Part shown: positions 1 through 64,000 of the stretch, in pieces
Position numbering within the stretch: position 1 is the first letter of the stretch
How the letters are laid out: the number at the start of each line of letters is the position of its first letter
DNA from: a virus
Taxonomy: Duplodnaviria; Caudoviricetes
Virus record (IMG/VR): IMGVR_UViG_3300021431_004524
Location: 160,001 to 224,000 of that record
Strand: one strand, 5' to 3'
DNA: 64,000 nt
Notes under the pieces: model-generated
The model's database searches: none
What the model was told of the DNA's origin: nothing
Seen by the model: the letters and a program-made list of their open reading frames with translations, nothing else
Made by a program: the position numbers and the translations under genes

Positions 1-420
1 GATGATGTTGCATATATCAGTATATCGGCTTCTGAGGAATGTGCGTTGGAACATTTCTATGATGTTACTGAGGCACACCATTATCTTCCGGATGCTGATA
101 ACGTTCTTAATCTTAATTTCGATGACATTACTGAGGATTTCACTTTTGAGAATATATGCGGTGAAGATGTAACCTATCATGCAATATCAGAGGAACAAGC
201 AAAACAAGTTATTGATTTTGTCGATAAGAATTTGGGAAAGCATTTAATCATCCATTGTCGTGCCGGTCAGTCAAGAAGTGCTGCTTGTGGTGTCGCTATT
301 GAGTGCTGCTATGGTGACATCTATAAAATAGAGGAACATAATCCATGTGACACTCCTAATCCCGATGTTTTGGCAAAGGTTAAACGTGCATTTTACGTGA
401 AAAACAACATTTTTCAATAA
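1..420 (+). CDS. Protein tyrosine/dual-specificity phosphatase (5'-partial)
   Basis: CX5R loop HCRAGQSRS; frame is open back to position 1 (DDVAYISIS...). Confidence 0.8.
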   Translation, partial: DDVAYISISASEECALEHFYDVTEAHHYLPDADNVLNLNFDDITEDFTFENICGEDVTYHAISEEQAKQVIDFVDKNLGKHLIIHCRAGQSRSAACGVAIECCYGDIYKIEEHNPCDTPNPDVLAKVKRAFYVKNNIFQ

Positions 421-435
421 TTTTAACGTTTTTTA

Positions 436-467
436 TTTGGATATTTCAGAAAAAGATAGTACCTTTG
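436..467 (+). promoter_or_regulatory. Bacteroidota sigmaA-type promoter
   Basis: TTTG 436-439, 20-nt spacer, TACCTTTG 460-467. Confidence 0.8.
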
Positions 468-504
468 CAGACAGGAAGAATAAAGCAATAGGATTTAAAT
501 TAAA

Positions 505-1356
505 ATGGTAAAAGATAAAGACCCACTGATAGAGATACAGTCACTTGAGCATAGGATGAACTATCTGATGTTACTTGATGAGGCGGAGAAGTTCGACGCT
601 GAACTTTTTAAACAGTCTTTTGGTGGTAAAAAGTCTGAAAATGAGGAAAATTATGTATTCGATGATGATGAATACATGGAATATGTATTGCTTAGAAAAG
701 AAGATACATTTTTACCGGTTGATTGTATGGCAGATGATGGCGGCTCATACAAAATGCGTAACCATCCCTTGTGGTTCCTGATGGCTAATGGCTATAATCG
801 TGATTATACAGAGTTTATTCCTATAACAGTGGATAAATTCACAAAAATTATTGGAAGGCATGACATTAAGGTAAGCCAATCTGATATTGAGAAGGTACGT
901 GAGTTCATCTATAACAACATGCGACTATTGGTTCAACTTGGTAACGATGAGATTGACAATGCTGACTTCATCGAGAATATGAACACTTATCAGCATAGAA
1001 TGGCTGAAAATGTGGAAAGAGAGTCATTAAACGAAATGACCAAATTAAGGGCAGAAAGAACTAATCTTCCAACTGATTTATGGGTCGATTATGAATGGCC
1101 ATCACGGACAGTTCAACATGGACCAAGAGTTAAATTTAAGGCCGAACAAGGAGTAAACGATAGCCGTGCCTTTCCACGCATTACACTTAATGGAAAGTTT
1201 GAAGTGTTGAATTTACCACAAAATACGTTTTTAAGTGCTAAAGATATACGACGTATAATTGAATTTATTAAACTTAATTATGATTTGTTTATTAAACTAA
1301 CAAATGGTGAAATCAATGTCAGTGTATTTAAAGACAGTATAATCCCACTGCCTTAG
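505..1356 (+). CDS. Hypothetical protein with a DUF4160-like C-terminal domain
   Basis: 283-aa ORF; C-terminal LNEM..L....TNLP..LWVD...QHGPRVKF pattern. Confidence 0.55.
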   Translation: MVKDKDPLIEIQSLEHRMNYLMLLDEAEKFDAELFKQSFGGKKSENEENYVFDDDEYMEYVLLRKEDTFLPVDCMADDGGSYKMRNHPLWFLMANGYNRDYTEFIPITVDKFTKIIGRHDIKVSQSDIEKVREFIYNNMRLLVQLGNDEIDNADFIENMNTYQHRMAENVERESLNEMTKLRAERTNLPTDLWVDYEWPSRTVQHGPRVKFKAEQGVNDSRAFPRITLNGKFEVLNLPQNTFLSAKDIRRIIEFIKLNYDLFIKLTNGEINVSVFKDSIIPLP

Positions 1357-1386
1357 TTAAAATAAAACAATAAGATTTAAATTAAA

Positions 1387-1860
1387 ATGAGTTCATATTT
1401 AAGTTTTTATTTGGTTCCGAAGAAAACTAAGAAGAAATACAGTTTCTCGACTGAAGGTGGTGAGAAAGAAGAGGAAATCGAGATTACAAAAGGTGTTCCG
1501 TTGCTTCTTATGTGTTATTCAAGGAATAATGAGGTATATCAAGCATATAATGATACTTTGAATCCTGCATATTGTGGCATGGAAGAGAAGTATAGTGAAT
1601 TGACATACGAAGATGCAAAACGTGTTGTTTCAGAGTATGAAAGTGACGTTAAGAGTACTGAGAAACGTCTTGAAGTAGCGTATAAGATGTTGAAAGAAAG
1701 CGGTTATCATGAAGATTTATATAGTGAAATTCAATCAAGTGAGAGGTATCTTGAAGAACAGAAAGGAATCCTTGAGGAATTGAAATTCATCGCAAATCTT
1801 GTATATGAGGCTACTCAGTCTTGGACAAATTTTGAAAAAGTGTTAATTAATATTGATTAA
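1387..1860 (+). CDS. Hypothetical protein
   Basis: 157-aa ORF, A-rich start context, tightly packed. Confidence 0.7.
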   Translation: MSSYLSFYLVPKKTKKKYSFSTEGGEKEEEIEITKGVPLLLMCYSRNNEVYQAYNDTLNPAYCGMEEKYSELTYEDAKRVVSEYESDVKSTEKRLEVAYKMLKESGYHEDLYSEIQSSERYLEEQKGILEELKFIANLVYEATQSWTNFEKVLINID

Positions 1861-1867
1861 GTAAAAA

Positions 1868-2098
1868 ATGGATAATAATGTAGTTTATATTGATTTTGGG
1901 GTTGCACCTTACGCATTACCTGATGTATGTGAAGCATTATTCAATAACGGTATAACCAATGCCTTCCTAACAGAAGAAGATGATGAAATACATGTAAGGT
2001 GGAAATATGATATTAATAGGGGAGCAAAACCATTAGTAGTAGGAAAAGGCCAATTGAGTGTGTCGGACAAAGGTTTAACTTTAACAGGTAATAAGTAA
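1868..2098 (+). CDS. Hypothetical protein
   Basis: 76-aa ORF in operon. Confidence 0.6.
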   Translation: MDNNVVYIDFGVAPYALPDVCEALFNNGITNAFLTEEDDEIHVRWKYDINRGAKPLVVGKGQLSVSDKGLTLTGNK

Positions 2099-2113
2099 AA
2101 ATATGCAACAAGT

Positions 2114-2500
2114 ATGGATTCGTTTACAGAGAATAAAATCAGATTAGTATTTGTAAAGGTTGGTCATTATATCTGTGAGAATGAAAACCATGAGGTATTG
2201 GCAAAGTTGATATTTGATAATCCGGAAAGAGTATTGGTTAAAAGTGCAATGTATAGTGATGGTTTTATTAAGATACAATATGAAGATATTGCCTCACTAT
2301 TAACTAATAGATATGAAGAATGTATTAAACTTGATAAAGAAAATCCGCAAACGTATCATATAAACTTCGGAACAGTTGTTACTATTGATGGTGTAAAGGA
2401 TTCTTTAAGACATGAAATAATGGTCAACAAAAATTCAATTAGTAATTCCGAAATGGTAACTATACTTAGGGAATTGGCAGATGAATTATCAGAAAAATAA
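2114..2500 (+). CDS. Hypothetical protein
   Basis: 128-aa ORF in operon. Confidence 0.65.
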   Translation: MDSFTENKIRLVFVKVGHYICENENHEVLAKLIFDNPERVLVKSAMYSDGFIKIQYEDIASLLTNRYEECIKLDKENPQTYHINFGTVVTIDGVKDSLRHEIMVNKNSISNSEMVTILRELADELSEK

Positions 2501-2512
2501 ATTTGAAATGAC

Positions 2513-3181
2513 ATGAAAAATGAAACAGATAAGAAGACCCAGCTGATGAACCACCTTCCGCAAGTATGGTTTACGGCTGACCTGCATTTTCATCATAAAA
2601 ACATCTTGAAGCATTGTCCTGAACGTGGAAAGGTAGGTGGATTTGAACCTGATGATGTTGAGTCACATGACAAGTGGCTATTGGAGAAATGGAATGAAAC
2701 TATTGGAAAGAAAGACATAGTATATGTATTAGGTGATTTTGCATTTGGCTCACCTGAGAATGTCAAGAAGTTACTTGGCAAGTTAAATGGTCAAAAATTT
2801 CTTATTTTAGGAAACCACGATAAATCATCAGAGCATCTTGAAGGTTATTTCAAGCAGATAACACAAATGAAATGTGTTACCTTTAAAAAGTCCAACTATG
2901 ATTTTCTTGATGAAGACTTTATGGTGTATATGTGTCACTATCCGATGATAACATGGCCAAGTAAACATTATGGGTGTGTGGAATGTCACGGGCATTCTCA
3001 CAATAGATTAACCGAGTATAATGAGGAATCACCTGACCTTAGAATAGATGTTGGAATTGATAATGGTTTTAAATTTTGGAGTTTGAAAGATGTTTATTCC
3101 TATTTCAAGGAAAAGACAAATGGTGAAAAATTCTTGCATTATGCAATGGAGAAAAAAGAACAAAGAGAAATGATTATTTAA
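2513..3181 (+). CDS. Calcineurin-like metallophosphoesterase
   Basis: DLHFHH, LGDF, GNHD, HYP and HGHSH motifs. Confidence 0.9.
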   Translation: MKNETDKKTQLMNHLPQVWFTADLHFHHKNILKHCPERGKVGGFEPDDVESHDKWLLEKWNETIGKKDIVYVLGDFAFGSPENVKKLLGKLNGQKFLILGNHDKSSEHLEGYFKQITQMKCVTFKKSNYDFLDEDFMVYMCHYPMITWPSKHYGCVECHGHSHNRLTEYNEESPDLRIDVGIDNGFKFWSLKDVYSYFKEKTNGEKFLHYAMEKKEQREMII

Positions 3182-3210
3182 ATTTTAATAACTTAAAAAG
3201 TAAAAGAATT

Positions 3211-3798
3211 ATGTGTAAGATTAAAATTGGAGACCAGGTGTTCGTCAAGGAAAACGGAGTGGTCGGTACAGTAGTAGGACGAGAGACAATTGCGCTGGAA
3301 GACAAGAAGGTGCGAGTAGAGTACGTAGTTAAGACCGGTGCTGGTTTTGAGAACTACAAGTCATTCACACGCAAGGAAATTGCAAAGACCCCAAAAGCAC
3401 TAACTGATGTGCCTGAGAAGACAGTCTATCCTCGTATTTACAACTATGAGCATAAGTGTGCTGATGGCCGTATTTTGGTTCTTACAGGTGTCGTGGATAC
3501 GTATTATGACGATATTACATCGTTTGAGACCTATGGTTCTTCACGTCTTGTTGAGGTTAATAAGGTGAAGCGTAAGGTGCTGTTTATCGGTTATTCGATT
3601 TGTCATCCTGATGACAGTAACAACAAGGAGATTGGGGCATCTATTGCTTTGCGCCGTGCATACGATAAGCCGCTTGCTATCTTCGAGTCACCATTTACCG
3701 GTGAGTTCCGTGAGGATTTCGTAACCGTTATTCTTAAGGCTAAGGCGCAGTTCGTTGAAGAGAACATTGATAGGTTTATCGAGAGGGATAAGAAATAA
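3211..3798 (+). CDS. Hypothetical phage protein
   Basis: 195-aa ORF; C-terminal GYSICHPDD...IG..IAL.RA motif typical of phage hypotheticals. Confidence 0.7.
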   Translation: MCKIKIGDQVFVKENGVVGTVVGRETIALEDKKVRVEYVVKTGAGFENYKSFTRKEIAKTPKALTDVPEKTVYPRIYNYEHKCADGRILVLTGVVDTYYDDITSFETYGSSRLVEVNKVKRKVLFIGYSICHPDDSNNKEIGASIALRRAYDKPLAIFESPFTGEFREDFVTVILKAKAQFVEENIDRFIERDKK

Positions 3799-3847
3799 TT
3801 TACAATCAAGCCAATTAGATAAATTAAGTAGTTAAACATTTATTTTG

Positions 3848-3882
3848 GCATAGACCGTTCGTGAGAATAGTCTATGTTTTTT
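3848..3882 (+). terminator. Intrinsic terminator with GNRA-capped hairpin
   Basis: CATAGAC-cg-TTC-GTGA-GAA-ta-GTCTATG followed by T6. Confidence 0.75.
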
Positions 3883-3932
3883 ATTGATAATTCCATATAC
3901 CTTATTATATATTATATATAAAGAGAATTTTT

Positions 3933-4730
3933 ATGGCAAAGAGTGTATTTAGGACAGTGTTAGTGATTGGTGATAACCATGAGGAATTAATTAAGAAGTA
4001 TTCAGCCGATACAAAGGTGGAAGAACATGTAAAATGTAGATTGGATGATGCTGAACATCTTCATAAGTCGTTTCTTAAATTAATTGAGACTATTTTGGAA
4101 AGTAAAGACCTTAATATAAGTGAGAACCAAAGGGATAACTATAAGAAGTTATATCTCAACATTAAGGAAATGAGTGATTTTGAGTATTATCAGTATTACA
4201 CAAAGGGCTGTAAGTATGATGAAGAAACCGGTGATGCATTGACTGATGAAAACCCAAACGCCCATTATCGTGCTGAAAGGTGTTATGAGAATCGTTTAAG
4301 AAATCATAATGAAGAAGGTCCTTTCAGTAATCCGTTTTGGCTTAATGATGCCACGAAGTCATATTCAGCAAGGTTCAATGACATTTGTTGGAAGAGAATA
4401 CACATGTATGACAAGGAAACTGAGATATACAAGAGGGCATGGGAACTTGTTGTAGATGATGATGAGCCGAAAGATGAAAAGGAGGTAAGAATAAAGACGA
4501 ACATGATTGGTAAACTTGGATATTTCCTTAATTTCAAAGATAAGGACGAATACATCAGGCATTCTTGTTCATTCTGGTGCTATGGTGTAGTTACCGAAGA
4601 TGGTTATGATGAAGTCACCTATCAAGTTTCAGATAAGGATTGGGTTGCTAATTTCTATGATAAATACATTAAGAATATCAAGGGAAATCCACTATTAACA
4701 ATATATGAGGTAAGAAGCCTTAATGATTAA
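3933..4730 (+). CDS. Hypothetical protein
   Basis: 265-aa ORF. Confidence 0.7.
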   Translation: MAKSVFRTVLVIGDNHEELIKKYSADTKVEEHVKCRLDDAEHLHKSFLKLIETILESKDLNISENQRDNYKKLYLNIKEMSDFEYYQYYTKGCKYDEETGDALTDENPNAHYRAERCYENRLRNHNEEGPFSNPFWLNDATKSYSARFNDICWKRIHMYDKETEIYKRAWELVVDDDEPKDEKEVRIKTNMIGKLGYFLNFKDKDEYIRHSCSFWCYGVVTEDGYDEVTYQVSDKDWVANFYDKYIKNIKGNPLLTIYEVRSLND

Positions 4731-4750
4731 CAAAAATTAACTGAGATTAT

Positions 4751-4781
4751 TTTGTAATCTCTGTTTTTTGTAGTATCTTTG
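4751..4781 (+). promoter_or_regulatory. sigmaA-type promoter overlapping a terminator-like hairpin
   Basis: TTTG 4751-4754, 19 nt, TATCTTTG 4774-4781; GAGATTA/TAATCTC stem plus T-run overlaps it. Confidence 0.7.
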
Positions 4782-4802
4782 CATAAAATTTATAATTAGT
4801 GT

Positions 4803-5033
4803 ATGAAATACGGCTATTTAATTGCTTATAGTGATAAAGATGGAAAGACATTCAACGGGCAACCTTGGATACATCCATCAAATCCTTTGAGGAAAAAAGA
4901 TATTATAAGGGAATATATTTTTATAAACAATGTAGTTAAGGCCGCTGTATCAATACCTTTCAGAGTTGAGTTGAATAATATTCCTGAAGAGATTTCTTGG
5001 AATTTTGCACGTGAAAATGAAATAACAATTTAA
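4803..5033 (+). CDS. Hypothetical protein
   Basis: 76-aa ORF directly after promoter. Confidence 0.6.
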   Translation: MKYGYLIAYSDKDGKTFNGQPWIHPSNPLRKKDIIREYIFINNVVKAAVSIPFRVELNNIPEEISWNFARENEITI

Positions 5034-5039
5034 TTTAAC

Positions 5040-5354
5040 ATGGATAGGGAAAATATTTTAAATGAGATTTACTCTCTTATTTTGGAGAATGGCGTTTTTA
5101 CTGAGAAAATTGATGTGCTTGAAGAGGACAACAGAGTCTACACTAAAAAGATTCCTGTTGATATTATGCTTGATGGCAATAAAATCAAGTTTGTTTCTGT
5201 AAGTGGATATAACGAGGATTTGTCTGATACCTCTTATAATGATTTAAGAATTAATATTCTGAATTACAGTGGCGGATTTCTTAATTTATTCTGTGCATCC
5301 GTCAGTGATGAAGTATTGTATAACATTTTGACTTCTTTAAAAAATAATGCATAA
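5040..5354 (+). CDS. Hypothetical protein
   Basis: 104-aa ORF overlapping the next start. Confidence 0.6.
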   Translation: MDRENILNEIYSLILENGVFTEKIDVLEEDNRVYTKKIPVDIMLDGNKIKFVSVSGYNEDLSDTSYNDLRINILNYSGGFLNLFCASVSDEVLYNILTSLKNNA

Positions 5355-5898
5355 TAAGAAAGAATTGATAACCAAAGGTAAACACCTTGCGTTTTTGCTT
5401 AGGCATGATTTGGATGCCTTTAAAGCCGGACTTATAGATAAGAATGGTTGGAGAAGCGTTTCGGAACTTATCAGGGAACAAGGCTATACAAAACAGTTAT
5501 TGGAAGAAATAACTGATACTAACGAGAAAAAAAGGTATGAATTCAATCTTGATAAAAGTAAAATACGTGCGAGACAAGGACATTCAATACCCGTTGATGT
5601 AGAGTTAAGGGAAAGTGTTCCACCGGATGTACTATATCACGGAACAGCATCAAGATTTGTTGATTCAATACTTAAAAACGGTATTTTGAGCGGTAGTAGG
5701 CTGTATGTACACCTTTCAAGTGATAAGGAAACTGCAATTAAAGTTGGCAGCAGACATGGTACACCAGAAGTATTGAAAGTAGATGCAAAAGCAATGTATA
5801 ACGATGGATATCGATTCTTTATATCAAATAATGACGTATGGTTAACAAAAGAAGTACCCACAAAATATATCTTACTACTGTCTATTAAAAATGTTTGA
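5347..5898 (+). CDS. kptA: RNA 2'-phosphotransferase (Tpt1/KptA)
   Basis: LLRH, KKRY, IRARQGHS, LYHGT, R.YVHLS, GSRHG and NDVWL motifs. Confidence 0.92.
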   Translation: MHNKKELITKGKHLAFLLRHDLDAFKAGLIDKNGWRSVSELIREQGYTKQLLEEITDTNEKKRYEFNLDKSKIRARQGHSIPVDVELRESVPPDVLYHGTASRFVDSILKNGILSGSRLYVHLSSDKETAIKVGSRHGTPEVLKVDAKAMYNDGYRFFISNNDVWLTKEVPTKYILLLSIKNV

Positions 5899-5930
5899 AC
5901 ATATTTATAATCATAAAAAAAAGATTAGTT

Positions 5931-7091
5931 ATGAGGAAAGTTTTTTATTTAATTTTGTTTGGAATTTCTATGGTTTTCGCATCATGTACTCGTGATGTGG
6001 ATTACGACTATGGAAAGTATGAGACGGATAAGTACAATTCCGCTTTCGTAAAAACATTTGGTGAGCCTGCAAGTAATCAGACTTGGGGTTTTGGCAATAG
6101 TACTACTGCAACAACACGTGGTGCTTACACTAATTCGAATATGTGGGAATCTGACGGCTATACAATTCCTCAGAGTATAACACAGGATGAGATTAACAGA
6201 GTACTTGAAGTATTCAATGTTAAGGGTAATGAAAAATATACGGCATTAGTTGATTGGGATTGCTTCTTTGTTCAGCAAGTTTGGAAAGGAACAGCATCTT
6301 ATACAGCCGGAAATGGTGGAACCGTTGTTGGTGGAAATCAGATGAATTGGTTGTGTGCATATGACCCGGCGGGTCATGATGACCATGTGAATAACTTTAA
6401 CAATGCAAATGGAAGTATCATGTTAATGGTTAATAGCTCAACAAGCCGTTTCGGTTACAAGTCATCAACTGACAATGGTCATGTATTCTACTATTTCAGA
6501 ATGGAGAAGATTAATGGTGCTTACTATGTAGGCTTTGACTTCTCTGCTGAAGGACAGAATACAAATGAGCAAGTTCAGCGTGATTTGATTTATAATGACT
6601 GGATTGTAAAGATTGTACCTGGTTATGGTTCTAATCCTCCTTCCAACAAACTCCGTATCATGGCAGAAGACCTTAGTGCATCAGAGGGCACTGACTTTGA
6701 CTTCAATGATGTCGTGATTGACGTTAATATCGAAAACGGAAATGCATATTGTTCACTTCTTGCTGCCGGTGGAACATTGCCACTTCGTATTGCAGGTTCG
6801 GATGATTTAGAGGTTCATAAACTGTTTGGTGTTCCGGTAAAAGAAATGGTTAATACAAAGGCCGGTCATCATCATGACTATGCTGCCGTTCCATTTGTTC
6901 TTAATGGTGTTACAGATGCGCAGAACATTAAACTTGAGGTAAAAAAGAATGGTCAGTGGCTTGAAATGACTGCAAGACAAGGACAACCAGCCGCTAAGAT
7001 TGCAGTACCACAGAGCGTAGATTGGTGCAATGAACGGCAAGGTATCAATTTCGGTGGATGGGTACAAGATGTAAATTACATTTGGTGGTAA
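5931..7091 (+). CDS. Bacteroidota-type lipoprotein with DUF4842/LruC-like domain
   Basis: Likely start MRKVFYL at 5931; lipobox FASC; AEDL...DFDFNDVV and AAGGTLPL motifs. Confidence 0.7.
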   Translation: MRKVFYLILFGISMVFASCTRDVDYDYGKYETDKYNSAFVKTFGEPASNQTWGFGNSTTATTRGAYTNSNMWESDGYTIPQSITQDEINRVLEVFNVKGNEKYTALVDWDCFFVQQVWKGTASYTAGNGGTVVGGNQMNWLCAYDPAGHDDHVNNFNNANGSIMLMVNSSTSRFGYKSSTDNGHVFYYFRMEKINGAYYVGFDFSAEGQNTNEQVQRDLIYNDWIVKIVPGYGSNPPSNKLRIMAEDLSASEGTDFDFNDVVIDVNIENGNAYCSLLAAGGTLPLRIAGSDDLEVHKLFGVPVKEMVNTKAGHHHDYAAVPFVLNGVTDAQNIKLEVKKNGQWLEMTARQGQPAAKIAVPQSVDWCNERQGINFGGWVQDVNYIWW

Positions 7092-7102
7092 TAAAAAAAA
7101 AC

Positions 7103-7134
7103 AAAAGGTGGACTCTTAATTGAATCCACCTTTT
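7103..7134. terminator. Bidirectional intrinsic terminator
   Basis: AAAAGGTGGA...TCCACCTTTT between convergent genes. Confidence 0.8.
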
Positions 7135-7336
7135 AAATTTCCTTATAAACGATATCGTTTATTGTCGGTTTGTAAATCACATTTCCGTCATCATCTATTA
7201 GAGTATATTTTCTGACATCATCCTCATTTATCAAATACACTACATAATCATATATTTGATATCCGTCTAGAAAAGACCATCGACCTTTATCTGATACAAG
7301 TTTGAGTAGTTTCATTTTTTCTTTTATCCAATCCAT
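7133..7336 (-). CDS. Hypothetical protein
   Basis: 67-aa ORF overlapping the lysin stop. Confidence 0.5.
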   Translation of the reverse strand: MDWIKEKMKLLKLVSDKGRWSFLDGYQIYDYVVYLINEDDVRKYTLIDDDGNVIYKPTINDIVYKEI

Positions 7337-7836
7337 TTGAAATCATTCAAGCGATTTAACCAACCTTGAAGGAATACTTTGCTAGCCGGACGGTTTTTAA
7401 CAATGTCTTCAAAATGTTTCTTACGTCTATTCCATAGTTTTTGGAATAATTCTTTCTGATTTGGATAATTATTAAGTGCAGTAAGTGTTTTAGTACCTAC
7501 TTTACCGTCAGCAGTTACTCCTAACACCGCTTGTGGGTATTTGATACCATACACACCACTTGTCCATAACCAGTCGACCACAATGTTGGCAATTGATTGG
7601 CATTCGATTTTATCTGCTTGCCATCTATCCCAAAAATGAACTTTGAAAATATAGTTCCATTGTTCTTCAGTCATATTTTTGAGGTCATTAACGGTTTTTG
7701 ACTTACCATAGATTGAGCGGAATGTTGATAATGTAACACCCCATTTAGTAGCACCTCCGGGGTCAGCAGGGTGATTTGCGAAGGTGTTTCCCTCCCATTT
7801 TCTTACAATTGGTTTCAGTTTCTTGTAGTCTGACAT
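7324..7836 (-). CDS. GH108 lysozyme (endolysin) with C-terminal peptidoglycan-binding domain
   Basis: WEG...HPADPGGATKWGVT; DG.VG.KT; F..GWLNR. Confidence 0.9.
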   Translation of the reverse strand: MSDYKKLKPIVRKWEGNTFANHPADPGGATKWGVTLSTFRSIYGKSKTVNDLKNMTEEQWNYIFKVHFWDRWQADKIECQSIANIVVDWLWTSGVYGIKYPQAVLGVTADGKVGTKTLTALNNYPNQKELFQKLWNRRKKHFEDIVKNRPASKVFLQGWLNRLNDFKWIG

Positions 7837-7905
7837 CTTGTTACTATTTATGTGTTTTATTTTATATAAATAAATATATTATTTAACAATCTTTAAGACA
7901 AATTA

Positions 7906-7937
7906 TTTGGTCATTTCAGATAATAATAGTACCTTTG
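7906..7937 (+). promoter_or_regulatory. sigmaA-type promoter
   Basis: TTTG 7906-7909, 20 nt, TACCTTTG 7930-7937. Confidence 0.8.
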
Positions 7938-7964
7938 CATCGTTTTTATTAATGTACATCAATT

Positions 7965-8207
7965 ATGAAATTAATTAATTTAATTGGCGGATTTTTACAT
8001 CAACATTTTGAGGATTTTACCAAGCCTCTTGTTCTAACTCTTGCGTTTTTTGGAATTCTATTTGCAGTTGTCGGACATTATGGTACTATTGGTTTTAATC
8101 TGAAATGGTTTTTATTTTTTGAATTACCTTTATATCTGTTCTGTATATGGGCTTTATATGTGACATATAAATTATATAAGAAAGCGAAGAAATTTAACAA
8201 AAATTAA
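7965..8207 (+). CDS. Small membrane protein (2 TM, basic C-tail)
   Basis: Two hydrophobic segments and a KKAKK tail. Confidence 0.6.
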   Translation: MKLINLIGGFLHQHFEDFTKPLVLTLAFFGILFAVVGHYGTIGFNLKWFLFFELPLYLFCIWALYVTYKLYKKAKKFNKN

Positions 8208-8216
8208 CAGAAAATA

Positions 8217-8248
8217 TTTGGTACTTTTAAAAATTCATAGTATCTTTG
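8217..8248 (+). promoter_or_regulatory. sigmaA-type promoter
   Basis: TTTG 8217-8220, 20 nt, TATCTTTG 8241-8248. Confidence 0.8.
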
Positions 8249-8278
8249 CACACAAATTAAGTAAAAAATATAAAAACT

Positions 8279-8977
8279 ATGGCAAAAGGAAATTTTTTGA
8301 AGGCAATTGCAAGTGCATTTGTTGAAGTACAAGACGAAGAGGGACAAGTAAATGAAGGCCAGAGTACGCCTCCGACTTCAATTGTTTCACCTGTTATGGC
8401 AACGCCTGTTCAATCTGCACCGACAGTCGGACAACCCGTCGTAAATTCAGACGGTACAATTCAGGGACAACTTGATAATAAACTGTTTGAACAACTTTGT
8501 GAGGTTGTAGAGGAAAGCAATATTCCCGGACCTGACTATGTTGAACTTACCAAGGCTGCACAGAATGATGCGATTAAGGCTGTTATTCCTGATGAGAACG
8601 CCCGTTTCATGACAGCATACATCAGTATCAAGGCTACTGCCCCACAGTTAACTAAAAAGGTCGTACTTGACAGTATTGACAGTTATGTTAAGATTCTTGA
8701 GAATGAGCGAAAGAACGGTTTGGAGGAACTCCATACAAAGTGGGTTGAGAACGTTGAGAATCCGGAGAATGAGGTTACGGCTGCACAGGAGGAAATCGTA
8801 ACACTGCAAAAGAAACTCCAAGACAAGATTCAATTTGTTGCTGAACAGAAGACGAAGATTGCGAACGCTAAGAATGAGCATAACATCAAGAAGGCTAATT
8901 TCAACTTCACGTTTGATGTATTTGTCAAGAAACTTTTGGATGATAAGGCACGACTTGATTCAATTCTTCAAGATTAA
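8279..8977 (+). CDS. Coiled-coil protein associated with the PspA-like/ABC module
   Basis: Amphipathic N-terminus, P/T-rich linker, C-terminal heptads. Confidence 0.65.
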   Translation: MAKGNFLKAIASAFVEVQDEEGQVNEGQSTPPTSIVSPVMATPVQSAPTVGQPVVNSDGTIQGQLDNKLFEQLCEVVEESNIPGPDYVELTKAAQNDAIKAVIPDENARFMTAYISIKATAPQLTKKVVLDSIDSYVKILENERKNGLEELHTKWVENVENPENEVTAAQEEIVTLQKKLQDKIQFVAEQKTKIANAKNEHNIKKANFNFTFDVFVKKLLDDKARLDSILQD

Positions 8978-9004
8978 TTAACTAATAAAAAAGAATAGAA
9001 AGAT

Positions 9005-10075
9005 ATGAATGATTTAATGGTGACAAACAATTCACAGACTAAAATTTCACCTTGGGAGAAGCCGGGTGGTACACTTGGCTTGGTAGTAGCTGGCGGTGCT
9101 GTGGCCGGTGGTGCTATACTGTTGTATAAGATTCTGCCGTTTCTTATCACACTGACAACCAATATCCTTACACTTGGTATGCTTGTGGCTGTATTGTCCG
9201 GTATTGCATTCCTTATTTCGGATAAGAGGTTTAGGAAAACAGTATCAATGGTGTATTTCCTTATTATGCGTAAGATTACAGGTCTTATCATCGAAATTGA
9301 CCCAATTGCCATTGTAGAGGCTAAGGTTAAGGAAATGAAGGAGAAAATCTTGGTAATCGAGAAACAGATGGGTAATATCAAGGGTCTTATTACGCAGAAT
9401 CAACGTAGAGTCGATGATAAAAAGGCTGAATTGGAGAAGCAACTTGGTATGCTTAAGCAGTATGAGCAGCGCAATATGCTTGACCGTGCAAAAGTTACAC
9501 AGCGTCAGGTAGTACGTCTGCAAGGTGCTGTTGAGAGACAGTCAAAGCGTCTTGAGGACTCGAAGAAATGGATGGAAATCCTTAAAAAGTTGAAAGAGCG
9601 TGCTGATTTGGTTGTCGTTGACACTGAAAATGAGGTTAATGACCGTAAGGAGGAATATGAGTCAATCAAGGCACAACATAAGGCCTTCTCTTCAATTATG
9701 TCTATCATTAAGGGTAATCCTGATGATTTGGAGGACTTCACTCATGCAATGGACTACATGGCTTACGATATTTCCATGCGACTTGGCGAAATGTCTAATG
9801 TCATTGACGAGACCGGTGGCTTGCTCTCACAGATTAGTGTTGAGGACGGTGTAACATCGGAAAAGGCTGCACAGTTGCTTCAGAAGTATGAGAATGAGGG
9901 TATTGAGGGTTTGTTCAGTACAAATAATACGGAAACATATAAGACAAAGGCTGTCGAGAATCAAAAGGCCGTGTTTGACCTTAATTCACTTAATAGTGCA
10001 AGGTATGAGGAACAAGTACCAATTGAGGTTAATACATCTGAGAAAGCCCCTGCCAAGAGAAGTTATTTCAATTGA
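9005..10075 (+). CDS. Membrane-anchored PspA/IM30-like coiled-coil protein
   Basis: N-terminal TM segments, then DP..I.E..V.EM.. and a long coiled coil. Confidence 0.6.
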   Translation: MNDLMVTNNSQTKISPWEKPGGTLGLVVAGGAVAGGAILLYKILPFLITLTTNILTLGMLVAVLSGIAFLISDKRFRKTVSMVYFLIMRKITGLIIEIDPIAIVEAKVKEMKEKILVIEKQMGNIKGLITQNQRRVDDKKAELEKQLGMLKQYEQRNMLDRAKVTQRQVVRLQGAVERQSKRLEDSKKWMEILKKLKERADLVVVDTENEVNDRKEEYESIKAQHKAFSSIMSIIKGNPDDLEDFTHAMDYMAYDISMRLGEMSNVIDETGGLLSQISVEDGVTSEKAAQLLQKYENEGIEGLFSTNNTETYKTKAVENQKAVFDLNSLNSARYEEQVPIEVNTSEKAPAKRSYFN

Positions 10076-10094
10076 TATAAAATAGGTTAATAAT

Positions 10095-10574
10095 ATGGCT
10101 ACAAGAGGAACAATTGTAATTAAGATTAAGGATGAAGACCTTGGTAAAAAGGTAAAGGTTAATCCTACTTATCTTACTAAGGATGAAGAGAGAATTAATA
10201 AGTATGAAACCAAGTGTTTCGAAGTAGAGTTAAGCAAGAAGTATGCTGAAATCTACCAACATTGGGATAGTTACCCAGAGGGACTTGGCACTTCACTTGT
10301 GAAGTATTGGGACACTTACGATAAGGTGTTAAATCTCATTCTTGGTGGCGATGCAAGTAGTGTAGATTCTGATGTAACAGGTTATGTTGCAATGGAAGAC
10401 CGTGATGAACAATATAAAGACTTGCAACCTAACTTTACCGATGAGTGCCCGCGTGTTAGTGAAGAATGGCAATATCTCTTCGATGAAGATGGTAAATGGT
10501 ATGTCCGTGATGGTTATAGGGTTAAGAAATGGATGTTGGTAAGCGAGTATCTCACAAAACATTCTGATGATTAA
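10095..10574 (+). CDS. Conserved phage hypothetical protein
   Basis: MATRG.I...IYQHWDSYPEGLG motif. Confidence 0.7.
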   Translation: MATRGTIVIKIKDEDLGKKVKVNPTYLTKDEERINKYETKCFEVELSKKYAEIYQHWDSYPEGLGTSLVKYWDTYDKVLNLILGGDASSVDSDVTGYVAMEDRDEQYKDLQPNFTDECPRVSEEWQYLFDEDGKWYVRDGYRVKKWMLVSEYLTKHSDD

Positions 10575-10593
10575 CACTTTTTAACGAAAATTA

Positions 10594-10625
10594 TTTGGTA
10601 GTGTGGAAAATTTGTATTACCTTTG
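10594..10625 (+). promoter_or_regulatory. sigmaA-type promoter enclosed by an 11-bp inverted repeat
   Basis: TTTG 10594-10597, 20 nt, TACCTTTG 10618-10625; ATTTGGTAGTG/CACTACCAAAT. Confidence 0.75.
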
Positions 10626-10698
10626 CACTACCAAATTTGGAAAGAGAGAATTAAAAACAAAAGTTTAACAAAAAAAAAGTAAATTAATAAAAAGAATT

Positions 10699-12270
10699 AT
10701 GGCAAAAGTTATTGTAAAAAGCTGGGTTCGCTACACAGGGATTATTCTCGCAGTCGCAGCAATTGTGTTTGGTCTTTGGTGGATGGGACAGTCATCTGAT
10801 GGAAGTAAGGACACTAAGGGTGTATTCACCAGTGTATTCGGTGGTGGTGACAAGAATGTAATCACCGTTGGAACTAACACCTATGCGGGTTTCCTTCCAT
10901 TTATGTATCTCAACAACGGTCTTGACCCGAATGAGGAAAGCATCATCTATAAGGATTATGGTATTAAGTTGAAGATTGTAATTCAGGATGATTTCCAAGC
11001 AGGACGTTCAGCATTCCGTAATGGTGATATTGATATCATCTATTGTACGGCAGATGCTCTACCTGTTGAAATGTCAGAGGGTTCGGAAATGGCAGATTCA
11101 CGTTTCTTCAATATTTCCAACTGGTCACGTGGTGCTGATGCTATTGTAGTGAATAAGAACGTTCAGACGGTTGGTAATCTTATCGGTAAGGTCGTTGCTT
11201 GCTCTGAGGGCACTGCAAGTCATACACTTCTTCTGAATACCCTTGAAACCAACGGTATCGGCTATGATAAAGTGAATACGGGTTCGAATATTGACCCGAA
11301 TAAGGTGAATATTAAGGTTGTGGCAAGCGGTCTTGATGCGGCGGCAATTTTCAAGGCAGGACAGTGTGATGCCGCAGTAGTGTTCTCACCTGATGACCAA
11401 GACATTGTAGCAACGGTTAATGGTGCAAAGGTTCTTGTATCGACCAAGCAGGCAAGTAGCATTATTTGTGACGGACTTATTGCGAAGCAGTCTTATCTTG
11501 ATGCAAACCGTGAGAATGTTAAGAAGTTGATTTCAGCACTTCTTATGGCTAATGTGAAGATGAATACCGAGCCAAAGGCTGTTGAGCAGGCAGCAAAGGC
11601 ATTCGCTAAGGGTTATGGTACTGACGAGCAGTTTGCAATTGACGGTTCAAAGAACATCCATTATGTAACACTTGGTGATGAAGCTAATTTCTTCGGTTTG
11701 AACGCATCTTACACAGGCGTACAGGGTTCGGAACTCTATTCTAAGATGGCACGTACATATTCAGGACTTAAACTCTGTAAGTCGCCACTTTCATGGAATA
11801 AGGTATCAGACAGTTCAATTATCGAGGAACTTGTGGCAGACCCGTCCGGTGTAAAGGGTGAGCAGTCAGCAGAAAAGGCTAAGACATTCACAGCACCTAC
11901 AAAGGAGATTGAGACAGCCGCAGCAATGTCAACCAAAAAGGTAACTATCGATTATCCAAGTGGTAGTGATGTTCTTGATAATGATGCTAAAGCAGTAATT
12001 GACCGTGAGTTCGTAGGTATTGCAAAGCAGTTCAATGGTTCACGTATCCGAATTGAGGGTAATACCGATGCAACCGGTTCTGATGCAGTCAATGTACCAC
12101 TTTCTAAGGCACGCGCTCAGTCAGTAGCCAATTATCTCATCAAAGAGTATGGATTTGACAAGAACCGCTTCATCATTGTCGGTAATGGTTCAAAGAAGGC
12201 TATTGCTGATGGTGTTACGGGGGCAAATCAGAATTACCGTACAACTGATTTCGAGTTGATTAACGAGTGA
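10699..12270 (+). CDS. ABC substrate-binding protein (SsuA/NMT1-like) fused to an OmpA-C peptidoglycan-binding domain
   Basis: N-terminal TM anchor; WSRGADAIV, L.GK.VA, G..DAAV motifs; C-terminal IEGNTD..N..LS..RA.SV..YL...R motifs. Confidence 0.85.
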   Translation: MAKVIVKSWVRYTGIILAVAAIVFGLWWMGQSSDGSKDTKGVFTSVFGGGDKNVITVGTNTYAGFLPFMYLNNGLDPNEESIIYKDYGIKLKIVIQDDFQAGRSAFRNGDIDIIYCTADALPVEMSEGSEMADSRFFNISNWSRGADAIVVNKNVQTVGNLIGKVVACSEGTASHTLLLNTLETNGIGYDKVNTGSNIDPNKVNIKVVASGLDAAAIFKAGQCDAAVVFSPDDQDIVATVNGAKVLVSTKQASSIICDGLIAKQSYLDANRENVKKLISALLMANVKMNTEPKAVEQAAKAFAKGYGTDEQFAIDGSKNIHYVTLGDEANFFGLNASYTGVQGSELYSKMARTYSGLKLCKSPLSWNKVSDSSIIEELVADPSGVKGEQSAEKAKTFTAPTKEIETAAAMSTKKVTIDYPSGSDVLDNDAKAVIDREFVGIAKQFNGSRIRIEGNTDATGSDAVNVPLSKARAQSVANYLIKEYGFDKNRFIIVGNGSKKAIADGVTGANQNYRTTDFELINE

Positions 12271-12303
12271 TTTCAATTTCTTTCAAAATATAATATAAGT
12301 TCG

Positions 12304-12341
12304 ATGGAGTGGTTGACTAAAAAGTTGGTCACTCCATTTTT
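12304..12341 (+). terminator. Intra-operon hairpin or partial terminator
   Basis: ATGGAGTG...CACTCCAT plus T-run between SBP and permease. Confidence 0.65.
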
Positions 12342-12361
12342 AAACTAAAAAAATTCTTTCA

Positions 12362-13183
12362 ATGTTTAAAAAGTTATTCAAATTTGGTGGAGAAAGCGAC
12401 TTTGGTACTGTACAGAATATCATAATAAGTGTCGTTGGATTCATCATTATCATTTTAGGTTGGCATTTCATATCAGTAAATGAAATTATACCGACTAACA
12501 TTCTTCCTGACCCATTTAAGGTGGCCGGAAGTTATGGGACACTGATAAGTGAGTATCATATGTTCGGTAATGCATGGTTCAGCCTTAAAATGAATTTACT
12601 TTGTTATGTATATGCTATCGGTTTGTCATTGCCAATAGGTTTTATTATCACTTTATGCCCATTACTTAATTTGTTAATCAGTAAATACATAACGAGTATT
12701 AGATTTCTTCCATTTGTGGCAATAAGTTCGATATTCGTTTCAATTTTCGGCCTTACATTTAACATGAAGGTATGGTTTTTGACCGCTGCATTGATGGTGT
12801 ATATCATTCCTGCAATTGTCAATAAGATTAATGATTTGCAGAATCCTAAGAATGATAAGGATAATGTATATCTTCAGACAATTCAGACAATGGGTGCGTC
12901 CAATTGGGAAAAGTTCAGATATGTATATTGGCCGTATGTAACGAGTGGTGTTGCTGATACATGCCGTGATTTGCTTGCTGTCAGTTGGACATATGTAACT
13001 GTAGCAGAGTTGATTTATAAGGATGGAGAGATTACAGGTCTTGGTGCATCAATTAATACCATGATTAGGCAGTCGCACATACCAGAGGCATATGCTCTTA
13101 TTGTACTGATTATTGCAATTGGCTTTGCGCAGGATTTTGTTTTTGCTAAATTAATTAAGAAGTTGTTTCCATATAAAAATTAA
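12362..13183 (+). CDS. ABC permease (SsuC/TauC-like)
   Basis: About 6 TM segments; LP.P..V; EAA-like YLQTIQTMGAS; W.....AEL. Confidence 0.85.
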   Translation: MFKKLFKFGGESDFGTVQNIIISVVGFIIIILGWHFISVNEIIPTNILPDPFKVAGSYGTLISEYHMFGNAWFSLKMNLLCYVYAIGLSLPIGFIITLCPLLNLLISKYITSIRFLPFVAISSIFVSIFGLTFNMKVWFLTAALMVYIIPAIVNKINDLQNPKNDKDNVYLQTIQTMGASNWEKFRYVYWPYVTSGVADTCRDLLAVSWTYVTVAELIYKDGEITGLGASINTMIRQSHIPEAYALIVLIIAIGFAQDFVFAKLIKKLFPYKN

Positions 13184-13188
13184 TTGAA

Positions 13189-14193
13189 ATGGGTAATTTA
13201 TTTTCAAATATATTGAAGGAAGATGTTGCTGGAAAGACAGTAAACGAAACTACGGATAAAGGTCCTGGTGAAACCGTTGCATGTTCACCATCTGAGATTG
13301 TTTCTGTGTTAAAAGACCATGTTGCACCTGATATTACGACCAAGGAGGTGGAAATGGTTAGAGAGCAATGTAAGGAAAGTGCAATTGTTCCTACTAAGAA
13401 ACATGACGGTGAATATGAAGCGGAAAACACTCCTAATGTTATTGACTTTGAAAATGTAACAGTAAAATTTGGTGATTTTACATTGTTTGATAAATTGAAT
13501 TTCTCAATACCCGATTTTAAGGGTGAAGGGCAGTTTATCGCAATTATGGGTAGTAGTGGAAGCGGTAAAAGCCAAATGGCACGTCTGATTTCTGGACTTA
13601 AAAGGCCAAATGAGGGCGTTGTTAAGATGTATGGTAAGCCTTATGATGAGAAAACACATGTTCCGATGGTATTCCAACAGTATTCTTCATTTCCTTGGAT
13701 GACAGTTCTTGAAAATGTCGCTTTGCCATTGAAAATGAAAGGAGTTGGCAAAGAGGAACGTGAAGCAAAGGCTATGGAAATCCTTAAACTTGTCGGACTT
13801 GAAGGACATGAGCAGAAATGGGCGCAATATCCGGCATTATCTGGCGGACAGTTGCAGCGAGTCTCTTTGGCTCGTAATCTTGCAGGTGATTCTCAGATTA
13901 TGATACTTGATGAATACAGTTCCGGTCTTGATACAGCATCAAAGGCATCAATGCAGGACATCTTGCTTAAATTGTTCTATGATGATAGTGTTGACCGTAC
14001 ATTTATCATGATTACGCATGATATTAATGAGGCAATATATCTGTCACAGAGAGTTTATCTGCTTGATGCTAAGACACACACATTCGGTGATGTCGTGGAT
14101 GTTAAGTTTGATGGAAAACGTGATAGGAATATCATTAATACACCAAAGTATCAGGAATACTACAATAGAATTGAAAGATTCTTTAACAAGTAA
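13189..14193 (+). CDS. ABC ATPase (SsuB/TauB-like)
   Basis: Walker A GSSGSGKS, Q-loop VFQQY, LSGGQ, ILDE, ITHD. Confidence 0.92.
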   Translation: MGNLFSNILKEDVAGKTVNETTDKGPGETVACSPSEIVSVLKDHVAPDITTKEVEMVREQCKESAIVPTKKHDGEYEAENTPNVIDFENVTVKFGDFTLFDKLNFSIPDFKGEGQFIAIMGSSGSGKSQMARLISGLKRPNEGVVKMYGKPYDEKTHVPMVFQQYSSFPWMTVLENVALPLKMKGVGKEEREAKAMEILKLVGLEGHEQKWAQYPALSGGQLQRVSLARNLAGDSQIMILDEYSSGLDTASKASMQDILLKLFYDDSVDRTFIMITHDINEAIYLSQRVYLLDAKTHTFGDVVDVKFDGKRDRNIINTPKYQEYYNRIERFFNK

Positions 14194-14224
14194 TTCTCTC
14201 TACAATATATAATAAGGTATACAG

Positions 14225-14264
14225 AAAATGGCCAAGGTGAAATATCCTTGACCATTTTTTTTTT
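14225..14264 (+). terminator. Intrinsic terminator
   Basis: AAAATGGCCAAGG...CCTTGACCATTTT plus long T-run. Confidence 0.8.
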
Positions 14265-14479
14265 ATATATTATTGACATTTTCCACGATAATGGTATATT
14301 TATATCTGAAGTCAGGTAGAAAAAGATGGCACTCTTGCTAATTTGTTAGGGAATCTATATTCCGAGAGTATACGATGAACTTCAAATAGACATATTTTTA
14401 GGGAAAAATTGAAAGCTGTTGCCATTTTAATATTTAGGACATTATAAAAATAAATTAAGATAAAAGTTTTACATAATAA

Positions 14480-15622
14480 ATGGCAAATAAACACATACAA
14501 CACGTAAAGAGTAACGTTGTCAATACAGATGCCCAGGGTAATAAATCACCTAAGCTTCCTGAAGTTGGAAATATTCTTGAAGGTGAGCTTGCTGTGAACT
14601 ATGCTGATGGTTATGAACGTATTTCTTTGAAGAATACAAATAATGAGATTGTTCAGTTTGTACCAAAGGATTATGTCGATGCTGCTGATAACACAAAGGC
14701 CGCTAGTAACCACGTTCATGGTAATATTGGAAATGGTGGTGCATTGACTGACACTGCTGCTGCTTCTGCTACTGATGACTGTATCGTCATTAGGGACGCA
14801 AGTAACAATAAGATTCAGACCTCTACAACTAAGGGTACTGATGTTGCTGATGCTATTAATAAAAAGCATACACATAACAACATTACTTTGAGTACTACGG
14901 CTCAGGCTTATGACGATAAGGAACATACGATTCAACTCCCTGCAAGTGACCCATATGTCAGTGCCCGTACCCCAGTTTCACATACACATGGTAATATATC
15001 CAATTCAGGTACGTTAAATGATACGGCTGCTGATGCTGCCGGTAATGACTATGTTGTTATTAGAGATGCTGACAACGGCAAGATTCAGACTTCTACAATC
15101 AAAGGTGTTGATGTGGCTGATGCCATTTCTAAGAAACACAGCCATAGTAATAAAGCGGAATTAGATAAGATTAATAGTGGTGATGTCGCTAAATGGAATG
15201 GTGCTGTAACAGGTAGTGTAACCTCCGTTTCATATGATACCACTAATAAAAAGATAACTAAAACAATTAACAATACGACATCTGATGTCGTGACGGCTTC
15301 AACTATTGTTACTGATGGTGGTGGTATCAAAGCACATGCTACACATAAATTAAACGCAACCAATGGAACTGCTTCAGCCGTAAGCCAAGGAACTGAGATT
15401 ACTTATGTTGAATCTTTGAGTGGTACTACAACAGCTACTTCCGGCGATTTGTCAGTGTCTTCAACAAGAAAGAAGATTACAGTACCTGCAATTCCGGCTT
15501 CACTTCCTGCAAATGGAGGTAATGCTGATACTGTTGATAATTTCCATTTTGTGAAGATATCACAGCAAGATTATGATAATTTAACAACAAAAGATTCTAA
15601 TACATTTTATATTATAAATTAA
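14480..15622 (+). CDS. Tail-fibre-like protein
   Basis: N-terminal P...L..GELAVNY anchor; duplicated HxH repeat; ANGGNADTVD; C-terminal Y..L..KD.NTFYII. Confidence 0.7.
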   Translation: MANKHIQHVKSNVVNTDAQGNKSPKLPEVGNILEGELAVNYADGYERISLKNTNNEIVQFVPKDYVDAADNTKAASNHVHGNIGNGGALTDTAAASATDDCIVIRDASNNKIQTSTTKGTDVADAINKKHTHNNITLSTTAQAYDDKEHTIQLPASDPYVSARTPVSHTHGNISNSGTLNDTAADAAGNDYVVIRDADNGKIQTSTIKGVDVADAISKKHSHSNKAELDKINSGDVAKWNGAVTGSVTSVSYDTTNKKITKTINNTTSDVVTASTIVTDGGGIKAHATHKLNATNGTASAVSQGTEITYVESLSGTTTATSGDLSVSSTRKKITVPAIPASLPANGGNADTVDNFHFVKISQQDYDNLTTKDSNTFYIIN

Positions 15623-15626
15623 AATT

Positions 15627-18600
15627 ATGGCTAGAAACAGTGAAATATTTTTAGGCGGTGATAATAGCACGCTTATATACTTAGGAGAAGAAGAGCATAA
15701 GATTTATCTTGGCTCTGACCTTGTTTATCAACCTAAGATTAGTATCGCAAGTGCAACTGTTTCCGTCGGTTCAAAAACATATAATGGAAGTAAACAGACT
15801 GCTTCATCAATCACTGTCACCATTTCTGGCAAAACACTTACAGTAGGTGAAGATTATCAGATAACATCTAATAGTGGTGGAACCAATGTTGGTAATTATA
15901 CTGTTACAGTAACAGGTATTGGGCTTTATAAGGATGCCGCTTCTGGAACATTCACGATTAATAAGGTAACTCCTACTGTAACAGCCCCAACAGCAAAAGT
16001 TCTGACTTATAACGGTTCAGCACAGGTTCTTGCAACCGCCGGAAGTACTAATTTTGGTACTTTAAAATACAGTCTTGATAATAGTACTTGGCAGACAGCG
16101 GTTCCTGCCGCCACAAACCAAGGCAGTTATACCTTATACTATAAGGTGGATGGTGACAGTAACATCAATAGCGTGGCTGCTAAGAGTATTACTTGTTCGA
16201 TTAATGCAAAACAAGTGACAGCGACTGTCGAACTTAGTCAGACAAAATACACATATAATGGTTCTGCTTTTAAGCCCACTGTTACGGTAAAGGATGGTAG
16301 TACGGTTATTCCGGCTTCTGAATACACGGTTACTTATAGTAATAATGTAAATGCAGGTACGGCAACAGTAACAATTAATGATAATACAGGCGGTAACTAT
16401 GAGGTTATAGGTTCAGCCGACTTTACAATTAATAAAGCTGCTGGAAGTATCAGTTATGAAACTACAACCGTAAATAAAACCTATGGCAATAGTGCCTTTA
16501 CTAATGCATTGACAAAAACCGGTGATGGTAGCGTAACATATTCTTCAAGTAATACAAATGTCGCAACAGTAAATTCTTCCGGTCAAGTGACAATTAAGGC
16601 TGCCGGTTCAGTAACTATTACGGCTACTGTTACTGACGGTACTAATTACGCATACGCAACAAAAACTGCAAGTTATACACTAAGTGTAGCTAAAGCGACA
16701 CCTACGGTTACTGCACCTACGGCTAAAAACCTTACATATAATGGTGGTGCTCAGACGCTTATTAATGCCGGTTCTACTACTGGTGGAACTATTCAATATA
16801 AACTCGGTACAGGTAGTTATAGTACTTCTTTACCTTCTGCAACGAATAAGGGAAGTTATACAGTATACTATAAAGTTGTTGGTAATTCAAATTACAATGA
16901 TGTGGCTGAAGCAAGCGTTACGGTTGAAATTAAGGCTAAGGCACTTACTATTACAGCGAAAGACCAAACAGTTTCTTATGGTACTGCAATCACACAAGGT
17001 ACCGGACAAGTTACGGTTAGTGGTTTGGTAAGTGGTGATACTTTAACTGCAATTACGCTTACTCAGAGTACTGTTAATGTAACGACAACCGGTACAATCA
17101 CACCATCTGCTGCCGCAACGACTAATGGTATCGGTAACTATAGTGTTACCTATACAAATGGTAAATTGACAATTACAGCCGTTGAACCAATTAAGACAGA
17201 CCCTGTTAAGATAGGTAATCTTACATATAATGGCAGTGCTCAGAACCTTGTTACGGCAGGCACAAGTAGTCATGGTACTTTTAGTTATAAATTGTCTACT
17301 GCAAGTACATATGGAAGCAGTATTCCGACCGGTACGAATGCAGGAACATATAGTGTTGATTGGAAATTCGTTGCTGATGCCAATCACGGCGGCGGAACAG
17401 TTACAGGTACTATAACAAATATTTCAATTGCACAGAAATCGCTTACTATTGCTGCTAAAAAGCAAAGCGTTGTATATGGTACTGCAATCACACAGGGTAC
17501 AAACCAAGTTACCGTTACTGGTTTAGTATCAGGCGATTCATTAACTGCAATTACGCTTACACAAAGCACGGTTAATGTGACAACAACCGGTACAATCACG
17601 CCATCTGCTGCCGCAACGACAAAGGGTATCAGTAACTATAGTGTTACTTATGACACTGCAAATCTGACAATTACACAGAAAGCACTTACGATTACAGCAA
17701 AGGCACAGACAGTAAATTATGGTACTGCAATTACACAAGGTACAGGCCAAGTTACTGTTACAGGTTTGGTAACCGGTGATTCATTAACTGCAATTACGCT
17801 TACACAAAGCACGGTTAATGTGACAACAACCGGTACAATCACGCCATCTGCTGCCGCAACCACAAACGGCATTAGTAACTACTCAGTAACATATAATACT
17901 GGTGTACTTACAATTAATAAGGTTTCGGCAAGTGTTACAAAAAAGCCTACTGCTAAGTCACTGACTTATAATACAGAGGCACAAGCCCTTGTAAATGCTG
18001 GTACTGCTAACGGTGGTACAATGTATTATCAGATGACCACATCTAATAGCAAACCAACTAACACAAGCGGATTCAGTGCAACAATACCAACCGGTACGAA
18101 TGCAGGAACATATTATGTATGGTATTACGTAAAAGGTGATTCTAACCATACTGATACTGCAATAAGTGAAACTGCTGTTACTGTGACGATTAATAGTAAG
18201 GCTATTGTTATTCCTACTCCTACGGGTGTAGAGAAAACATATGATGGCACTGCTGCAAGTGCAACATTCAGTGCGGCAACAGGTGCAACAATTACTAAGT
18301 ACAGATATTCAACTGATAATAGTTCATGGACTGAATCAAGTTCTAACCCAATTCAGACGAATCATGGTACTTTATACACACAAGCTTATTATACGGCTTC
18401 GGCAAACTATACTGGTAGCGGATGGTCTTCAAGTGCTACTATCTCGATTGCCAAGGCAGCTCCAACATATACCGCCCCAACTGCTAAGACAGGACTTGTT
18501 TATAGCGGTTCAGCGCAAGCATTGCTTAATGCTGGCTCGACAAGTCATGGTACGATTCAATATTCATCTGATAATACCAATTGGGGTACAACTATACCAA

Positions 18601-21600
18601 CCGGAACAAATGTCAACACATACACAAGTTATTGGCGTTTAGTTGGTGATAATAACCATACTGATGTGTCATCTAAGAGTCTGAGCACATCAATCGGTAA
18701 GGTAACTCCTACTGTAACGGCCCCAACTGCCAAGTCACTTACTTACACGGGTTCTGCTCAGACATTGGCAAATGCCGCATCTACTAACTTCGGTACATTG
18801 CAATACTCCTTGGATGATACCAATTGGAGTACAACTATACCAACAGGAACGAATGCCGCATCTTATACAGTATACTATCGTGTAGTCGGTAATAGTAACA
18901 TCAATGACGTTGCTTCTGATAGTATTACGTGTAGTATTGGCAAGGCTGCCGGAAGTATCAGTTATGCGACTACAACCGTAGATAAAACCTATGGCAATAG
19001 TGCCTTTACTAATGCATTGACCAAGACCGGTGATGGTTCAGTTACCTATTCTTCAAGCAATACAAGTATTGCAACTGTGAATACTTCCGGTCAAGTTACA
19101 ATTAAGGCCGCAGGTTCAGCAACTATTACGGCTACAGTTACTGACGGTTCTAACTACACATACGCGACAAAGACTGCAAGCTACACATTGAATGTGGCCA
19201 AGGCTAATCTAAGTGCGTCGGTATCTATGGACGGATGGACTTATGGCGGCACTGCTAGTAGCCCATCAGTAAGTGGTAATAGTGGCGGTGGCTCAGTAAC
19301 CTATTCTTATAAGGTTAGTGGGGCTGCTGACTCTACTTATACAACTACAAAGCCAAGCAATGCGGGTAATTATGTGGTACGTGCTGTTATTGCTGAAACC
19401 GCAAACTATAATGGCGCAACAGTTACCAATACATTCACTATTGCAAAGGCTAATCCGGCATATACAGCACCAACCGCTAAGACATTAACATATAACGGTT
19501 CGGCACAAGCATTGCTTAACGCCGGTTCTACAAGTCATGGTACGATTCAGTACTCTTCAGACAACAGTACTTGGGGTACGTCTATTCCAACTGGTACAAA
19601 TGCCACATCTTACACAAGTTATTGGAGACTTGTAGGTGATAGCAACCATAAAGATGTGTCATCTAAGAGTCTGAGCACATCAATCGGTAAGGTAACTCCT
19701 ACTGTAACGGCCCCAACCGCCAAGGTTCTGACTTATAACGGTTCTGCTCAGACATTGGCAAATGCCGCATCTACTAACTTCGGTACATTGAAGTATAGCC
19801 TTGATAATAGTACTTGGCAGACAGCGGTTCCTTCCGCTACAAACCAAGGCAGTTATACCTTATACTATAAGGTGGACGGTGACAGTAATATCAATAGCGT
19901 GGCTGCTAAGAGTATTGCATGTTCTATCAACGAGAAAGAAGTAACGGCAACAGTTACATTAAGTCAGTCGACATATACATATAGTGGTAGTGCTTGCACG
20001 CCAACAGTTACTGTGAAAGACGGTAGTACGGTTATTCCGGCTTCTGAATACACGGTTACTTATAGTAACAATGTAAATGCGGGTACGGCAACAGTAACAA
20101 TTACCGATAATACAGGCGGTAACTACAATGTCACAGGTTCGGCAACGTTTACTATTAACAAGGCCAATGGTAGTGTGACTATCAATGCAACTGCACCTAC
20201 TTATACAGGTAATGCTCAGAGTCTTGTTACTGTAAGTGGTAATACGGGTACAGTACATTATAGAGTTGGCACAAGTGGAAGTTGGACAACTACAATTCCT
20301 ACTGGAACCGGTGCCGGCAATTATACCGTATATTGGTACATGGATGCATCATCAAATTATAAGGCACTTAACAGTTCTTCAAGTCCGGCCAGTGTTGCTG
20401 TAACAATCGCCAAGGCTAATCCATCATATGAAGCCCCAACTGCTAAGACAGGACTTGTTTATAGCGGTTCGGCACAAGCATTACTTAATGCGGGCTCGAC
20501 AAGTCATGGTACGATTCAGTACTCTTCAGACAACAGTACTTGGGGTACGTCTATTCCAACGGGCACAAATGCCACATCTTACACAAGTTATTGGAGACTT
20601 GTAGGTGATGGCAACCATAAAGATGTGTCATCTAAGAGTCTGAGCACATCAATCGGTAAGGCATCCGGCATTGCGGGTGTTTCAAGTAGAAGTCTTTCAT
20701 ACACTCGCGGTGCTCAGAACCTCGTAACCGTAAGTGGTAATACGGGTACAGTACATTATAGAGTTGGCACAAGTGGAAGTTGGACAACTACAATCCCAAC
20801 TGCTACTAATGCAGCAACATATACTATATACTATTATGTAGATGCTTCTACGAACTACAATGGTGTAGGTTCAAGTAGTAGTCCTAATAATGTAAGCACT
20901 ACAATCGCTAAGGTTACTCCGGTACTTTCTACAAGTCCTTCGTTGAGAACCGGTTTGAACTATACAGGTTCTGCACAAAATCTTCTTAGTGGTGGTGCAA
21001 TGAAACATAGTAGTTCCGATACCACTTCAGTCGCAGGTACATTCACTTATACTCAGAAAACCAATGCCGGAACATATACTGACCCTACTTGGTCGTTTAC
21101 ACCAACAGATACAACTAACTATAATTCAACAAGTGGTAAGATAACAGGCAGTGTGACAATCGCTAAGATTAACCCAACATATAATGCTCCAACCGCCAAG
21201 TCTGGACTTGTATATAACGGCGTATCTCAGACATTGTATAATGCAGGTTCTAACACAACAGCGGGTGAGTTCTCTTATACTAGCGGTACAAGAAAGGATG
21301 CCGGCAGTCAGACTGTAAGTTGGACATTCACGCCTACCGATACCACTAACTATAATACAAAAACCGGTTCATTTGGCGTAACAATCGGACAGAAAGAAGT
21401 AACACTAAGTTGGGGTACACTTTCTTGGACTTATGACAAGAAGGAACACTCAACAACATGTACTGCCGGTAGTCTAATATCGGGTGATACGTGTTATGTA
21501 ACTCTCACAGGTAATTCAATTACCAATGTCGGAACAGCCACTGTTACAGCATCTGAATTGGGTAATAGTAACTATAAGCTACCATCAGCAAATACTAACA

Positions 21601-22904
21601 CACTTACAGTAAGTGCAAGAACGGTTACTCTTACTTGGGGTACGACTTCTTGGACTTATGACAAGACGGCACACTCTACTACGTGTACATTGGGTAATGT
21701 TGTAAGCGGTGATACGTGTACAGTTACTTTAACAGGTAACTCTATCACTGATGTCGGTTCAACAACTGTCACAGCAAGTAGCCTAAGCAATAGCAACTAT
21801 GCATTGCCATCAAGTAAGACCGCAACACTTACAGTGACAGCAAGAACGGTTACACTTACATGGGGTGATGTCACGTGGGTATATGACGGTGCAGCACACA
21901 GCACAACATGTAAAGCAGGAAACCTCGCAAGTGGTGATACATGCACTGTGACACTTAGTGGTAATAGTATAACCAACAAAGGTACGACAACTGTCACAGC
22001 AAGTAGCCTAAGCAATAGCAACTATGCATTGCCATCAAGTAAGACCGCAACACTTACAGTGACAGCAAGACAAATCAATGTTACGGCAGGTTCTACCTCT
22101 AAGACCTATGACGGTACTGCTTTGACATACAATAGTGCAACAGCAGAGTCTACCGGTACTAACAGAGGTCTTGTAAGTGGCCATTCTATGACTTCTTGCA
22201 CAGTCACAGGCACAATTACCACCAAGGGTTCTGCCGATAATACACCAAGTTCTGCTGTTATTAAGAGTGGTAGTACAGACGTTACATCAAACTATAGTAT
22301 TACTTACGTTAAGGGTTCGCTTACCGTTAATGCAAGGGCTGTCACATCTACGGCTACTGATGAGTCATGGACTTATGACGGAAATGCACATAGTGCTTCT
22401 AACACGGGTACTACGACTAACTTGCCAACCGGCCATACAGCAACATACACTTGCTCAGGTAGTATAACCAATGCAGGTACAGCCACTAAGACATTGAGTA
22501 GTGTCGTTATCAAGAACAGTGGTGGAACTGATGTATCGTCAAGTTTCACAATAACAAAGAATAACGGTACGTTAACAGTTACTAAGGCAAATATTACTCC
22601 ATCAGTCTCTATGAATGGATGGGTATGGGGTGAAACAGCACAGAGTCCTTCTGTAAGTGGCAATAGTGGCAGTGGCGTAGTAACCTATACATACAAGTAT
22701 CCTGGTACAAGTACTTATACTTCAACTGCTCCGGTTTCTAAATCAGATATCGGTACATATACAGTTAAAGCCTCTATTGCTGAATCAACAAACTACAACG
22801 CAGGCGAAGCAACCAATACATTCTCGATTATTACGAACTTCAAACCAAGTGGTTCTGATGCTTTAATAACATCTAACGGCCAATACTTCGAAGTTAGTAC
22901 TTAA
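15627..22904 (+). CDS. Giant T/S/G-rich Ig-like repeat adhesin or fibre protein (Big_2/MBG-like modules)
   Basis: 2425 aa of roughly 75-90-aa beta-rich modules; YSSSNT.VATV...G.VT (Big_2) twice; near-identical internal DNA repeats. Confidence 0.75.
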   Translation: MARNSEIFLGGDNSTLIYLGEEEHKIYLGSDLVYQPKISIASATVSVGSKTYNGSKQTASSITVTISGKTLTVGEDYQITSNSGGTNVGNYTVTVTGIGLYKDAASGTFTINKVTPTVTAPTAKVLTYNGSAQVLATAGSTNFGTLKYSLDNSTWQTAVPAATNQGSYTLYYKVDGDSNINSVAAKSITCSINAKQVTATVELSQTKYTYNGSAFKPTVTVKDGSTVIPASEYTVTYSNNVNAGTATVTINDNTGGNYEVIGSADFTINKAAGSISYETTTVNKTYGNSAFTNALTKTGDGSVTYSSSNTNVATVNSSGQVTIKAAGSVTITATVTDGTNYAYATKTASYTLSVAKATPTVTAPTAKNLTYNGGAQTLINAGSTTGGTIQYKLGTGSYSTSLPSATNKGSYTVYYKVVGNSNYNDVAEASVTVEIKAKALTITAKDQTVSYGTAITQGTGQVTVSGLVSGDTLTAITLTQSTVNVTTTGTITPSAAATTNGIGNYSVTYTNGKLTITAVEPIKTDPVKIGNLTYNGSAQNLVTAGTSSHGTFSYKLSTASTYGSSIPTGTNAGTYSVDWKFVADANHGGGTVTGTITNISIAQKSLTIAAKKQSVVYGTAITQGTNQVTVTGLVSGDSLTAITLTQSTVNVTTTGTITPSAAATTKGISNYSVTYDTANLTITQKALTITAKAQTVNYGTAITQGTGQVTVTGLVTGDSLTAITLTQSTVNVTTTGTITPSAAATTNGISNYSVTYNTGVLTINKVSASVTKKPTAKSLTYNTEAQALVNAGTANGGTMYYQMTTSNSKPTNTSGFSATIPTGTNAGTYYVWYYVKGDSNHTDTAISETAVTVTINSKAIVIPTPTGVEKTYDGTAASATFSAATGATITKYRYSTDNSSWTESSSNPIQTNHGTLYTQAYYTASANYTGSGWSSSATISIAKAAPTYTAPTAKTGLVYSGSAQALLNAGSTSHGTIQYSSDNTNWGTTIPTGTNVNTYTSYWRLVGDNNHTDVSSKSLSTSIGKVTPTVTAPTAKSLTYTGSAQTLANAASTNFGTLQYSLDDTNWSTTIPTGTNAASYTVYYRVVGNSNINDVASDSITCSIGKAAGSISYATTTVDKTYGNSAFTNALTKTGDGSVTYSSSNTSIATVNTSGQVTIKAAGSATITATVTDGSNYTYATKTASYTLNVAKANLSASVSMDGWTYGGTASSPSVSGNSGGGSVTYSYKVSGAADSTYTTTKPSNAGNYVVRAVIAETANYNGATVTNTFTIAKANPAYTAPTAKTLTYNGSAQALLNAGSTSHGTIQYSSDNSTWGTSIPTGTNATSYTSYWRLVGDSNHKDVSSKSLSTSIGKVTPTVTAPTAKVLTYNGSAQTLANAASTNFGTLKYSLDNSTWQTAVPSATNQGSYTLYYKVDGDSNINSVAAKSIACSINEKEVTATVTLSQSTYTYSGSACTPTVTVKDGSTVIPASEYTVTYSNNVNAGTATVTITDNTGGNYNVTGSATFTINKANGSVTINATAPTYTGNAQSLVTVSGNTGTVHYRVGTSGSWTTTIPTGTGAGNYTVYWYMDASSNYKALNSSSSPASVAVTIAKANPSYEAPTAKTGLVYSGSAQALLNAGSTSHGTIQYSSDNSTWGTSIPTGTNATSYTSYWRLVGDGNHKDVSSKSLSTSIGKASGIAGVSSRSLSYTRGAQNLVTVSGNTGTVHYRVGTSGSWTTTIPTATNAATYTIYYYVDASTNYNGVGSSSSPNNVSTTIAKVTPVLSTSPSLRTGLNYTGSAQNLLSGGAMKHSSSDTTSVAGTFTYTQKTNAGTYTDPTWSFTPTDTTNYNSTSGKITGSVTIAKINPTYNAPTAKSGLVYNGVSQTLYNAGSNTTAGEFSYTSGTRKDAGSQTVSWTFTPTDTTNYNTKTGSFGVTIGQKEVTLSWGTLSWTYDKKEHSTTCTAGSLISGDTCYVTLTGNSITNVGTATVTASELGNSNYKLPSANTNTLTVSARTVTLTWGTTSWTYDKTAHSTTCTLGNVVSGDTCTVTLTGNSITDVGSTTVTASSLSNSNYALPSSKTATLTVTARTVTLTWGDVTWVYDGAAHSTTCKAGNLASGDTCTVTLSGNSITNKGTTTVTASSLSNSNYALPSSKTATLTVTARQINVTAGSTSKTYDGTALTYNSATAESTGTNRGLVSGHSMTSCTVTGTITTKGSADNTPSSAVIKSGSTDVTSNYSITYVKGSLTVNARAVTSTATDESWTYDGNAHSASNTGTTTNLPTGHTATYTCSGSITNAGTATKTLSSVVIKNSGGTDVSSSFTITKNNGTLTVTKANITPSVSMNGWVWGETAQSPSVSGNSGSGVVTYTYKYPGTSTYTSTAPVSKSDIGTYTVKASIAESTNYNAGEATNTFSIITNFKPSGSDALITSNGQYFEVST
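21762..22070 (+). repeat. Identical 84-bp direct repeat (21762-21845 = 21987-22070) inside the giant gene
   Basis: acaactgtcacagcaagtagcc...gtgacagcaaga occurs twice. Confidence 0.85.
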
Positions 22905-22951
22905 ATAATTTAAAATAATTCATTAATAAACAATATAAATAAATTTTAAAT

Positions 22952-23341
22952 ATGGCACAATATTCAAGTAGTTATACAGGTGCGCAAATTGACAGTGCTG
23001 CTAGTGAAACTGCATTCAATAATAGTATCGCAACCGGTACTACCGTAGCAAGCATGTCATCTTCAAGTAGGATTAACATCATAACCGTTTCGAGTGGAAC
23101 TTCTCAAACCCTTTCGTTCAGTTCGGCTTTAGCCGCTGGACGAGAGATACAGATTATAATAAAAGCCAACGGTGTAAAAGCACAAATATCCATCCCGCAT
23201 GACGGTTCTACTTGGTTCAATACAGTAGATGGCGAAGGTAAGACAATGACGGTTGCAAGCGGTAAATTAGGTGAAATCAATGTAATTAATGCAGGTACAA
23301 GCACATCACCTGTATATTATGTCCGTTACATCGGCGCATAA
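22952..23341 (+). CDS. Fibre-associated small protein, paralogous to the C-terminus of 24611..26599
   Basis: YTGAQID N-terminal motif; shared G.EI.II.KA...ASGK.GEINVI...Y.RY.GA end. Confidence 0.65.
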   Translation: MAQYSSSYTGAQIDSAASETAFNNSIATGTTVASMSSSSRINIITVSSGTSQTLSFSSALAAGREIQIIIKANGVKAQISIPHDGSTWFNTVDGEGKTMTVASGKLGEINVINAGTSTSPVYYVRYIGA

Positions 23342-23378
23342 TAAATTAAAATAAAAACAAAATACTATAAATTAAAAT

Positions 23379-24002
23379 ATGGCAAGATACACGTATATTA
23401 AAAGAGACGTAATTGATTATTATGTCGAATGTAATGAATTGTTATCTCCATCGTTTTTTCCAATCGGTGAGACTTGGGTTGACTTTATAAACAATAAATA
23501 TGTTCTCCTTTCTGATGAACAGGTTGCATTCCGTGAGGCTAATCCAGATGCGACAGTTCAGGAGGTTTGGGATATGCAACTTACCCCTCCTCACGTAAGG
23601 ACACTTGAAGAGGCCAAGGCTGAAATGATTCAGAGAATTGTTGAATACGATTCATCCGACAATGTTAATGCTTTCATAATAAATGATTCCGTGAAGGCTT
23701 GGTTCACTGCCGATGAACGTGCAAATTATCGTAACTCAATTGATTCTGCTGAAACACTCGGTATTGAAGAACTGACATTTTTTGCCGGCAATATGTTGGT
23801 TACAGTACCAACAGCAAACGCTAAGATAATGCTTGCACAGATTCAGTTATATGCCGACCAGTGCTACATTGTAACACAGTTGCACAAGGATACTGTTAAC
23901 AACCTTGAGACAATTGAGGCAGTTGATGCATTCGACTATACAAGCGGTTATCCTGAAATGCCTTCATTCGTAATTGAAGATATTGTAACTAATGAGGAAT
24001 AA
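23379..24002 (+). CDS. DUF4376-like tail-fibre assembly protein
   Basis: LEEAK...I..YD.S..VN.F; YA..CY.VT..H; FDYTSGYP. Confidence 0.75.
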   Translation: MARYTYIKRDVIDYYVECNELLSPSFFPIGETWVDFINNKYVLLSDEQVAFREANPDATVQEVWDMQLTPPHVRTLEEAKAEMIQRIVEYDSSDNVNAFIINDSVKAWFTADERANYRNSIDSAETLGIEELTFFAGNMLVTVPTANAKIMLAQIQLYADQCYIVTQLHKDTVNNLETIEAVDAFDYTSGYPEMPSFVIEDIVTNEE

Positions 24003-24042
24003 CACCATTTTTATAAAATAAAAGATAACACAATAAATATAA

Positions 24043-24573
24043 ATGGCAAATAAACACTTACAGCACGTAAAGAGTAACGATGTCAATAATGGTAGTCCGA
24101 AACTTCCTACTACTGACCAAATTTTACTTGGCGAGATTGGTATTAACTATGCTCATGGTTATGAACGTATGTCCATTAAGAACGATGCCAATAAAATTGT
24201 TGAGTTCGTTTCAAAGGAATATGTTGATACATCGGCAGGCCAAGCGGCTAATGTGAAAGAAGTTCAGATTGGTGGAACTACTCCTTCAGGGGATAATACC
24301 ATAGACATCTTCGTTGATACGTCAGTTGACCCTATTTCTGTTGATGTATATAGCAAACAGCAGATTGACACAAAGGTTGAAGCATTACAAGGAAAAGATG
24401 ATGACATTCAGGAAAAAATCGACAATATGATTGTTATCGGAGAAAACCCGACAACCGATACAGACACCGAAATAATCATCGATACATCTGAATCACCAGC
24501 AATCGCAGTGTATACCCAGGCACAAGTCGATGCGATTATTCAGAAACTTAAAGACGATAATCACCTTATTTAA
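24043..24573 (+). CDS. Short fibre/adaptor protein sharing its N-terminus with 14480..15622
   Basis: MANKH.QHVKSN..SPKLP...GE...NYA.GYER.S.KN shared. Confidence 0.7.
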   Translation: MANKHLQHVKSNDVNNGSPKLPTTDQILLGEIGINYAHGYERMSIKNDANKIVEFVSKEYVDTSAGQAANVKEVQIGGTTPSGDNTIDIFVDTSVDPISVDVYSKQQIDTKVEALQGKDDDIQEKIDNMIVIGENPTTDTDTEIIIDTSESPAIAVYTQAQVDAIIQKLKDDNHLI

Positions 24574-24610
24574 ATAGAAAATAATATTTATTAATATATT
24601 TTAAGAAAAA

Positions 24611-26599
24611 ATGGCAGTATTAAAATACAAAAATGGTTCGGGACAGTATGTTCCCATCTCAAATTATACCGTTCAGCCTATTGACCCCGTTCAAACGACT
24701 GGTAGTTCTACCACAGCAATTATGTCTCAGAACGCAGTTACGGTAGCCCTTAACGCTAAGGCAAACTCTGCTGATGTCTATACACAAACAGAGGCTAATA
24801 ACCTTATCTTTGGACAGAATACCGTTCCAAGCGGAACCGGTGCCGCAACAAACGTACAGCAACTTATCAATAAGACCGTCTATGGTACAACAACACCTTC
24901 TTCTGCTCAGAAAGAAGCAAACGTCGTAACAACTGAGAATCTTGCGACTACTCTTAGCGGATATGCAACAACAAGTGCCATCGCAGACTTCTTCGACGGT
25001 GCGGAATATACAAACGGTACAGGTACACTTGCAGGCAAGAAAGTAATTGCCTTCAAACATGGCTCTACTGTTAAGGTTCAACTCGATGCGACAGACTTCG
25101 TTAAGGACGGCATGCTTACAAATGCAGAAATAAAGGACGTTACCATCTCAGGACAAAGCGTTAAATGCCTTGTGCTTACATTCAATACCGATTCAGGTAA
25201 GAGCGACATCAATATTCCTGTTGAGGATATTTTTGATGCAAGCAACTATGTTGCAAAGGGTGAAGTTGATGAAATCGTCGCTGAGTCAGTGGCAGAAGCA
25301 GTGTCTCCTGAAGGAGGTACTCAAACAGAGGCTCAGAAAGCATTAACAGATGCGATTTCTGATGCCGTCGCAAAGGCTATCAAAGATGCTCTTGCTCCCG
25401 GTTCACAAGATACGACAGTTGTTCAGCAGATTGATAACACTATTACTAAGTATGTATATACACCTCAAGGTGGTAGCCAAATACAACTTACTGATGTAAT
25501 GACTGCAAGCCATACACATAGTAATATGGGTGTATTGGAAGGTATTACAGCAGAAAAGGTTAGTGCATGGGATAACGCATCTGCCGGTGGCGTAACTAAT
25601 GTTTCATATAACACGACTGACAAGGAAATTACTAAGACAGTAGGTGGAAAAACAACTTCAGTCGTAAGTGTTGCTACCTTGAAGACCGACATGAGACTTT
25701 CAAGCACAGATGTCGGCCTCGGTAACGTAGGTAACTTCAAGGCCGTTTCAACACTTGCAAACCAGGGACTTACTTCAGCAGAACAAGCAAATGCACGTGC
25801 AAACATCGGTGCCGGCACTTCTACATTCAGTGGTAATTACAGCGATTTGAATGGTAAACCTGCTCTCGGTGATGCCGCAGCAAAAGCCGTTGACACTTCA
25901 ATTGATGCTTCAAGTTCATCAACAAATATCCCAACTTCATCAGCAGTCGCAAGTTTCGTTGAAGGTAAGGGTTATTCAACCACTAATACAACTTATAAAC
26001 TTACTATCGGTGATACCACAAACGGTGATAGTGCTAACGGTGTAGACCTTGGTACACTTAAAAGCAAGGCAGCAGCCGCTTCAGGCACAGAGCTTTCACT
26101 TGTTACAACCGGTGAGAAGGATGTTTGGAACAACAAACAGGATGCTATTGCGTTCAACACTGCTTATAACGCAAACACCAACAAGGCCGCAACAATGAGT
26201 GATGTGCCAAAAATCGGTACAGCTGCCGGAACCGCATTTGACGGTGCTGACGGTGCTACTGCAAAGGCCGAAACAGATTTCTTGACAGGTTCTAACGGTA
26301 CAGACACGACTCCACTTACAAGCGTTGCAAATATTCCTGTCGACAAACGTCTTGTACGTGTAAATCTTAGTGGCGATGATAATTTCACCCTGGAAAGTTT
26401 ACCTGCTGCCGGACATGAAATACATATCATCGTTAAGGCAACTGACGCAGTTACAATTACCATACCATCTAGCACATCTGAGAATTTCTATGAGTGTCTG
26501 AATGACAGCACATCAATGAATATTGCAAGTGGCAAATACGGTGAAATCAACGTAATCTCAGATGGCGATAAAGCATATATCCGTTATCTTGGCGCATAA
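24611..26599 (+). CDS. Tail fibre protein
   Basis: G.STT..MSQ.AVT, SHTHSN, DVGLGNV, QANARANIGA, FSG.Y.DL..KP fibre motifs. Confidence 0.75.
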   Translation: MAVLKYKNGSGQYVPISNYTVQPIDPVQTTGSSTTAIMSQNAVTVALNAKANSADVYTQTEANNLIFGQNTVPSGTGAATNVQQLINKTVYGTTTPSSAQKEANVVTTENLATTLSGYATTSAIADFFDGAEYTNGTGTLAGKKVIAFKHGSTVKVQLDATDFVKDGMLTNAEIKDVTISGQSVKCLVLTFNTDSGKSDINIPVEDIFDASNYVAKGEVDEIVAESVAEAVSPEGGTQTEAQKALTDAISDAVAKAIKDALAPGSQDTTVVQQIDNTITKYVYTPQGGSQIQLTDVMTASHTHSNMGVLEGITAEKVSAWDNASAGGVTNVSYNTTDKEITKTVGGKTTSVVSVATLKTDMRLSSTDVGLGNVGNFKAVSTLANQGLTSAEQANARANIGAGTSTFSGNYSDLNGKPALGDAAAKAVDTSIDASSSSTNIPTSSAVASFVEGKGYSTTNTTYKLTIGDTTNGDSANGVDLGTLKSKAAAASGTELSLVTTGEKDVWNNKQDAIAFNTAYNANTNKAATMSDVPKIGTAAGTAFDGADGATAKAETDFLTGSNGTDTTPLTSVANIPVDKRLVRVNLSGDDNFTLESLPAAGHEIHIIVKATDAVTITIPSSTSENFYECLNDSTSMNIASGKYGEINVISDGDKAYIRYLGA

Positions 26600-26637
26600 T
26601 ATTACATATAATAAAAATTATAAACTGATAATATAAA

Positions 26638-27285
26638 ATGGCAAAATATACATATATTAAAAGAGATGCAGTAGGCTTTTACGTAGAACTTGATAAACTG
26701 CTTACAAGTGATTTGTACTCAGACCTTGGCACGACATGGGAAGACTTCATCGATTTCAAATGGGTTCTCCTTTCTGATGAACAGGTCGCATTCCATGAGG
26801 CTAATCCGGATGCGACAGTTCAGGAGGTTTGGAATATGCAACTTACCCCTCCTCACGTAAGGACTCTTGAAGAGGCAAAGGCTGAAATGATTCAGAGAAT
26901 CGATGAATATGACCGAAGTTCAAATATTAATGGCTTCACAGTTAATCATGAAATCGAAGGCTGGCTTACGGCAGATGAGAGAAGTAACTACCGTTCTTCA
27001 ATCGAATCGTCTGAATTGTTAGGTGTTGAGACACTTTCATTCTATGTCGGTGACTACCTTATGGAAGTAACGACACAGGATGCTAAGTATATGCTTGCAC
27101 AGATTCAGTTATATGCCGACCAGTGCTATATGGTAACGAAACAGCATAAACTTTCGGTTGAGGCTCTTGATACAATCGAGGCAGTTGATGCATTCGACTA
27201 TACAAGCGGTTATCCGCAGAAACTTAACTTCGAGGTTGAAACTGAGAATGTTGAGGAAGTGCCAAGTGAACCAGCAGGAGAGTAA
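26638..27285 (+). CDS. DUF4376-like tail-fibre assembly protein (paralog of 23379..24002)
   Basis: High similarity with patches of identical DNA. Confidence 0.75.
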   Translation: MAKYTYIKRDAVGFYVELDKLLTSDLYSDLGTTWEDFIDFKWVLLSDEQVAFHEANPDATVQEVWNMQLTPPHVRTLEEAKAEMIQRIDEYDRSSNINGFTVNHEIEGWLTADERSNYRSSIESSELLGVETLSFYVGDYLMEVTTQDAKYMLAQIQLYADQCYMVTKQHKLSVEALDTIEAVDAFDYTSGYPQKLNFEVETENVEEVPSEPAGE

Positions 27286-27318
27286 TCACAATTCATGACG
27301 TTATTCATACCTATATAT

Positions 27319-27356
27319 AATAAATGCGGCCATTTTTCTTGACCGCATTTATTTTT
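27319..27356. terminator. Bidirectional terminator
   Basis: AATAAATGCGG...CCGCATTTATT between convergent genes. Confidence 0.75.
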
Positions 27357-27417
27357 GTTAATAACATTTCACTTATCCAAAAACACTTATAAGAAATACT
27401 ATACTATTTTTATAAAA

Positions 27418-28693
27418 TTATGCCGATTGTGGTGCATATATCACAGCACGGACATTATAGTAAGATTTTTTATATAGAGTAGAGGTTATTTGTGCGGTAC
27501 TACCAGACCATTGTCCGCCATAGCATTTAGTGGCATCTGTTTCGCGCCCCCCCTAAAACCGGATAAAAATATTTAGTGGTATTAACACCCCATTTATTAT
27601 GTAGTGAAACAAGTGCTAAATGAGGACCGTCATAACTGGTATCATATCTATTGCAAATAATCCTTGCCATACTACCTGTTGGCAGACACCAGTCACCTTG
27701 ATTTGTCCCTGTTGTATGATATCTCCAACAGCACTGTGCCGCCGGATGTATGTATTGACTATTAGTTGTGTTAGTTATTTTACTTGCTGTTTTCCATGCC
27801 GTACTATTTGAATTATCTACTGCAAGTATTTTTGCTGATAATTGTTCCGGTGTATCACTGCCTGTCATTCCACCAATAGTATAGCCATCGCCACCGTAAC
27901 ATGGAGAGTTACTTGAAGAATTGCCGGCATTACCGGTATCTGGCGTATAATAAGACATCGTATTTAATGAATAATAATAGTCGCCACTACATTTAATTCC
28001 AATCGGTATTACACCAGATGGTATTTCTGTCATACTATATACTTTTTTATCTGAACATAGAATATTATTATACCATCCAGAATCTGCAGGATATTGACCA
28101 ATATACACATAAGCACTTTTATTAAGTGTCTTATGTGTTGCCCGTACAGAAACACTTCTGTATGAACCACTATAAAAATCTTCTGTGGCTTTTATGTATT
28201 GATAACGACCTGACTGGTTTGAAAAAGTAAGCCATGTTATGTTTTTGCCAAACGTCCAATTATAATCAGATGCCGTTCCATAACTAACGCTCACATATTT
28301 GGCATTCTCGTTTGGATTAACAAATGCCGCCAAAGATACAGCACCATAATTATTTACGTCGTGCAAAGTAAGTTTTACACTACCTTCATTTTGCGTAAGT
28401 TCTAATTCTACGGTTTCACCTTGATATGTAATTGTAACAGTGCCACTCCTACTATTGGCAATATCAGTATTTTCTTGATAGGATATTGAAATATATCCGT
28501 TACTTTTATAATATGATGCGGATGATATCCATGTTTCGCTTTTTGATACGGTAACGCCGTCATCTTTTAATAATTCTCCACCATAATATATATTCACAGT
28601 AAAACCACCGCTTGTACCGGATACCGTTTTTTGATTATATTCCAACGTTAAACCGTTTTTAGTTTCATTTATTAACAATTCTCTTCTTCTCAT
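27418..28693 (-). CDS. BACON-domain plus CLec-fold putative receptor-binding protein, frameshifted at a G7 tract
   Basis: Two BACON-like repeats (W.., R.G.V); GDWCLP motif; ORF stops at 27527, but removing one G from G7 (27547-27553) extends it to ...YYNVRAVIYAPQSA* at 27418. Confidence 0.7.
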
Positions 28694-28815
28694 TTAAAGT
28701 ATAGTATATATAGTTTTATTTTTTTTAATATATTTTATTAAAATTTGTATAATAGTCACTAATTATTAGTGACTATATATACTTTTTTATAAAAATGAGA
28801 AGAAGAAATTTGTTA
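28673..28815. repeat. Nested inverted repeats across a divergent intergenic region
   Basis: 23-bp IR with 2 mismatches (28673-28695 / 28793-28815) covering both ATGs; 12-bp IR (28703-28714 / 28772-28783); 25-bp palindrome 28752-28776. Confidence 0.85.
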
Positions 28816-30246
28816 TTTAGTGCCGGCAGTGTGTCACCGGATGGTATAACTTATGAATACGTTGACATGGGATTGTCCGTTAAATGGGCAACATTTGATG
28901 TCGGGGCAACAAAAGTCGGTGAATACGGAAAATACTTCCAATGGGGCGATATTCAAGGTTATGCTTCCTCAGAAGTAGGCTCAGGAGACGGTAAAAAGTA
29001 CTTTGAATGGAATGATTACAAATATTGTAATGGTAGTTATGACACCTTAACTAAGTACAATAATAATTCATCATATGGTACTGTGGATAATAAAACCGTA
29101 CTTGAATCAAGTGACGATGCGGCAACATTCAACATGGGTAAGGGATGGAGGATGCCTACAGAAGCAGAATACACTGAACTTATCAATGCATGTAATCAAA
29201 CTTGGGACAGTACAAATAAATGGCGTATATTCACGCTGAAAACTGATAGTACCAAGAAAGTTGTTTTTCCTGCTTCCGGCCTCGGCATCAGTGGTGGCCT
29301 CGGCGGCCGAGGTTATAGCGGCTATTTTTGGTCTTCGTCCCTTAGCACGTCGGACCCGGTCAACGGGCACTACCTCAGCGTGGACAGGAGCAATGGTGTC
29401 GTGTACAACAGCTACCGTTTCTACGGCTTCTGCGTCCGGGGCGTATATAGAGAACCAGGTAATCCAATGCCGCCAATGAGTGTGTTATTTGTAAACAAAA
29501 ACGATACGACACAGAAACAAATATTTGAAAAAAATAATTGGCCGTCAGCTTCCGATTGGACACCAATCGGTATCGTAGTTGTTCCTGCTTCACATAACCG
29601 CTATGGAGATAAAACGAATGGTATTATGTCACTTGGTTGTCTAAATACTGATGGTACGATGCAGACAACAGGAACGACAAATAATGTGACAATGCAGTGG
29701 GGTGGAATTGGAACAGACACTTCTCTGAGTAATTATACTACTTGTGATGGAAGTAATGAAAGAGGTTATCTTCAGTTCCAAGCCAATAGCAGTTCTACTG
29801 CCTTGTCATACGCTGACACACCTAATATAACATATCCATACACCGACCTAACTGCTACTGAGCACAACGTTATAAGCGTTGGCTCTTTAAGTGATTATGA
29901 CGGTGTTGGAAACACCAATATACTGAATGCTTCAGCATCAACGTACATTGCAGCAGCGGCTTGCAAGAAATTCAAGACAAGTGGCACAAGTGCTGGCGAT
30001 TGGTATCTTCCAGCTGCTGGTGAGTTGGCATATCTTCCAAGCATAAGGTATCAAGTGAATGACACGATAAGTGCATTGAATACTAAGTATGGTAATGTTG
30101 GTGTTCAGTTGGATACATATCAATACTATTGGTCGAGTTCAGAGTACAGTAGCGGCTACGCTTGGCTCGTGGCTATGGACAATGGTAACGTGGACGGCTA
30201 CGCTAAGAACAGCTACTTCTATGTTAGGGCGTTCTTGAGGTTTTAG
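28795..30246 (+). CDS. Tandem CLec-fold protein (Fib_succ_major/DUF1566-like), probable DGR target
   Basis: YVDMGLSVKWA..G.YFQWG, WRMPT..E, YFWSSS...GFCVRGV; second domain GDWYLPAAGEL, YWSSSE...YVRAF. Confidence 0.8.
   Translation: MRRRNLLFSAGSVSPDGITYEYVDMGLSVKWATFDVGATKVGEYGKYFQWGDIQGYASSEVGSGDGKKYFEWNDYKYCNGSYDTLTKYNNNSSYGTVDNKTVLESSDDAATFNMGKGWRMPTEAEYTELINACNQTWDSTNKWRIFTLKTDSTKKVVFPASGLGISGGLGGRGYSGYFWSSSLSTSDPVNGHYLSVDRSNGVVYNSYRFYGFCVRGVYREPGNPMPPMSVLFVNKNDTTQKQIFEKNNWPSASDWTPIGIVVVPASHNRYGDKTNGIMSLGCLNTDGTMQTTGTTNNVTMQWGGIGTDTSLSNYTTCDGSNERGYLQFQANSSSTALSYADTPNITYPYTDLTATEHNVISVGSLSDYDGVGNTNILNASASTYIAAAACKKFKTSGTSAGDWYLPAAGELAYLPSIRYQVNDTISALNTKYGNVGVQLDTYQYYWSSSEYSSGYAWLVAMDNGNVDGYAKNSYFYVRAFLRF
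29272..29445 (+). other. DGR variable-region-like segment VR1 (internal)
   Basis: Abrupt GC-rich patch rich in NNC codons (GGC, AGC, TAC, AAC, GAC, CAC, GTC) between fixed G, WSSS and R..G..VR codons. Confidence 0.65.
30124..30246 (+). other. DGR variable-region-like segment VR2 (C-terminal)
   Basis: TAT TGG TCG AGT TCA GAG ... GCT TGG ... AAT GGT AAC GTG ... AAG ... TAT GTT AGG GCG scaffold with NNC/NNT codons. Confidence 0.65.
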
Positions 30247-30343
30247 CCTCCTCGCTTTTGGAATATTAGTATTGAATTCTTCAATTTTATAAACAAAATT
30301 ATACATTAAGTGTATTATAAGACAAGAAATATTATTTATAATA

Positions 30344-30392
30344 AATCCCCATTAGACGAAATTGTTTGTTTTAATGGGGATTATATTTTTTT
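30344..30392 (+). terminator. Intrinsic terminator
   Basis: AATCCCCATTA...TAATGGGGATT plus T-run. Confidence 0.7.
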
Positions 30393-30403
30393 AACTAAAA
30401 AAG

Positions 30404-30435
30404 TTTGCTATTTTGGTTTTTTTGCTGTAATTTTG
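30404..30435 (+). promoter_or_regulatory. sigmaA-type promoter
   Basis: TTTG 30404-30407, 20 nt, TAATTTTG 30428-30435. Confidence 0.7.
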
Positions 30436-30462
30436 CAGAAAAATAGAAAAAGTTAAGAAATT

Positions 30463-30705
30463 ATGAAAAAGATTATCCTATTAGCAGCCGCATTGATGAT
30501 GGCGGGGTGCGAAGAAAAACAACCAGATGGAACATACAAACCATATTTCTATAGAACTTATACAGTAGATTCTTGTGAATATATTGGGTATGACTTTCTT
30601 GCTCACAAAGGAAATTGTCGCTTCTGTGAAGAACGTGATTCGATTAAATGGGCAAAGCGTAAACAGGAATTGAAAGAATTGATTGAACAATTAAAGGAGA
30701 AATAA
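30463..30705 (+). CDS. Small lipoprotein
   Basis: MKK-hydrophobic-MAGC lipobox; HKGNC..C motif. Confidence 0.7.
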   Translation: MKKIILLAAALMMAGCEEKQPDGTYKPYFYRTYTVDSCEYIGYDFLAHKGNCRFCEERDSIKWAKRKQELKELIEQLKEK

Positions 30706-30707
30706 CT

Positions 30708-31100
30708 ATGGAACAAAAAGATAAACAACTATTACTCAAAGACCTTTGTGCAAGGTTGCCTTATGGAGTAAAGGTATTTATACAAGATACTACTGGAAAA
30801 CATTCAACAATAACAGAAAGGATTTTTGATACCTATGTTCTTCAATTTTTAAGTAATAACAATATCCTTATAAAACCATATCTCCGTCCAATGTCAAGTA
30901 TGACTGAGGAAGAGTACAGTGAATTAAAAAAGATTAGTAGCTATTATGGATTTGCACCCTTTGAGTACATACATGATTGGGCTCCAAATTATGAGATGAC
31001 AGATTGGCTCAATGCTCATCACTTTGACTATAGAGGACTCATAGGGAAAGGTCTTGCACTTGAAGCACCAGAGGGGATGTATAACTTAGAAAAGAAATAA
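30708..31100 (+). CDS. Bacteroidota-phage hypothetical protein
   Basis: LLLKDLCARLPYGVK...KPYLRPMSSMTEEE...HFDYRGLI motif family. Confidence 0.75.
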   Translation: MEQKDKQLLLKDLCARLPYGVKVFIQDTTGKHSTITERIFDTYVLQFLSNNNILIKPYLRPMSSMTEEEYSELKKISSYYGFAPFEYIHDWAPNYEMTDWLNAHHFDYRGLIGKGLALEAPEGMYNLEKK

Positions 31101-31102
31101 CT

Positions 31103-31489
31103 ATGGCAGCAATTAAAGAAGATTATGTTTCTTTTGAGATAGCAAAATTACTGAAAGAAAAAGGATTCAAAGGTGAAGGAGAACATTTTTATGAAAATAA
31201 TGAAATTGTAAGTTTTATTAATTATTGGGATAGAATTACTCCTAAACAAAGATATGAAGCTATAGAAGCTCCAACTCTTCAAATGGCAATGAAGTGGTTG
31301 AGAGAAAAACATCTACTACATATTCCTATAGATATGGTTAATGGGGGCAGATGGAAATATGAAATAGATGATATAAGTGTTCCTGTTGATGGTGGGGTTC
31401 TTCCTAAATATTATTGTGATAAAACTTTCAGTAGCTATGAAGAAGCTGTTGATGACGCAATAAAGTATTGTCTTGAAAATTTAATTTAA
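31103..31489 (+). CDS. Bacteroidota-phage hypothetical protein
   Basis: EDYVSFEIAKLLKEKGF...PTLQMAMKWLRE motif family. Confidence 0.75.
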   Translation: MAAIKEDYVSFEIAKLLKEKGFKGEGEHFYENNEIVSFINYWDRITPKQRYEAIEAPTLQMAMKWLREKHLLHIPIDMVNGGRWKYEIDDISVPVDGGVLPKYYCDKTFSSYEEAVDDAIKYCLENLI

Positions 31490-31495
31490 ATAACT

Positions 31496-31885
31496 ATGGC
31501 AATAATTAAAAGTTATACAGACCTTCCTCAGTCAAAGGTTCTTGCTAAGATACTTCCGCTTGAAAGTGCGGATATGCATTATGCTACTTGGACTATTTTA
31601 GATGGTGAATTTATAGTATCTCCAAATCAAGGAAGTACAATAAAAAGTATGCAAGAAGATTACGGTAATCAAATTATTCCTTGCTGGTCACTTACGGCAT
31701 TGCTTAGTGTTTTGCCTAAAATTGATGCAGAAGAGCCGATGGTAAGAAAACTATATTATGCAAATGAACCAAAAGAAAGATATATCTGTCAATACAGTTT
31801 AACTAATATGACAAGTGAATATGGCAATCCTGTGGATGCTTGCGTGGCTATGATTATTAAACTTCATGAACGTGAAATCTTATAA
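31496..31885 (+). CDS. Hypothetical protein (paralog of 32556..32951)
   Basis: KSYTDL.QS..L.KILPLESADM; WSL.ALL..LP; PVDAC. Confidence 0.75.
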   Translation: MAIIKSYTDLPQSKVLAKILPLESADMHYATWTILDGEFIVSPNQGSTIKSMQEDYGNQIIPCWSLTALLSVLPKIDAEEPMVRKLYYANEPKERYICQYSLTNMTSEYGNPVDACVAMIIKLHEREIL

Positions 31886-31966
31886 TTATGAATGGATTAA
31901 TAATATTTGGAGAAATGAGAAAAACAAGACCAGGAAAATGACCTAACCTTGTTTGTTTTGTTAATA

Positions 31967-32200
31967 TCACAATAACGTTAAAATTCCAAATCTTGACGCA
32001 TAGCCGATAACTACTCCAAGGACAGTCAATGACCAATCAATCCAATCCCATTGTCCACCCCATAGTTTGTCTTTAAATTCAAGTGCTGATGCTACGCCAA
32101 TTCCGGCATATGCCGCACAGTAAACGGTATTAGCACCGGCACCTATGAGAATTCCTCCAACGAGGTGTTTCCATCTGTTTGATTCAAATAACCACGACAT
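31967..32200 (-). CDS. Small membrane protein
   Basis: Likely start MSWLFESNRWKH at 32200; hydrophobic helices; E.KD...GG.WDW.DW. Confidence 0.7.
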   Translation of the reverse strand: MSWLFESNRWKHLVGGILIGAGANTVYCAAYAGIGVASALEFKDKLWGGQWDWIDWSLTVLGVVIGYASRFGILTLL

Positions 32201-32298
32201 TATTATTTTAATATATTGTTTACTATAAATATCAGATAAATTAAAAAAAGAGCAATCAGCAATGGCTGCATTACCGATTGTTAATTTTCTATAAAAAA

Positions 32299-32330
32299 TT
32301 TGGTTATTTAAATTATTTTCCGTATATTTG
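32299..32330 (+). promoter_or_regulatory. sigmaA-type promoter
   Basis: TTTG 32299-32302, 20 nt, TATATTTG 32323-32330. Confidence 0.75.
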
Positions 32331-32349
32331 CAAAAAAATAACAATAATT

Positions 32350-32553
32350 ATGGCAACGGAGACATTAGGAGCATATCTTAGAAATCTATTGACTCCATAT
32401 AAGTCTTTACTTAATTTAGTAGAGGAGGTCAATAAAGGTAATATTAGTCCCTATTTTTTAAAGAAATATAAGTTTGATAACATTAAAGAACTCATAGAGT
32501 TTTCCTACTCAGACAAAATGGAGAATACTTTATGGAGAACAGAGAATGAATAA
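32350..32553 (+). CDS. Hypothetical protein
   Basis: Start MATETLG at 32350, downstream of the promoter. Confidence 0.6.
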   Translation: MATETLGAYLRNLLTPYKSLLNLVEEVNKGNISPYFLKKYKFDNIKELIEFSYSDKMENTLWRTENE

Positions 32554-32555
32554 CT

Positions 32556-32951
32556 ATGGCAACAATTAAAAGTTATACTGACTTAGAACAAAGTCAAGTT
32601 CTTTCTAAGATACTTCCGCTTGAAAGTGCGGATATGTATTATTGGTGTGCCAACCATTATCCCAAAGAAGATTGGATTATAGAAGTGGGTACACCTGATG
32701 ATAATTATGAATGCATTTGTGCTTGGAGCCTTGCAGCGTTGCTTGGTATTTTGCCATTTCATCTTATTATCAATAACCAAAGATATGCATTTAGTATGCA
32801 TAAAGGCTTAAATAGAGATGGAGAAACATATATGATTAGATATAATATCTTTAACACTGATATATGTTTATACAAAACAGAGCATTATAACAGTCCAGTT
32901 GATGCTTGCGTGGATATAATTGAAAAATTAAATGAACTTAAAATGTTATGA
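32556..32951 (+). CDS. Hypothetical protein (paralog of 31496..31885)
   Basis: Shared N-terminus and motifs. Confidence 0.75.
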   Translation: MATIKSYTDLEQSQVLSKILPLESADMYYWCANHYPKEDWIIEVGTPDDNYECICAWSLAALLGILPFHLIINNQRYAFSMHKGLNRDGETYMIRYNIFNTDICLYKTEHYNSPVDACVDIIEKLNELKML

Positions 32952-33271
32952 CAAGAAAAGAATTAGTAAATATACATGGCATTAAAAACCTTCTCAATTT
33001 TGGTAAGTATAAAGGTAAAACTATACTCCAAGTAATAGAGAAAAATCCTGCATATATTGTATGGTGTATTAGAAATGTAAAAAACTTTACTATTGATGAT
33101 AATCTTAGTAAAGGACTATGTAAACAATATGATGAACATTTTAAGAAATATAATCGAATACAAGCAAATGGATATACAAATAACGATGTTCAAAGACATA
33201 TGCATAAATATAATATGCATGCAACAGAAGCAATGGATTTTTTAGAATATGACGTACCTGAATATTATTAA
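32948..33271 (+). CDS. FGKYKG-motif protein (ExoX C-terminal/DUF3820-like)
   Basis: FGKYKGKT...NPAYIVW. Confidence 0.65.
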   Translation: MTRKELVNIHGIKNLLNFGKYKGKTILQVIEKNPAYIVWCIRNVKNFTIDDNLSKGLCKQYDEHFKKYNRIQANGYTNNDVQRHMHKYNMHATEAMDFLEYDVPEYY

Positions 33272-33298
33272 ACTTAAAGTACAGAAAGGAGAAGAAGT

Positions 33299-33439
33299 AT
33301 GAGGTATAAAATGTACACAAGAGAGGAATATTTGCAATGGTGTAAGGAACACAACGTCAAGAATCCACTTCCAGAATATAAGCGTAACAAAATGACTGAA
33401 TGTGGTTATCCTACACATCCTTATGACCCGTTTTTTTAA
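33299..33439 (+). CDS. Small hypothetical protein (46 aa, not in ORF track)
   Basis: MRYKMYTREEYLQWCKEH...YDPFF*, fills the gap in the operon. Confidence 0.5.
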   Translation: MRYKMYTREEYLQWCKEHNVKNPLPEYKRNKMTECGYPTHPYDPFF

Positions 33440-33451
33440 AAGAATAAAGAT

Positions 33452-33643
33452 ATGGCACAGTTTATTAGTTTACGCACTCAAAGCAGAGGTTGTGAGATAA
33501 TAGTCAATGTTGACGAAATCAGCTCTTGTCATATAGAAAGCGGTTTTAGTTACACGGACTATATACTTATCCTTAAAAATGGCACGAAATACAATTTAAA
33601 CGCAGAATCGTACAATAAAGTTACAGATTTAATAAGCAAATAA
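33452..33643 (+). CDS. Hypothetical protein
   Basis: 63-aa ORF in operon. Confidence 0.6.
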   Translation: MAQFISLRTQSRGCEIIVNVDEISSCHIESGFSYTDYILILKNGTKYNLNAESYNKVTDLISK

Positions 33644-33644
33644 T

Positions 33645-34367
33645 ATGACAGACAAAGTACAGAAAATACGGGAAGAGGTTGTAAGGATGCACAACCTACT
33701 TCCAGTTATGGATGGTGATAATATTTCCGTAAACTATGCAGATAGAATTTGCACCACATTGGAAATGTATATTGACTCATTGCAAGAAGAGCCTGTAAGT
33801 AGTATTTGGCATGATGCAAGTGAAAAATCAAATAAGGCAGAAGATGTTGTAGTAATAAACCCTTCCGATAATACAGGTGAAATACTTACAGGATGTATAA
33901 AGGTTTATCAAGGTCGTATTTGGGCATATACATCTGTTCTGCTAAATCTTGATAATCCTTGCAAAATTGAAAAGAATTTGCAAGAAGAGCTTATAAGCGA
34001 GGACTTAGGGGATTATATCAACGAATTATCCAAGCAGTTCCCAAAGGTGTCGTTTGCAAAGTTAAGTAGGATTGCTGTGAGGGCTGCTAAGTGGCAGAAA
34101 GAACATCTATGGAAGCCTGCCGATGGTGATGACTTGCCAGAGTATGAACGTGAGGTCGTGGTATTCACACAGGACTTTCCCAATGATGCGGGAATTATGC
34201 GAATAGCAATTGCACATAGACCAGACCATAAAGGATGGGATGGAAAGAGTATTACAACAGGTAAAATTGAGCACTACATGCCAATGACTTACGGCAAAGG
34301 TGGGTGGAATATCCCCGATGTAGTCTTATGGCTTGATATTAAACTACCAAAAGAAACGGAACTATGA
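33645..34367 (+). CDS. Mosaic Bacteroidota-phage hypothetical protein
   Basis: IDSLQEEPVS, WKPADGDDLP..REVV and GGWNIPDV segments. Confidence 0.7.
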   Translation: MTDKVQKIREEVVRMHNLLPVMDGDNISVNYADRICTTLEMYIDSLQEEPVSSIWHDASEKSNKAEDVVVINPSDNTGEILTGCIKVYQGRIWAYTSVLLNLDNPCKIEKNLQEELISEDLGDYINELSKQFPKVSFAKLSRIAVRAAKWQKEHLWKPADGDDLPEYEREVVVFTQDFPNDAGIMRIAIAHRPDHKGWDGKSITTGKIEHYMPMTYGKGGWNIPDVVLWLDIKLPKETEL

Positions 34368-34609
34368 GCAAAGCAGAAGAATTAGCAAGGAAGTACTGTG
34401 AAGGCTCTTCGTTTGGAGATGCCTGTATAGAGAAACCAGCATATATAGCAGGATATCACCAAGCAGAGAAAGACCTTGCACTAAGGTCGGTGGATATTAA
34501 AAAAATATGTCTGATTGCAAGAGAAGTTCATAAATACTATGGATTTTGGAGCGATATTGTTTATCAAGAAGTATTAAACCGATTTAAAGACTTGAAACAT
34601 GTCAAATAG
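34364..34609 (+). CDS. Hypothetical protein
   Basis: 81-aa ORF; GYHQAEKDL motif. Confidence 0.65.
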   Translation: MSKAEELARKYCEGSSFGDACIEKPAYIAGYHQAEKDLALRSVDIKKICLIAREVHKYYGFWSDIVYQEVLNRFKDLKHVK

Positions 34610-34847
34610 AAAATACAGAATAGCATATACCCCATCTTGTTGGAATTGCCGAAAATTAAGAAAATCAAAACGTGTTATCCACGAAGACACACTTGATAAG
34701 CCACACGGAGGATGTTTTTCTATGTCTGCACCATCAATTATGGATGCAATAGCAGGCTATATGTGTGATAATTATTGGTTTGGTGACAAGCCAGACGAAG
34801 TTATGCTGTGTGGAGGGAGAGAGTATGAATCAATTTACAGAAGATAA
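34599..34847 (+). CDS. Hypothetical Cys-containing protein
   Basis: 82-aa ORF with CxxC. Confidence 0.55.
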   Translation: MSNRKYRIAYTPSCWNCRKLRKSKRVIHEDTLDKPHGGCFSMSAPSIMDAIAGYMCDNYWFGDKPDEVMLCGGREYESIYRR

Positions 34848-34862
34848 AGAAAGGAAAGAGGT

Positions 34863-35045
34863 ATGACACAGCAAGAAATTCAAGATAGAATTGAGGTATG
34901 CCCGTGGAGAGAACACCCAATAGGAAATCCTTATGTATGCACAAGATATCGGGGTACTACTGTTCTTTGTGATGGTGCTTGTTCTTGGGTTGTTGATTAT
35001 CCTAAATTAAAAGAACTTAAAGCACAGAAAGGAGAAGAGGTATGA
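34863..35045 (+). CDS. Hypothetical Cys-rich small protein
   Basis: 60-aa ORF with 4 Cys. Confidence 0.55.
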   Translation: MTQQEIQDRIEVCPWREHPIGNPYVCTRYRGTTVLCDGACSWVVDYPKLKELKAQKGEEV

Positions 35046-35101
35046 TACTAATAGGCAAAGACGCTGTAGTAACGTAATTTTAGTCTTTTTAACATAAAAT
35101 A

Positions 35102-35133
35102 TTTGTTTTATTCAAATAAATGTAGTATCTTTG
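35102..35133 (+). promoter_or_regulatory. sigmaA-type promoter
   Basis: TTTG 35102-35105, 20 nt, TATCTTTG 35126-35133. Confidence 0.8.
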
Positions 35134-35162
35134 CACTGTAAAACTTTAAAAACATATAAACG

Positions 35163-35630
35163 ATGAGAAAAGTAATTGGAACAACTGAGGACAGGTTGAA
35201 CAGGTTTATGTCCATGTGTCTTGAATGGCAGAGAGATTTGCGTAGTGGTATCTATCATCCTGCTGCTTATTACTTTACCAATTTCCATTTGGGTAAGGTT
35301 AAGAAGGAAATACTCGGTGATTTGAAGAACGTTGTGGTTGACCGTGATTGGGCGATTGACAAGATGAATGAGATTAGTTTTGGCCGTGCTGAGAGTGAGA
35401 TTAAGAGTGGTTTCAAGGCTCAGAACCGTACCATATATAATAAGGAGAACCGCAAGGCAACTTCACTTCGTCAACTTGATTTGTTTGCATCCACTGAGAA
35501 TGTGAATAAGAAGAAGACTGCTAAGAAGACCGTTACAACTAAGGTTGATAGCGTAGATACTAAGACCGTGAAACTTATGAATGAGTTGCTTTCACTCGGT
35601 TATAAGGTAACACTTGAGAAGAAGATTTAA
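35163..35630 (+). CDS. Basic hypothetical protein
   Basis: 155-aa ORF with a K/T-rich C-terminal half. Confidence 0.65.
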   Translation: MRKVIGTTEDRLNRFMSMCLEWQRDLRSGIYHPAAYYFTNFHLGKVKKEILGDLKNVVVDRDWAIDKMNEISFGRAESEIKSGFKAQNRTIYNKENRKATSLRQLDLFASTENVNKKKTAKKTVTTKVDSVDTKTVKLMNELLSLGYKVTLEKKI

Positions 35631-35667
35631 TAATAATAATTAACAATTTTAAAAATAGATTAGAGTT

Positions 35668-36450
35668 ATGACAAATGCACTTTTGATTATTGACATGCAA
35701 AATGATTTTGTATTGTTAAATGGAGCACTTAGTGTACCCGGCGCAGAGGATGATGCACAGCGTGTACATGATTTCATTGTGAATAACAAACGAAAAATTC
35801 AACAGATTACGTTGACTGCTGATTCACATTACCCATACCATATTGCCCATTCAATCTTCTGGAAGGACAAGGATGGAAATCATCCTGCACCTTTTACTAC
35901 TATTACTTTGCAAGATGTAAAGGATGGCAAGTATCAGACAGCAGTTAATCCTCAGTGGGCTGTTCGTTATCTTACAGAACTTGAGGCTAACGGAAAAACA
36001 CTTACGATATGGCCCATGCATTGCCTCGTTTCTGGGGAGGGATGGTGTATCTATAAGGACGTGTTTGATGCAATCGTGGATTGGTCTATTGAGACATGTA
36101 TTCCTTATCGTATGGAATTTAAGGGGTCTAACATTTTAACTGAAAGTTATTCAGTGCTGAAGAGTGAAGTTCCTGTTCCAAATTGTCCTGAAACACAGTT
36201 GAATCAGAATCTGCTTGATACGCTTAACAAATATGACCGTGTATTCTTGTGTGGAGAGGCACAAAGCCACTGTGTAAAATTCACTCTCGATGACCTTAAC
36301 ACTTATGCACCGGACCTTGTAAAGAAGATGGTTATTCTTACCGACTGTATGTCACCAATTGGTAACTTTGATATTAATACTGACCCGGTGTATCAGAAGG
36401 CTGTTTCGCTCGGTGCTAAGTTGATGAAATCTACGGAAGTTACTTTTTAA
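35668..36450 (+). CDS. Nicotinamidase/isochorismatase-family cysteine hydrolase (PncA-like)
   Basis: IIDMQNDF, D.H, WP.HC, FKG, GEAQSHCV (D/K/C triad). Confidence 0.85.
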   Translation: MTNALLIIDMQNDFVLLNGALSVPGAEDDAQRVHDFIVNNKRKIQQITLTADSHYPYHIAHSIFWKDKDGNHPAPFTTITLQDVKDGKYQTAVNPQWAVRYLTELEANGKTLTIWPMHCLVSGEGWCIYKDVFDAIVDWSIETCIPYRMEFKGSNILTESYSVLKSEVPVPNCPETQLNQNLLDTLNKYDRVFLCGEAQSHCVKFTLDDLNTYAPDLVKKMVILTDCMSPIGNFDINTDPVYQKAVSLGAKLMKSTEVTF

Positions 36451-36465
36451 ATGATAGTATAGAAT

Positions 36466-37152
36466 ATGGAAGAGTTTAATTTTCAGTCAAGCATGGGTTT
36501 GAATTTTGCTAATTTCGACCCATCAGCAATTCAGTCCTCAGAGACTATTAATGTGACGTTTATTATTGACCGTAGCGGTAGTATTTACGATTATGTAAAT
36601 GACCTCAATAACGTTCTTAACGATTTCTTGCATGAACTTCAGCGTTCACATGTTGCAGACCGTGTAATGATGCAGATTATTGAGTTTGACAGTAATGTAG
36701 AGGTGAAGTCTGCATTCCATCCTATCGCTGATGTAAAGGATTTCAATGTTCAGCCGGGTGGTTGTACGGCACTTTATGCCGCAATGCTTTCAGGTCTTGA
36801 AAATGCTGTAGCCTATAAGGAAGAGCAGGAAAATAACGGTCTTTCGTCCAAGTCACTTGTATTCCTTATCACTGATGGTTTGGAGAATTGTGGCGGTGAC
36901 GCAAATAAAGTAAAGGAGAAGATTAAGGAAATCTATAAGGATGAACAGAACTCATTCGCTTTCTCCATTATCATGTTTGGCCTTGGTGATGAAACCGGTT
37001 TTGAAAAGGCACGTGACGATATGGGCATCCGTCCCGAAATGATGGCAAAACTTGGCACAACGGCAAAGGAATTGCGTAAGATGGTTAATTTCATCTCAAG
37101 TTCCGTAAGTTCAAGTGCAAGTGGCGCAACAGTCAGTGCCGTTACGTTCTGA
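36466..37152 (+). CDS. TerY-like vWA domain protein
   Basis: MIDAS DRSGS, GG.TALY, LITDG; Ser-rich FISSSVSSSAS tail. Confidence 0.85.
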   Translation: MEEFNFQSSMGLNFANFDPSAIQSSETINVTFIIDRSGSIYDYVNDLNNVLNDFLHELQRSHVADRVMMQIIEFDSNVEVKSAFHPIADVKDFNVQPGGCTALYAAMLSGLENAVAYKEEQENNGLSSKSLVFLITDGLENCGGDANKVKEKIKEIYKDEQNSFAFSIIMFGLGDETGFEKARDDMGIRPEMMAKLGTTAKELRKMVNFISSSVSSSASGATVSAVTF

Positions 37153-37179
37153 TTATTGTTATTAACTCCTTTCCCCGTC

Positions 37180-37223
37180 GTTCATTGGTGTTATTCTTAA
37201 AAATGCACTGATGAACATTTTTT
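37180..37223 (+). terminator. Intrinsic terminator
   Basis: GTTCATTGGTG...CACTGATGAAC plus T-run. Confidence 0.7.
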
Positions 37224-37395
37224 ATTGATAAAAATGAACCGTTTTCCTATATATTATATATAATAAGGTATACAGATATGGATTTAAAGGACAAATTAAG
37301 GAAATTTGGTTATCATTATACAATGAATGGTTTAATATATAATCAATTTATTTTGAATATAACTCTTTTAATAATTGGTATGTTATAAAAAAAAA

Positions 37396-37536
37396 CGGAA
37401 CTACCTTTTTGACACAAAGTATCGTTGGAACACAAGAAAAATGAGCGAATCAGAGAGATTCGCCCATATGCTTGATAAGGTCATTGGACTTGTTCGTAAG
37501 TGGTCGGAGATTATAGTAGGCTTGGTTGCGGTTTAA
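37396..37536 (+). pseudogene. Remnant resembling the C-terminus of an IS1595-family transposase
   Basis: Frame reads RNYLFDTKYRWNTRKMSESERFAHMLDKVIGLVRKWSEIIVGLVAV*. Confidence 0.5.
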
Positions 37537-37928
37537 TCATAGTCTCCATATTCAAACAAATATGCAAGTTTTTCAAAGTTTTGTGAAGCATATCTGAATG
37601 CTTCATTATAGTTTTTGAATCTTTTAAAATCTATCCATCCTTTTTTACCGTCAAGTAAGCCACCCCCCTCACTTGGTTGCATTCCGTATTCTACATCTGG
37701 TAAGATATAAATTTCTTCAACTGGAGCAAGCAAGTTTTTCTCGACATAAAGCAAATAGCCTATTTCTTTACCTCTATATATAATAGTTTGTCTATGTCTA
37801 CCTTTACCCAAGTCTTGTGAATCATCATAACTAAATTCGTCTTCAGATTCTCTCAACACTCTACGTACTGATTCCATAACGATTCTATGTAAATCTGCTT
37901 CTGTCAATCTTATCAATTTCTTATTCAT
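37533..37928 (-). CDS. Jumbo-phage protein with KLIRLTE.DLHRIV.ESV N-terminal motif
   Basis: MNKKLIRLTEADLHRIVMESVRRVLRES. Confidence 0.75.
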   Translation of the reverse strand: MNKKLIRLTEADLHRIVMESVRRVLRESEDEFSYDDSQDLGKGRHRQTIIYRGKEIGYLLYVEKNLLAPVEEIYILPDVEYGMQPSEGGGLLDGKKGWIDFKRFKNYNEAFRYASQNFEKLAYLFEYGDYD

Positions 37929-38065
37929 ATTTAAATACGTATTTACTTTCTATAAATATCAGTAGATACATAAAAAATGCAGCCATTTCTGACTGTATTT
38001 ATAAATCAGTTGTGTCAACTGCTATATTATTGCCACCTTTTTTGGTAATTCCGAATTTATTGCTT

Positions 38066-38560
38066 CTAACACAGCACTTGGTCAGGTTGTACATAACCCT
38101 CATGAAGTGGCCGTCCTTCTGCTTTGAAATCTTGTGGATTATCGGTATTTAATACTCCGCTGTTATATTGCGGAACGTCTGTGATTGTCATTTTGTCACG
38201 GTATTTCCGTTCCATTTCATCCACGTATTCATTTTCCTTTAACTTCTGAAGGTTACAATATAGTCTGTCCTTGAAGTCATTTATAAGCATTGTAAGGTCT
38301 TCAGGCTCATCTACTGCCCATCTGTCCGTCTTTATGACAAGATAGTACCCTTGCTTGTTTAAAGCCTCTTCACGTGTGCATATTGCGTCCTCTGTCTCAA
38401 TAGTGATTGTCTGTACATCATCTTTTCCACCGTGATTTGTATCGTCTTGCTGAATGTATGTGATTGACATCTTTTCAATACCGACTTCGCATACCTTACC
38501 ATTATTCTCAGGTAATGCATAAGGCAAAATCTCAATTCTATAATCTCTATTGTTATCCAT
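38066..38560 (-). CDS. Hypothetical protein
   Basis: 164-aa ORF. Confidence 0.7.
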   Translation of the reverse strand: MDNNRDYRIEILPYALPENNGKVCEVGIEKMSITYIQQDDTNHGGKDDVQTITIETEDAICTREEALNKQGYYLVIKTDRWAVDEPEDLTMLINDFKDRLYCNLQKLKENEYVDEMERKYRDKMTITDVPQYNSGVLNTDNPQDFKAEGRPLHEGYVQPDQVLC

Positions 38561-38568
38561 TTTTTATA

Positions 38569-39444
38569 TTAATTAGTTTTTAACGCTTTTCTTAGTTTAT
38601 CCGTAACGTCAGGCAGATTATATTTCTCATATGTACCGTCAGGTTTAAGCCATATAAGCCTACGTGCAATCACTTTTAAACCTATATCTTCCATTGGTAT
38701 CTGATATGCTGATAATTGGCAAATATAGTGATTATATGCTTCATCTATCATATTATTGAATGGAGGTAACATACGTTGTTCGTTCTCACGTGCATAACTA
38801 TTTGTTAATGAAGCATTTGTCTTATAGTCTACTATGATGAAACCACTTTTTTTATCATCAGTGGGGTGTTTAAAATAGATTAATTTATCGAATGTCCCAC
38901 TATAGCCAAGTTCTTCATTATATACTCTTGCTTCTTCCAATACTGGGTATATACTGTCTATTGCGAACAAATCTTCATGAAATTTCAGTGCTGCTTCTTG
39001 TTTAGGACAAGCGGGGAAGAGATAGCCACACTCATATTGCATTTTAAAACGGTCATTAATCTCTTCTGGGTGTCCTTGGCAAAGATGACCAAGCATTTCG
39101 GCGTACTCATGGTGAATTGAACCACTTGTCGTAGCAAGATGATTGGTATATAGCCACTCTTCTTTAAGTTCTTCGGCAGGTATACCTAATTTAAGTGCTT
39201 TAAGTTCTGCTTTTTCATCCCAATCGACATAAGGCACGAATTTCTGTTCTATGATGGTAGTAACAGATGTGAGTTCTTTTTTAGTTCCATCTGGTTTGGG
39301 CAAAAAATATTTATGACCATCTTCAATAAACTCGATGTCCTTAAAACTTTCTATAATCTTATTTCTACCCTCTGTAACCTCAATTGGTTCCGGATTACGT
39401 TTGATACGTTCTAAGATATTATCAATTTTTAAAATACTTCTCAT
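38569..39444 (-). CDS. PD-(D/E)XK exonuclease-like protein
   Basis: H.Y...SVT, G...H, E, SGTFD, IVDYKT, QLSAY. Confidence 0.85.
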   Translation of the reverse strand: MRSILKIDNILERIKRNPEPIEVTEGRNKIIESFKDIEFIEDGHKYFLPKPDGTKKELTSVTTIIEQKFVPYVDWDEKAELKALKLGIPAEELKEEWLYTNHLATTSGSIHHEYAEMLGHLCQGHPEEINDRFKMQYECGYLFPACPKQEAALKFHEDLFAIDSIYPVLEEARVYNEELGYSGTFDKLIYFKHPTDDKKSGFIIVDYKTNASLTNSYARENEQRMLPPFNNMIDEAYNHYICQLSAYQIPMEDIGLKVIARRLIWLKPDGTYEKYNLPDVTDKLRKALKTN

Positions 39445-39448
39445 ATTG

Positions 39449-39480
39449 CAAATATACTACAAAAAAACGAGACTTCCAAA
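39449..39480 (-). promoter_or_regulatory. sigmaA-type promoter overlapping the ssb terminator
   Basis: TTTG (39480-39477), 20 nt, TATATTTG (39456-39449); AACGAGA/TCTCGTT stem plus T7. Confidence 0.75.
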
Positions 39481-39509
39481 GAAATCTCGTTCAATTTTTA
39501 ACTTTTTTT

Positions 39510-40046
39510 TTAGAATGGCAAATCATCCGTATCGTCATTGCCGTCCGTTGGCGGTGCAGCAGGTGCAGGCGCGGCTGTCTTTGCCGTAATCGGTGTTGTT
39601 GTCGGATTACGTGGCGTTGTCTTCTTTGCTGTTTGTGTTGTGTTTGCAGCGGCCTGCGGTGCTTGTGGTGCTGTTGTCGTTGTGGTGTTGTTGTTGGCAG
39701 TGCCCTCGGCATTCTGCGGATTACCGAAATTATTGTCAAACATAATATCATTGGCAGTTACCTCAAGTCCTGCTTCGGGCTTATTGGTCTGTGTACTGAT
39801 ATACGGACTTGCTTTCAAGTCACCAATTACCTCAATGGACTTACCCTTTGTCAGATATTGGGCAAGTTTTGCATGATTTGGATTAAATGAAGTTACACGG
39901 AACCAATATGTCTCACGTCCGTTGTTCTCAGCACTACCGGTATATTCGTTATTACCTACACGGAATTCAATAAACGGTGTACCATTCTTTGTTACTTTCT
40001 GCTCTGCATTTGCGGCCAAACGGCCTGATAGAAATAATTTTCTCAT
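39510..40046 (-). CDS. ssb: Single-stranded DNA-binding protein
   Basis: OB-fold L.GRL, T.W..V, YL.KG..I.V.G.L; disordered linker; DDLPF tip. Confidence 0.9.
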   Translation of the reverse strand: MRKLFLSGRLAANAEQKVTKNGTPFIEFRVGNNEYTGSAENNGRETYWFRVTSFNPNHAKLAQYLTKGKSIEVIGDLKASPYISTQTNKPEAGLEVTANDIMFDNNFGNPQNAEGTANNNTTTTTAPQAPQAAANTTQTAKKTTPRNPTTTPITAKTAAPAPAAPPTDGNDDTDDLPF

Positions 40047-40093
40047 TTTTGTTTAAATTTAATTAAATTTTACATATTTTTTTAACTCTGTTG

Positions 40094-40125
40094 CAAATAT
40101 ACTACAATTTCTTTAAAGTATGAAA
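40094..40125 (-). promoter_or_regulatory. sigmaA-type promoter (variant -33 TTTC)
   Basis: GTAG-TATATTTG-C at 40101-40094; TTTC 20 nt upstream. Confidence 0.65.
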
Positions 40126-40146
40126 TATAAAACTGTTAAAATTTGT

Positions 40147-41811
40147 TTATTTTGTATTTAAAACACTAACTTTACTGTGATTATATACTATAATACCACC
40201 ATTTGTGAATGATATGTTATAGTTATCCAATCCGGTTGTTTCGAAAGATACTACCTCATTAAGTGTTTCCTTATCCAAGAAATGAAGTTTATCGTCATTA
40301 TATAGTATGATGAATCTGTCATTGGATGAATATGGGTAAACATCGTCAATTTCCTTAGTTTTCATATCTCCGTACTTGTTGATAGTAAATAGGTAGTGTT
40401 TAACCTTATTTTTATTGTTTACGGTATATATACCGGTATTTTGGTTCTGTATTACATCAACAATTTTCTCATTTATAATATATGAAGATAACTTATTGTT
40501 TGAATTATAGAAAATAACCGAATTTTTACCAAGTACCTCATGTAAGCCATTGATTTTAATAAATGACTTGTGATATACGTTAGTTACGGTATATTTCACG
40601 TTATTAGCGTATATCTCGTCAAGATAGACAGTATACATCTTATCATCCTTTGTAATTACAATAAGGATATTCTCATATTGCTTGGCACAATGGACGTTTG
40701 TAAGTTGCAATGAGGTTATTTCCTCGAACTGCTTGCTTGAAGTGTTATAATGTCTTAGATGCCCATATCTGAGAGAATATATGTTCTTATCAGTCAGTAT
40801 GAGGTTTTCAGACTTATCCACGACACCGTAATTCATGATAATACCTTTACCATCTGCTGAATAAAGACGTTTCTCTGTATCTGTAATAACAGCGATATAT
40901 CTGTTCGATGAAATAACGTTTTTGACATTTCCACTGAACAGTTCCTTGATAAGAAGTTCATTAGACATGACAATTGCATCGAATTTAACGGTATCGACGT
41001 GTTTGCCGTTCATGTCTATAAGGAAACGCTTATTGAGTTGATATATCTCATAGAACATGTCCTTCAGTGCAGTATCGGATATGGGGGTATAGAACTTAGG
41101 CACCTTAATATTGCCAATTTCCTTTTCATTAAGAAGTGAAATATTGTTTATCTCCCTATCTTTCAACTTATCACGATATACGTTATGAATACCCTTATAT
41201 GGGTGCATACCGGTGAATAGGTTGAATATCATCACGGATAATGCAAAATAATCTGAGTTTTCACTTACAGTTCCATTGAAATAGAAGTCACGTACCTCTT
41301 CCAAAAGTTTGTCATTATGCTTATAGGATTTTGTCTGATAAGAGTCTACATCAATGAATTTAAGGTCAAGACGGTCATTGACCATGATATTGAATGGGTT
41401 AAGGTCTCCTATTACAATACCATTGTCATGTGCATTCTTAACACCTATGATTAGTTTTTCTGCAAGTTTCCTCTTATAGTCACTTGGAAGACCTCTTTTG
41501 TTTGCAAACATAGGAGAATATAGGGAATATATTGGATAATAGTCAGAAAGATTAAGTTCTTCCATAATATAACCATTATAATCCCCACTGACCGCAATTT
41601 GAGGCTTTACAAAGAGATTTCCATCAAGGGGTGATAACTCATCAATCTTTGTCTGAGAAAGTGCGTCAGAAGCCTTAAAATAGAGTTTTGCTACAAGTCC
41701 ACTACCATTTGAACCGGAGATTGGATAAATTGTACCCTCGCCACCGCTTCCAAGACTGTGGTTTTCATTAATTTGGTATCTATGGCCCTTAGTATCCTGT
41801 ATATTTATCAT
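40147..41811 (-). CDS. Ser/Thr protein kinase, YegI/TerY-P type
   Basis: LGSGGEG, VAKLY, H..GIVIGDLNPFN, FIDVDSY, SDYFAL, G.HPY. Confidence 0.85.
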   Translation of the reverse strand: MINIQDTKGHRYQINENHSLGSGGEGTIYPISGSNGSGLVAKLYFKASDALSQTKIDELSPLDGNLFVKPQIAVSGDYNGYIMEELNLSDYYPIYSLYSPMFANKRGLPSDYKRKLAEKLIIGVKNAHDNGIVIGDLNPFNIMVNDRLDLKFIDVDSYQTKSYKHNDKLLEEVRDFYFNGTVSENSDYFALSVMIFNLFTGMHPYKGIHNVYRDKLKDREINNISLLNEKEIGNIKVPKFYTPISDTALKDMFYEIYQLNKRFLIDMNGKHVDTVKFDAIVMSNELLIKELFSGNVKNVISSNRYIAVITDTEKRLYSADGKGIIMNYGVVDKSENLILTDKNIYSLRYGHLRHYNTSSKQFEEITSLQLTNVHCAKQYENILIVITKDDKMYTVYLDEIYANNVKYTVTNVYHKSFIKINGLHEVLGKNSVIFYNSNNKLSSYIINEKIVDVIQNQNTGIYTVNNKNKVKHYLFTINKYGDMKTKEIDDVYPYSSNDRFIILYNDDKLHFLDKETLNEVVSFETTGLDNYNISFTNGGIIVYNHSKVSVLNTK

Positions 41812-42332
41812 AGTGTTGGAAAATTATTATTTACCTCAATTGCAGTAAGCAATACAGCGTTATATATTGCACTAGTGATGTTTTCATCACGATTATCTGA
41901 ATTGAAATTACAGTTCATTATTTTAACCACATCAGGTAATTTCAGTTTTTTGTCAGTTTTAAGTGCAATTGCTATATAGATAGTACCGGGTTCGATACCA
42001 TCTACAGCATCAGGTCCTGCAAGTCCAGTAATTCCAATGGAAACATCTGTATCGAACAATTTCATAGCACCGGTTGCCATTTCCAACGCAACGTTTGCAC
42101 TAACAACATTAAAATCTTCAATTGTTGAATGCTTCACGCCAAGAAGTTTTTCTTTTGCTTCCGTCGCATATGTGATAACGCCACCGACTAAATATTTTGA
42201 TGCACCAGGTACTGATGAAATCCTATTGGCAATTCCACCGGCGGTACAACTCTCTGCCGTAGCAATTGTCAACTTCTTTTCTGTTAATAACTTGGCAAGT
42301 GTTTCTTGCGGTCTGTTAAAATCAATATTCAT
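41808..42332 (-). CDS. pncC: NMN deamidase (CinA C-terminal/PncC)
   Basis: ATAESCTAG, PGAS, Y..EAK, VS...A..MA.GA, GITG.AGP, G..YIA. Confidence 0.88.
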   Translation of the reverse strand: MNIDFNRPQETLAKLLTEKKLTIATAESCTAGGIANRISSVPGASKYLVGGVITYATEAKEKLLGVKHSTIEDFNVVSANVALEMATGAMKLFDTDVSIGITGLAGPDAVDGIEPGTIYIAIALKTDKKLKLPDVVKIMNCNFNSDNRDENITSAIYNAVLLTAIEVNNNFPTL

Positions 42333-43402
42333 AATTTTATACCGTGCTTTTTAAGTTGCTTAATAACATCTTCAACGGTAATTAATGTAATGTTTTCCTT
42401 TTCGTCAAACTTAATACCGTACTTGTTTTCCAAATCCATCATTAAGCCGACAGTATCGAGACTATCGAACCATAAATCATTTACCAATGAACTTGAACGT
42501 CTGATGGGATACTTTTTATCGACATATTTCTTGAAAATATCTTCGAGTTCTGCCGGTACCGCCTCATCTGGTCGTACAGCATCGATGTCAAGGATTTTAT
42601 CCAACGCTAAGAATCTCTCTTTACCTTCCTTACCCATAATTGGGAATGCGGGGTGAATATTCCATACGGTTCTATCATACTCAGTGTTAAGTTTTTCATT
42701 GAAATAATGCTCTTTTTCCCTATAGACAAATCTTCCGTACTTCTTACCGTCATCATAGGTATTCCAATCGATACCCTTTTCGTCAAGAAGCAATTTAATT
42801 TGTTCATCGCTATCAAGTCCTTCCAACTGCTTATGCGAAAGCCATGTCTGTGCTGTCTGTTGCTTTGAATTACGAATACAATCTATTTGTCTCCACAGAT
42901 AATAACTATATACATCATTGAAATTATCGACTGACCACGCCTTGCAATCAAATTCAGCAAGTTTAAGGTCAAGAATCATCTGTTTCAAATCAGCATTTGA
43001 ACAAGGTGTATCACAAAGGTCTGCAATTACCAATTGATTGAATTTTGCCGTTGCCATAGAAGGCACAATAGACAGAATCTTGGTAAGTCTGTTACCGAAA
43101 AACGAACAAGTTGTCTCATTGTCAAAATCAGTCAAGACAAACGTTATTTCATCACTCTGTACATATGCGAATTTACAACCTTCTACATATCGGCAAACAT
43201 ATTTTGCAACCTCATTCATTATATTGATGAACTTATCATCAAACGGTTTTTCATACTTGTTCTTGATAAGGCGCGAGAAGCAATGGCCGTCAATTGCTAT
43301 CATTGTATACCCTTTTAACGGTAGTCTTAAATCGGTTTTTGCTCTTAATTCAGTCATTCTCTGTTTGAGAGACTTTTCCGTTGAATCCATCTTCTTTTCC
43401 AT
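42329..43402 (-). CDS. Thg1-like tRNA(His) guanylyltransferase / 3'-5' polymerase fused to an acyl carrier protein domain
   Basis: DG..F, YVQSDEI, FD.K and WRQ.DC.RN motifs; C-terminal DL..DSLD.V..MM.LE..YGI. Confidence 0.85.
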   Translation of the reverse strand: MEKKMDSTEKSLKQRMTELRAKTDLRLPLKGYTMIAIDGHCFSRLIKNKYEKPFDDKFINIMNEVAKYVCRYVEGCKFAYVQSDEITFVLTDFDNETTCSFFGNRLTKILSIVPSMATAKFNQLVIADLCDTPCSNADLKQMILDLKLAEFDCKAWSVDNFNDVYSYYLWRQIDCIRNSKQQTAQTWLSHKQLEGLDSDEQIKLLLDEKGIDWNTYDDGKKYGRFVYREKEHYFNEKLNTEYDRTVWNIHPAFPIMGKEGKERFLALDKILDIDAVRPDEAVPAELEDIFKKYVDKKYPIRRSSSLVNDLWFDSLDTVGLMMDLENKYGIKFDEKENITLITVEDVIKQLKKHGIKL

Positions 43403-43535
43403 AATTGTTTAATATTTTTAACCATAATTCACAATACTTAATGTGCAATACACTAAGACTGAGTTCTTATTATACCAGTTCTGATATAATTCCTTGAATT
43501 TTTGGCTCATTTATATCACATCGGGTATAAATCTT

Positions 43536-43913
43536 TTAATCATTATTCTTTATTTCTATTAACACAAATTTATCACATAATTTCTCATAATATTTCACTG
43601 CCTCTTCATATGTGCCAAAATATTCTACATCATACTCGCCATCGATGTAGTGAATGAGCACTCTTGGCGCATGGAACACCTTTCCATCCTCAATGATGTT
43701 TCCTTTTTCGATTAATTCCTTGGCCGTGAATGTTATTACGAAATCATCACCCATATAGATGTCATCCTCATAGTATTTCTTCTTAAACCAGCCACTATAG
43801 TAAACCTCGCCTTTTTTATGGACTAATGAGAAATTCCACTCGTTTAGTTTTTTGTCGAATACTTCAAGTTTCTTAATCGAACTGAAATTAATTGATTTCC
43901 TTTCTTCTTTCAT
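43536..43913 (-). CDS. Hypothetical protein
   Basis: 125-aa ORF. Confidence 0.65.
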   Translation of the reverse strand: MKEERKSINFSSIKKLEVFDKKLNEWNFSLVHKKGEVYYSGWFKKKYYEDDIYMGDDFVITFTAKELIEKGNIIEDGKVFHAPRVLIHYIDGEYDVEYFGTYEEAVKYYEKLCDKFVLIEIKNND

Positions 43914-43915
43914 GA

Positions 43916-44323
43916 CTAATTTTGACCTAATAATGTTGGGTTAAATACTATAATGTAGAATGTTATCAAAATCTGAATAATGTGGATAAGTTGGTCTGTC
44001 CAAAGGTTAATCTTAAATCTGTTTGCCTTGAGGTCATCCACATATGCATGAACACCTGCATTAATAATGAAGAATTTGATAAGTAGCCAATTAGGAACAT
44101 CCATCAAGAACATTGGCGGAATCAATATCATAATTGACCATGTGAAACCATGCATCAATAAGGCACTGATATAGTCACCTTGATAATTTTTGAAATCGAC
44201 ATTGTTTTTCTTACATTCCTCTACCCACCATGACTTACATTTCAGTTGAGAAAGACAAATTGGCTGGAGTACAAAGTCACATATAAGATGCATCCAACCC
44301 ATTAATAAAATTGTTTTCACCAT
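43916..44323 (-). CDS. DUF3307-like membrane protein
   Basis: H...DF.LQ, H, H...D..K, DQ..H; start moved to ATG 44323 because the TTG at 44347 lies in the promoter. Confidence 0.8.
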   Translation of the reverse strand: MVKTILLMGWMHLICDFVLQPICLSQLKCKSWWVEECKKNNVDFKNYQGDYISALLMHGFTWSIMILIPPMFLMDVPNWLLIKFFIINAGVHAYVDDLKANRFKINLWTDQLIHIIQILITFYIIVFNPTLLGQN

Positions 44324-44344
44324 ACTTTTTTCATCTTTATAGTG

Positions 44345-44376
44345 CAAAGTTACTAAAAATTCGCGATAAAAACAAA
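44345..44376 (-). promoter_or_regulatory. sigmaA-type promoter
   Basis: TTTG (44376-44373), 20 nt, TAACTTTG (44352-44345). Confidence 0.75.
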
Positions 44377-44395
44377 TATTTTATCTTAAACTTTG

Positions 44396-45199
44396 TTAAT
44401 TTTTAATGTAAAAATCCTTTGCTTTAACTATTTCACCTATAAGGTGTTCATTACCTTCAAATGGTATGCATTTCATTATACCTCTATCCATACCTATTAG
44501 ATATACAATATCTTTAACGACCATACTTACGATACCTGGTTTCCAGCAGTCATGTGAACCATCCCAATCAAGATACAATACCTTATCAAACGGTTTAAGT
44601 GACTCAACATTAAATAATTTATATTCTAATTTATACTTATTTAATTCTTCTTCGATTTTCTTGGCTTGTTCTATTTTTTCTATACCGGTTGGTACGAGGG
44701 TATTTGTATTTTTATCATATTCATAACCGTTATATAACAATCGGCAATTGAAATCATTTTTCTCTTCCTGTGTTGCATAACGATAATACTTAACATACAC
44801 TTCGTTATCTATTTTTCCTTTTTCATCATAAGCGGAAGCCAAGTATACCAAAGGAGTAAGTCTATAAAAAAGTAAAGTCTGTGCAGGACCATATTTGTCA
44901 TCATTGTCTTTAACAATAATATCACCCGGTTTAAATAATTTTCTTTGCCACATTTCCCAACTAAGAGATTCTTTAGACGGAAATAGCATACATTCACCAT
45001 GTGTCGAGATAGTACCGTCTCTGAAGAATTTCTTCTCATTTCCTGAACGGCTTTTACAGCAAATCATTGGAGTTGCCTTACGATTTCTATCAATTGGGTC
45101 AACGGAAACCAATTTAATATCACCATACGCCGGTGAATATAAGTTCAAACCTTTTGGGGCATTTTCAAGAATTGCACCAATATCAATATGTTTATCCAT
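44396..45199 (-). CDS. Bacteroidota-phage hypothetical protein
   Basis: IL..P.G..LYSP..G; GECMLFPSK; LKPFDKVL; CIPFEGNEHL. Confidence 0.75.
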   Translation of the reverse strand: MDKHIDIGAILENAPKGLNLYSPAYGDIKLVSVDPIDRNRKATPMICCKSRSGNEKKFFRDGTISTHGECMLFPSKESLSWEMWQRKLFKPGDIIVKDNDDKYGPAQTLLFYRLTPLVYLASAYDEKGKIDNEVYVKYYRYATQEEKNDFNCRLLYNGYEYDKNTNTLVPTGIEKIEQAKKIEEELNKYKLEYKLFNVESLKPFDKVLYLDWDGSHDCWKPGIVSMVVKDIVYLIGMDRGIMKCIPFEGNEHLIGEIVKAKDFYIKN

Positions 45200-45214
45200 A
45201 CTAATTAATATTTA

Positions 45215-45949
45215 TTAAATCATTATTACATTTCCTTCTTGATGATAGACAAAACCATCGTCCAACATTTTCATCCATTCTTCCTTAGTTGCCTTGAAAC
45301 TTGCAAAAGTACTTGCATTATCGGCGCACCATTCACACAATTCTTCAAATGTCGAGAATACAGGACTTATGGGACTACCTTCGGATGTTGTTTCCCAAAG
45401 TTGGTACCCATCACCGGTTGGCGGTTCTATCCATTCGTATTCATCATGAAGCTTCTTAATTTCCGGTGTCTGCCATACAACACCTTCACCTTCACAATGA
45501 GGGCAAAACAATTGATAACCATTACGCCTACAATATTCCTCTGTTAATTGCCATTCTAACCTGTTATATGTTATGCGTTGGTTTTTTAGAATGTAATCTT
45601 TAATTTCCTCATAAGGCACAGGTTCATCATTTTCAAACAGGTCTTTTTTGAGTTCATCTTTAGAAAGAATGAAATCGTATTCCCAACGTTCCAAATTATA
45701 TGGTTTTTCATTAGGATTATAATGACAACCTGTTCTATAAGGATGTGGTATATAATTCTCATCACATTTAAAACCATACCAACGGTTTTGATATTCCGTT
45801 GCTTCCTTTGTCAGTCCATTACTATATCTTTCATCTTTATCATAGCAATACGGACAATCTACACCTTTATACGGATTAATATATCCTTTCCATACTCTAT
45901 GCCAAGGCCAATCAAAATCCATTGGCACTCTTTTTAACGTTCTTCCCAT
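45215..45949 (-). CDS. Conserved phage hypothetical protein with CxxC motifs
   Basis: MGR...RVP.DFDWP; CP.C twice; GYQLWETTSEGSPISPVF. Confidence 0.75.
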   Translation of the reverse strand: MGRTLKRVPMDFDWPWHRVWKGYINPYKGVDCPYCYDKDERYSNGLTKEATEYQNRWYGFKCDENYIPHPYRTGCHYNPNEKPYNLERWEYDFILSKDELKKDLFENDEPVPYEEIKDYILKNQRITYNRLEWQLTEEYCRRNGYQLFCPHCEGEGVVWQTPEIKKLHDEYEWIEPPTGDGYQLWETTSEGSPISPVFSTFEELCEWCADNASTFASFKATKEEWMKMLDDGFVYHQEGNVIMI

Positions 45950-45956
45950 AAAATTA

Positions 45957-46298
45957 CTAATTTCTTTCGTATACCTTATCCAAACCGTAGTCTTGATAAT
46001 TCAAATCCCAATCTTTTTGATAATCGTACATAAAGACTTCAAAATCCTGTCTTCTATATACCATTTCCATGAAGAGTTCATCTGCTTTTTTTCTTGACTC
46101 TTTCATATGTGCCGGATGGTCACAAGTTGCATATTCAATGTAATCATCCACCAATAGAAGCATTTTTTCTTTAAGGACTTCCAATGCCTTTAATCTTTCT
46201 TCCTTGGCATCAAGGCAATCCATAATCTTTATTTCTGTCATATTTTCATTTAAGTTCAATAATGTGTATACGATAACGACGTCTGGAATATTCATCAA
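45957..46298 (-). CDS. Hypothetical protein
   Basis: ORF; real start is likely downstream (MTEIK). Confidence 0.55.
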   Translation of the reverse strand: MMNIPDVVIVYTLLNLNENMTEIKIMDCLDAKEERLKALEVLKEKMLLLVDDYIEYATCDHPAHMKESRKKADELFMEMVYRRQDFEVFMYDYQKDWDLNYQDYGLDKVYERN

Positions 46299-46818
46299 TT
46301 GGAGGACAATCTATAATGTGGTCTCCATATACAAATTCAGCATCGGTAGGTGCATCTTTCTTTAAAGTGAATGCTAAATCAGTACTGAATGTACTTGTAA
46401 CATTACTATTGGCTGTAATTGTATATTCCAATCTCTGAATATATTTCATTGGAATTATCTCTGTGATTATTCTGTCATTTGTTTCTTCCGTATATACAAT
46501 GTAGCCGTTTGCCCTATCCTTCAATATCATTGCCGTTATATCCAATAACTGTTTATCGCTCAAAGGTATGATGTTGCTGCATATATCGACATTCTTAAAT
46601 GATATTTTGGTATCTACGAAATCAATATTAAGTTCACCAGAAGTAAGTGCATCGGAGACCTTATTTATTTCTTCCCTTAAATCATCATCTTTATGGTCTT
46701 CCTCGTATTCTTTCTGTCTTTCAATTTCGTTTTTCCTTAATTCCTCCTCCATCTCAATCTGATTCATTGTCTTGATACAGTTCTTATCAATCGTTATTGC
46801 CGGGTCTATATATGTCAT
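46246..46818 (-). CDS. Hypothetical protein
   Basis: 190-aa ORF after promoter. Confidence 0.65.
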   Translation of the reverse strand: MTYIDPAITIDKNCIKTMNQIEMEEELRKNEIERQKEYEEDHKDDDLREEINKVSDALTSGELNIDFVDTKISFKNVDICSNIIPLSDKQLLDITAMILKDRANGYIVYTEETNDRIITEIIPMKYIQRLEYTITANSNVTSTFSTDLAFTLKKDAPTDAEFVYGDHIIDCPPIDEYSRRRYRIHIIELK

Positions 46819-46861
46819 CTTATTTGTTCTTAATAAAGCATTATTTTATATAAATACGGTG

Positions 46862-46893
46862 CAAATATACTACAAAAAAATAATAATGTCAAA
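46862..46893 (-). promoter_or_regulatory. sigmaA-type promoter
   Basis: TTTG (46893-46890), 20 nt, TATATTTG (46869-46862). Confidence 0.75.
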
Positions 46894-46912
46894 AAAATAA
46901 AGTTAATTTATT

Positions 46913-47059
46913 TTAATTGAATTTATATTCATGGAATAATTCTACTTTTATATCATGTTTCTCTACGAATTTACGCATTTGCTCTATAATGACATCCAAG
47001 GGTATTGAATGGTTATTATTACTTATCTTCAATAAATTGATGCGGTCTATAATAATCAT
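46913..47059 (-). CDS. Small hypothetical protein (48 aa, not in ORF track)
   Basis: MIIIDRINLL...HEYKFN*, ATGA overlap with upstream gene. Confidence 0.45.
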   Translation of the reverse strand: MIIIDRINLLKISNNNHSIPLDVIIEQMRKFVEKHDIKVELFHEYKFN

Positions 47060-47319
47060 TTTTCACTATATTCTTCGTCAGTTTTTTCACGCGCTTCTTC
47101 AAATGATAAACCGTCTTCATCCATAAGTTTCGCTACATATTTTCCTTTGTCTGTTAGGGTAAATGTAGCATCCGGGTCAGTGTCAAGTTCGATTTCATTG
47201 ATTAAATCAACCAACTTATTTCCGTCACCATGTGGAATAAACTCATCATGTCCGGTATCTCCACATGTTAGGTGTATGCCTGACTTGAATAATTCTAAAA
47301 TAATTGTTGCTTGTGCCAT
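47056..47319 (-). CDS. Hypothetical protein
   Basis: 87-aa ORF; LT.KGKY motif. Confidence 0.65.
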   Translation of the reverse strand: MAQATIILELFKSGIHLTCGDTGHDEFIPHGDGNKLVDLINEIELDTDPDATFTLTDKGKYVAKLMDEDGLSFEEAREKTDEEYSEK

Positions 47320-47321
47320 TT

Positions 47322-47480
47322 TTATGATTTAAATTCTTTTTCAGTTCGTTCTACGGCTTCTTCAAATGGCAATCCTTCATTATCCAAAAGGTTTGCTAAA
47401 TATTTACCTTTTTCTGTAAGTTTCCACGTAGAATCCGGTCCGGATTTATATATATCAAGTGTTATAGTTGGTTGCTTCAT
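47322..47480 (-). CDS. 52-aa tandem paralog of 47056..47319 (not in ORF track)
   Basis: MKQPTITLDIYKSGPDSTWKLTEKGKYLANLLDNEGLPFEEAVERTEKEFKS. Confidence 0.65.
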   Translation of the reverse strand: MKQPTITLDIYKSGPDSTWKLTEKGKYLANLLDNEGLPFEEAVERTEKEFKS

Positions 47481-47959
47481 GCTATGTTTTCAAATTCTTT
47501 CTCTCTGTTTTTAAATTTCTCTCGTAAACGAATATATTGCTTATATTCATATTCCTCATGTCGACGATTATCATCCTCAATAAGTTTTTGTGCTTCCTCC
47601 ATTGTCAGTTCCCACAAGCCAAGTTTTATGCGGTTTTCAATCAATGGGTCAAATCTAAGTTCACCATCCACTACGCTAATATGACAGTCGAAATTACCAC
47701 TATTATAGCATTTGGGGTTAATCACACATGAATTTGTCAATATAGGTCTGCGTTCAGATTCATGGTCATCTGAATCATCATCAATTTCAAACGCTACATA
47801 TGTCTTATCAGTAAAGGTGATAATCAGTTCATTCATGTCGTAATTGTTTCTATCATTAGCGAGAGAAATTTTATCTACGACTTTACCTTTAAGAATGTCA
47901 TAATCGTTTTTATAATTGCTTCTGATTCCAATCTGTTTATATTCATAATTCTTTTTCAT
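47477..47959 (-). CDS. Hypothetical protein
   Basis: 160-aa ORF. Confidence 0.65.
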   Translation of the reverse strand: MKKNYEYKQIGIRSNYKNDYDILKGKVVDKISLANDRNNYDMNELIITFTDKTYVAFEIDDDSDDHESERRPILTNSCVINPKCYNSGNFDCHISVVDGELRFDPLIENRIKLGLWELTMEEAQKLIEDDNRRHEEYEYKQYIRLREKFKNREKEFENIA

Positions 47960-48017
47960 ATTTTTTATTTGATGTTAATTGATTGTTTATACTTTAGAAA
48001 CATACGGTAAAAGTCAT

Positions 48018-48308
48018 CTATTCTTCTTTTCTCATACTGATGTTATCGTCATATCTATTCTTTAACAAATTACTTTCCGCATTTGCGGTGTCGCCCCATG
48101 TTCCATCAAAATGTTGCAATTCTTCTCCAAATAACATACATTTGTTTGATAAGATGAGTGCCATTGCGATTTCATTGTTAGTTGCTTCATTGATGTCGGC
48201 AGCAAGCCTAAGTATTTTAGACGTTATCGGCATGTCAAGCATATGCTTAAAAAAAGTATACGTTTGGTCTGTAAATCTGTTCAGTTGGTTTTCCTTATAC
48301 TTTCTCAT
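48018..48308 (-). CDS. Hypothetical protein
   Basis: 96-aa ORF. Confidence 0.55.
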   Translation of the reverse strand: MRKYKENQLNRFTDQTYTFFKHMLDMPITSKILRLAADINEATNNEIAMALILSNKCMLFGEELQHFDGTWGDTANAESNLLKNRYDDNISMRKEE

Positions 48309-48322
48309 TACTTATTATATTT

Positions 48323-49168
48323 TTAAATTATTTTCTTACGTTTCTTTACATCTTTATCCTTACCGTTAGCAATATCTTCCCTTACCTTGGCAAGTCTGTC
48401 CTTAGAGAATTTCACTTGGTCTGCTGACAATTCGCAACCAATGCATATCATTGTATCTGCTTGGCAGAATTTCTCACATGCAATACCAGTTGTACCCGTT
48501 CCCATGAATGGGTCAAATACTATACTATTCTCAGTTGCATATATATTAAGTAACTGCAAACACAAATCACTTGAATATGTGGCTTTATTCAAACTACAAC
48601 TTCCATCATTGTTTGGTGCTTTTATAATATTGTATATGTTTTCATAATATTTTTGCCCTTTACTATTTTGTTTGGTTACTTTTTTATTAGCATTATATGT
48701 TTTATATTCACTTTTACGGCATAAGACAAAGATATTTTCAGTCAGCCTTGTTAATTTGTTATGGCTGACATTCTGCGGGAGGGCAGATTTTTTTATCCAT
48801 ATAATATGGTCGGCAATCATAAAATTTGTTTTGTGCCTAATATTTTCAATAAGTTCCCACATGCAATCGGGATTTTCATTACTATAACTGATATTATATA
48901 ATATCACACCATTTTCAATTAATATATTATCAATTTCATTGAGTATTTTACATTGCCATTGACAATATTCTTCATTATCCATTGCATCATCATAACCATC
49001 ATACATTGCATTATAAGTTTCCATTTGTTTCATTTTCTTATTAGAACTTGAATGTCTACTTTTATTATAAGGCGGTGAGGTTAATACAAGGTCAATCTTC
49101 TTATTCTTTTCTTTAATTTTTTTAATTGTTTCTAAACAATCTTCATTTCTAAAATTAACTTTGCACAT
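48323..49168 (-). CDS. Beta-class N4-C/N6-A DNA methyltransferase
   Basis: Motif IV TSPPY precedes motif I DPFMGTGTT. Confidence 0.9.
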   Translation of the reverse strand: MCKVNFRNEDCLETIKKIKEKNKKIDLVLTSPPYNKSRHSSSNKKMKQMETYNAMYDGYDDAMDNEEYCQWQCKILNEIDNILIENGVILYNISYSNENPDCMWELIENIRHKTNFMIADHIIWIKKSALPQNVSHNKLTRLTENIFVLCRKSEYKTYNANKKVTKQNSKGQKYYENIYNIIKAPNNDGSCSLNKATYSSDLCLQLLNIYATENSIVFDPFMGTGTTGIACEKFCQADTMICIGCELSADQVKFSKDRLAKVREDIANGKDKDVKKRKKII

Positions 49169-50282
49169 TTTTAATAGATTTTAAAATTTGAGTCATTTTT
49201 TCATTAATATCTTCTTTATATGTCATATAGTATAATTGAACATTGTTCTGTTTACATAAATTCTTTTTAATTTTATCATTATTTTGTATATATTTAAAGC
49301 CTTCAACACCTCCAAAACTTTCTACGATTTCAAAATGTTGTCTACCTTGACATTCAATTGCTATATTATAATCAGGTAAATAAAAATCTAACCTTAGTTT
49401 GTTTTTATTTTTTAACCATAAAAAAGTTTTTTGTCGCTCATATTTTATGTTTTTATTGTCTAATATAACACTTACACATTCTTCCATTGTACTTTGTTTA
49501 CAGTATGGGCAACCTTGTCCACAAAGATGGGCATGGGGTGTCTGCCAAAATTCGCCATGTTCATTGCCTTCTTTATCTTTCTTATGGCATACAATACACA
49601 CTTTGGTATCTGTATTTACATATTCAACTTTTGAATAGTCATATTTATCATTATGAATGATTTTTGCCCTATTAATAAAATCTTTTACTTTTGTCCTCTT
49701 TTGTCTTCCTCTTTTTTCAATAGCACATTTATTGCAGCCGTTTCCATTTAGATGAGAATTTGGTATTTGCCAAAATTCGCCATGTTCAGGACAAATTATG
49801 CATACTTTTGTATGATTATTTATATATTCAGACTTAGAATAATCATATTTGTCACCATGAATCTTACGTGCCTTTTCAATAAATTCTTCAGTAATATACG
49901 AATAACTTCTATGCGTGCATTTAGGACAATTTTGTCCATTCAAAAAATCAATAGGTCTTATATTAAATTCACCGTGTTTTGGACAAATAATACACACTTT
50001 TGTATGATTATTGATATATTGTACTTTTGAGTAATCATATTTATCATTTAAATGTTTTTTTCTTGCTTCTTCTATCCATTCTTCTGTTGTGTAATTATAT
50101 TTTTTGCTACATTTAGAACACCCATTACCTTGTAAATGCTTATAAGGCATTTGCCAAAATTCGCCATGTTCAGGACAAATTATACATACTTTTGTCTTAC
50201 TATTAATATATTCTGCTTTCGAATAATCATATTTATCTCCATGTACCTTTCTAGATTTTTCTATAAATTCATTTGTATTCAT
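49155..50282 (-). CDS. Putative homing endonuclease: DUF723-like Zn repeats plus Vsr/PD-(D/E)XK-like nuclease
   Basis: Four YDYSK..Y.N..TKVCI.C..HGEF...C..C repeats; LRLDFYLP..NIAIECQG.QH. Confidence 0.75.
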   Translation of the reverse strand: MNTNEFIEKSRKVHGDKYDYSKAEYINSKTKVCIICPEHGEFWQMPYKHLQGNGCSKCSKKYNYTTEEWIEEARKKHLNDKYDYSKVQYINNHTKVCIICPKHGEFNIRPIDFLNGQNCPKCTHRSYSYITEEFIEKARKIHGDKYDYSKSEYINNHTKVCIICPEHGEFWQIPNSHLNGNGCNKCAIEKRGRQKRTKVKDFINRAKIIHNDKYDYSKVEYVNTDTKVCIVCHKKDKEGNEHGEFWQTPHAHLCGQGCPYCKQSTMEECVSVILDNKNIKYERQKTFLWLKNKNKLRLDFYLPDYNIAIECQGRQHFEIVESFGGVEGFKYIQNNDKIKKNLCKQNNVQLYYMTYKEDINEKMTQILKSIKNVQS

Positions 50283-50384
50283 TATTTCTTTGTTTTAGCC
50301 TACGTTATTTGGTAATAAATATTATAAACAATGAAATAAACTTTTGCCATATTAATTAATTTTTTACAATTTTTCTTATAATAC

Positions 50385-50645
50385 TCAAATATTAAAGTAT
50401 ATACCAAATCCGGCAGATGCGAGTATTATAAAGAATATCTTCCAAAAGATGTCATAATTCACGTCGACATCACGGCCAATCATTGCATTACCCAAAGTGG
50501 TCAATGTAATGTTAAACCACATCAAAAGACAGAATAATGACATTGCAAGCAAAGCGGCTTTAAAACTGATTGAAAGCCATAATGCAATACCAGTTCCGCA
50601 TACAGTTGCCAAAAGAATTTTACCGAAATTATCACTCATTTTCAA
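50385..50645 (-). CDS. Small membrane protein
   Basis: Three hydrophobic segments. Confidence 0.65.
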   Translation of the reverse strand: MKMSDNFGKILLATVCGTGIALWLSISFKAALLAMSLFCLLMWFNITLTTLGNAMIGRDVDVNYDIFWKIFFIILASAGFGIYFNI

Positions 50646-50652
50646 TTAAAAT

Positions 50653-51282
50653 TTAATTTATTATTTCATCTATCAAATCATATTCTAATGCCGTTTCAGC
50701 ATCAAAATAAAAATCCTTCTTTTCTTTATATATTTTATCAAGTTTATCTTTTGTGAATTTTGTTTTTGAAACAAGAATGTCATCCATAACCTTCCCTAAA
50801 CGTTCAACTTCTTCTACCTTATCTTTTATGTCGGCTAATTTTTTAAAACCAATATAATCAGCCATATCATGCACCATAAATGTGGTATTTTTTCTCGCTA
50901 TACGTTTATTTGCCGCTTGCAAAAGTATAGTACCCATAGACATTACATAACCGGAACATATGATAGTAGTATTATATTCTTTTCCTATTTCACGAATATG
51001 GTCATACAAACCGATACCGGCATAACACCATCCACCAAAAGATGAAAGATATATATTAATAGGCGGTAAATTAAATTCAAATTTTTGATTATCTACAAAC
51101 AACATCGTTTCATTCAAAATATCAATATTTCGTTTGATTGTTATTCTGTCATCCATTACGATGTCATTAAGTTTTTTTGTCAGGTCTTTTACCATCTTAT
51201 CATCTATTTCATCACACAGATAGATTTGATGTGCCTCATAATCAAAAGACTCAATATTATATGTGTTGTTATTAAGTTTCAT
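50653..51282 (-). CDS. clpP: ClpP-like serine protease
   Basis: S.GG, catalytic Ser in VMSMG, His in FMVH, D.YF.A.AL.Y.LID.I. Confidence 0.85.
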   Translation of the reverse strand: MKLNNNTYNIESFDYEAHQIYLCDEIDDKMVKDLTKKLNDIVMDDRITIKRNIDILNETMLFVDNQKFEFNLPPINIYLSSFGGWCYAGIGLYDHIREIGKEYNTTIICSGYVMSMGTILLQAANKRIARKNTTFMVHDMADYIGFKKLADIKDKVEEVERLGKVMDDILVSKTKFTKDKLDKIYKEKKDFYFDAETALEYDLIDEIIN

Positions 51283-51284
51283 TT

Positions 51285-52052
51285 TTAATTTTGATTTTTA
51301 TAAAACTCTTCAGGTTTAGGGCATAACACAACCAATTCACTTCTAATTTGGTTTATAATTGGCTTGAATGTCTGTTTATACACTTCCCAAGGACTGTCTT
51401 TCATTGCATAAATCATAGTCCAATATTGATTTGCCGCTTGATAATCAACTATCTTACCAAATTTGGCAATCTGTATACCGAAAACCATTACACGTATTGA
51501 ATGGAATAACGATTTCTGTCCCCTATATAGGTCGTAATCCTTTTCAATGGTCATTTTCTTGTGTGCCTTTGCAAATGCATTACTCGCTATACTGGATACC
51601 ACTTGTCTTAACTTCCACTTATCAAGTTTGAAGTAAGGCTCATATCTCTTTACATCACCCTTGATTATGAGGTCAGAAGGAAGCCAAAACATTTCAAGGG
51701 CTATGATGTGATGTTCCATAACCATATTGATGAACGTTGACTCATTAATAAACTGATAGTCATTGTTATCCTTTTTAAATTCTGCAATACCATTAACATA
51801 ACCGGACAAATCAATCTCATCATCGACAATGGCAACAATGTCGACATCTGATTTATCAGTCATTGTACCATATACCTTTGAACCGTAATAGAACATTGTA
51901 ATTACATGTTCCATTAACTCATTGAAAAGTTCATCTGTATTTATTGAGTCAGTCATTTTAATATCCATCGGTGTTTCGTCCGTTTCTACCGTTTCTGCTT
52001 TATTAAAGCATGATTTAATTATTTTCTTCAACTTTGCTAATTGTCCCATCAT
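51285..52052 (-). CDS. Pol-beta-type nucleotidyltransferase
   Basis: YGS.VYGT...SD.D; KSLFHS.R...FG.QI. Confidence 0.8.
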   Translation of the reverse strand: MMGQLAKLKKIIKSCFNKAETVETDETPMDIKMTDSINTDELFNELMEHVITMFYYGSKVYGTMTDKSDVDIVAIVDDEIDLSGYVNGIAEFKKDNNDYQFINESTFINMVMEHHIIALEMFWLPSDLIIKGDVKRYEPYFKLDKWKLRQVVSSIASNAFAKAHKKMTIEKDYDLYRGQKSLFHSIRVMVFGIQIAKFGKIVDYQAANQYWTMIYAMKDSPWEVYKQTFKPIINQIRSELVVLCPKPEEFYKNQN

Positions 52053-52788
52053 TGTTTACAAATATTAACGGCTTTCCGTTCTTCATTAAAACCATTTTAT
52101 ACGGTATAAATTCATCAAGTGTTACGTTAATTGATGTCTGTCTAAACATCACGAAGAAAGTTCTTTCGTTGTATAAATTACTAATACTTTCTTTTTTAAG
52201 ACACTCATACATTTCCTTGTTTGCAATTATTGAATATACGTCTGACTTGATTATCTTATTAGCCAAATCATTCATTTTCCTTAATATTGCATCAACTGAT
52301 GTTTTCTCATACCATGACTTATAAGGTTTATACTCAGGATTCAATAACAGATAGTTCTTAATCTCATCGACGGATGCCTTATGTGCGGGCGGTATTGAAT
52401 TGCTGAACTTAGATTCTCCCATTCTATAGTCATCAACAAGGCAAAATTCAAAATCACCCTTATTTCTCCACATACCGAGATTTGCCCAAGAACAGTCAGT
52501 GTCAGATACGAATAACTGATATATATCAGTGTCATCCCTCATAGATGCAAGCGAAAGGAACAGTTCAATGTTATTTCCACAATTAATGTAGTCAGGACTG
52601 TTTGTATTAGTTCCTCTACCAAACATTGTGTAGTATACACCTGTTTTTTCAGTCACAAGACCACCATTTATGTATTCCGTTTCTGTTACGTATTCAGACA
52701 CATAGCCAAGTTCACGTAATACATATCTCACATAGGATGCATCCTCGTTGTAAACATTTATTATTAAGTTATTCTTGAATTTCGGCAT
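52015..52788 (-). CDS. Hypothetical protein
   Basis: 257-aa ORF; CG.N.ELFL.LA..RDDTD motif. Confidence 0.65.
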   Translation of the reverse strand: MPKFKNNLIINVYNEDASYVRYVLRELGYVSEYVTETEYINGGLVTEKTGVYYTMFGRGTNTNSPDYINCGNNIELFLSLASMRDDTDIYQLFVSDTDCSWANLGMWRNKGDFEFCLVDDYRMGESKFSNSIPPAHKASVDEIKNYLLLNPEYKPYKSWYEKTSVDAILRKMNDLANKIIKSDVYSIIANKEMYECLKKESISNLYNERTFFVMFRQTSINVTLDEFIPYKMVLMKNGKPLIFVNNDGTISKVEENN

Positions 52789-52804
52789 ATATACTTATTT
52801 TCTG

Positions 52805-52836
52805 CAAAGATACTACAAAAATTTGAAATAACCAAG
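52805..52836 (-). promoter_or_regulatory. sigmaA-type promoter (variant -33 CTTG)
   Basis: TATCTTTG (52812-52805); CTTG 20 nt upstream. Confidence 0.7.
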
Positions 52837-52855
52837 TGATTAACAATATTTAACC

Positions 52856-53728
52856 TCAATGATTATATCTGAATTGGTATTCTTGTCCTACTTGGATGCA
52901 ATTATTAGGTATAGTATCTGTAGTGAATACACCATGTTCATAGTTTGGGTCATAAAATAGATGCACAGTATCCGGTAAACGGTCTGTATGTATACCAAGC
53001 AAAGTATATTTTCCTTTTATATCATCTTTAAGATTTTTCAATGATAAGTCTTCTCCCAAATCATACAAGTCATTCATTGTTACATTACTTTTAACAAGAT
53101 ATATTCGTGGTGGATAACTAAAGAACATATTATCGTTTCTTGGTATTAAACCGGTTGTCATGATACTTGGAATATTTTCAGATGGGGTGAAGTGATAAAA
53201 GTATTTGTTTTCTTTCTTGATTGTTTCCGTCTCATCTTTTTGCGTAATCGGTTCAAATCGCATCTGTAATAAAGTATGACCATCCTTTTCAAGTGGTTTC
53301 TCGACAGATAAGAAATAACCCATTTTAGACATGTCATTAACAATAAGGTCATGGTTTTCACCAATATCAGCAATTAACAAATATATTGCGATACCATTAA
53401 ATGCCTCGACCTTATAAAACTGTTCATCAGCAAAATGATAAGTACCACGCAAGTGTTTAATAACATCGTCAGCATCAAATATTTGACCATAAGTTTCTTT
53501 AATGTATTGTTTTCCTTCTTTAATTAATGGGTTTCCATATACATAATTTTGACCAAAATCACGATAGTCCCTATTAATATTTTCCATTAAATCAGAAGAA
53601 AAACTATCGATATTGAAGATAACGGCATCATCAGAAATTGCTTCTGTTAATCTATCTGCTTCATTTTTAGTCATGTGTTTCCCCATTCGTAATGATAAGG
53701 AAAACATTTCATTTAATTTTTTATTCAT
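52856..53728 (-). CDS. Putative ADP-ribosyltransferase-fold protein (Tpt1-C/DarT-like)
   Basis: YH.T...N..SI...GL.P...RIYL...LL.I...T...IP. Confidence 0.6.
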   Translation of the reverse strand: MNKKLNEMFSLSLRMGKHMTKNEADRLTEAISDDAVIFNIDSFSSDLMENINRDYRDFGQNYVYGNPLIKEGKQYIKETYGQIFDADDVIKHLRGTYHFADEQFYKVEAFNGIAIYLLIADIGENHDLIVNDMSKMGYFLSVEKPLEKDGHTLLQMRFEPITQKDETETIKKENKYFYHFTPSENIPSIMTTGLIPRNDNMFFSYPPRIYLVKSNVTMNDLYDLGEDLSLKNLKDDIKGKYTLLGIHTDRLPDTVHLFYDPNYEHGVFTTDTIPNNCIQVGQEYQFRYNH

Positions 53729-53778
53729 ATAATATTATATTTTTCGTAAATATACTATTTTTAATTCATATAACAAAT

Positions 53779-53810
53779 AAAAAATGGGAACTTTATAAAA
53801 AAATTCCCAT
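53779..53810 (-). terminator. Intrinsic terminator
   Basis: ATGGGAA...TTCCCAT plus T6 on the minus strand. Confidence 0.65.
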
Positions 53811-53832
53811 CTTCTATAAATAACTTTAAAAG

Positions 53833-55632
53833 TTATGCCTCATCAGTTGTATCACCATAACCCTCAGCAGCCTCAATATCAACAGCTCCGGAATCATAGA
53901 CAAGGGCTTCTTTAAGTGTAAAACTTACACTCTTTAATTTCTCAGCACGAAGTACAGTATCACCGGCTTTACGAAGAACAAATCCTTCTCTTGGTGAATC
54001 CGGGAAGTTCTTACAGAGTGGTTCCGGTTCCTCCATGCCAAAATGTTCCTTATCGTTCTTCATACGTTCCAACAAAGCCTCATGCCAATGGTTCTCAGTG
54101 TCCAAATCGGGATAAAGTTCTTCAAGAGTACCGTGATAAAGTATATCGATTGGGTGGATACGCTTCCAATTATCATTACCTTCTGCTTTCATCCTTTCAA
54201 TTAACTTGTTAGTCCAATCAAGAACCTCAGATACCTCCCACTCTTTCTTAGTTCCATCTTCATTAGTAGTTGTAATACGATAGAACATGACAATATTCTC
54301 ACCTTCAGGGCATCCATAATCGTAAGCCTTCTGAATCATTGATTGTTCACCAGTAAGATAGCCACAGATTTCACCATATACTGTCATACCTTCATCAAGA
54401 TATGGATAGATAATATCACCATACTCAGTCCACAAGTCAGCATTATAGTAACCACCAGTTACATCTTGATTGATGTATTTATTCTTAATTACCTTACGTG
54501 AAGCATATACAGGGCCATATACGACCTCACTATCAGTAATTCTAAGTGATTTGAACAGATGTGTGAAATCAACAAACTTGTTAAACGTTCTCTTGAAGAA
54601 CGGAAGTTTAATTGGTTGATTTACATGAAGTTTGCCAATGATACAACTTGTTCCGTGTAGTTTAACACTAATATCTACAATATCATCCGGTTTGAAATAC
54701 TGAATATCTTTATTCAACTGGCTTGTGCTGTAGTGGAAGAAGAATTCGCCATCAATCATGCGGTCAAATCTCTTAATTGTTTTCTGTGCCTTATTCTTAT
54801 TACTCTTCTTCTGAGTTTCCGCCGGCATAGGTGGAATATATACCTTAACGAACAAATCACCGTTTACAGTGTCGAACTCTTGGCCAACGTATGCTTCAAT
54901 ATCTTCCATCGTAATAGATGAGTCATATTTAATCAAATCCTCTGGTGCAAACAAAACACCAAATGAAGGGGTATTTCTAAGAGTAAGACAACGAACGCGG
55001 CCATACTTGTTGAAGAAGCCACAATGTTTCTTAACCTCTGCAATAATGTCAGCACCAGACTTAACAATATCCTCTACTTCTTTCTTCAAGTTGGTATAGG
55101 TTGTGGTCTTTGCGATTGCACGTGCTGTATAATCGTCAGCCTGCTTCTGCAAAGTATCAATTTCAGCCTTCTTGATACCGTACTCTTCAGATGAACTATC
55201 AAGAGACTCAAGGTCTTTTGTCATCTTCTTAATCTGTTTGTTAATCTTAGCAGCCTTCTTGGTGAGATTATCCATTGAAGCCTTTACGTTCTTTGCCTCA
55301 TTACGGATAGCATCAGCCTTTGCCTTGATTGGTTCATAAGGCTTATAGATTTCATCAACTTCTTCCTTATTGGCATTCTTCTCACGGCAACTAATCTCAT
55401 AAAGGTTATTAACGGAAAGGAATTTCTCATTAAGTTGCGTCTCATTAGCGGCATATATCATAATGTCGCCTTCCTTTACTTGGTCTTTACGTACCACAAT
55501 CTGTGTACCAAACACATCTGTTTTAGCAAGGAAATCAGAACCCTCAATTGGGGTAAGTTCACCAACACGTACAATAGCGGCACTATATTCACTATTGAAT
55601 GCTTCACTTTTAGTAAATACGTTTTTTTCCAT
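53833..55632 (-). CDS. Rnl2/DRB0094-type RNA ligase with a coiled-coil insertion
   Basis: N-terminal OB-like domain; KLHGTS, YGEICG, FYRIT, REGFV, KLKS..F. Confidence 0.8.
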   Translation of the reverse strand: MEKNVFTKSEAFNSEYSAAIVRVGELTPIEGSDFLAKTDVFGTQIVVRKDQVKEGDIMIYAANETQLNEKFLSVNNLYEISCREKNANKEEVDEIYKPYEPIKAKADAIRNEAKNVKASMDNLTKKAAKINKQIKKMTKDLESLDSSSEEYGIKKAEIDTLQKQADDYTARAIAKTTTYTNLKKEVEDIVKSGADIIAEVKKHCGFFNKYGRVRCLTLRNTPSFGVLFAPEDLIKYDSSITMEDIEAYVGQEFDTVNGDLFVKVYIPPMPAETQKKSNKNKAQKTIKRFDRMIDGEFFFHYSTSQLNKDIQYFKPDDIVDISVKLHGTSCIIGKLHVNQPIKLPFFKRTFNKFVDFTHLFKSLRITDSEVVYGPVYASRKVIKNKYINQDVTGGYYNADLWTEYGDIIYPYLDEGMTVYGEICGYLTGEQSMIQKAYDYGCPEGENIVMFYRITTTNEDGTKKEWEVSEVLDWTNKLIERMKAEGNDNWKRIHPIDILYHGTLEELYPDLDTENHWHEALLERMKNDKEHFGMEEPEPLCKNFPDSPREGFVLRKAGDTVLRAEKLKSVSFTLKEALVYDSGAVDIEAAEGYGDTTDEA

Positions 55633-55664
55633 TTTCTTAATTCTTTTAATTTCTAATTTTGATG

Positions 55665-55696
55665 CAAATTTAATACTTTATTTCCACTCCACCAAA
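55665..55696 (-). promoter_or_regulatory. sigmaA-type promoter
   Basis: TTTG (55696-55693), 20 nt, TAAATTTG (55672-55665). Confidence 0.7.
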
Positions 55697-55726
55697 TATT
55701 TTTTGTTAAAAATACTAAAACCTTTA

Positions 55727-56407
55727 TCATTCTAATAATTTGCATTCTTCAGGTGTATACTTTTCATGCAGTTTATCCATCCACCATTTAGTCTTAAACT
55801 TTACTTTTGGTAATCTCTGACCTTTCATAAGCGTTGTTCTTCTACATACAACTCCTTCTTTTACATTTGGATATTTACAGTCAGGTTGCGTCCAATCATT
55901 ATCTTGTATTGATTTGATGAAATCCTTTGTCAGTTTACCTCTATATATTAATTCAGGTTGAATAATCTCCTTATGAGAATAGAATAGTTCCTGTAACGGT
56001 TTTAATTCAATAAAGCCTTTCTTCTTGATAAAGACATCAATTAATGCAAGTTTCAATTCATCTCCTGGTACATGAACACCCGCAAATGAATTTTCACCAT
56101 ACCATTCAAAATAGAACGTCACTTCATCAACGCCTGTAAATAGTCCTTTCTTCTTTGAGTTATCAGTTACAATCTGAGATAGCAATTGTGGGTAACAAGA
56201 GTTCTTGAACCATTTAACAGCATCGCCAAACTGTTCATCGGTCTCATCAAAGACACGTTTTCTTGAACCGAATTGGTCGAATTTCTTTGTCTTTGGTGAA
56301 TACTTTATACAAATGTTCTGCCCGTCTAACTTGTTATAGGCTGCAACCTCTTCACCTAATAACGTACCGTCATCTTGTATACGGTTTATTGTGTCGTAAT
56401 GTCTCAT
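55727..56407 (-). CDS. Minimal Rnl2-like RNA ligase (adenylation domain)
   Basis: KLDGQN, GSR, FEWYG, LIDV, EGVV, K.K. Confidence 0.8.
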   Translation of the reverse strand: MRHYDTINRIQDDGTLLGEEVAAYNKLDGQNICIKYSPKTKKFDQFGSRKRVFDETDEQFGDAVKWFKNSCYPQLLSQIVTDNSKKKGLFTGVDEVTFYFEWYGENSFAGVHVPGDELKLALIDVFIKKKGFIELKPLQELFYSHKEIIQPELIYRGKLTKDFIKSIQDNDWTQPDCKYPNVKEGVVCRRTTLMKGQRLPKVKFKTKWWMDKLHEKYTPEECKLLE

Positions 56408-56411
56408 TCTA

Positions 56412-57068
56412 TCAAAGTTTATCTTTTACAAAATAATATGCTTTATCATAATCCTTATTATCGGGATATAGTTCAATCGCCTTATCAATTAGGTTATCAA
56501 GTTTTTTACCCCAATGATTATAAAATTCATGCAATAAGAAATGTTTAGTAGGATGGCATTCATCAAAAACGTCTACCATTGTATCATCAAACGACATAAT
56601 ACTTGGTATATCATGCTCTATTACGTATTTCTTAACACGTTCGATGTCATTATCCCATTCTCTCATATGAAGTCTTACATCTTGGTATATTTGACGATAG
56701 AAAAACTCATTTATAAAGCCGTTGTATTCCTGTATAAACTGATTTGTCAATTCAATTAACTCAGGATAATGGTCATATTCCTTATCCAACTCTTCTTGTG
56801 TCGTATTAGGATAATATGTTTTGATAAATTCACAAACATCAGTATAGTTGTACTTTTTCTTTGCAAATTTATTAAAGACATTAACTTCTACATCCTTTGG
56901 TATATCAACACCTTCATTCCAAGCAGTTTGTTCTTCCTCATTACCAAACATACCGGGGTATAAATTCAATGTGTTTATATCAGGTGGTGTAGAACTGAAA
57001 CAGAACCAACCGTTTTCCTTTGTTTGTGCAAACCAAAAACCACCACTTTTAGTTTTATATATTTTCAT
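56412..57068 (-). CDS. Hypothetical protein
   Basis: 218-aa ORF. Confidence 0.65.
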   Translation of the reverse strand: MKIYKTKSGGFWFAQTKENGWFCFSSTPPDINTLNLYPGMFGNEEEQTAWNEGVDIPKDVEVNVFNKFAKKKYNYTDVCEFIKTYYPNTTQEELDKEYDHYPELIELTNQFIQEYNGFINEFFYRQIYQDVRLHMREWDNDIERVKKYVIEHDIPSIMSFDDTMVDVFDECHPTKHFLLHEFYNHWGKKLDNLIDKAIELYPDNKDYDKAYYFVKDKL

Positions 57069-57072
57069 GGTA

Positions 57073-57486
57073 TTACTCGTACTTATCCTTTAAACGTTTT
57101 AACTCAGAAAGCTCCTTTTTTTCAAGTTCTTTCTTTTCTTGTTCTGCTAACTGCTTATTTCTTGTTATGGCATCAGAGACTTGTTCATCAAGCGGTTTGT
57201 TAAGGTCTATTTCAATTACTATGTAATCACCATCATCATGATAGCCTTTAATAAATTTTATACTGTTATTAGTATACTCAACATCACACCAGTCAAAAAA
57301 CTTATCGGGGTATTTCTCATAATGCCATTGACAATTTTGAAACATTTCTTTCCATCCATTTATCATTTTTAATTGACTAAGAGTTTCACGGGCAACTCTT
57401 TCAATCTCTTTCTCTTTATTTTCCATTTCGGCATTTAACTTATTGCATTCCCTAATAAGTTTCAATGCCTTTCTTTGCATTTCCAT
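57073..57486 (-). CDS. Hypothetical protein
   Basis: 137-aa ORF; EL.RLK.KYE tail. Confidence 0.65.
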   Translation of the reverse strand: MEMQRKALKLIRECNKLNAEMENKEKEIERVARETLSQLKMINGWKEMFQNCQWHYEKYPDKFFDWCDVEYTNNSIKFIKGYHDDGDYIVIEIDLNKPLDEQVSDAITRNKQLAEQEKKELEKKELSELKRLKDKYE

Positions 57487-57497
57487 ATTATCTCTTT

Positions 57498-58322
57498 TTA
57501 AAATCTTAAATCATATATATCAAAATTACCGTTTCTCCACTTATCAAGCATCACAAACTGTATACCATTAATATACTCTTGGTTATGAAAATGATAATGA
57601 CCATAAAACCATTTATAAATCGGATGACCATCTTCAATCAGTTTATTGTATATATCATCCATCACCTTACGTTCAGCATCAATATCCGCTTCAAGTGCGG
57701 GGTCTTCCGTTAACCAGTATTGAATACCCTCCTTTGTTATTGGTTTTGCAAACGATGGGCAGGTATGTGTTGCTACAATGTCAATTTTTATACCACTTTC
57801 TTTTAATTCATTTAACGCCTCTTCATCATAAACAGGTGCTTCATCAGGCCAATATCCCTTTGGGCAATACAAATACGCCTCATCAATGCTACAGCCATGA
57901 TATATAGCATATTTCATAGCATTTTCCTTATATTTTACAAGGCGATATGTCCTATCGATGGATGTTGCTCCGCCCACGCAAAGAATATTATGTGTCGGTG
58001 TTTGAATGACAGTATAATCAGGTATTGCCTTGAAATACTTACGGTTTATTTTCTTACCGTTAAAATATTCCTTTGAGTCATGATTTCCATGAATGAATAT
58101 ACACTCATTATTGAATCGTGCGGCTGTTTTGTTAAGTTTATTAAATATATTCTTATAATGTTGTTCTTTTTCAAACCCGAAACCCACGTCTCCGCAGAAT
58201 AAGTATGTGGTGTCAGTAAATTCTGTACGTTTCATTAACCCATTTATGGAATTAAATTCTCCGTGCATGTCACCGACAAAGCATAATCCAGATTTATTTG
58301 TCTTTATGATGTTAAGTACCAT
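57498..58322 (-). CDS. Calcineurin-like metallophosphoesterase
   Basis: GDMHG, GDVG, GNHD, GGA.SID, TH..P, GHYH. Confidence 0.9.
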   Translation of the reverse strand: MVLNIIKTNKSGLCFVGDMHGEFNSINGLMKRTEFTDTTYLFCGDVGFGFEKEQHYKNIFNKLNKTAARFNNECIFIHGNHDSKEYFNGKKINRKYFKAIPDYTVIQTPTHNILCVGGATSIDRTYRLVKYKENAMKYAIYHGCSIDEAYLYCPKGYWPDEAPVYDEEALNELKESGIKIDIVATHTCPSFAKPITKEGIQYWLTEDPALEADIDAERKVMDDIYNKLIEDGHPIYKWFYGHYHFHNQEYINGIQFVMLDKWRNGNFDIYDLRF

Positions 58323-58549
58323 TAAATTTCCTCTACAGTAATCTTTACTTTCTTATTAAGTAATCCTTCATTGAATATTTTATGTGTCCTGCTTGGGTCA
58401 ACTGATGTAATTGTTACATCTACGGTTTCTTCATCATCAGGTTCTACATTATTATCCAATACAAATCTTGTCATTTTAAGATTTCTCTCATTATCAACAG
58501 AAAGCAAATCATTTACGTTTCCTTCTAGTTCTAAAATTATTTTACTCAT
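58322..58549 (-). CDS. Hypothetical protein
   Basis: 75-aa ORF; TATATTTG element upstream at 58586-58579. Confidence 0.6.
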   Translation of the reverse strand: MSKIILELEGNVNDLLSVDNERNLKMTRFVLDNNVEPDDEETVDVTITSVDPSRTHKIFNEGLLNKKVKITVEEI

Positions 58550-58586
58550 TTTACTTAAATTTATTTATATTTCGACAGCAAATATA

Positions 58587-59303
58587 CTATTTTTTCCCCA
58601 AATAAAGAAGGGAATACTGTTTAAAAAGTGTTAAATCATCCGGTGTGATATGTGGAAGATAAATCGGGGTGAAGAATACTTCAGCATTCTTTAAGAATTG
58701 CTTCCATATAGCAGTCTTAATCCTATTTACATTAGCCCTTGTTATTACATCTTTTTGAAATTTTCTTAAATTCTTTGGAATATCCTTATCTTCAACAACT
58801 TTATATCCACCCACACATGTCATGTTCTGAATTTTGAAATTAGAATCGACATACTGATAATAGTAATCTTCATCAGTGGATGCAGCACCAATAAGCAATC
58901 CTATTTCATTATCGGTTTTAAAATCATCAAAGGTAACTATTTTTCCACCATCCTTTACTAACTTATTTCTAATCAAGAAAAAATTAGATTTTTCATCATG
59001 ATGGTCATAGTGATATTTAAAATCTGTTATGATATTCCTTCTTCTCCATGCAAGAAACATATCATAATTGACAATATCTGTTTTAATTTCAGATAATTCA
59101 ACATCCCATTCACTATCCATAAATAACGTATCTTCATCGACCCAATATGAGGTGAATATATTACGATAGAAATACACCTTATTATCCTTGAAACTACGAT
59201 AAAAGGCAAATATCATATAATCGTTATGAATGCCTATTAGCATTTTACCGTCAGTTATCTTATCGAATAAGGGTCTGAAATCATTTAACTTCATCTTTGC
59301 CAT
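58587..59303 (-). CDS. Hypothetical protein
   Basis: 238-aa ORF. Confidence 0.65.
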   Translation of the reverse strand: MAKMKLNDFRPLFDKITDGKMLIGIHNDYMIFAFYRSFKDNKVYFYRNIFTSYWVDEDTLFMDSEWDVELSEIKTDIVNYDMFLAWRRRNIITDFKYHYDHHDEKSNFFLIRNKLVKDGGKIVTFDDFKTDNEIGLLIGAASTDEDYYYQYVDSNFKIQNMTCVGGYKVVEDKDIPKNLRKFQKDVITRANVNRIKTAIWKQFLKNAEVFFTPIYLPHITPDDLTLFKQYSLLYLGKK

Positions 59304-60078
59304 TAACTGTGTCCTCCTCTATACATTTTATTTTAATCATAGTGAAATCATCACCATTAAGCATCACTTCATTACCGGTATCTGAACATTTTCCTTTAAC
59401 GACTACATTGTATAACCTTTGTAAAGGCATTTTCTGATATTTCTCTTCACATGTATCTGTTTCAAAGAATATCTTCTTGGCATCCTCATTCTTGCTTGCA
59501 CCATATTGAGATACGAAACTCTCCAAGCCATCAGATGAAATACATATTTCCTTACAAATACTAAATACGCCTTTTTCTAATCTGCAATAGTTGTATAAAT
59601 AACTATCGAAATCTGCCGGTTTGACCGTTGATAAATACCAAACGGCATTTCCATTAGGGTCATGTACGTTTTCAAAGAGCCTTGTGTCTAATATACTGCG
59701 TCCATAGCACCCATCACCGGCCAGACAGATTGTATATTTCTCATTTTCCTTGTCGATGAACAAAAGCACTACAGTACTGAGCATTTCTTCATTGACCTTA
59801 TAGTTAAGAGACCATATCTTTCTGTTTAATTCCCTTAGAATGTTCTCTACTACGTTGGTTGCATAGATTGATGTATATTCCTCCAAGTTCTCACATATTT
59901 CCCTAAGTTTATACTTATGCATAGTAGAGGCGAAATGAGAGTCTACACCGGATGAACACCCATCAAATACTGCCGCAACAATGAATTTATCATTCTCATA
60001 CACAAGATAGTCATCCTCACAATGTAAATCGTGAAGACGGCCTTTGCTTATAAGTGTGTCTATCTTATATTCTTTCAT
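59281..60078 (-). CDS. PP2C-family protein phosphatase (YegK/TerY-P type)
   Basis: G..H...CED, V.DGCSS, ST, GDG, SDG and DD.T motifs. Confidence 0.85.
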   Translation of the reverse strand: MKEYKIDTLISKGRLHDLHCEDDYLVYENDKFIVAAVFDGCSSGVDSHFASTMHKYKLREICENLEEYTSIYATNVVENILRELNRKIWSLNYKVNEEMLSTVVLLFIDKENEKYTICLAGDGCYGRSILDTRLFENVHDPNGNAVWYLSTVKPADFDSYLYNYCRLEKGVFSICKEICISSDGLESFVSQYGASKNEDAKKIFFETDTCEEKYQKMPLQRLYNVVVKGKCSDTGNEVMLNGDDFTMIKIKCIEEDTVNGKDEVK

Positions 60079-60080
60079 CG

Positions 60081-60443
60081 TTATTTTTTATCTTCTAATC
60101 CGCATTTAGTACATTTATAATAGTCATAATGAGAATCATGACTATCATATACCCAATCATGAGTGCAATGTTCCTGTTTCTCCTTGAGGTATTTATCAAT
60201 TAAATCCAAATGTTCTTTTAACGGTTTAATATCCTCATTTATATGGGTTATAATTTCAGCATATGAATACCGGTCACACTTTATACCAAACCCATTAAGT
60301 GCTTTAACAGCATCGTCTATAGTATTACGGTTATCGTAATTTGAGTTAAGTTCCTTTTTTATATTAGATGAATAATCCTCAATTTCATCAAAAGAACTGC
60401 ATGCAATGAATACCCTTAACTCATCTTCTGTTTTCAAATCCAT
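60081..60443 (-). CDS. Hypothetical protein with C-terminal Zn ribbon
   Basis: C.H.W...C..CG. Confidence 0.65.
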   Translation of the reverse strand: MDLKTEDELRVFIACSSFDEIEDYSSNIKKELNSNYDNRNTIDDAVKALNGFGIKCDRYSYAEIITHINEDIKPLKEHLDLIDKYLKEKQEHCTHDWVYDSHDSHYDYYKCTKCGLEDKK

Positions 60444-60464
60444 ATTAAGCGTTTTTTATGAATA

Positions 60465-61958
60465 TTAAGCAGATTCAGTATTTTCTTCACCATATACCTT
60501 GAAACCGTTATCCCTACGAATATTGGCAAATGCCTCAATCGGCGTAAACCAGTCCGTACCGTGTCCTTTGTAATCACCGCATTTAATGTCGTAAGGTTTG
60601 TCTAACTGATATGATGATTTGTATGCAAAGCCCTCGACGGCATCAATATACATACTATACTCGCCCTCATTTAAGGTAATTGTCTTGTCAGTCTCAAAAT
60701 TATTTTCAAGCCAATCCTTATATGTGTTAGCAAACGTAGTATCAATACTAACACATAAATCTTCACCGAACAACTTGGTTAATTCATCATCAGTGAATGT
60801 CTTATGTTCTTGTGTCTTTCCTCGCCCATTAGTCTTATAACCCAAGAAAAGGAAATCGAAATACTTATATTGCTCTTCAATCTTCTGTATAAATTCCCTT
60901 GTCTTCTCAACGCCAAGAAGTTCAGGTATCAGATGAATTGTAATCTGCTTATAGCCATCACGATTGAATGAGGACTTAAAATCGCCAAGAATATCAATAT
61001 CTTTCTCATCAGTTACGGATACACCTATTGCAGTGACATAATCCTTAAATAATTTAAGATATTTCTCGTTTGAAAGAATTTCTTTGCAGTCTTTTGCATT
61101 AATGGTCGTATTAATAATGTGACCACATTCTTTCATGTACTTGAACAACTCTTCAAGATGTGGATAAAGAAGTATGTTTCCACCGCCAACTGAGAACTCA
61201 ACACGTCTGTCATAATGGTCATATTCATTTGACGATAAACATCTAATTATACCCTTAAGTTTGAGGAAATCGGCCTCTTTCTCCTTCATTGAAGAGTCCA
61301 TGAAACAGAACGGGCAACCATGTTGGCACTTGTTAGTGATGCGAAGGTCAACAAGTTCCGGATATGATGGAACACAGTCACCTTTTTCGGTCTTGAAACG
61401 AATTCTTCCATTCCATCCGTACCCAATCCAATAGTTACCGTTCTTTACTACACCTTTTTGGGCATTACCAATTCCAATATCATCAGGCAATGCTATTTCT
61501 TTATGCCCCTCTTTTGTCTCATATACAAATTCCATTTCATCAGAACCACCGACAATAATAATGTCATCATCATCAATTACGTTTTTAAGGAAATCAATAC
61601 TGGCTTCAAGTTCTGTGCCTTTTCTGAAACTAAGTGAACCTCTGGTATACATACCGAACGTTTCATACTGACCGTCTTCCTTTGCTTTCTTGGCAAGTTC
61701 AGAGTATTGTTTCATTTCCGGATAATACTGACACATTATGTCGAATAGTATCTCATTCCAAAATATATTCGCAGCGACGTACTTAATCTTAGCCTCTCTT
61801 GAAGCAGCAATCGTCTCGTCAAACCTATCATAATAGTTTAGTTTAAAGATATTCAAATCCTTAAACATTTCATCCTTATTACGATAGATTATTGAATGTG
61901 TTGAACTACTGTTGGTTGCAAAACCCTTTCTGAAATTCTTTAAATAAACTGCTCTCAT
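60465..61958 (-). CDS. Radical SAM protein with N-terminal TNSSSTHS domain
   Basis: CQHGCPFC (CX3CX2C), GGG; R.GF.TNSSSTHS. Confidence 0.85.
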   Translation of the reverse strand: MRAVYLKNFRKGFATNSSSTHSIIYRNKDEMFKDLNIFKLNYYDRFDETIAASREAKIKYVAANIFWNEILFDIMCQYYPEMKQYSELAKKAKEDGQYETFGMYTRGSLSFRKGTELEASIDFLKNVIDDDDIIIVGGSDEMEFVYETKEGHKEIALPDDIGIGNAQKGVVKNGNYWIGYGWNGRIRFKTEKGDCVPSYPELVDLRITNKCQHGCPFCFMDSSMKEKEADFLKLKGIIRCLSSNEYDHYDRRVEFSVGGGNILLYPHLEELFKYMKECGHIINTTINAKDCKEILSNEKYLKLFKDYVTAIGVSVTDEKDIDILGDFKSSFNRDGYKQITIHLIPELLGVEKTREFIQKIEEQYKYFDFLFLGYKTNGRGKTQEHKTFTDDELTKLFGEDLCVSIDTTFANTYKDWLENNFETDKTITLNEGEYSMYIDAVEGFAYKSSYQLDKPYDIKCGDYKGHGTDWFTPIEAFANIRRDNGFKVYGEENTESA

Positions 61959-61970
61959 ATTAATTTATCT

Positions 61971-63134
61971 TTAATGCTTAAATTGCTTATCCCAAATCAT
62001 CTCATTATATTCCGTAGGTTCTGGGAAATCAAACTGACTCCACATACGGTCAATTACCTCTAACGGCATCATTCCCTTACGTCTGTCTTTATATGTCTGC
62101 AAGTCAGGTGCTTCTATATACACATATACAATTCTCGGCATGAACCTTAATGTCATATCAGTATATGCATCACGATACATCTTACGGACATTAGTGTTGT
62201 CAATAACAAAATCCTGCTTATTCTTACAACACTCCAACATTCTCTCATTGAATATCTCCGTTACATGACTTTCCTGTTCCTTATTACCTTGTGGCTTCTC
62301 ACCCTTGATACCAATCTCTGTACGTATAAGGTCACGGCTAATCTGAACGGCATCTTTAAGACACTTCTCAATATAATACGATTTACCACTACCAGGCACG
62401 CCTATCATTACATACATGGTGAATTGACCGTAATCCTTTGGCAATGCACATCCTTCCGGGAACGGTCTGTCCTTGAAATGGAAGAACCTTATTTTTTCAT
62501 ATTCATTGTTAAACTCATAAGGGGTTTCATAACAATTCAATCCTTCGGCAAGTGACTTGATACGTTCCTCTTTTTCCGCAATAAACTCTTCATCCTCTTC
62601 ATCGTTCTTAGAGCCAAGAGAATCACAGATATTAAGGATAAGCATATCCTTAACCCTTACCCTACCATGAGATAACTGTATCATCTTACGGGTAGACATT
62701 TCCTCCTTATCAAAGATATGGTGTAAATCCATGTGATGACGTACCATATAGCAAACCTTCTCACGTAATGTAAATTCCTCATCAAAGAATAGCCTACGTG
62801 TAATCTTAGCACCTACAAGCCCATGACACTTTGTAGTGTAATCACCCTTTTCCTCATCGAACTTGGTGGTTGAAGGCTTTCCAAGGTCATGGCATATTGC
62901 GGCAGACATCATCATAATGTAATATTCATTGTCTGATGGCTCAACGTTCTCACGGTTAAGAAGATATGAACGCATAGTATCTGTCACAGCAATCTCATGA
63001 TTTCGTACATTTCCCTCTTTGTGCCATGTCTTAGATTGTTCACAGGTTTCCATATCCTTGAATTCCTTGATTGAGAAAATCTTATCCCAATCCGGAAGCC
63101 ATGTCTCTTGATTAAATAATTCCTTAAACTTCAT
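61971..63134 (-). CDS. HD-domain phosphohydrolase fused to a P-loop (AAA_33) polynucleotide kinase
   Basis: WH.EG.V..H, CHDLGK, HH; GVPGSGKS, SRD.IR, DNTN. Confidence 0.88.
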   Translation of the reverse strand: MKFKELFNQETWLPDWDKIFSIKEFKDMETCEQSKTWHKEGNVRNHEIAVTDTMRSYLLNRENVEPSDNEYYIMMMSAAICHDLGKPSTTKFDEEKGDYTTKCHGLVGAKITRRLFFDEEFTLREKVCYMVRHHMDLHHIFDKEEMSTRKMIQLSHGRVRVKDMLILNICDSLGSKNDEEDEEFIAEKEERIKSLAEGLNCYETPYEFNNEYEKIRFFHFKDRPFPEGCALPKDYGQFTMYVMIGVPGSGKSYYIEKCLKDAVQISRDLIRTEIGIKGEKPQGNKEQESHVTEIFNERMLECCKNKQDFVIDNTNVRKMYRDAYTDMTLRFMPRIVYVYIEAPDLQTYKDRRKGMMPLEVIDRMWSQFDFPEPTEYNEMIWDKQFKH

Positions 63135-63168
63135 TTTGTTTCTTTTCCAATATACAACTTATTTTCGG

Positions 63169-63200
63169 CAAAGATACTACAAAAAAACGAAACCACCAAA
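63169..63200 (-). promoter_or_regulatory. sigmaA-type promoter overlapping a terminator
   Basis: TTTG (63200-63197), 20 nt, TATCTTTG (63176-63169); AACGAAA/TTTCGTT stem plus T7. Confidence 0.75.
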
Positions 63201-63237
63201 GTAATTTCGTTAATCTTTGTTAAAGGTTATTATTTGT

Positions 63238-63636
63238 TTATTCCTTATTTAATTCTTCAACCAATTCATCAAGTGAAGTAAACGTCTTACCGCCATTTCT
63301 CTGAATAAGGTCTGCTGTTGCTTTAAGTGATTTAACTTGGAATTTCTCAAACTTCTTGCCATCATCCTCTTCAAGATAACAGAAATAGGTCTTCTTATCC
63401 GCATAATGACTTGATTGAACCGCTTCTGCTATCGAGAATACACCGGTCATTAATGGCGTAATAACATACAGATGGATATTACATACGTCATTCTTCTGCC
63501 TTTCTTCCTCTGCTTGACATTCAGGTGTCCAATCCTCTACAACCGGATTAAAATACTCAATTTTCAACTTTGGAATAATTCGGTCTCTCCATGTACTGTT
63601 ATTGCAAGTACCTCCTAAAAATACTTTACTCTTCAT
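63238..63636 (-). CDS. Nucleoside 2-deoxyribosyltransferase-like protein
   Basis: VFLGGTC..S.WR, YFNP.V.DW, G.FSIAE. Confidence 0.75.
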   Translation of the reverse strand: MKSKVFLGGTCNNSTWRDRIIPKLKIEYFNPVVEDWTPECQAEEERQKNDVCNIHLYVITPLMTGVFSIAEAVQSSHYADKKTYFCYLEEDDGKKFEKFQVKSLKATADLIQRNGGKTFTSLDELVEELNKE

Positions 63637-63658
63637 AATCTTTTATCTCTATTTGGCT

Positions 63659-64000
63659 TTAAAATTTCTTTAACTTTTCAATCTCATCAGCATACTTGTT
63701 CAACAAGGTCGTAAATCTATCAGGTCTTGTTGGATTAACCAACTTAGGTGCTATCGAGAATTTCAGTGTTGTTAAATCCCAGCCACGTTTTTCAAGTTCA
63801 TCCCTAACTTCCTGAGTGAATACCCTTGAGAATATCCAACTACCATCAGAACTACCCAATTTCATTACAGGCCATGACGCAACAAGGCTATAATTGTGTT
63901 TGTCTTCATCATCGTGTCCATAATATACACGAAGTTTGTCCTTTTCACTAATTTTAAGTTTCTTTTGTTTCATTTTTATGTATTTATCAGTTATTCTCAT
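63659..64000 (-). CDS. Hypothetical protein (start at window edge)
   Basis: 113-aa ORF; ELEKRGWDLTTLKFSI. Confidence 0.6.
   Translation of the reverse strand: MRITDKYIKMKQKKLKISEKDKLRVYYGHDDEDKHNYSLVASWPVMKLGSSDGSWIFSRVFTQEVRDELEKRGWDLTTLKFSIAPKLVNPTRPDRFTTLLNKYADEIEKLKKF

Follow-up and report, generated by a model that had tools for sequence, protein, structure and literature searches.

A Lak-related giant phage carries a copy of a Bacteroidota operon predicted to combine a PspA-like membrane protein with a wall-tethered ABC importer

The window analysed here, a 64,000-nucleotide stretch from a giant rumen/gut phage that is kin of the Lak megaphages, contains between positions 7965 and 14193 a single co-oriented block of genes which, judging from its sequence, is a megaphage copy of an already described bacterial operon type. 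We lean, if only slightly, towards the view that this is a Bacteroidota inner-membrane/envelope module with two coupled halves, which would maintain the membrane and import a solute during infection. PspA-linked ABC operons are a known kind from genome comparisons, and the present copy is phage-borne, intact and matched by an RNA contig.

The block, which lies on a 235-kb contig estimated to represent 60% of the genome, consists in this order of an ORF with two transmembrane (TM) helices (7965), a coiled-coil gene (8279), a PspA-like gene (9005), an unrelated inserted gene (10095) and the genes encoding the binding protein (10699), permease (12362) and ATPase (13189) of an ABC transporter. All the ORFs listed in the initial annotation are in place (translation table 11, without TAG read-through), and its list of parts was borne out by Pfam, NCBIfam and motif reading for the importer and by profile–profile comparison for the PspA-like protein. 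An endolysin gene (7324-7836; GH108 and PG_binding_3) adjoins the block. The first gene, encoding the 80-aa P0453 (7965..8207, + strand), was missing from that list and belongs to the same transcribed block; its product has two hydrophobic helices and a basic tail, matches no family, and no counterpart was seen at the loci of Lak-C1, LR756501 and phage G. P0006 (10095..10574, +; 159 aa), a phrog_1987 protein of unknown function, is encoded at the junction of the two halves of the module and is indeed the insertion that it had been taken for, since it is not found between the same two genes in Lak-C1, LR756501 and most IMG/VR relatives. The distance between the PspA-like and binding-protein genes ranges from 1.06 to 3.4 kb across viral loci. 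At the other end, 40 nt past the ATPase stop, there is a terminator-like hairpin with a T run (14233..14260, +), which offers positional support only, the count of terminator-like sites in the region being not above chance.

P0002 (9005..10075, +; 356 aa) is probably a divergent homologue of PspA/IM30 (ESCRT-III superfamily), a notion supported by a profile–profile match. Its N-terminus is a hairpin of two predicted TM helices (residues 22-72) that forms an anchor, followed in the model by an α0-like helix, a conserved 'DP' motif at residues 99-100 and a long helical hairpin. When a profile of the 46-member P0002 family was compared by hhalign with 24 canonical Bacteroidota PspA, the match extended over ~165 columns (Prob 94.2%, P 1.2e-7), with residues 102-275 of the query on residues 25-192 of PspA in a register that starts at the shared DP motif, whereas reversed-sequence controls gave P values of 0.03-0.04. 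The original designation as 'PspA-like' therefore holds. PF04012 is the most frequent Pfam match in the family (10 of 46 members, with a best E-value of 8.3e-5; any other coiled-coil family is matched by three at most), it is the top match of the chromosomal homologues (E 1.6e-4 and 6e-4, 20-22 bits), and a self-built PspA HMM directly finds one viral member of the family (L111) at E<=1e-5. P0002 itself has no PF04012 match at E<=0.01, falls short of the gathering score of 33.9 bits and was not found when the 235-kb contig was searched with PF04012 at E<=10. The family is large, with 1132 clusters at 50% identity.

In phages and bacteria alike, the PspA-like gene is directly preceded by a gene of the P0001 type. 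P0001 (8279..8977, +; 232 aa; model pLDDT 80) is a coiled-coil protein whose N-terminus bears a short, conserved hydrophobic motif; a disordered and variable linker leads to a small helical domain, in which a PGPDY motif is invariant, and to a ~100-residue helix. No relation to PspA was detectable. In the fold comparison that had been proposed for both proteins, Foldseek returned Vipp1/PspA as top matches for the model of P0002, although fold searches alone do not discriminate, and no match in the PDB for P0001.

The other half of the module comprises three proteins that together would make up a complete type I ABC importer of the NitT/TauT class. P0003 (10699..12270, +; 523 aa), which matches phrog_25518 over its full length, is a fusion with an N-terminal TM anchor (approximately residues 13-29), an NMT1/SsuA-type periplasmic binding domain (Pfam match at residues 83-301, nt 10945-11601; 34.4 bits for NMT1_2 and 28.8 for NMT1, with cut-offs of 24.7 and 20.5) and a C-terminal OmpA-like domain (residues 421-512, nt 11959-12234). 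The latter is predicted to bind peptidoglycan, as it scores 59.1 bits with PF00691 (cut-off 27.2) and displays the N-T-D ... L-S-x-x-R-A motif as GNTD and LSKARA, with G454, N455, L468, S469, R472 and A473 invariant in 17 phage and bacterial sequences. The permease P0004 (12362..13183, +; 273 aa; BPD_transp_1, 27.4 bits vs a cut-off of 26.4) has SaoP/TauC/SsuC as its nearest named models and contains the GAS..W..F..V..P coupling-helix motif. The ATPase P0005 (13189..14193, +; 334 aa; ABC_tran 91.2), of the NitT/TauT type (ntrCD/SaoA/TauB-like), has a full set of intact catalytic motifs (Walker A GSSGSGKS, signature LSGGQ, Walker B ILDE and H-loop ITHD) and a variable N-terminal extension of ~80 aa that is absent from its bacterial homologues.

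These features could be taken at face value, the module being a plain auxiliary importer that supplies replication with one of the usual nutrients of the NitT/TauT class (sulfonate, taurine, nitrate, bicarbonate, a urea-like compound or a precursor of thiamine or pyrimidine). The OmpA domain would then do no more than hold the binding protein in place, and the PspA-like pair would be an unconnected neighbour. Such a reading would be consistent with the intact ATPase, with the best named models, which are all SsuA/TauA/urea/SaoX, SaoP/TauC and ntrCD/SaoA/TauB, with the separate promoter motif at 10594, with repeated insertions at the junction of the two halves and with the finding that the importer and the PspA-like pair are apart in several bacterial genomes. 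However, scores with the named models are far under the equivalog cut-offs (SsuA_fam 65.3 vs 163.5 bits, TauA 31 vs 304), so that no substrate can be assigned, and searches for a substrate-level match gave none, the protein atlas yielding generic NMT1 clusters only. Moreover, the fusion of the binding protein to a peptidoglycan-binding domain has been kept from phage G to Bacteroidota, and two differently ordered types of module both keep the PspA-like gene and its partner next to the importer, which makes chance adjacency an unlikely explanation. A plain importer seems to us rather unlikely.

How the block would be expressed is suggested by promoter motifs and by RNA data. The claim that the genes sit under host-type promoters is true for the Bacteroidota consensus. 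A search for TTTG-N17-23-TAnnTTTG gave 17 matches in the window for 4.7 expected (0 of 100 shuffles reached 17), and three motifs lie just upstream of genes of the block: TTTG-N20-TACCTTTG at 7906..7937 (+), 28 nt upstream of the 7965 ORF, TTTG-N20-TATCTTTG at 8217..8248 (+), upstream of 8279, and again TTTG-N20-TACCTTTG at 10594..10625 (+), upstream of the binding-protein gene at 10699. In addition, an RNA library contains the block as a contig of its own. In a bovine gut metatranscriptome (X5), one contig of 6,203 nt corresponds to 7968-14154 with a depth of 43, and both flanks are essentially without cover. This contig comes from a 95%-identical relative rather than from the exact phage, its indels are in intergenic spacers or in frame, and, as is the case for contigs from RNA libraries in general, it is no proof of a single transcript and carries no information on timing.

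The genes of the module co-occur widely, as a survey of gene neighbourhoods, suggested in the initial annotation, made clear. The fusion of a binding protein with an OmpA domain was found in 79 IMG/VR contigs, and the full five-gene order in 40 of these 79 loci; Lak-C1 and phage LR756501 (735 kb) share this gene order. A further 30 or so IMG/VR loci show the permuted arrangement of the Bacillus phage G type, with a soluble PspA of 245 aa (PF04012 E 2.3e-7). That phages seldom have complete ABC systems is thus a weak claim where huge phages are concerned, in view of these at least 79 IMG/VR contigs and of a preprint whose text reports PspA in 184 huge phage genomes, with 15 loci adjoining a complete ABC transporter consisting of binding protein, ATPase and permease (Yuan & Chen 2026 preprint, 10.64898/2026.10.24.761521).

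In bacteria, four of the 301 Bacteroidota genomes sampled have a full-length chromosomal binding-protein fusion (39-42% identity) and three more a distant variant of it. A PspA-like gene is beside the fusion in six of these seven genomes, in the same order in one locus (L024) and divergent in another (L025), while in the seventh (G133) the importer is on a different contig from the PspA-like pairs. Since this set of genes is found in identical order in Bacteroidota chromosomes, and the operon type has been described (PMC11237479), the module is not a phage novelty. The two halves are not always together: of 13 bacterial loci holding a PspA-like gene, eight lack ABC genes in the 20-kb stretch covered, with the partner recognised next to the PspA-like gene in five of the eight, which indicates that the halves are separable and that their coupling could be loose.

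The chromosomal context, which is housekeeping with no phage or defence genes around, also bears on a possible role in superinfection exclusion or defence, whereby a wall-tethered membrane complex would alter the envelope and block DNA entry by competing phages. An envelope-located accessory module with host-type promoters and an endolysin gene as neighbour would suit such a role, but the presence of the same operon amid bacterial housekeeping genes, and the lack of likeness between any component of the module and a known exclusion protein, make it highly improbable, and none of the findings favours superinfection exclusion in particular.

That five components remain linked in both module architectures and in two host phyla has also been considered as the signature of a trans-envelope remodelling machine, in which the ABC ATPase and permease would take the place of a Vps4-type AAA+ ATPase in driving or positioning an ESCRT-III-like polymer. 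The 'binding protein' with its OmpA tether would then be a stator or wall anchor and not a solute receptor, and the inner membrane would be reshaped, for vesicles, compartments or lysis control. The succession of a TM anchor, a periplasmic domain and an OmpA domain does recall wall anchors of the MotB/Pal type, and some bacterial versions of the module have a two-domain AAA+ ATPase adjoining the ABC genes, as noted by Ravi et al. (PMC11237479). This AAA+ protein, of the type present in L025, was found in 2 of 15 bacterial loci examined, and no homologue of it was detected in the 235-kb contig (~60% of the genome) or in the Lak-C1, LR756501 and phage G loci. However, the permease and ATPase are of the ordinary type I importer kind and not of the mechanotransmission type, and 15 residues of the binding domain are invariant in an alignment of 17 phage and bacterial sequences. 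Such a machine appears decidedly unlikely.

In the reading that we prefer, a module for envelope maintenance and solute uptake, host RNA polymerase would read the block from the Bacteroidota-type promoters. The PspA/ESCRT-III-like 9005 protein would face the cytoplasm, held in the inner membrane by its two-helix hairpin, and would act with 8279 as an obligate coiled-coil partner. Its putative polymer would stabilise or remodel the inner membrane, so that proton motive force is kept up and premature lysis is avoided. The NitT/TauT-class type I importer, with binding protein 10699 held both at the inner membrane by its anchor and at the peptidoglycan by its OmpA-like domain, might be physically coupled to this first half and would take up a small solute throughout the long time that a phage of this size takes to complete its infection cycle, which may be how the phage benefits. 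Counting against this reading are the sub-threshold Pfam scores of P0002, the separability of the two halves in bacteria and the absence from the 235-kb contig of the AAA+ ATPase listed by Ravi et al. with such operons. Envelope maintenance is a plausible, putative role for the module, and the damage sensing and protection of membrane potential put forward in the initial annotation are likewise hypothetical.

Comparison with known systems helps to place each part. With canonical PspA/Vipp1 (IM30; PF04012), P0002 has in common ~165 columns of profile–profile homology from the DP motif that opens helix α1, what its model suggests to be a helical hairpin followed by further helices, and a predicted cytoplasmic, membrane-proximal location. 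It differs by having two TM helices and a short helix instead of the amphipathic α0, by being ~100 residues longer and below the Pfam cut-off, and by the absence of the PspBC/PspF partners of canonical PspA. Similarly, the importer resembles NitT/TauT systems (SsuABC, TauABC and NrtABCD/CmpABCD; TC 3.A.1.16/17) in its NMT1/SsuA fold family, permease family, ATPase subfamily and complete gene set, but differs from them in a binding protein that has a membrane anchor and, as a fusion, an OmpA-like peptidoglycan-binding domain, and in scores far below every equivalog cut-off.

Among phages, the gp243-gp250 region of Bacillus phage G likewise encodes a permease, gp243, together with the ABC ATPase gp245 and a pair of paralogous binding-protein–OmpA fusions, gp249 and gp250 (27-28% identity). 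Between ATPase and fusions are proteins of 191 and 246 aa, at the positions held in close IMG/VR relatives by a partner-like protein and a soluble PspA; the 246-aa protein (gp247) has no PF04012 or other Pfam match. Unlike in the present block, permease and ATPase come first in a permuted order, followed by partner, PspA and binding protein, the protein at the PspA position has no TM anchor and the host is Gram-positive. The loci of Yuan & Chen are mostly from human gut, with reference PspA sequences mostly from Bacillota, and their text, which backs the loci with metatranscriptomic data, puts forward membrane maintenance as well (10.64898/2026.10.24.761521). As described there, the IMG/VR screen (PF04012 at E<=1e-5, 200-300 aa) would miss the 356-aa TM-anchored P0002, and the main text of the preprint makes no mention of the OmpA fusion of the binding protein or of the conserved partner.

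The closest parallel is the operon type known from comparative genomics that contains a TM-bearing PspA/Snf7 homologue, an ABC ATPase, a permease and a PBPb+OmpA protein (Ravi et al. 2024 mSystems, PMC11237479, section 18), occasionally with an associated protein that has two AAA+ domains, the N-terminal one being inactive, and in Bacteroidetes neighbourhoods with a third coiled-coil gene (PMC11237479), a description that the 8279 family fits. All four parts are found in one co-oriented phage block, and the same set in Bacteroidota chromosomes, a likeness established from the published description of the parts. The present copy differs in being on a megaphage, in lacking the two-domain AAA+ ATPase on the 235-kb contig and in having in addition the two-TM ORF, the inserted gene and the ~80 aa extension of the ATPase.

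Seven ORFs in one orientation occupy window positions 7965-14193 (standard bacterial code), on an IMG/VR virus record of 235,653 bp with a completeness estimate of 60%. An alternative genetic code was considered and rejected: reading TAG as Q lifts open-frame cover of the whole contig only from 0.83 to 0.84, and the ORFs of the block need no read-through. Phage genes lie on both flanks. Directly upstream, on the opposite strand and divergent, are a small 67-aa ORF (7133-7336) and a gene for a GH108 lysozyme with a PG_binding_3 domain (7324-7836), likely an endolysin. Downstream come a protein with a phage tail-tip domain (14480-15622) and then a 2,425-aa ORF with MBG and Big_2 domains (15627-22904), likely a giant tail fibre or adhesin. 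The block itself opens on the plus strand with an 80-aa ORF (7965-8207) that has two hydrophobic helices, a lysine-rich tail and a Bacteroidota-type promoter motif of its own, and for which no homolog was seen in the corresponding loci of Lak-C1, the 735-kb phage LR756501 and Bacillus phage G. It is followed by the genes for a coiled partner protein, a PspA-like protein and the three components of an ABC importer, with a plus-strand phrog_1987 gene (10095-10574; function not assigned by the family) between the PspA-like and binding-protein genes. The parts list of the initial annotation was confirmed. The binding protein is 70% identical to its counterpart in 15 Prevotella Lak megaphage genomes, 41% to the fusion of LR756501 and 28% to gp249 of phage G, and close relatives of the module proteins are carried by contigs of up to 392 kb.

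The importer is intact. Its binding protein (P0003, 10699-12270) matches NMT1_2 and NMT1, i.e. SsuA/THI5-type periplasmic binding proteins, and a C-terminal OmpA domain, all above curated cut-offs, and is a full-length match to phrog_25518. Its N-terminus, in which basic residues precede a hydrophobic stretch that has no lipobox cysteine, reads as a membrane anchor, while in the OmpA domain R472 and the neighbouring residues of the canonical peptidoglycan-binding motif are invariant in an alignment of phage and bacterial sequences. The permease (12362-13183) is of the BPD_transp_1 family, and the ATPase (13189-14193) has Walker A, the Q-loop region, the LSGGQ signature, Walker B and the H-loop all intact. 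The nearest named models are all of the NitT/TauT class (SsuA_fam, the urea 'uca' binding protein and SaoX; SaoP and TauC; ntrCD, SaoA and TauB), at scores too far below equivalog cut-offs for a substrate to be named; nor did the protein atlas point to a ligand. The first 80 or so residues of the ATPase (13189-13430) form a variable extension that bacterial homologs (264-270 aa) do not have, which is probably disordered and which, in a related strain from the rumen, contains an in-frame insertion of 12 nt.

Neither the protein encoded at 9005-10075 (P0002) nor the partner (8279-8977) has a significant Pfam or PHROG family. In an AF2 model built from a 24-sequence alignment (pLDDT 61), two helices (residues 22-51 and 54-72) span a hydrophobic stretch and are followed by a short helix, a long hairpin (100-155 and 159-231) and further helices. 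Vipp1 and PspA came top in Foldseek, yet with E-values of only 5e-3 and weaker, and VIA-align returned nothing more than ties among helical proteins. The sequence alone found no match among PDB sequences, and a profile from a 46-member family alignment reached only Vipp1, at E-values of 0.7-2.7. Profile searching of 1.84 billion representatives delineated a large family of proteins of ~340 aa, in which 1132 clusters pass E<=1e-3, 325 of them also E<=1e-30. By far the commonest Pfam match among the 46 diverse members is PF04012 (10 members, every other family having at most three). With hhalign, the family aligned over 165 columns to a reference profile built on 24 canonical PspA sequences taken from genomes of Bacteroidota, with 94% probability (P 1.2e-7), reversed-sequence controls giving P about 0.03. 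The alignment begins with the proline of a 'DP' motif, the only residue conserved in every family member; this motif stands at the start of helix alpha1 in PspA as well. On these profile comparisons we conclude that the protein, though divergent, belongs to the PspA/ESCRT-III superfamily, as the initial annotation had proposed in calling it PspA-like, and that a two-helix membrane anchor takes the place of the amphipathic alpha0. As it falls below the Pfam threshold, it is not filed as a strict PF04012 member.

In the model of the partner (P0001; pLDDT 80), the N-terminal 50 residues are disordered and include a short hydrophobic motif that is conserved. Next come a small domain of helices, in which the motif PGPDY is invariant, and a single helix of ~100 residues. 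Foldseek found no match in the PDB (best E 2.0), and hhalign revealed no relation of its family to PspA or to the PspA-like family (probabilities of 1-17%, no better than the reversed control). Homologs were recognised immediately 5' of the PspA-like gene in 8 of the 13 bacterial loci, and in a ninth (L080) a homolog precedes a weaker PspA-like match. Viral loci that have the Lak-type order also place the partner gene directly 5' of the PspA-like gene.

A pattern scan of IMG/VR with the fusion-protein alignment yielded 79 loci on contigs of 4.6-554 kb, 40 of which have the full order partner, PspA-like protein, binding protein, permease and ATPase. A second architecture, found in ~30 viral loci, consists of permease, ATPase, a 175-190-aa protein weakly resembling the partner, a soluble 245-aa protein and the binding-protein fusion. 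The soluble protein matches Pfam PspA over positions 14-216 of 220 with an E-value of 2.3e-7, at 31.1 bits against a cut-off of 33.9. Phage G shares this second gene order, its own 246-aa protein being without a Pfam match. The same five components are thus kept together in two gene orders, in phages of Gram-negative and Gram-positive hosts, which is the strongest argument that the two halves, PspA-like protein with partner and importer, work together. That the latter is a plain nutrient importer and the former pair an unrelated neighbour, a reading to which the NitT/TauT class of the nearest models lends itself, seems rather unlikely. The distance between the starts of the PspA-like and binding-protein genes varies among IMG/VR relatives from about 1.06 kb, where there is no insert, to 3.4 kb. 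Insertions have occurred at this junction (10076-10698 in the window) several times independently, that of the gene at 10095 among them.

In the window there are 17 matches to the promoter consensus of Bacteroidota, TTTG-N17-23-TAnnTTTG, which is 3.6 times the 4.7 expected and a number that no shuffle reached; three of them precede 7965, 8279 and 10699 by 28-75 nt. It is thus probable that the host polymerase can transcribe the block, in two or three sub-units. A sigma-70-type scan was uninformative (42 sites versus 29.5 expected); the Bacteroidota motif is the relevant one. Nearly all of its 17 sites lie just upstream of correctly oriented ORFs (e.g. 436, 4751, 35102, 39449, 46862 and 63169) and several share a longer form, TTTG..TTTTTTTGTAGTATxTTTG, suggesting that a large share of the region is read by host RNA polymerase. 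The ATPase gene is followed by a hairpin with a T run. Parts of the stretch are present in 14 animal-gut RNA-library runs. One of them, X5, is a metatranscriptome of bovine gut in which a single contig of 6,203 nt (depth 43, ~95% identity) spans 7968-14154, i.e. the whole block alone, including the 80-aa ORF, with essentially no cover in the 4 kb on each side. Its indels fall in intergenic spacers or amount to the in-frame 12-nt insertion in the ATPase extension. Since DNA carry-over would not end at the borders of the module, this contig provides fair though not conclusive evidence that in a close relative the block forms a discrete transcription unit. In two other runs (X1 and X2), module and flanks are covered alike at low depth, so that RNA is not separable from DNA carry-over. 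The window is a clean, uninterrupted example of the module with promoter motifs and RNA-library support.

The data show that the NitT/TauT-class importer is intact, that its binding protein carries, as judged from its sequence, a membrane anchor as well as a canonical peptidoglycan-binding motif, and that the PspA-superfamily protein is membrane-anchored and has a fixed partner. They also show that the linkage is conserved, that promoter motifs are present and that the block occurs in RNA libraries. PspA/ESCRT-III proteins are universal membrane-repair and membrane-remodelling polymers. The PspA-like protein may polymerise on the cytoplasmic face, protecting or remodelling the inner membrane, while the importer would supply or sense a small solute at a fixed place between membrane and wall. 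The phage would use both during a long infection, keeping the cell energised and avoiding premature holin triggering. Membrane protection or remodelling together with solute import or sensing, sustaining the cell through a long infection, is to us the best overall explanation and a somewhat probable one. Blocking of superinfection, which the initial annotation had offered alongside preservation of membrane potential, appears very improbable. A bolder scenario is a single trans-envelope machine of the five conserved components, with the wall-tethered ABC transporter serving as anchor, and perhaps as energy source, for an ESCRT-III-like polymer embedded in the membrane. Under this unlikely reading, megaphages would have captured the machine and would use it in very long infections to protect the inner membrane of the host or to change its shape; it would be a bacterial or phage ESCRT-III system powered by an ABC ATPase rather than by Vps4. 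That the module is retained in the largest phages known, from two host phyla, and that its RNA is present in rumen communities argues for a real selective value in infection.

The module is probably bacterial in origin and is of an already described type. Among 301 Bacteroidota genomes sampled, four have chromosomal full-length homologs of the binding-protein fusion (39-42% identity) and 11 the PspA-like family. One 6.0-Mb chromosome (L024) has partner, PspA-like protein, binding protein-OmpA, permease and ATPase in the phage order, flanked by genes for NDH-2 and a type IX secretion substrate. In another locus (L025) the halves are divergent, and other bacterial genomes have the PspA-like gene, usually with its partner, without an importer nearby, or more distant full sets. 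In a tree built from 14 binding-protein fusions, the Lak-type copies form one clade and the four chromosomal copies another; the backbone lacks the resolution to tell how often, and in which direction, the genes were transferred. A single-protein search of genome contigs retrieved only two short MAG contigs, from termite gut (53-56% identity), which have the look of co-binned phage fragments. Lak-type copies (53-58% identity) were seen on short contigs of termite-gut MAGs labelled Candidatus Azobacteroides sp. and Prevotellaceae bacterium (L005-L010), two in one MAG. These contigs are probably co-binned megaphage fragments, in which case Lak-like phages extend to termite guts.

Exactly this operon type was described by Ravi et al. 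(2024; PMC11237479), who proposed a link of membrane remodelling with solute transport. The two-domain AAA+ ATPase that they tied to such operons fits a protein of 468-633 aa with C-terminal AAA and AAA_lid_6 domains adjoining the module in two Bacteroidota chromosomes (L025 11044-12945; L080 13946-15352); no homolog was found in the 235-kb phage contig, itself estimated to be 60% complete. A 2026 preprint (10.64898/2026.10.24.761521) reports PspA in 184 huge phages, 15 adjoining complete ABC transporters. Operon type and phage association both being in the recent literature, this is not a new discovery, and the initial interpretation stands only in part: its components, its PspA-like call and the co-occurrence of the genes (those 40 viral loci and Bacteroidota chromosomes) hold, and the module is not a phage novelty. 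It is a further example of an operon type known from comparative genomics. Its compact, well-conserved versions suit biochemical study. In joining a PspA/ESCRT-III-like protein to an importer with predicted cell-wall pinning, it bears on how PspA/ESCRT-III proteins are localized and controlled where the classical Psp and Vipp1 systems are not involved.

Follow-up and report, generated by a model that had tools for sequence, protein, structure and literature searches.

A 64,000-nt stretch of a viral record (positions 160,001 to 224,000 of IMGVR_UViG_3300021431_004524; hereafter, the window) encodes a 483-aa protein in which, in all probability, two independent DGR target modules have been fused in frame, each closed by its own variable region (VR). 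We are just as confident that both regions, one internal (VR1) and one C-terminal (VR2), were written by DGRs. Since the scaffolds of VR1 and VR2 are unrelated, one template cannot serve both, and two templates are inferred. The explanation that we favour overall, with moderate confidence, is a fused two-target gene with DGR-written VRs whose machinery lies elsewhere in the genome. To our knowledge, DGRs are the only natural system that rewrites a chosen protein patch at will. DGR adenine mutagenesis turns an AAC-rich template into NNC codons on an A-free scaffold, and in the textbook case there is one VR per lectin domain. The features of the locus are the following.

26638..27285, + strand: companion gene, 215 aa; homologues directly upstream of the DGR target in the related phages G002 and G005 (tblastn synteny)
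28795..30246, + strand: whole gene, putative two-module adhesin/receptor-binding protein (ORF list, 483 aa; N-terminus MRRRNLL)
28795..29445, + strand: module 1, FISUMP-like C-type-lectin-fold domain, aa 1-217 (TIGR02145 below cut-off, structure matches, stand-alone homologues)
29281..29445, + strand: VR1, internal (codon alignment of five DNA relatives; hypervariable codons 163-212, 29281-29430)
29446..29478, + strand: putative fusion junction and linker YREPGNPMPPM... (matches to stand-alone module-1 genes break off at this very point)
29455..30246, + strand: module 2, beta-rich domain plus Lcl_C/DUF1566 C-type-lectin fold, aa 221-483 (PF07603, structure matches, G002 homology)
30124..30246, + strand: VR2, C-terminal (hypervariable codons 444-476, 30124-30222, then conserved YVRAFLRF and the stop)
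30237..30250, + strand: small hairpin GAGG(T)/(A)CCTC across the stop codon (DNA folding prediction; chance-level)
30342..30392, + strand: terminator-like hairpin closing the gene, CCCCATTA...TAATGGGG then a T run (read directly from the sequence)

Two lectin-fold modules in one open reading frame

The open reading frame was judged genuine, and the AlphaFold2 model of its product (mean pLDDT 89) consists of two folded halves with a low-confidence linker at aa 221-224. Judged by its sequence, module 1 is FISUMP-like, yet outside formal TIGR02145 membership: the profile (FISUMP, Fibrobacter succinogenes major paralogous domain) matches aa 43-217 with 31.8 bits (E = 2e-7), below its cut-off of 41.65. 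A six-frame Pfam scan gives a weaker Lcl_C match here as well (29125-29442). Structure matches to aa 1-220 comprise three DGR variable proteins, TaqVP (Z 6.8), TvpA (2y3c, Z 6.5) and Mtd (1yu0, Z 5.9), plus FGE-like folds; the Z scores are middling, but the list is coherent.

Module 2 matches PF07603 (Lcl_C/DUF1566) with 59.2 bits against a gathering cut-off of 34.9, the best stretch being aa 381-479. Structure searches with aa 227-483 returned 4eps (Z 14.8, 185 residues aligned, 20% identity), the Lcl C-terminal domain 8q4e (Z 10.3, rmsd 2.7 Å, 118 residues aligned) and many CTLDs. The best of these, 4eps, is the Bacteroides type V pilus tip adhesin BACOVA_04982: both proteins are lectin-type adhesive tips of the Bacteroidales world, but BACOVA_04982 is a bacterial pilus subunit and the likeness is one of fold. 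Adhesive parts of the type V pilus are reported as DGR targets in a preprint (bioRxiv 10.1101/2024.11.15.621889), and FISUMP domains are likewise reported as such (PMC11661182). In the window protein each of the two VRs closes a C-type-lectin-fold domain on its C-terminal side.

Pattern of variation in VR1 and VR2

No other 120-nt island of the 235-kb record is as GC-rich as VR1 (0.63; mean 0.346), and module 2 lies 3' of it, which bears out an earlier, sequence-only reading that had described it as strongly GC-rich and internal to the open reading frame. A makes up 15.8% of VR1 vs 33% of the remainder of the gene, and C takes 58% of its third codon positions vs 14-19% elsewhere in the gene; in VR2 third positions are C in 45% and A in 3%. 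Composition and domain matches together agree with the two lectin-type domains of that reading, each ending in a segment rich in NNC codons; both segments are A-poor, and the coordinates that it gave for the VRs proved accurate.

Five DNA relatives are 79-90% identical across the first 650 nt of the gene. At the variable codons of VR1, changes among them fall on positions 1 and 2 while position 3 is fixed as C or T; the A-free scaffold codons are identical in all five, synonymous sites included. The 3' end of VR1 is the invariant TGCGTCCGGGGCGT, and the invariant GC-rich 3' scaffold TGC GTC CGG GGC GT reaches 29445. VR1 inverts the usual codon-position pattern of variation, the variable sites at positions 1/2/3 being 27/25/10 of 54 vs 40/37/73 of 155 upstream (Fisher p = 6e-6). 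Pairwise divergence at third positions is 2-7% in VR1 without L017 and 11-17% in L017 pairs, vs 12-31% upstream, and at first and second positions it is 19-35% in VR1 vs 3-19% upstream. Hypervariable columns account for 18/50 in VR1 vs 4/170 outside. Their residues, among which Y, N, S, G, D and R dominate, fall outside the NNC-encodable set in only 2 of 197 cases (99% encodable).

The VR1 of the window itself carries three to four deviations at non-A sites (codons 169, 174, 198 and 201) that are absent from most relatives. Such scaffold deviations could mean that there has been no recent overwriting.

VR2 has no DNA similarity to VR1, as expected from the earlier remark that the two scaffolds are unlike each other. 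Its 15 hypervariable columns (15/33, all within aa 444-476, vs 6/225 outside) can be set against a real template: 14 of the 15 are AAC or AAT in the verified template repeat (TR) of G002, which holds for only 2 of the 18 other columns. The residue repertoire is 95.5% NNC-encodable, and M461 varies between M, V and L, matching the expectation for ATG read as NTG. K471 (AAG) is nearly invariant despite its adenines, so selection is required there. Variation in both regions fits the DGR pattern of change at template adenines, with NNC or NNT as the outcome and non-A sites fixed; for the window phage itself the templates are deduced ones.

Outside the VRs, three fused proteins (P0001, P0002 and P0003) share 84-94% identity, which drops to 34-48% in VR1 and to 55-58% in VR2. 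If the fusion arose once in a common ancestor, these differences are most simply read as recent rewriting that took place after it.

Could both patches have become hypervariable with no DGR at all, as a result of ordinary diversifying selection and of recombination among the genes for receptor binding? Phage receptor-binding tips are commonly under diversifying selection, and the template of VR1 has never been seen. However, this account fails on the fixed third positions and identical synonymous scaffold sites, given flanks that diverge by 12-31% at third positions, and it fails equally on the near-exclusive use of NNC-encodable residues, on the depletion of A in the VRs and on the one-to-one fit between the variable columns of VR2 and the AAY codons of a real TR. 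We give it hardly any weight, and it is already close to refuted.

Each module occurs on its own in related phages

Module 1 stands alone as a ~220-aa protein that ends right after VR1 in L004, L015, L026, L017 and P0224-P0228, with the C-terminus ...CVRGVW(A/P)(G/K)-stop; L015 shares synteny with the window. In L004, L015, L026 and L017, the blastn and tblastn matches stop at nt 650 of the gene, that is, at position 29444 of the window. A search of shorter proteins for open reading frames called on a TR returned only five stand-alone module-1 proteins. Module 2 stands alone as a protein of 272-284 aa with its own MRRRxLL start in P0007, P0008, P0009, P0054 and P0059, and the same linker couples other N-terminal domains to it in P0004, P0005, P0011 and P0017. 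With each half found alone in related phages, the fusion of two DGR targets that the sequence-only reading had offered as one possibility is supported. Its other suggestion, two different templates, would follow from the unrelated scaffolds, which one template could not serve; the templates themselves were sought and none was found.

Under the explanation that we favour, the product would be an adhesin or receptor-binding protein of the virion, formed when two modules were joined in frame: a FISUMP-like module of ~220 aa, the last ~55 codons of which form VR1, and a DUF1566/Lcl_C lectin-fold module of ~265 aa, the last ~40 codons of which form VR2. Each VR would have been written by mutagenic retrohoming, in which the RT makes cDNA from an AAC-rich template with errors at the template's adenines, and this cDNA then takes the place of the VR. 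Two different template repeats would be needed, served by one RT or by two. The RT and templates of the window phage would lie in the ~156 kb beyond the record, at least 45 kb from the gene, and both VRs would still be rewritable.

Search for RT, Avd and templates

The record searched comprises 235,653 bp, with a CheckV completeness estimate of 60%. An identical 483-aa protein is encoded on a contig of 391,794 bp (the contigs of P0001-P0003 measure 391,794, 301,019 and 84,483 bp). We estimate the genome at roughly 392 kb, which places ~156 kb, or about 40%, beyond the record; the window phage is a very large gut or rumen phage. Because terminase Pfam models matched nothing in the record, the tail sheath was taken as the marker.

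Profile scans of the record with RVT_1 and PF05635 (Avd) gave no match, and neither did the RT motif ([I/L]GxxxSQ) in its open reading frames of 150 aa or more; four RTs of the clade, used as tblastn queries, found no RT in it (best E 0.13). For a template of VR1 or VR2, word-7 blastn against the record returned self matches only, as did an ungapped 60-nt scan of both strands in which mismatches were forgiven at A of the candidate template. The earlier observation that no RT lies nearby is therefore true across all 235,653 bp, and there is no TR, Avd or RT for at least 45 kb on one side of the gene and 188 kb on the other. Of the checks proposed at that time, the short-word blastn for template repeats differing at adenines and the DGR RT HMM search both came back empty for this record. 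Two sites at which relatives hold their cassettes are empty too: the site used in G005 corresponds to only 2.1 kb in the window phage (genome 133,288-135,419), and the site used in G001 and G002 is the gene's own neighbourhood.

Beyond the record, the deduced VR1 template (TR1) matched, across every fetched locus, nothing but VR1s and, in other TRs, low-complexity runs of AAC. An 18-mer from the A-free core of VR1 had 38 matches in metagenomes (five true VR1 relatives, no TR), none in IMG/VR and eight in 185,579 GTDB species genomes, the last being chance matches in unrelated phyla; the VR2 scaffold pattern had three chance matches only in IMG/VR (L001-L003). No RT cluster with a member on the 391,794-bp contig was found. 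Close relatives were not found in INPHARED by blastn, and by tblastn only Lak megaphages matched, at 26%; protein patterns found none in IMG/VR and GTDB genomes, and linker patterns none in the first metagenome scan.

Whether the DGR machinery is still present in the window phage is, in our judgement, an even call. That one phage RT, at least 45 kb off, serves two unrelated templates aimed at two sites of one gene has, we think, a little less than an even chance. Nearly all non-adjacent targets of phage-associated DGRs are reported to lie less than 50 kb from the RT (PMC5758913, PMC6642488).

DGR cassettes of related phages

RVT_1 domains with IGNLTSQ and YVDD motifs are present in G001, G002, G003 and G005, and G011 likewise encodes a DGR-type RT; the module-1 homologue of G011 has no match to that genome's own TR. 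Of the TR-to-VR mismatches in the relatives, 16/16, 19/19, 20/20 and 20/20 are at A; for G003 the figure is 9/12.

G002 (IMG/VR, 282,357 bp) holds its target at the same locus as the window, after homologues of window genes 24611-26599 and 26638-27285. This target (20642-21601) is a stand-alone, RT-adjacent homologue of module 2, 37-46% identical. Unlike the window, G002 has TR and RT directly downstream and no module 1, whereas the window has module 1 in front and a terminator in the place of TR and RT. G005, another member of this jumbo-phage group, has a collinear genome, with one 844-aa target that carries both an internal and a terminal VR; internal VRs are, to judge from this target, functional in the clade. 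Unlike those of the window, which are unrelated and sit in different lectin subfamilies, both VRs of G005 are copied from one TR. DGR cassettes shift between loci in this group of 280-410-kb Bacteroidales phages, and targets can be left far off or without a cassette.

On a rival account the VRs of the window are fossils: ancestral DGR writing followed by loss of RT and templates would have left both patches frozen, subject to ordinary mutation only. This is unlikely in our view, but it deserves serious attention. The record holds no RT, Avd or TR within 235 kb, the window has a terminator where the module-2 homologue of G002 is followed by TR and RT, and the G005 cassette site is likewise empty. 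VR1 of the window also has non-A changes (GTC to CTC, TCA to TAT, AGT to AGG and GGC to GGT) that are absent in other homologues, the fused P0002 included. Their rate of 2.4% is, however, inside the range reported for active DGRs, in which non-A changes average 1.47% and are present in 45% of VRs (PMC6642488), and third-position divergence in VR1, at 6-7%, is still far under the 12-22% found upstream. Moreover, 40% of the genome lies beyond the searched record, and eleven VR1 homologues all vary in the DGR pattern. Two of these, L004 and L015, do so without an adjacent RT or TR, which would make remote machinery the rule in this subgroup.

Remote machinery in the phage's own genome, which we prefer, has a counterpart in trans action, whereby an RT and two templates from the host or a co-infecting phage would rewrite the receptor-binding gene during infection. 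Bacteroidales carry many DGRs. Module 1 shares 44-50% identity with Bacteroidales proteins in which FISUMP-like domains stand in tandem, no VR1-type TR is present on any fetched phage contig, and DGR components can operate in trans and reach distant targets (Wu et al. 2018, PMC5758913). We nevertheless regard this as very improbable: the search for a host or foreign TR gave none, with chance matches only to the 18-mer in the species genomes, the relatives carry their own cassettes, and a target parted from its DGR would not be co-inherited with it (an argument of PMC5758913). If trans action were the case, the phage would have outsourced the diversification of its host range.

Relation to known DGRs

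The BPP-1 DGR (Mtd, TR, Avd, bRT) resembles the window gene in its target, a C-type-lectin-fold phage receptor-binding protein with AAC-templated NNC codons on an A-free scaffold, and in its VR, which closes the lectin domain and has a GC-rich 3' end; Mtd is itself among the structure matches of module 1. In BPP-1, however, a single VR is followed immediately by TR, avd and RT, whereas the window gene has two unrelated VRs and no cassette nearby.

Targets with several VRs are known, among them a three-VR CLec1 target (Wu et al. 2018, PMC5758913) and targets with two to three VRs (PMC11661182). Like the window gene they hold several VRs per open reading frame, internal ones too, with the 3' recognition sequence of an internal VR lying within coding sequence. 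Unlike it, they carry duplicated VR copies of one TR where the template is documented (G005), and we assume that the published multi-VR targets share one TR among their VRs; surveys detect VRs by their match to a TR (PMC5758913). Two bacterial systems come close to the window in other respects: the TvpA DGR of Treponema denticola has seven non-adjacent targets, so that targets can be far from the RT, and the DGR of Stenotrophomonas sp. SKA14 has two TRs, more than one per element, as in our reading of the window gene (PMC5758913, PMC6642488). Both, however, are bacterial chromosomal elements, and their separate TRs serve separate genes rather than different parts of a single one. A gene with two unrelated VRs, which would need two templates, appears to have no earlier description.

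The window gene suggests that two unrelated DGR targets can be joined into one protein, with one patch ending up as an internal VR, its 3' recognition sequence now inside coding sequence. If both VRs are active, one fibre protein would present two independently randomised binding surfaces, and the repertoire would multiply, not add. One genome would then have to supply two templates, possibly to one RT, for combinatorial two-site diversification. For multi-template DGR engineering, and for the question of what has to lie downstream of a VR if a DGR is to act on it, the gene is a natural test case.

Borders of the locus

VR2 is terminal, as the sequence-only reading had it, and the GAGG/CCTC hairpin that it described at the end of this region exists, but at chance level: 22 of 200 shuffles fold equally well (z = -1.38). 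In the shuffle test no significant hairpin was found 3' of VR1 or VR2 (z = +1.3 and -1.4). The terminator-like hairpin at 30342-30392 recurs as the same element 3' of the stand-alone module-1 gene in L015 and marks a conserved 3' border of the locus. On the 5' side, tblastn places homologues of the companion gene at 21640-22242 in G002 (55% identical) and at 118360-118950 in G005 (30% identical).

The phage and its two-module gene

The window spans positions 160,001-224,000 of one IMG/VR record of 235,653 bp (GC 34.6%), with a CheckV completeness of 60%. A tail sheath, a family B DNA polymerase and further markers in the record show a jumbo phage of the myovirus type. A Bacteroidales host is suggested by promoter-like repeats ending in TTTGC, by weak matches to Lak phages of Prevotella and by homologues from Bacteroidales. 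A 391,794-bp contig encodes a protein identical to that of the gene under study; as the record has 60% of that length, about 156 kb of the genome are unseen.

Gene under study and its variable regions (VRs)
28795-30246, +: 483-aa protein; module 1 (aa 1-217) ends in VR1, module 2 (aa 221-483) in VR2
29281-29445: VR1, internal; variable codons 163-212
30124-30246: VR2, terminal; variable codons 444-476

The second half of the protein scores over the cut-off of the Lcl_C/DUF1566 model, and the first half is FISUMP-like, yet under the cut-off of the FISUMP model. An AlphaFold2 model (mean pLDDT 89) has two folded halves that meet at aa 221-224. In this predicted structure aa 227-483 match the Bacteroides ovatus fimbrial protein 4eps (Z 14.8), the C-terminal domain of Legionella Lcl (Z 10.3) and many C-type lectin domains. 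The predicted aa 1-220 match TaqVP (Z 6.8), TvpA (Z 6.5) and Mtd (Z 5.9), which we take to be the three solved DGR variable proteins, as well as FGE-like folds; the Z values for this modelled half are middling and the list of matches is coherent.

The sequence-only reading had described two compositionally distinct, NNC-rich segments with unlike scaffolds, the first strongly GC-rich, and all of this held. VR1 is the top GC-rich island across the entire record; A makes up 15.8% of its bases and 33% of those in the remaining gene, and its third codon positions are 58% C (14-19% elsewhere in the gene) and 3.6% A. VR2 is biased in the same direction, more weakly, and no sequence similarity was found between the two. 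The small hairpin noted at the end of VR2 is present at the stop codon, but its fold stability is no better than chance.

Both variable regions have the signature of DGR mutagenesis

An A-free 18-mer from the centre of VR1, TTTTGGTCTTCGTCCCTT, matched 38 metagenome contigs, five of which (L004, L015, L026, L017 and L035) are true VR1 relatives, with 79-90% identity over the first 650 nt of the gene. In a codon alignment of these five relatives the VR1 scaffold codons are near-constant, synonymous sites included, save for a few codons in L017 and a CTC for GTC in the window.

Near-constant VR1 codons
GGC, GGT, GTC, TTT TGG TCT TCG TCC CTT, CCG, GGG, CTC, GTG, CGT, TGC GTC CGG GGC

In some 30 codons between the scaffold, positions 1 and 2 take three or four bases while position 3 stays C or T. 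Counted by codon position, 27/25/10 of 54 sites vary in VR1 and 40/37/73 of 155 in the upstream part (Fisher p = 6e-6). Third positions of VR1 diverge by 2-7% in pairs that exclude L017 and by 11-17% in pairs that include it, versus 12-31% upstream; positions 1-2 show the opposite trend, VR1 lying above upstream. Among eleven distinct proteins, columns with at least five residue types make up 18/50 in VR1 and 4/170 outside. NNC cannot encode K, E, Q, M or W, and these account for only 2 of the 197 residues at VR1 hypervariable columns. Judged from these alignments, the variation is a textbook DGR picture and VR1 a DGR-written region, which implies that a conserved, AAC-rich template would repeatedly overwrite it.

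VR2 was assessed by protein-level comparison of homologues and against the DGR templates of related phages. Across nine homologues that share 72% identity or more, hypervariable columns number 15/33 in aa 444-476 and 6/225 elsewhere, and 95.5% of their residues are NNC-encodable. M461 is M, V or L in homologues, which fits an ATG read as NTG. The template repeat (TR) of a related jumbo-phage contig, G002, has AAC or AAT at 14/15 VR2 hypervariable columns versus 2/18 of the remaining ones. That template has AAG at the conserved K471 as well, so selection must keep this residue constant. VR2, homologous as it is to a real TR, is thus by comparative criteria also a DGR-written region.

A fusion of two DGR targets

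Module 1 is an entire protein of 214-224 aa in L004, L015, L026, L017 and P0224-P0228, with a stop two to four codons past ...CVRGV, and the similarity of these relatives to the window breaks off at 29444-29445, the exact end of VR1. L015 shares the window's downstream genes and terminator hairpin, and so represents the same locus without module 2. Five proteins (P0007, P0008, P0009, P0054 and P0059) consist of module 2 alone and have an MRRRxLL start of their own; in seven others (P0004, P0005, P0011, P0017, P0038, P0045 and P0049) the same PG-PMPPMSVLFVNK linker as in the window gene ties module 2 to a different N-terminal lectin domain. On this comparative evidence the gene is a fusion of two DGR targets, as the sequence-only reading had offered as one possibility. 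Identity among the fused proteins P0001-P0003 is 84-94% outside the VRs, 34-48% in VR1 and 55-58% in VR2; both VRs, the now-internal VR1 included, would thus have been rewritten after the fusion, unless it arose several times.

Earlier work (PMC5758913, PMC11661182) describes internal VRs and remote targets, as well as targets of the lectin-fold, DUF1566 and FISUMP kinds. A target seldom holds two or three VRs: Wu et al. (PMC5758913) have one such case among 372 DGRs, and PMC11661182 has seven. We assume that their VRs are duplicates of one template. In our searches of the DGR literature we found no target with two unrelated VRs that would need two templates. PMC6642488 reports a DGR that has two TRs.

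DGR cassettes in related phages and the search for reverse transcriptase and templates

A tail sheath query retrieved 27 related IMG/VR contigs, four of which (G001, G002, G003 and G005) encode an RVT_1 reverse transcriptase (RT) with the DGR motifs IGNLTSQ and YVDD. Each RT is adjoined by a repeat with a copy in a nearby gene; mismatches fall at adenines in 16/16 and 19/19 cases (G005), 20/20 (G001), 20/20 (G002) and 9/12 (G003).

DGRs of related jumbo-phage contigs
G002 (282,357 bp), L102:18331-19900 and L103:642-1601, -: target (319 aa), then TR, then RT
G005 (149,924 bp), 119,016-123,671 (L097:19016-20000 and L098:1-3671): complete DGR; TR 122,281-122,378, RT 122,469-123,671
G011 (412,435 bp, rated complete), contig start (L111:79-2474): VR 79-233, TR 606-760, Avd-like ORF, RT 1242-2474

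The G002 target is a stand-alone module-2 homologue (37-46% identity) at a locus syntenic with the window gene, and TR and VR are identical for about 30 nt beyond its stop codon. In G005 one 844-aa ORF consists of two lectin modules in tandem; its internal VR spans aa 530-562 and its terminal VR aa 813-844. These two VRs are duplicates that match the single TR and are mutated at adenines only, unlike the unrelated VR1 and VR2; internal VRs can thus be functional in this clade. G011 also encodes a 253-aa module-1 homologue (44% identity; L186:1492-2253), about 77 kb from the DGR if the genome is circular; the G011 TR does not match it.

The absence of an RT near the gene extends to the whole 235,653-bp record: RVT_1 and Avd models, an RT motif search and tblastn with four RTs of this phage clade found nothing. 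Likewise, neither blastn nor a two-strand, adenine-mismatch-tolerant scan of the record (~60% of the genome) found a template for VR1 or VR2. G005 is collinear with genome positions 21-154 kb, and its cassette interval of 10 kb corresponds to 2.1 kb here (genome 133,288-135,419). The G001 and G002 cassettes sit in the fibre/adhesin neighbourhood. That of G002 comes directly after the module-2 homologue, ahead of which lie homologues of the genes 24611-26599 and 26638-27285 of the window. By synteny, both cassette sites are present in this phage and both are empty. Nearly all non-adjacent targets of phage-associated DGRs have been reported at most 50 kb from the RT; for the present gene, any RT must be over 45 kb distant. 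No RT or TR adjoins the VR1 gene in L004 or L015, yet their VR1s differ in DGR manner; remote machinery thus seems normal in this subgroup.

We envisage a virion adhesin or receptor-binding protein that would act in adsorption and show two binding faces with a lectin fold. Mutagenic retrohoming would have randomised each face from a separate template, and one RT may serve both templates; TR1, TR2 and the RT would lie elsewhere in the phage genome. Diversification of the protein by a DGR, with two targets, is supported by the comparison with relatives. Whether the VRs are still rewritten is a separate matter, and we put present-day rewriting at about an even chance. That they are fossils, no longer overwritten, is less probable. 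Some evidence favours it: a VR1-type template is absent from all collections scanned (the 18-mer retrieved VRs in five cases and a TR in none), and three to four non-A scaffold changes unseen in other homologues hint that the window VR1 has not been overwritten recently, but its non-A change rate of 2.4% is inside the range reported for active DGRs (PMC6642488). Action in trans, which the sequence-only reading had named as one option, shares the small remainder with other explanations.

Neighbouring genes and repeats

Further features
27527-28693, -: 388-aa protein; weak BACON match (22.3 bits, under the cut-off)
154,588-155,643 of the genome (L060:189-1244), outside the window, -: third adhesin-like gene, 351 aa; MRRRNLL start
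15627-22904, +: 2425-aa ORF; many diverged tandem repeats of ~225-990 nt (families D1-D8, D12, D14) at 15947-22501
423-470, 4737-4784, 7893-7940, 8204-8251, 10581-10628, 35089-35136: intergenic copies of a 48-nt motif

An MRRRxLL N-terminus is common to the 483-aa protein and several neighbouring adhesin-like genes. The gene at 28795-30246 and its divergent neighbour at 27527-28693 each start MRRR(E/N)LL, so that their first ~21 nt form an inverted repeat (28664-28818 in all) across a spacer of 101 bp. This type of N-terminus also opens LRR genes (L004, L015), the stand-alone module-2 proteins and the 351-aa gene; interchangeable adhesins may share it as a peptide for docking or export. The 388-aa protein has a C-terminal GDWCLP motif (compare GDWYLPAAGEL in module 2) without the YWSS...VRAF end, and could be what is left of a DUF1566 module after truncation or decay. 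The 351-aa gene has a FISUMP-like C-terminal domain (Lcl_C 30.7 bits, under the cut-off) and a 3' end inside a GC-rich island, and 19 nt right after its stop match the sequence downstream of VR2; with its K, E and M codons it looks less VR-like. The 2425-aa ORF probably encodes a fibre or adhesin made of Ig-like repeats. The 48-nt motif, TTAAC...TATTTGG...TAGTA(T/C)CTTTGCA, resembles the TAnnTTTG promoter type of Bacteroidota and is probably an early or middle phage promoter.

What the first reader, a model, noticed from the sequence alone, without database searches (positions are those of the whole stretch)
36466..60078. Complete but dispersed TerY-P-like triad carried by a phage
Seen: TerY-like vWA (36466), YegI-type kinase (40147..41811) and YegK-type PP2C (59281..60078), spread over 24 kb on both strands. 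The vWA gene is adjacent to the PncA-like gene, and the kinase overlaps pncC, which overlaps Thg1-ACP. Established: the vWA-PP2C-kinase operon (TerY-P, E. coli yegLKI-like) is a bacterial anti-phage system. Inference: the phage uses it against competing phages or to defuse host TerY-P. Separate promoters would allow kinase and phosphatase to be timed independently, and the link to NAD enzymes suggests a shared pathway.
Basis: partly seen in the sequence, partly recalled or inferred. Interest (0 to 1): 0.75.

Follow-up and report, generated by a model that had tools for sequence, protein, structure and literature searches.

The report
Scattered nicotinamidase-linked kinase switch in phage
A giant T4-like phage carries, scattered over 24 kb, all four genes of a conserved bacterial cassette (a nicotinamidase, a vWA adaptor, a PP2C phosphatase and a kinase fused to a beta-propeller) that in bacteria sits under the NAD-breakdown sensor NrtR, so it looks like a phosphorylation switch tied to NAD+ recycling rather than the known TerY-P anti-phage system.

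Summary
The vWA (36466-37152 +), Ser/Thr kinase (40147-41811 -) and PP2C (59281-60078 -) genes exist, one copy each in the 235.6 kb held.

They are not a chance trio. In distant huge-phage relatives and in 28 of 60 informative bacterial loci, they lie side by side as vWA-PP2C-kinase, always preceded by the PncA-like gene. The unit is therefore a four-gene cassette. Four gene trees agree, and all four window genes keep their catalytic residues with dN/dS of 0.02-0.06.

The cassette is TerY-P-like but a distinct branch:
- the kinase carries a C-terminal beta-propeller, not a zinc ribbon, OB-fold or membrane segment;
- a true nicotinamidase is a fixed partner;
- bacterial copies often sit behind NrtR and sometimes KptA/Tpt1.

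The phage lineage took it from Bacteroidota, dropped NrtR and scattered it stepwise. Cytophagales genomes show the same split.

The anti-phage or anti-TerY-P reading has no support. Function is inferred: a phospho-switch on nicotinamide removal and NAD+ salvage.

I found no description of this cassette in the papers I could search. This scan has already reported the same cassette on other DNA several times. What this window adds is the dispersal series.

The parts
35668..36450 (+). Nicotinamidase (PncA-like, 260 aa), the fixed fourth member of the cassette
   Evidence: Triad D9/K152/C202 and metal ligands D52/H54/H118 are invariant in the family. The family profile hits nicotinamidases first in the PDB. 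AF2 pLDDT is 96.6 and the top 11 Foldseek hits are nicotinamidases. It lies below the NCBIfam PncA equivalog cut-off (44 vs 174 bits). dN/dS is about 0.04.
36466..37152 (+). TerY/YegL-like vWA protein (228 aa) with an intact MIDAS motif and a conserved Ser-rich C-terminal tail ending in Phe
   Evidence: PF00092, E 3e-8. YegL 31% identity, E 1e-8. D35-x-S37-x-S39, T101 and D137 are conserved, as is the tail F209-x-S211-x-S213...F228. dN/dS 0.022.
40147..41811 (-). Ser/Thr kinase (residues 1-260) fused to a C-terminal beta-propeller (285-554)
   Evidence: PF00069. Invariant G23, G24, K42, D136, N141, D154, D156. YegI E 3e-16. AF2 pLDDT 89.7. Foldseek top hits are LRRK2 (kinase plus WD40) and the Vps18 and Rae1 propellers. 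dN/dS 0.045.
59281..60078 (-). Cognate PP2C phosphatase (265 aa), displaced 17.5 kb upstream of the kinase on the same strand
   Evidence: PF13672, E 8e-8. Invariant D22, D39-G40, D122, D183, D243-D244. Sister to the cassette PP2C of L006 (100% support) inside the Bacteroidota-plus-phage clade. dN/dS 0.057 against L003.
41808..42332 (-). PncC/CinA NMN deamidase, translationally coupled upstream of the kinase (context gene)
   Evidence: PF02464, E 1e-43. 4-nt overlaps on both sides. Same order in L004.
42329..43402 (-). Thg1-like enzyme fused to an ACP domain, first gene of the Thg1-PncC-kinase-SSB unit (context gene)
   Evidence: PF04446, E 1e-24, plus the PHROG acyl carrier protein family.
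39510..40046 (-). SSB gene downstream of the kinase, followed by a terminator-like hairpin at 39465-39492
   Evidence: PF00436. Same kinase-SSB order in L004 and L005. Hairpin found.
5347..5898 (+). KptA/Tpt1 NAD+-dependent RNA 2'-phosphotransferase, a recurrent neighbour of the cassette in bacteria and phages
   Evidence: PF01885, E 9e-39. phrog_5470. KptA lies next to the cassette in 8 bacterial loci and in L001 and L015.

Best explanation
The window holds a scattered but complete and functional copy of a conserved four-gene cassette: a nicotinamidase, a vWA adaptor, a PP2C phosphatase, and a Ser/Thr kinase fused to a beta-propeller.

Shown:
- The four genes are co-inherited.
- They were taken by a huge T4-like phage lineage from Bacteroidota. 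A different phage took the cassette separately from Proteobacteria.
- The ancestral order was nicotinamidase-vWA-PP2C-kinase. The order was broken stepwise in this lineage, while every gene stayed under strong purifying selection with its catalytic residues intact.
- In bacteria the cassette often lies directly behind NrtR, the ADP-ribose-sensing repressor of NAD genes, and sometimes behind KptA.

Inferred:
- The module is a phosphorylation switch on nicotinamide removal.
- The propeller senses a signal.
- The kinase phosphorylates the conserved Ser-rich tail of the vWA protein and PP2C resets it.
- The vWA protein, through its MIDAS site, controls its constant neighbour, the nicotinamidase.
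- In the phage, now free of NrtR, the nicotinamidase and the co-transcribed PncC push nicotinamide and NMN into the host's deamidated NAD+ route. This would help replication when NAD+ is being broken down, for example by NAD-depleting defences or by the phage's own NAD-consuming KptA.
For: Adjacency in relatives:
- LR756500.1 has the four genes in a row.
- L007 is near-compact and L006 has all four within 6.6 kb.
- 28 of 60 informative bacterial loci are collinear, and 38 of 60 have nicotinamidase-vWA directly before the kinase.

Co-inheritance:
- Four congruent trees place the window genes in one Bacteroidota-plus-phage clade with 98-100% support. L015 groups with Pseudomonadota.
- The 63% relative keeps its PP2C in the same RNA-repair array.

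Function retained:
- dN/dS is 0.02-0.06 for all four genes.
- Catalytic and MIDAS residues and the vWA tail are conserved.
- The nicotinamidase assignment holds by residues, profile and fold.
- The kinase carries a beta-propeller.

NAD context:
- NrtR is present in 18 bacterial loci, and directly upstream of the nicotinamidase in 14 of 35 loci with enough sequence.
- nrtR-pncA operons are an established NAD regulon (PMC2330246).
- No phage sequence held here encodes NrtR.
Against: - No experiment links any of the four proteins to each other or to NAD+ levels.
- The substrate of the kinase, the ligand of the propeller and the partner of the vWA protein are all guesses.
- The held 235 kb (about 60% of the genome) has no NMNAT and no NAPRTase/Nampt, so the phage would depend on host enzymes.
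- PP2C-less bacterial variants exist.
- Dispersal could mean the parts have uncoupled.
- Fifteen bacterial loci have the kinase alone.
- dS is saturated for three of the four pairs, so those ratios are approximate.
- A later check within this scan gave a similar bold reading low odds.
Confidence: 0.45

Rival explanations
1. First reader's view. The set is a TerY-P anti-phage or superinfection-exclusion system that the phage uses against competing phages, or a decoy that defuses a host TerY-P system.
For: TerY-P-like triads have been shown to defend as stand-alone systems (Gao et al. 2020, as summarised in PMC11090510). The core domains are related to YegL, PphC and YegI. Relatives carry defence and counter-defence genes nearby: a Tad2-like gene between vWA and nicotinamidase in L004, and SIR2 and GmrSD in L005.
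Against: The kinase lacks the OB-fold or zinc ribbon of the described TerY-P forms. The constant partner is a nicotinamidase, and bacterial copies sit in NrtR/NAD contexts next to housekeeping genes such as the ATP synthase operon. The trees follow phyla rather than showing the patchy spread of defence islands. PADLOC could not be used as a test.
Confidence: 0.12
2. The module serves NAD-consuming RNA-end chemistry rather than NAD+ supply. The nicotinamidase removes the nicotinamide released by KptA/Tpt1 (and relieves product inhibition), while the kinase and phosphatase regulate tRNA/RNA repair enzymes.
For: KptA is next to the cassette in 8 bacterial loci and is present in three phage lineages. 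In the window the kinase is co-transcribed with Thg1-ACP. The PP2C sits inside an array with an RNA ligase, an HD plus P-loop kinase and a metallophosphoesterase, and that array is conserved in the 63% relative. L005 has an RNA ligase and Thg1 upstream of the kinase.
Against: Most bacterial cassettes have no RNA-repair neighbour. NrtR, not KptA, is the commonest neighbour. The compact phage operons (L001, L007) have no RNA-repair gene inside them.
Confidence: 0.18
3. The parts have uncoupled in this lineage. The kinase acts on host proteins for takeover, the PP2C counters host kinase-based signalling or defence, and nicotinamidase-vWA works alone.
For: The genes now lie in three separate places with different neighbours. 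PP2C-less cassettes and split genomes exist in bacteria. The propeller diverges about twice as fast as the kinase domain.
Against: All four genes are kept in every phage relative that could be checked (window, G001, L006, L007, L001, L015). All four evolve under similar strong constraint. All 10 split Cytophagales genomes also keep the special nicotinamidase, so physical splitting does not imply loss of joint function.
Confidence: 0.2

Closest known systems
TerY-P triad (TerY-like vWA + PP2C + Ser/Thr kinase; Anantharaman, Iyer and Aravind 2012, and the anti-phage TerY-P of Gao et al. 2020, both as summarised in PMC11090510)
   Same: The same three domain types occur in the same ancestral gene order, vWA-PP2C-kinase. 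The MIDAS motif is intact. The likely logic is a phosphorylation switch.
   Different: The kinase C-terminus is a beta-propeller of about 270 aa, not a zinc ribbon or an OB-fold. A nicotinamidase is a fixed fourth gene. The context is NrtR, KptA and NAD genes rather than Ter, McrBC or CoCoNuT. No defence activity has been shown for this branch. In the window the genes are not an operon.
E. coli yegL-pphC(yegK)-(yegJ)-yegI
   Same: The kinase domain is 31% identical (E 3e-16) and the vWA protein 31% identical (E 1e-8). The PP2C is related at profile level. The Ser-rich vWA tail core is shared.
   Different: [quoted passage not shown] There is no nicotinamidase or NrtR beside the E. coli genes.
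NrtR-controlled pncA operons of NAD salvage (Rodionov et al. 2008, PMC2330246)
   Same: In many bacterial loci an nrtR gene lies directly upstream of a nicotinamidase gene.
   Different: That paper lists no vWA, PP2C or kinase genes. The nicotinamidase here is a divergent, longer subfamily. The phage copies have no NrtR.
Phage NAD+ reconstitution pathways NARP1, NARP2 and NARP3 (bioRxiv 10.1101/2024.02.11.579819; PMC13464706)
   Same: These are phage-encoded enzymes acting on NAD+ breakdown products, and the likely selective pressure is NAD-depleting immunity.
   Different: NARP1-3 use Adps/Namat, Nampt/NMNAT or PnuC/NadR-like enzymes. None includes a nicotinamidase, PncC or a kinase switch. 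The held phage DNA has no NMNAT or Nampt/NAPRTase.

Membership tests
TerY-P triad | TerY-like vWA protein with a MIDAS motif | tested here: met
   PF00092. D-x-S-x-S, T and D conserved. YegL E 1e-8.
TerY-P triad | PP2C-type phosphatase with metal-binding aspartates | tested here: met
   PF13672. Invariant D22, D39, D122, D183, D243 and D244.
TerY-P triad | Ser/Thr kinase with a catalytic core | tested here: met
   PF00069. Invariant G-loop, K42, D136, N141, D154 and D156.
TerY-P triad | The three genes form one operon | tested here: not met
   In the window they lie at 36466, 40147 and 59281 on two strands. The feature is met in relatives L001, L007 and L013 and in 28 bacterial loci.
TerY-P triad | Kinase C-terminus is a zinc ribbon (CoCoNuT-linked type) or an OB-fold (Gao defence type) | tested here: not met
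   The AF2 model shows an all-beta propeller at 285-554. The best matches are the LRRK2 WD40 and the Vps18 and Rae1 propellers. The definition comes from PMC11090510.
TerY-P triad | Recognised by defence-system HMMs (PADLOC) | tested here: inconclusive
   No TerY-P hit, but E. coli YegL, PphC and YegI also get none in this copy.
TerY-P triad | Protects cells against phage | not testable with these tools
   Needs plaque assays.
E. coli YegL-PphC-YegI set | YegI-type kinase with a two-pass membrane C-terminal part | tested here: not met
   The kinase domain matches, but the C-terminal part is a soluble propeller. The YegI topology comes from bioRxiv 10.1101/819920.
Nicotinamidase (PncA/Pnc1) | Asp-Lys-Cys triad and Asp/His/His metal site | tested here: met
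   D9, K152 and C202, plus D52, H54 and H118, are invariant.
Nicotinamidase (PncA/Pnc1) | Nicotinamidase fold, closer to nicotinamidases than to other isochorismatase-family enzymes | tested here: met
   The top 7 profile hits and the top 11 Foldseek hits are nicotinamidases.
Nicotinamidase (PncA/Pnc1) | Scores above the NCBIfam PncA equivalog cut-off | tested here: not met
   44 bits against a cut-off of 174. It is a divergent, longer subfamily.
Nicotinamidase (PncA/Pnc1) | Hydrolyses nicotinamide to nicotinate | not testable with these tools
   Needs an enzyme assay.
NrtR regulon | nrtR gene adjacent to the cassette | tested here: not met
   There is no NrtR in the 235 kb or in any phage locus. 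The feature is met in 18 bacterial loci.
NrtR regulon | NrtR operator upstream of the cassette | not tested
   No motif search was done here.
NARP1/2/3 phage NAD+ reconstitution | Adps+Namat, Nampt+NMNAT or PnuC+NadR-like gene pair | tested here: not met
   No PF01467 and no PF04095 match in the held record. The record is only about 60% complete.

The most novel reading that the evidence does not exclude
The four genes form a signal-gated nicotinamide-removal device that bacteria place under the NAD-breakdown sensor NrtR. Huge phages captured it at least twice as a regulated, deamidating route to rebuild NAD+ during NAD-depleting immunity. That would be a fourth, kinase-switched kind of phage NAD+ counter-defence, and the first assigned output for a TerY-P-like phospho-switch.
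Probability: 0.2. Interest if true: 0.8.

Novelty: new variant of a known kind. Interest (0 to 1): 0.62.

Why it matters
TerY-P-like vWA/PP2C/kinase triads are widespread, and some defend against phages, but what they act on is unknown. This branch has a constant enzymatic partner (a nicotinamidase) and a constant regulatory context (NrtR). That gives a concrete, testable output for the switch.

For phage biology, it would add a regulated, host-dependent route to the known ways phages restore NAD+.

The dispersal series also shows that a tightly conserved operon can be pulled apart over evolutionary time, in a phage and in Cytophagales, with every part retained. This is a caution for operon-based system finders.

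Tried and rejected
- PADLOC scan for TerY-P. Rejected as a test because the E. coli positive control also fails.
- Megablast of the region against annotated phages found no match.
- Single-protein scans of viral contigs found only one close PP2C relative. Alignment-based and identity-based look-ups were needed instead.
- The sigma-70 promoter scan was at chance level, 44 found against 39.8 expected, so it says nothing about separate promoters.
- PHROG scan of the large left-hand ORFs gave no structural names. Phage nature was shown by a T4-type Gp23 hit instead. The Terminase_6C search was negative, and the record is incomplete.
- Records behind L004-L007 could not be searched whole, so the place of the PP2C in the 87% relative is unknown.
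- Literature searches for the nicotinamidase-linked cassette found nothing.
- I considered that the PP2C might be an unrelated phosphatase. I rejected this from its tree position.
- I considered that the Iso protein might be some other amidase. This is unlikely given the residues, the profile and the fold.


Full report
**What is in the window**

ORF listing and Pfam scans confirm the three genes at the stated coordinates:
- a 228-aa vWA protein at 36466-37152 (+);
- a 554-aa protein with an N-terminal protein-kinase domain at 40147-41811 (-);
- a 265-aa PP2C_2 phosphatase at 59281-60078 (-).

The vWA gene follows an isochorismatase-family gene (35668-36450) after 15 nt. The kinase gene overlaps CinA/PncC by 4 nt, and PncC overlaps a Thg1-ACP fusion gene by 4 nt.

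The window is bases 160001-224000 of a single 235,653-bp IMG/VR virus record that CheckV estimates to be about 60% complete. The record carries a T4-type major capsid gene cut by its first bases, so it is a truncated huge T4-like phage. Each of the three families occurs once in the record.

**The trio is part of a four-gene cassette**

Translated searches of annotated phages found the best relatives of all three proteins side by side on one strand of the 462-kb uncultured phage LR756500.1. ORF calling and BLAST show the order there is isochorismatase-like, vWA, PP2C, kinase, with a 4-nt PP2C/kinase overlap.

The kinase has about 90 full-length relatives of 26-98% identity, many on contigs of 344-400 kb. 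Their contexts form a series:

| Locus | Kinase identity | Arrangement |
|---|---|---|
| L007 | 32% | the four genes with two small inserts |
| L006 | 49% | PP2C, kinase, nicotinamidase-vWA on one strand within 6.6 kb, small genes interleaved |
| L005/L016 | 63% | kinase-SSB ... nicotinamidase-vWA on one strand; PP2C elsewhere |
| L004 | 87% | as in the window: Thg1-PncC-kinase-SSB facing an inverted nicotinamidase-vWA pair |

In the window, PP2C and kinase are still on the same strand and in the ancestral order, but 17.5 kb apart.

The 63% relative keeps its PP2C (51% identity) on another contig. There it sits in an array syntenic with the window's (HD plus P-loop kinase, PP2C, a 75-aa gene, metallophosphoesterase, a 599-aa gene). 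The scattered layout is therefore old and stable.

**Bacterial origin and context**

A scan of one genome per prokaryote species with the kinase alignment returned 80 loci. These came from Bacteroidota (25), Acidobacteriota (23), Armatimonadota (14), Pseudomonadota (7), Myxococcota (4) and others.

I used profiles built from the module proteins. Of the 60 loci with at least 2.6 kb upstream of the kinase:
- 28 are collinear nicotinamidase-vWA-PP2C-kinase;
- 6 are nicotinamidase-vWA-kinase with no room for a PP2C;
- 4 have a gap between vWA and kinase;
- 4 are KptA (divergent) with PP2C-kinase;
- 3 are PP2C-kinase only;
- 15 have the kinase alone.

A Nudix-type NrtR gene is present in 18 loci. 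It lies directly upstream of the nicotinamidase in 14 of the 35 loci with enough sequence. KptA/Tpt1 is present in 8. One example, L013, has precomputed Pfam hits to NUDIX and WHD_NrtR and sits beside an ATP synthase operon.

In all 10 Cytophagales or Microscillaceae genomes where the kinase lacks these neighbours, exactly one cassette-type nicotinamidase (E about 1e-114) lies elsewhere. It was still paired with the vWA gene in two of the four I inspected. Bacteria therefore show the same split as the phage.

**Co-inheritance**

Trees of the kinase, nicotinamidase, vWA and PP2C proteins (IQ-TREE, quick search, LG+G4; SH-aLRT support) agree:
- The window groups with L004, L005/L016 and L006 (96-100%).
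- That group lies inside a clade of Bacteroidota plus the phages L001 and L007 (98-100%).
- Phage L015 groups with Pseudomonadota in three trees, which implies a second capture.
- The window's displaced PP2C is sister to the cassette PP2C of L006 (100%).

The caveats are that these are quick searches without the mixture model, the phage rows have unusual composition, and the trees are unrooted.

**Are the parts functional?**

- **Kinase.** The glycine loop, K42, D136, N141, D154 and D156 are invariant.
- **vWA.** It keeps the MIDAS residues and a strongly conserved Ser-rich C-terminal tail that ends in Phe. E. coli YegL shares the core of that tail.
- **PP2C.** Its metal-binding aspartates are invariant.
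- **Isochorismatase-family protein.** It keeps the nicotinamidase triad and metal site. Its family profile hits nicotinamidases first among solved structures. Its model (pLDDT 96.6) matches eleven nicotinamidases before anything else. It does score below the NCBIfam PncA equivalog cut-off.
- **Selection.** dN/dS against close relatives is 0.02-0.06 for all four genes. The PP2C pair (dS 0.43) is the only unsaturated one.

**How it compares with TerY-P**

The core domains are related to E. coli YegL, PphC and YegI.

The kinase model (pLDDT 89.7) has a C-terminal all-beta domain whose best matches are the LRRK2 WD40 and stand-alone seven-bladed propellers. According to PMC11090510, CoCoNuT-linked TerY-P kinases end in a zinc ribbon, and the TerY-P-like modules shown to defend end in an OB-fold. 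[quoted passage not shown]

The propeller is part of the whole family, since the profile matches end to end in nearly all loci. It diverges about twice as fast as the kinase domain.

This is a distinct branch, defined by the propeller, the nicotinamidase partner and the NrtR/KptA context. The PADLOC test could not decide anything, because the E. coli control fails in this copy.

**Mechanism**

Shown: a co-inherited, selected, four-gene set with an NAD-linked context in bacteria and no NrtR in phages.

Inferred: a phospho-switch in which the propeller senses a signal, the kinase and PP2C write and erase phosphate on the vWA tail, and the vWA protein controls the adjacent nicotinamidase. In the phage, the nicotinamidase and PncC would feed nicotinamide and NMN into the host's deamidated NAD+ route.

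The held DNA has no NMNAT or NAPRTase, so the host would have to complete the pathway. The phage also encodes KptA, which consumes NAD+ and releases nicotinamide. Its kinase and PP2C sit among RNA-repair genes. A role in NAD-dependent RNA-end chemistry is therefore a serious rival.

**Literature and earlier notes**

nrtR-pncA operons are known (PMC2330246), but that paper mentions no vWA, PP2C or kinase genes. NARP1-3 do not include these genes. Searches combining the cassette's terms found nothing.

This scan's earlier notes describe the same NrtR-linked four-gene cassette on other DNA several times, in Patescibacteria, cyanobacteria and huge phages. One later check gave the bold functional reading low odds. 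I reached the four-gene, NrtR-linked and propeller conclusions before reading those notes, and they agree. What this window adds:
- the stepwise dispersal series;
- the parallel split in Cytophagales;
- the KptA link;
- the conserved vWA tail.

**Verdict**

It is a new variant of a known kind. The function is inferred only.

Noticed in passing
L004:16220-16552 (-): In the 87%-identity relative, a Tad2-like gene (PF11195, the anti-Thoeris sponge family) is inserted exactly between the vWA and nicotinamidase genes. The window has only a 15-nt spacer there.
   Followed up: no
window 42329-43402 (-): Thg1-like enzyme fused to an acyl-carrier-protein domain, translationally coupled to PncC and the kinase. 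L005 has Thg1 without the fusion, followed by an RNA ligase.
   Followed up: partly
window 53833-63134 (-): The PP2C is embedded in an RNA-repair-like array conserved in the 63% relative: HD plus AAA_33 kinase, radical SAM protein, PP2C, metallophosphoesterase, RNA ligase, and a 599-aa protein with a PHA02142 OB-fold.
   Followed up: partly
L005:854-4261 (+): SIR2, GmrSD and CTP_transf_like (NMNAT-like) genes lie upstream of the kinase in the 63% relative. These are defence-like and NAD genes carried by a phage.
   Followed up: no
L006:15195-19464 (+): A DUF2828/DUF7788 gene and an RVT_1 reverse transcriptase lie just downstream of the cassette in the 49% relative.
   Followed up: no
L016 (CATEWF010000001.1, 83.5 kb): A phage-like contig nearly identical to Logan contig L005 is binned in a 'Mycoplasmatota' MAG. 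This is either a binning artefact or a host hint that conflicts with the Bacteroidota signal of the trees.
   Followed up: no
G000:C1:28-735 (outside the window): A T4-type Gp23 capsid gene is cut by the start of the record, and IMG/VR labels the record 'provirus'. The label is probably an artefact for a T4-like phage fragment.
   Followed up: partly
window 15627-22904 (+): A 2425-aa ORF with only one weak PHROG match of unknown function.
   Followed up: no
L059, L060, L065, L071, L082, L087, L089: Bacterial cassettes in which the vWA gene abuts the kinase gene with no PP2C. This is a phosphatase-less variant found in Acidobacteriota, Myxococcota and one Pseudomonadota MAG.
   Followed up: partly

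Follow-up and report, generated by a model that had tools for sequence, protein, structure and literature searches.

The stretch of 64,000 nucleotides that was analysed (the window) encodes a two-domain phage protein, here called TLP-ACP, in which a Thg1-like protein (TLP) of the bacterial type with an intact active site is followed in the same reading frame by an AcpP-type acyl carrier protein (ACP) domain. The fusion is apparently undescribed: it is absent from GenBank phages and from the literature searched, in which no paper naming both "Thg1" and "acyl carrier protein" was found, so that the initial annotation, which knew of no Thg1-ACP fusion, is upheld on this point. TLPs are widespread, but what they naturally do in bacteria and phages is poorly defined; to our knowledge no accessory domain has so far been tied to them. 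We tentatively propose that TLP-ACP is a tRNA 5'-end repair enzyme with an added module that is autonomous, probably phosphopantetheinylated and directed at a host ACP partner, as a docking device or a decoy, a reading that we consider quite possible, although short of probable.

Table 1. Features in and around the TLP-ACP gene (positions in the window)
Feature	Position	Strand	Remarks
TLP-ACP gene (P0001)	42329..43402	-	single uninterrupted ORF, 357 aa + stop
Thg1-like protein (TLP) domain	42593..43402	-	residues 1-270
Linker DIDxxRPDExVP	42557..42592	-	conserved, present also in relatives without ACP
AcpP-like carrier domain	42332..42556	-	residues 283-357; helix II = DSLDTVGLMMDLENKY
Ser314 codon	42461..42463	-	predicted 4'-phosphopantetheine attachment serine; invariant across all fused relatives
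Hyper-divergent cassette	42333..42618	.	55-63% nucleotide identity to L012
CinA/PncC-family gene	41808..42332	-	start overlaps TLP-ACP stop by 4 nt
Ser/Thr protein kinase, 554 aa	40147..41811	-	overlaps CinA stop by 4 nt
SSB	39510..40046	-	conserved neighbour, downstream of the TLP gene in every relative examined
Terminator-like hairpin	39465..39492	-	just past SSB; possible operon end
Exonuclease (PHROG 298)	38569..39444	-	conserved neighbour following SSB

The initial annotation had described one open reading frame with a Thg1 part and an ACP-like C-terminal domain that keeps the DSL motif. Both statements hold: the 357-residue frame yields profile matches to Thg1 and to ACP, and the serine codon lies exactly at the position that had been given for it, within the segment at 42455-42469 that encodes FDSLD (residues 312-316). 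Met5 (43390) is a second possible start of the gene. The AF2 model of the whole protein, calculated with 19 homologues as input, has a mean pLDDT of 83.8.

The N-terminal part matches the Pfam family Thg1 (PF04446) with 87.3 bits against a cut-off of 29.2 (E 1.1e-24, residues 23-157) and PHROG 4717, "tRNA-His guanylyltransferase", with E 2.8e-53 (residues 10-252). By sequence, the nearest solved structure is that of BtTLP from Bacillus thuringiensis (4KGK; E 2e-31, residues 13-265) and the second nearest that of Thg1 from Candida (C. albicans) (E 7e-11). When the model was compared with the PDB by Foldseek, the best match to this part was 4kgm (E 9e-19, TMt 0.88); ranks 1-32 were all occupied by Thg1 or TLP chains, and solved ACPs came next. 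The catalytic residues D38 (in IDGHCF) and S83-D84-E85 (in QSDEIT) are invariant in 19 relatives and align with the motifs of 4kgk and 3wbz; the metal-binding carboxylates of the palm domain of human Thg1 are D29, D76 and E77.

At the position of the HINNLYN motif of eukaryotic Thg1 (C. albicans) the phage domain has IRNSKQQ. Because HINNLYN is absent and BtTLP is the closest structure, we regard the domain as a TLP of the bacterial type. Such TLPs catalyze the templated addition of nucleotides to 5'-truncated tRNAs after activation of the 5' end with ATP or GTP (PMC4820378, PMC3701042).

Over the C-terminal 55-75 residues TLP-ACP is matched by the ACP profiles NF002148 (2.1e-12), TIGR00517 (2.2e-11) and PHROG 5934 ACP (9e-9), with scores that lie under the curated whole-protein cut-off of every ACP model (15.3 versus 20.8 bits for PF00550, PP-binding; 43.5 versus 70.45 bits for TIGR00517). 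A precomputed PF00550 match exists for two of the relatives, P0009 and P0015, and is weak for the latter. A sequence search of the PDB with the C-terminal part retrieved solved ACPs down to E 4e-7. The initial annotation had been staked beforehand on the C-terminus having the ACP fold, and the model bears this out: Foldseek overlaid the C-terminal part of the predicted structure on the solved ACPs 2ehs, 6lvu and 4zjb_G with TMt 0.75-0.80 and an rmsd of 1.9 A over 70 columns. In the ACP part most blocks of 10 residues have a pLDDT of 80-88 and one has 67. A complex prediction for the TLP domain (1-271) together with the ACP domain gave a score of 0.00, which we count neither for nor against a contact between them.

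All 15 members of the fusion family that were compared, whether fused copies or fragments, have the serine of the DSL motif. Among the 15 ACP domains, most pairs of which are 25-64% identical, the invariant columns are L310, S314, D316, E325 and Y328 (L39, S43, D45, E54 and Y57 when numbered within the segment 272-357). These five columns make up the core of the signature of ACP helix II (DSLDxVELxMxLExKY). Helix II is the surface of ACPs to which AcpS and other ACP partners bind. With a net charge of -1 the ACP in the window is the least acidic of the family, the other fused copies ranging from -2 to -11; this low acidity could weaken recognition by AcpS. Loop 1 of the same domain contains a basic R[RK]S[ST] motif.

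A search of 5.8 billion proteins yielded 1240 relatives of TLP-ACP. The full query is covered by the closest group (P0002-P0016; 342-360 aa, 62-95% identity), and many TLPs of ~270 aa cover only 73% of it. The ACP tail is aligned in P0002, P0003 and P0006-P0016, which are at least 13 protein clusters from independent metagenomes. That a sequencing error in assembly or annotation has joined two genes has next to no chance of being true and is ruled out by the finding of the same in-frame architecture in independent JGI, ENA and Logan assemblies across 62-95% identity.

The initial annotation had regarded relatives with two separate ORFs as incompatible with its view of the gene. No truly split relative was found. 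In P0122 (L022) the break is a run of N in the scaffold and in P0123 (L021) it is a single in-frame TGA at the codon of the conserved Trp187; the two short "ACP-only" calls on these contigs are explained by an artefact or a mutation within a fused gene. In a tree calculated for 114 TLP domains by a quick maximum-likelihood method, the fused forms (14 of 14) fall into one clade of 27 rows (SH-aLRT 93), in which unfused forms are nested among the fused ones; the fusion had a single origin, in one clade of large phages of the gut or rumen.

A stand-alone ACP closer than ~47% identity was not found among 1.84 billion representatives, and a homologue search restricted to the ACP part returned the fusion family alone. 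The 155 TLP records of GenBank phages do not reach into the ACP, the best matches ending at residue 270-277, and the ACP part itself matched a single, unrelated record of these phages. Sequence and structure searches of the Atlas gave plain Thg1 clusters and no fusion.

How the ACP part has evolved is seen best when the window is compared with L012, a contig whose DNA is ~95% identical over ~4 kb (upstream genes, TLP domain, CinA and kinase). The drop in identity is confined to the ACP segment (Table 1): the TLP domains are 93% identical with a dS of 0.25, whereas the ACP domains are 53% identical with dS saturated. Since the synonymous sites of the ACP are saturated, the divergence would reflect the replacement of one allele by another and not fast adaptive change. 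P0003 is a mosaic, with a TLP closest to that of P0001 (93%) and an ACP closest to that of P0009 (90%), the TLPs of P0009 and P0003 being only 83% identical; more generally, the identity matrices of the ACP and TLP domains disagree. Mutagenesis of the DGR type was considered as the cause of the ACP hypervariability and rejected, as the 235-kb record contains neither a template repeat of the ACP DNA nor a reverse transcriptase.

The ACP has also been lost, on three or more occasions, from proteins whose TLP remained intact. In L014/L015 (P0005, represented by four contigs from different samples) the stretch YPIRRSSSLVNDLWFDSLDT with the serine is gone together with the C-terminus, in L010 (P0018) the ACP core was removed by a clean in-frame deletion, and in L001 (P0017) the C-terminal end consists of unrelated residues. 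These comparisons show the ACP part to be a cassette that is swapped between lineages by recombination and is sometimes deleted. This cassette-type exchange is newly recognised here.

Where the ACP can be compared at synonymous sites it is under purifying selection. Between the window and L011 dN/dS is 0.09 for the ACP and 0.08 for the TLP, and the values for the ACP are 0.09-0.15 wherever measurable, at an amino-acid change ~3 times faster than that of the TLP. The repeated loss and the fast divergence of the ACP also fit a dispensable passenger. It is unlikely, although to be reckoned with, that the ACP was captured by a chance fusion, contributes little and is decaying, so that only the TLP matters. 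The three independent deletions or truncations, among them the one found on four contigs, and the threefold rate speak for such a course, but at least 13 clusters, as little as 62% identical overall, have kept the fusion, the divergent ACP alleles are maintained and re-assorted instead of merely eroding, and neither the serine nor the helix II signature varies even where the ACPs are only 25-35% identical. The invariant serine and the low dN/dS therefore argue against a dead passenger.

The TLP-ACP gene is followed by the genes of CinA, the Ser/Thr kinase and SSB, the terminator-like hairpin and the exonuclease gene, in this order. The core conserved among relatives consists of TLP(-ACP), SSB and exonuclease. 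CinA and kinase are limited to a subclade (window, L001, L002, L012/13 and L014) and are missing in the fused L008, L009 and L023/24, in which TLP-ACP leads straight to SSB, and in the unfused L004. The CinA-kinase pair thus distributed is a later insertion, and the fusion is older than the kinase. A scan for sigma-70 promoters gave no excess of sites over shuffled sequence, and a PADLOC scan gave no match for TLP-ACP; for the kinase it reported generic kinase similarity only.

The initial annotation had considered the ACP as a phospho-substrate of the kinase in the same operon. This idea is weakened by the three fused lineages that have neither CinA nor kinase. In the kinase-bearing subclade, the kinase would have to phosphorylate the loop-1 motif R[RK]S[ST] or Ser314 and thereby control the TLP or the ACP. 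We consider such a switch very unlikely, since the fusion is the older of the two and also occurs where there is no kinase, and since the kinase persists in L001 and L014, from which the ACP has been deleted. What speaks for the switch is that TLP-ACP, CinA and kinase are translationally coupled via the 4-nt overlaps and that R[RK]S[ST] is found in loop 1 of the fused proteins with the kinase cassette (window, L002, L012/13), the three kinase-less lineages having KKAT, TKST and TMST instead; L011 and L021 also have R[RK]S[ST], on contigs that end after the CinA-side ORF. The association of motif and kinase amounts, however, to one evolutionary transition.

The virus record comprises 235,653 bp with 34.6% GC, is ~60% complete (CheckV) and carries 18 tRNAs and a tmRNA. 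Its tRNA-His(GTG) has a genome-encoded G-1, C73 and CCA. A role of the TLP in RNA repair is supported by the genes found with it in the window, namely those for an RNA ligase, an HD and P-loop kinase protein resembling Pnk, a metallophosphoesterase and a Pol-beta NTase. In the literature, the Thg1 of phages is interpreted as an enzyme that restores tRNA 5' ends, within the tRNA repair of jumbo phages (PMC7824862). The TLP gene always sits among replication genes, those of SSB and exonuclease here and that of DnaB in Lak phages, and for this reason a role on substrates other than tRNA is also conceivable.

With respect to the host, the lead obtained from GTDB genomes consisted of MAG contigs only, with the mixed labels Bacilli, Mycoplasmatota, Paludibacteraceae and Bacteroidales. 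We infer the host from hints, which are the 50% identity to the TLPs of Prevotella Lak phages, the GC content given above and the tmRNA tag GETTYALAA, which presumably resembles tags of Bacteroidota.

In the mechanism that we tentatively favour, the TLP domain would activate the 5' phosphate of 5'-truncated tRNAs with ATP or GTP and would then add nucleotides in the 3'-5' direction on a template, thus rebuilding the tRNA. The substrates would be the 18 phage tRNAs or tRNAs of the host, and the enzyme would be part of the RNA-repair kit of the phage. The ACP domain is predicted to be phosphopantetheinylated, probably by the AcpS of the host, because a phage phosphopantetheinyl transferase (PPTase, PF01648) was not found, and neither was a second ACP, in the 235-kb record (~60% complete). 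The remainder of the genome, not covered by this record, could still contain a PPTase gene of the phage. Genes for FAS and PKS were likewise looked for in the 235-kb record and not found.

The ACP domain would be an autonomous plug-in that binds a host protein of the kind that partners with ACP, with the outcome that the repair enzyme is placed or regulated, or that the ACP serves as a decoy. The autonomy of the module is suggested by the confinement of the DNA divergence, by the mosaic P0003 and by the clean ACP deletions with an intact TLP, and its cassette-like exchange and repeated loss fit a targeting or decoy module. An ACP that is tightly integrated as catalytic partner of the TLP is unlikely; ACP alleles re-assort freely onto TLP domains that are nearly identical, and this speaks against so intimate a partnership.

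Could the ACP work without the TLP, being fused to it for co-expression only? It would then titrate or poison AcpS, FAS, lipid A enzymes or SpoT-like proteins in a takeover of the host. The AcpP-like helix II with its DSLD motif and the autonomy of the module are in line with this, and so is the class "moron, auxiliary metabolic gene and host takeover", in which PHROG 5934 places phage ACPs. We nevertheless regard it as distinctly unlikely: a stand-alone form of this ACP was not found, and in the fusion family the ACP was only ever seen joined to the TLP, a sign of some functional coupling.

A covalent role of the ACP was also considered, by analogy. Thg1-type enzymes form an A(5')pp(5')RNA intermediate, and in the reaction of AcpS the carrier serine attacks the ADP-pyrophosphate linkage. 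We know of no precedent for a carrier acting as covalent acceptor of RNA. Ser314 or the phosphopantetheine arm might attack the A(5')pp(5')RNA made by the TLP and yield an RNA with a 5' end that is linked to the protein or capped by pantetheine; this would mirror the chemistry of AcpS on CoA (analogy only). The tether would put Ser314 close to the enzyme, whose activation step is described in PMC4820378. That ACP alleles swap freely onto nearly identical TLPs and that the ACP is dispensable in several lineages makes this chemistry highly improbable. If it were true, it would be a new kind of phage-made RNA-end modification.

If, as we tentatively propose, the ACP is a docking or decoy module of a repair enzyme, the conserved carrier tail with its intact cofactor serine provides an experimental handle on the roles of TLPs, and pull-downs with holo-ACP could reveal the host protein that is wired to the phage repair enzyme. 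The exchange of ACP alleles among nearly identical phages suggests a host-driven diversification of the contact, comparable to that of anti-defence and receptor modules.

Of the known systems, BtTLP (4KGK/4KGM) is alike to the phage protein in fold, in the QSDE and DG motifs and in the absence of HINNLYN. It differs in lacking the C-terminal ACP of ~75 residues and an insertion of 14 residues (CDTPCS), both of which the phage protein has; in addition, TLP-ACP is phage-encoded and its gene adjoins those of SSB and exonuclease. The Thg1/TLPs of other phages (PHROG 4717) belong to the same family, with 50% identity to those of the Prevotella Lak megaphages and 33-36% to those of Bacillus phages (phage G and BCP78-like phages were compared). 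Unlike TLP-ACP, the TLPs of GenBank phages have no ACP part (0 of 155 records). With AcpP (TIGR00517, PF00550) the phage domain shares the DSLD serine, the conserved helix II and, in the predicted model, the overlay of the helical bundle. AcpP is a free protein; the ACP of the phage forms the C-terminal end of an RNA enzyme, with a lower acidity and with the basic R[RK]S[ST] loop.

The TLP-ACP gene (TLP, Thg1-like protein; ACP, acyl carrier protein) is translationally coupled to the genes of a CinA/PncC-family protein and a 554-aa Ser/Thr kinase (see the table), a pair that is an insertion confined to one subclade. For the C-terminal ~300 residues of the kinase no family match was found. Directly downstream of the TLP(-ACP) gene, a conserved 40-aa ORF (..KKLRREIIETLLRNEYYVGSSEA..VWDD) is present in L001 and L010, relatives in which the ACP is deleted, and in L002 and L012, in which it is fused; in L001, L002 and L012 this ORF sits between the TLP(-ACP) gene and CinA. 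It is missing from the window, from the fused relative L011 and from L014, which has the ACP deleted.

In the close relative L012/L013, SSB is followed by a 639-aa ORF that matches LAGLIDADG weakly and may be a homing-endonuclease insertion; the window has an exonuclease gene at this place. DNA identity between the window and L012 drops a second time, less deeply, at positions 43279-43338 (66% over one 60-nt interval), which code for approximately residues 22-41 in the TLP domain's N-terminal part.

In a further relative (L021:1106-2131) the TLP-ACP gene is broken by a single TGA, with no other interruption, at the site of the conserved Trp187 codon, which is TGG in the window. The TGA is either a nonsense mutation or the phage decodes TGA as Trp.

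Outside the window, the 235,653-bp virus record (G000:C1) carries at 134639-144082 an array of 18 tRNAs and a tmRNA encoding the tag GETTYALAA. Its tRNA-His(GTG) (136965-137039) carries a genome-encoded G-1 together with C73 and CCA, and its acceptor stem contains an A3-C70 mismatch. The window itself contains an RNA-repair-type gene set (51285-63134, minus strand).

Features near TLP(-ACP) genes and of the RNA-repair-type set
Feature	Position	Strand	Remark
CinA/PncC-family gene and kinase	window 40147-42332	-	
Pol-beta NTase	window 51285-52052	-	RNA-repair-type
PHA02142 OB-fold domain protein	window 53833-55632	-	RNA-repair-type set
RNA ligase	window 55727-56407	-	RNA-repair-type
Metallophosphoesterase	window 57498-58322	-	RNA-repair-type
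Radical SAM protein	window 60465-61958	-	amid RNA-repair-type genes
HD + AAA_33 kinase	window 61971-63134	-	RNA-repair-type
40-aa ORF	L001:8946-9068; L002:9068-9190; L010:6875-6997; L012:6446-6568		
639-aa ORF	L012:10384-12303; L013:10215-12134		
Tad2-like, VWA, Sequestin-family genes	L001:15374-15706, L002:14952-15284, L010:631-963; L009:12386-12616		

Because relatives have Tad2-like (anti-Thoeris family), VWA and Sequestin-family genes ~5-7 kb or less from the TLP gene, its neighbourhood looks rich in anti-defence genes.

TLP genes are consistently associated with replication genes. Prevotella phage Lak-B2 (L007:3950-6438) encodes an unfused TLP of 284 aa; read with TAG as Q, the Lak megaphage gene comes after S1-domain and DUF4494 genes and lies immediately upstream of a DnaB-like helicase. 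Throughout the window's clade, SSB and exonuclease lie downstream of the TLP gene.
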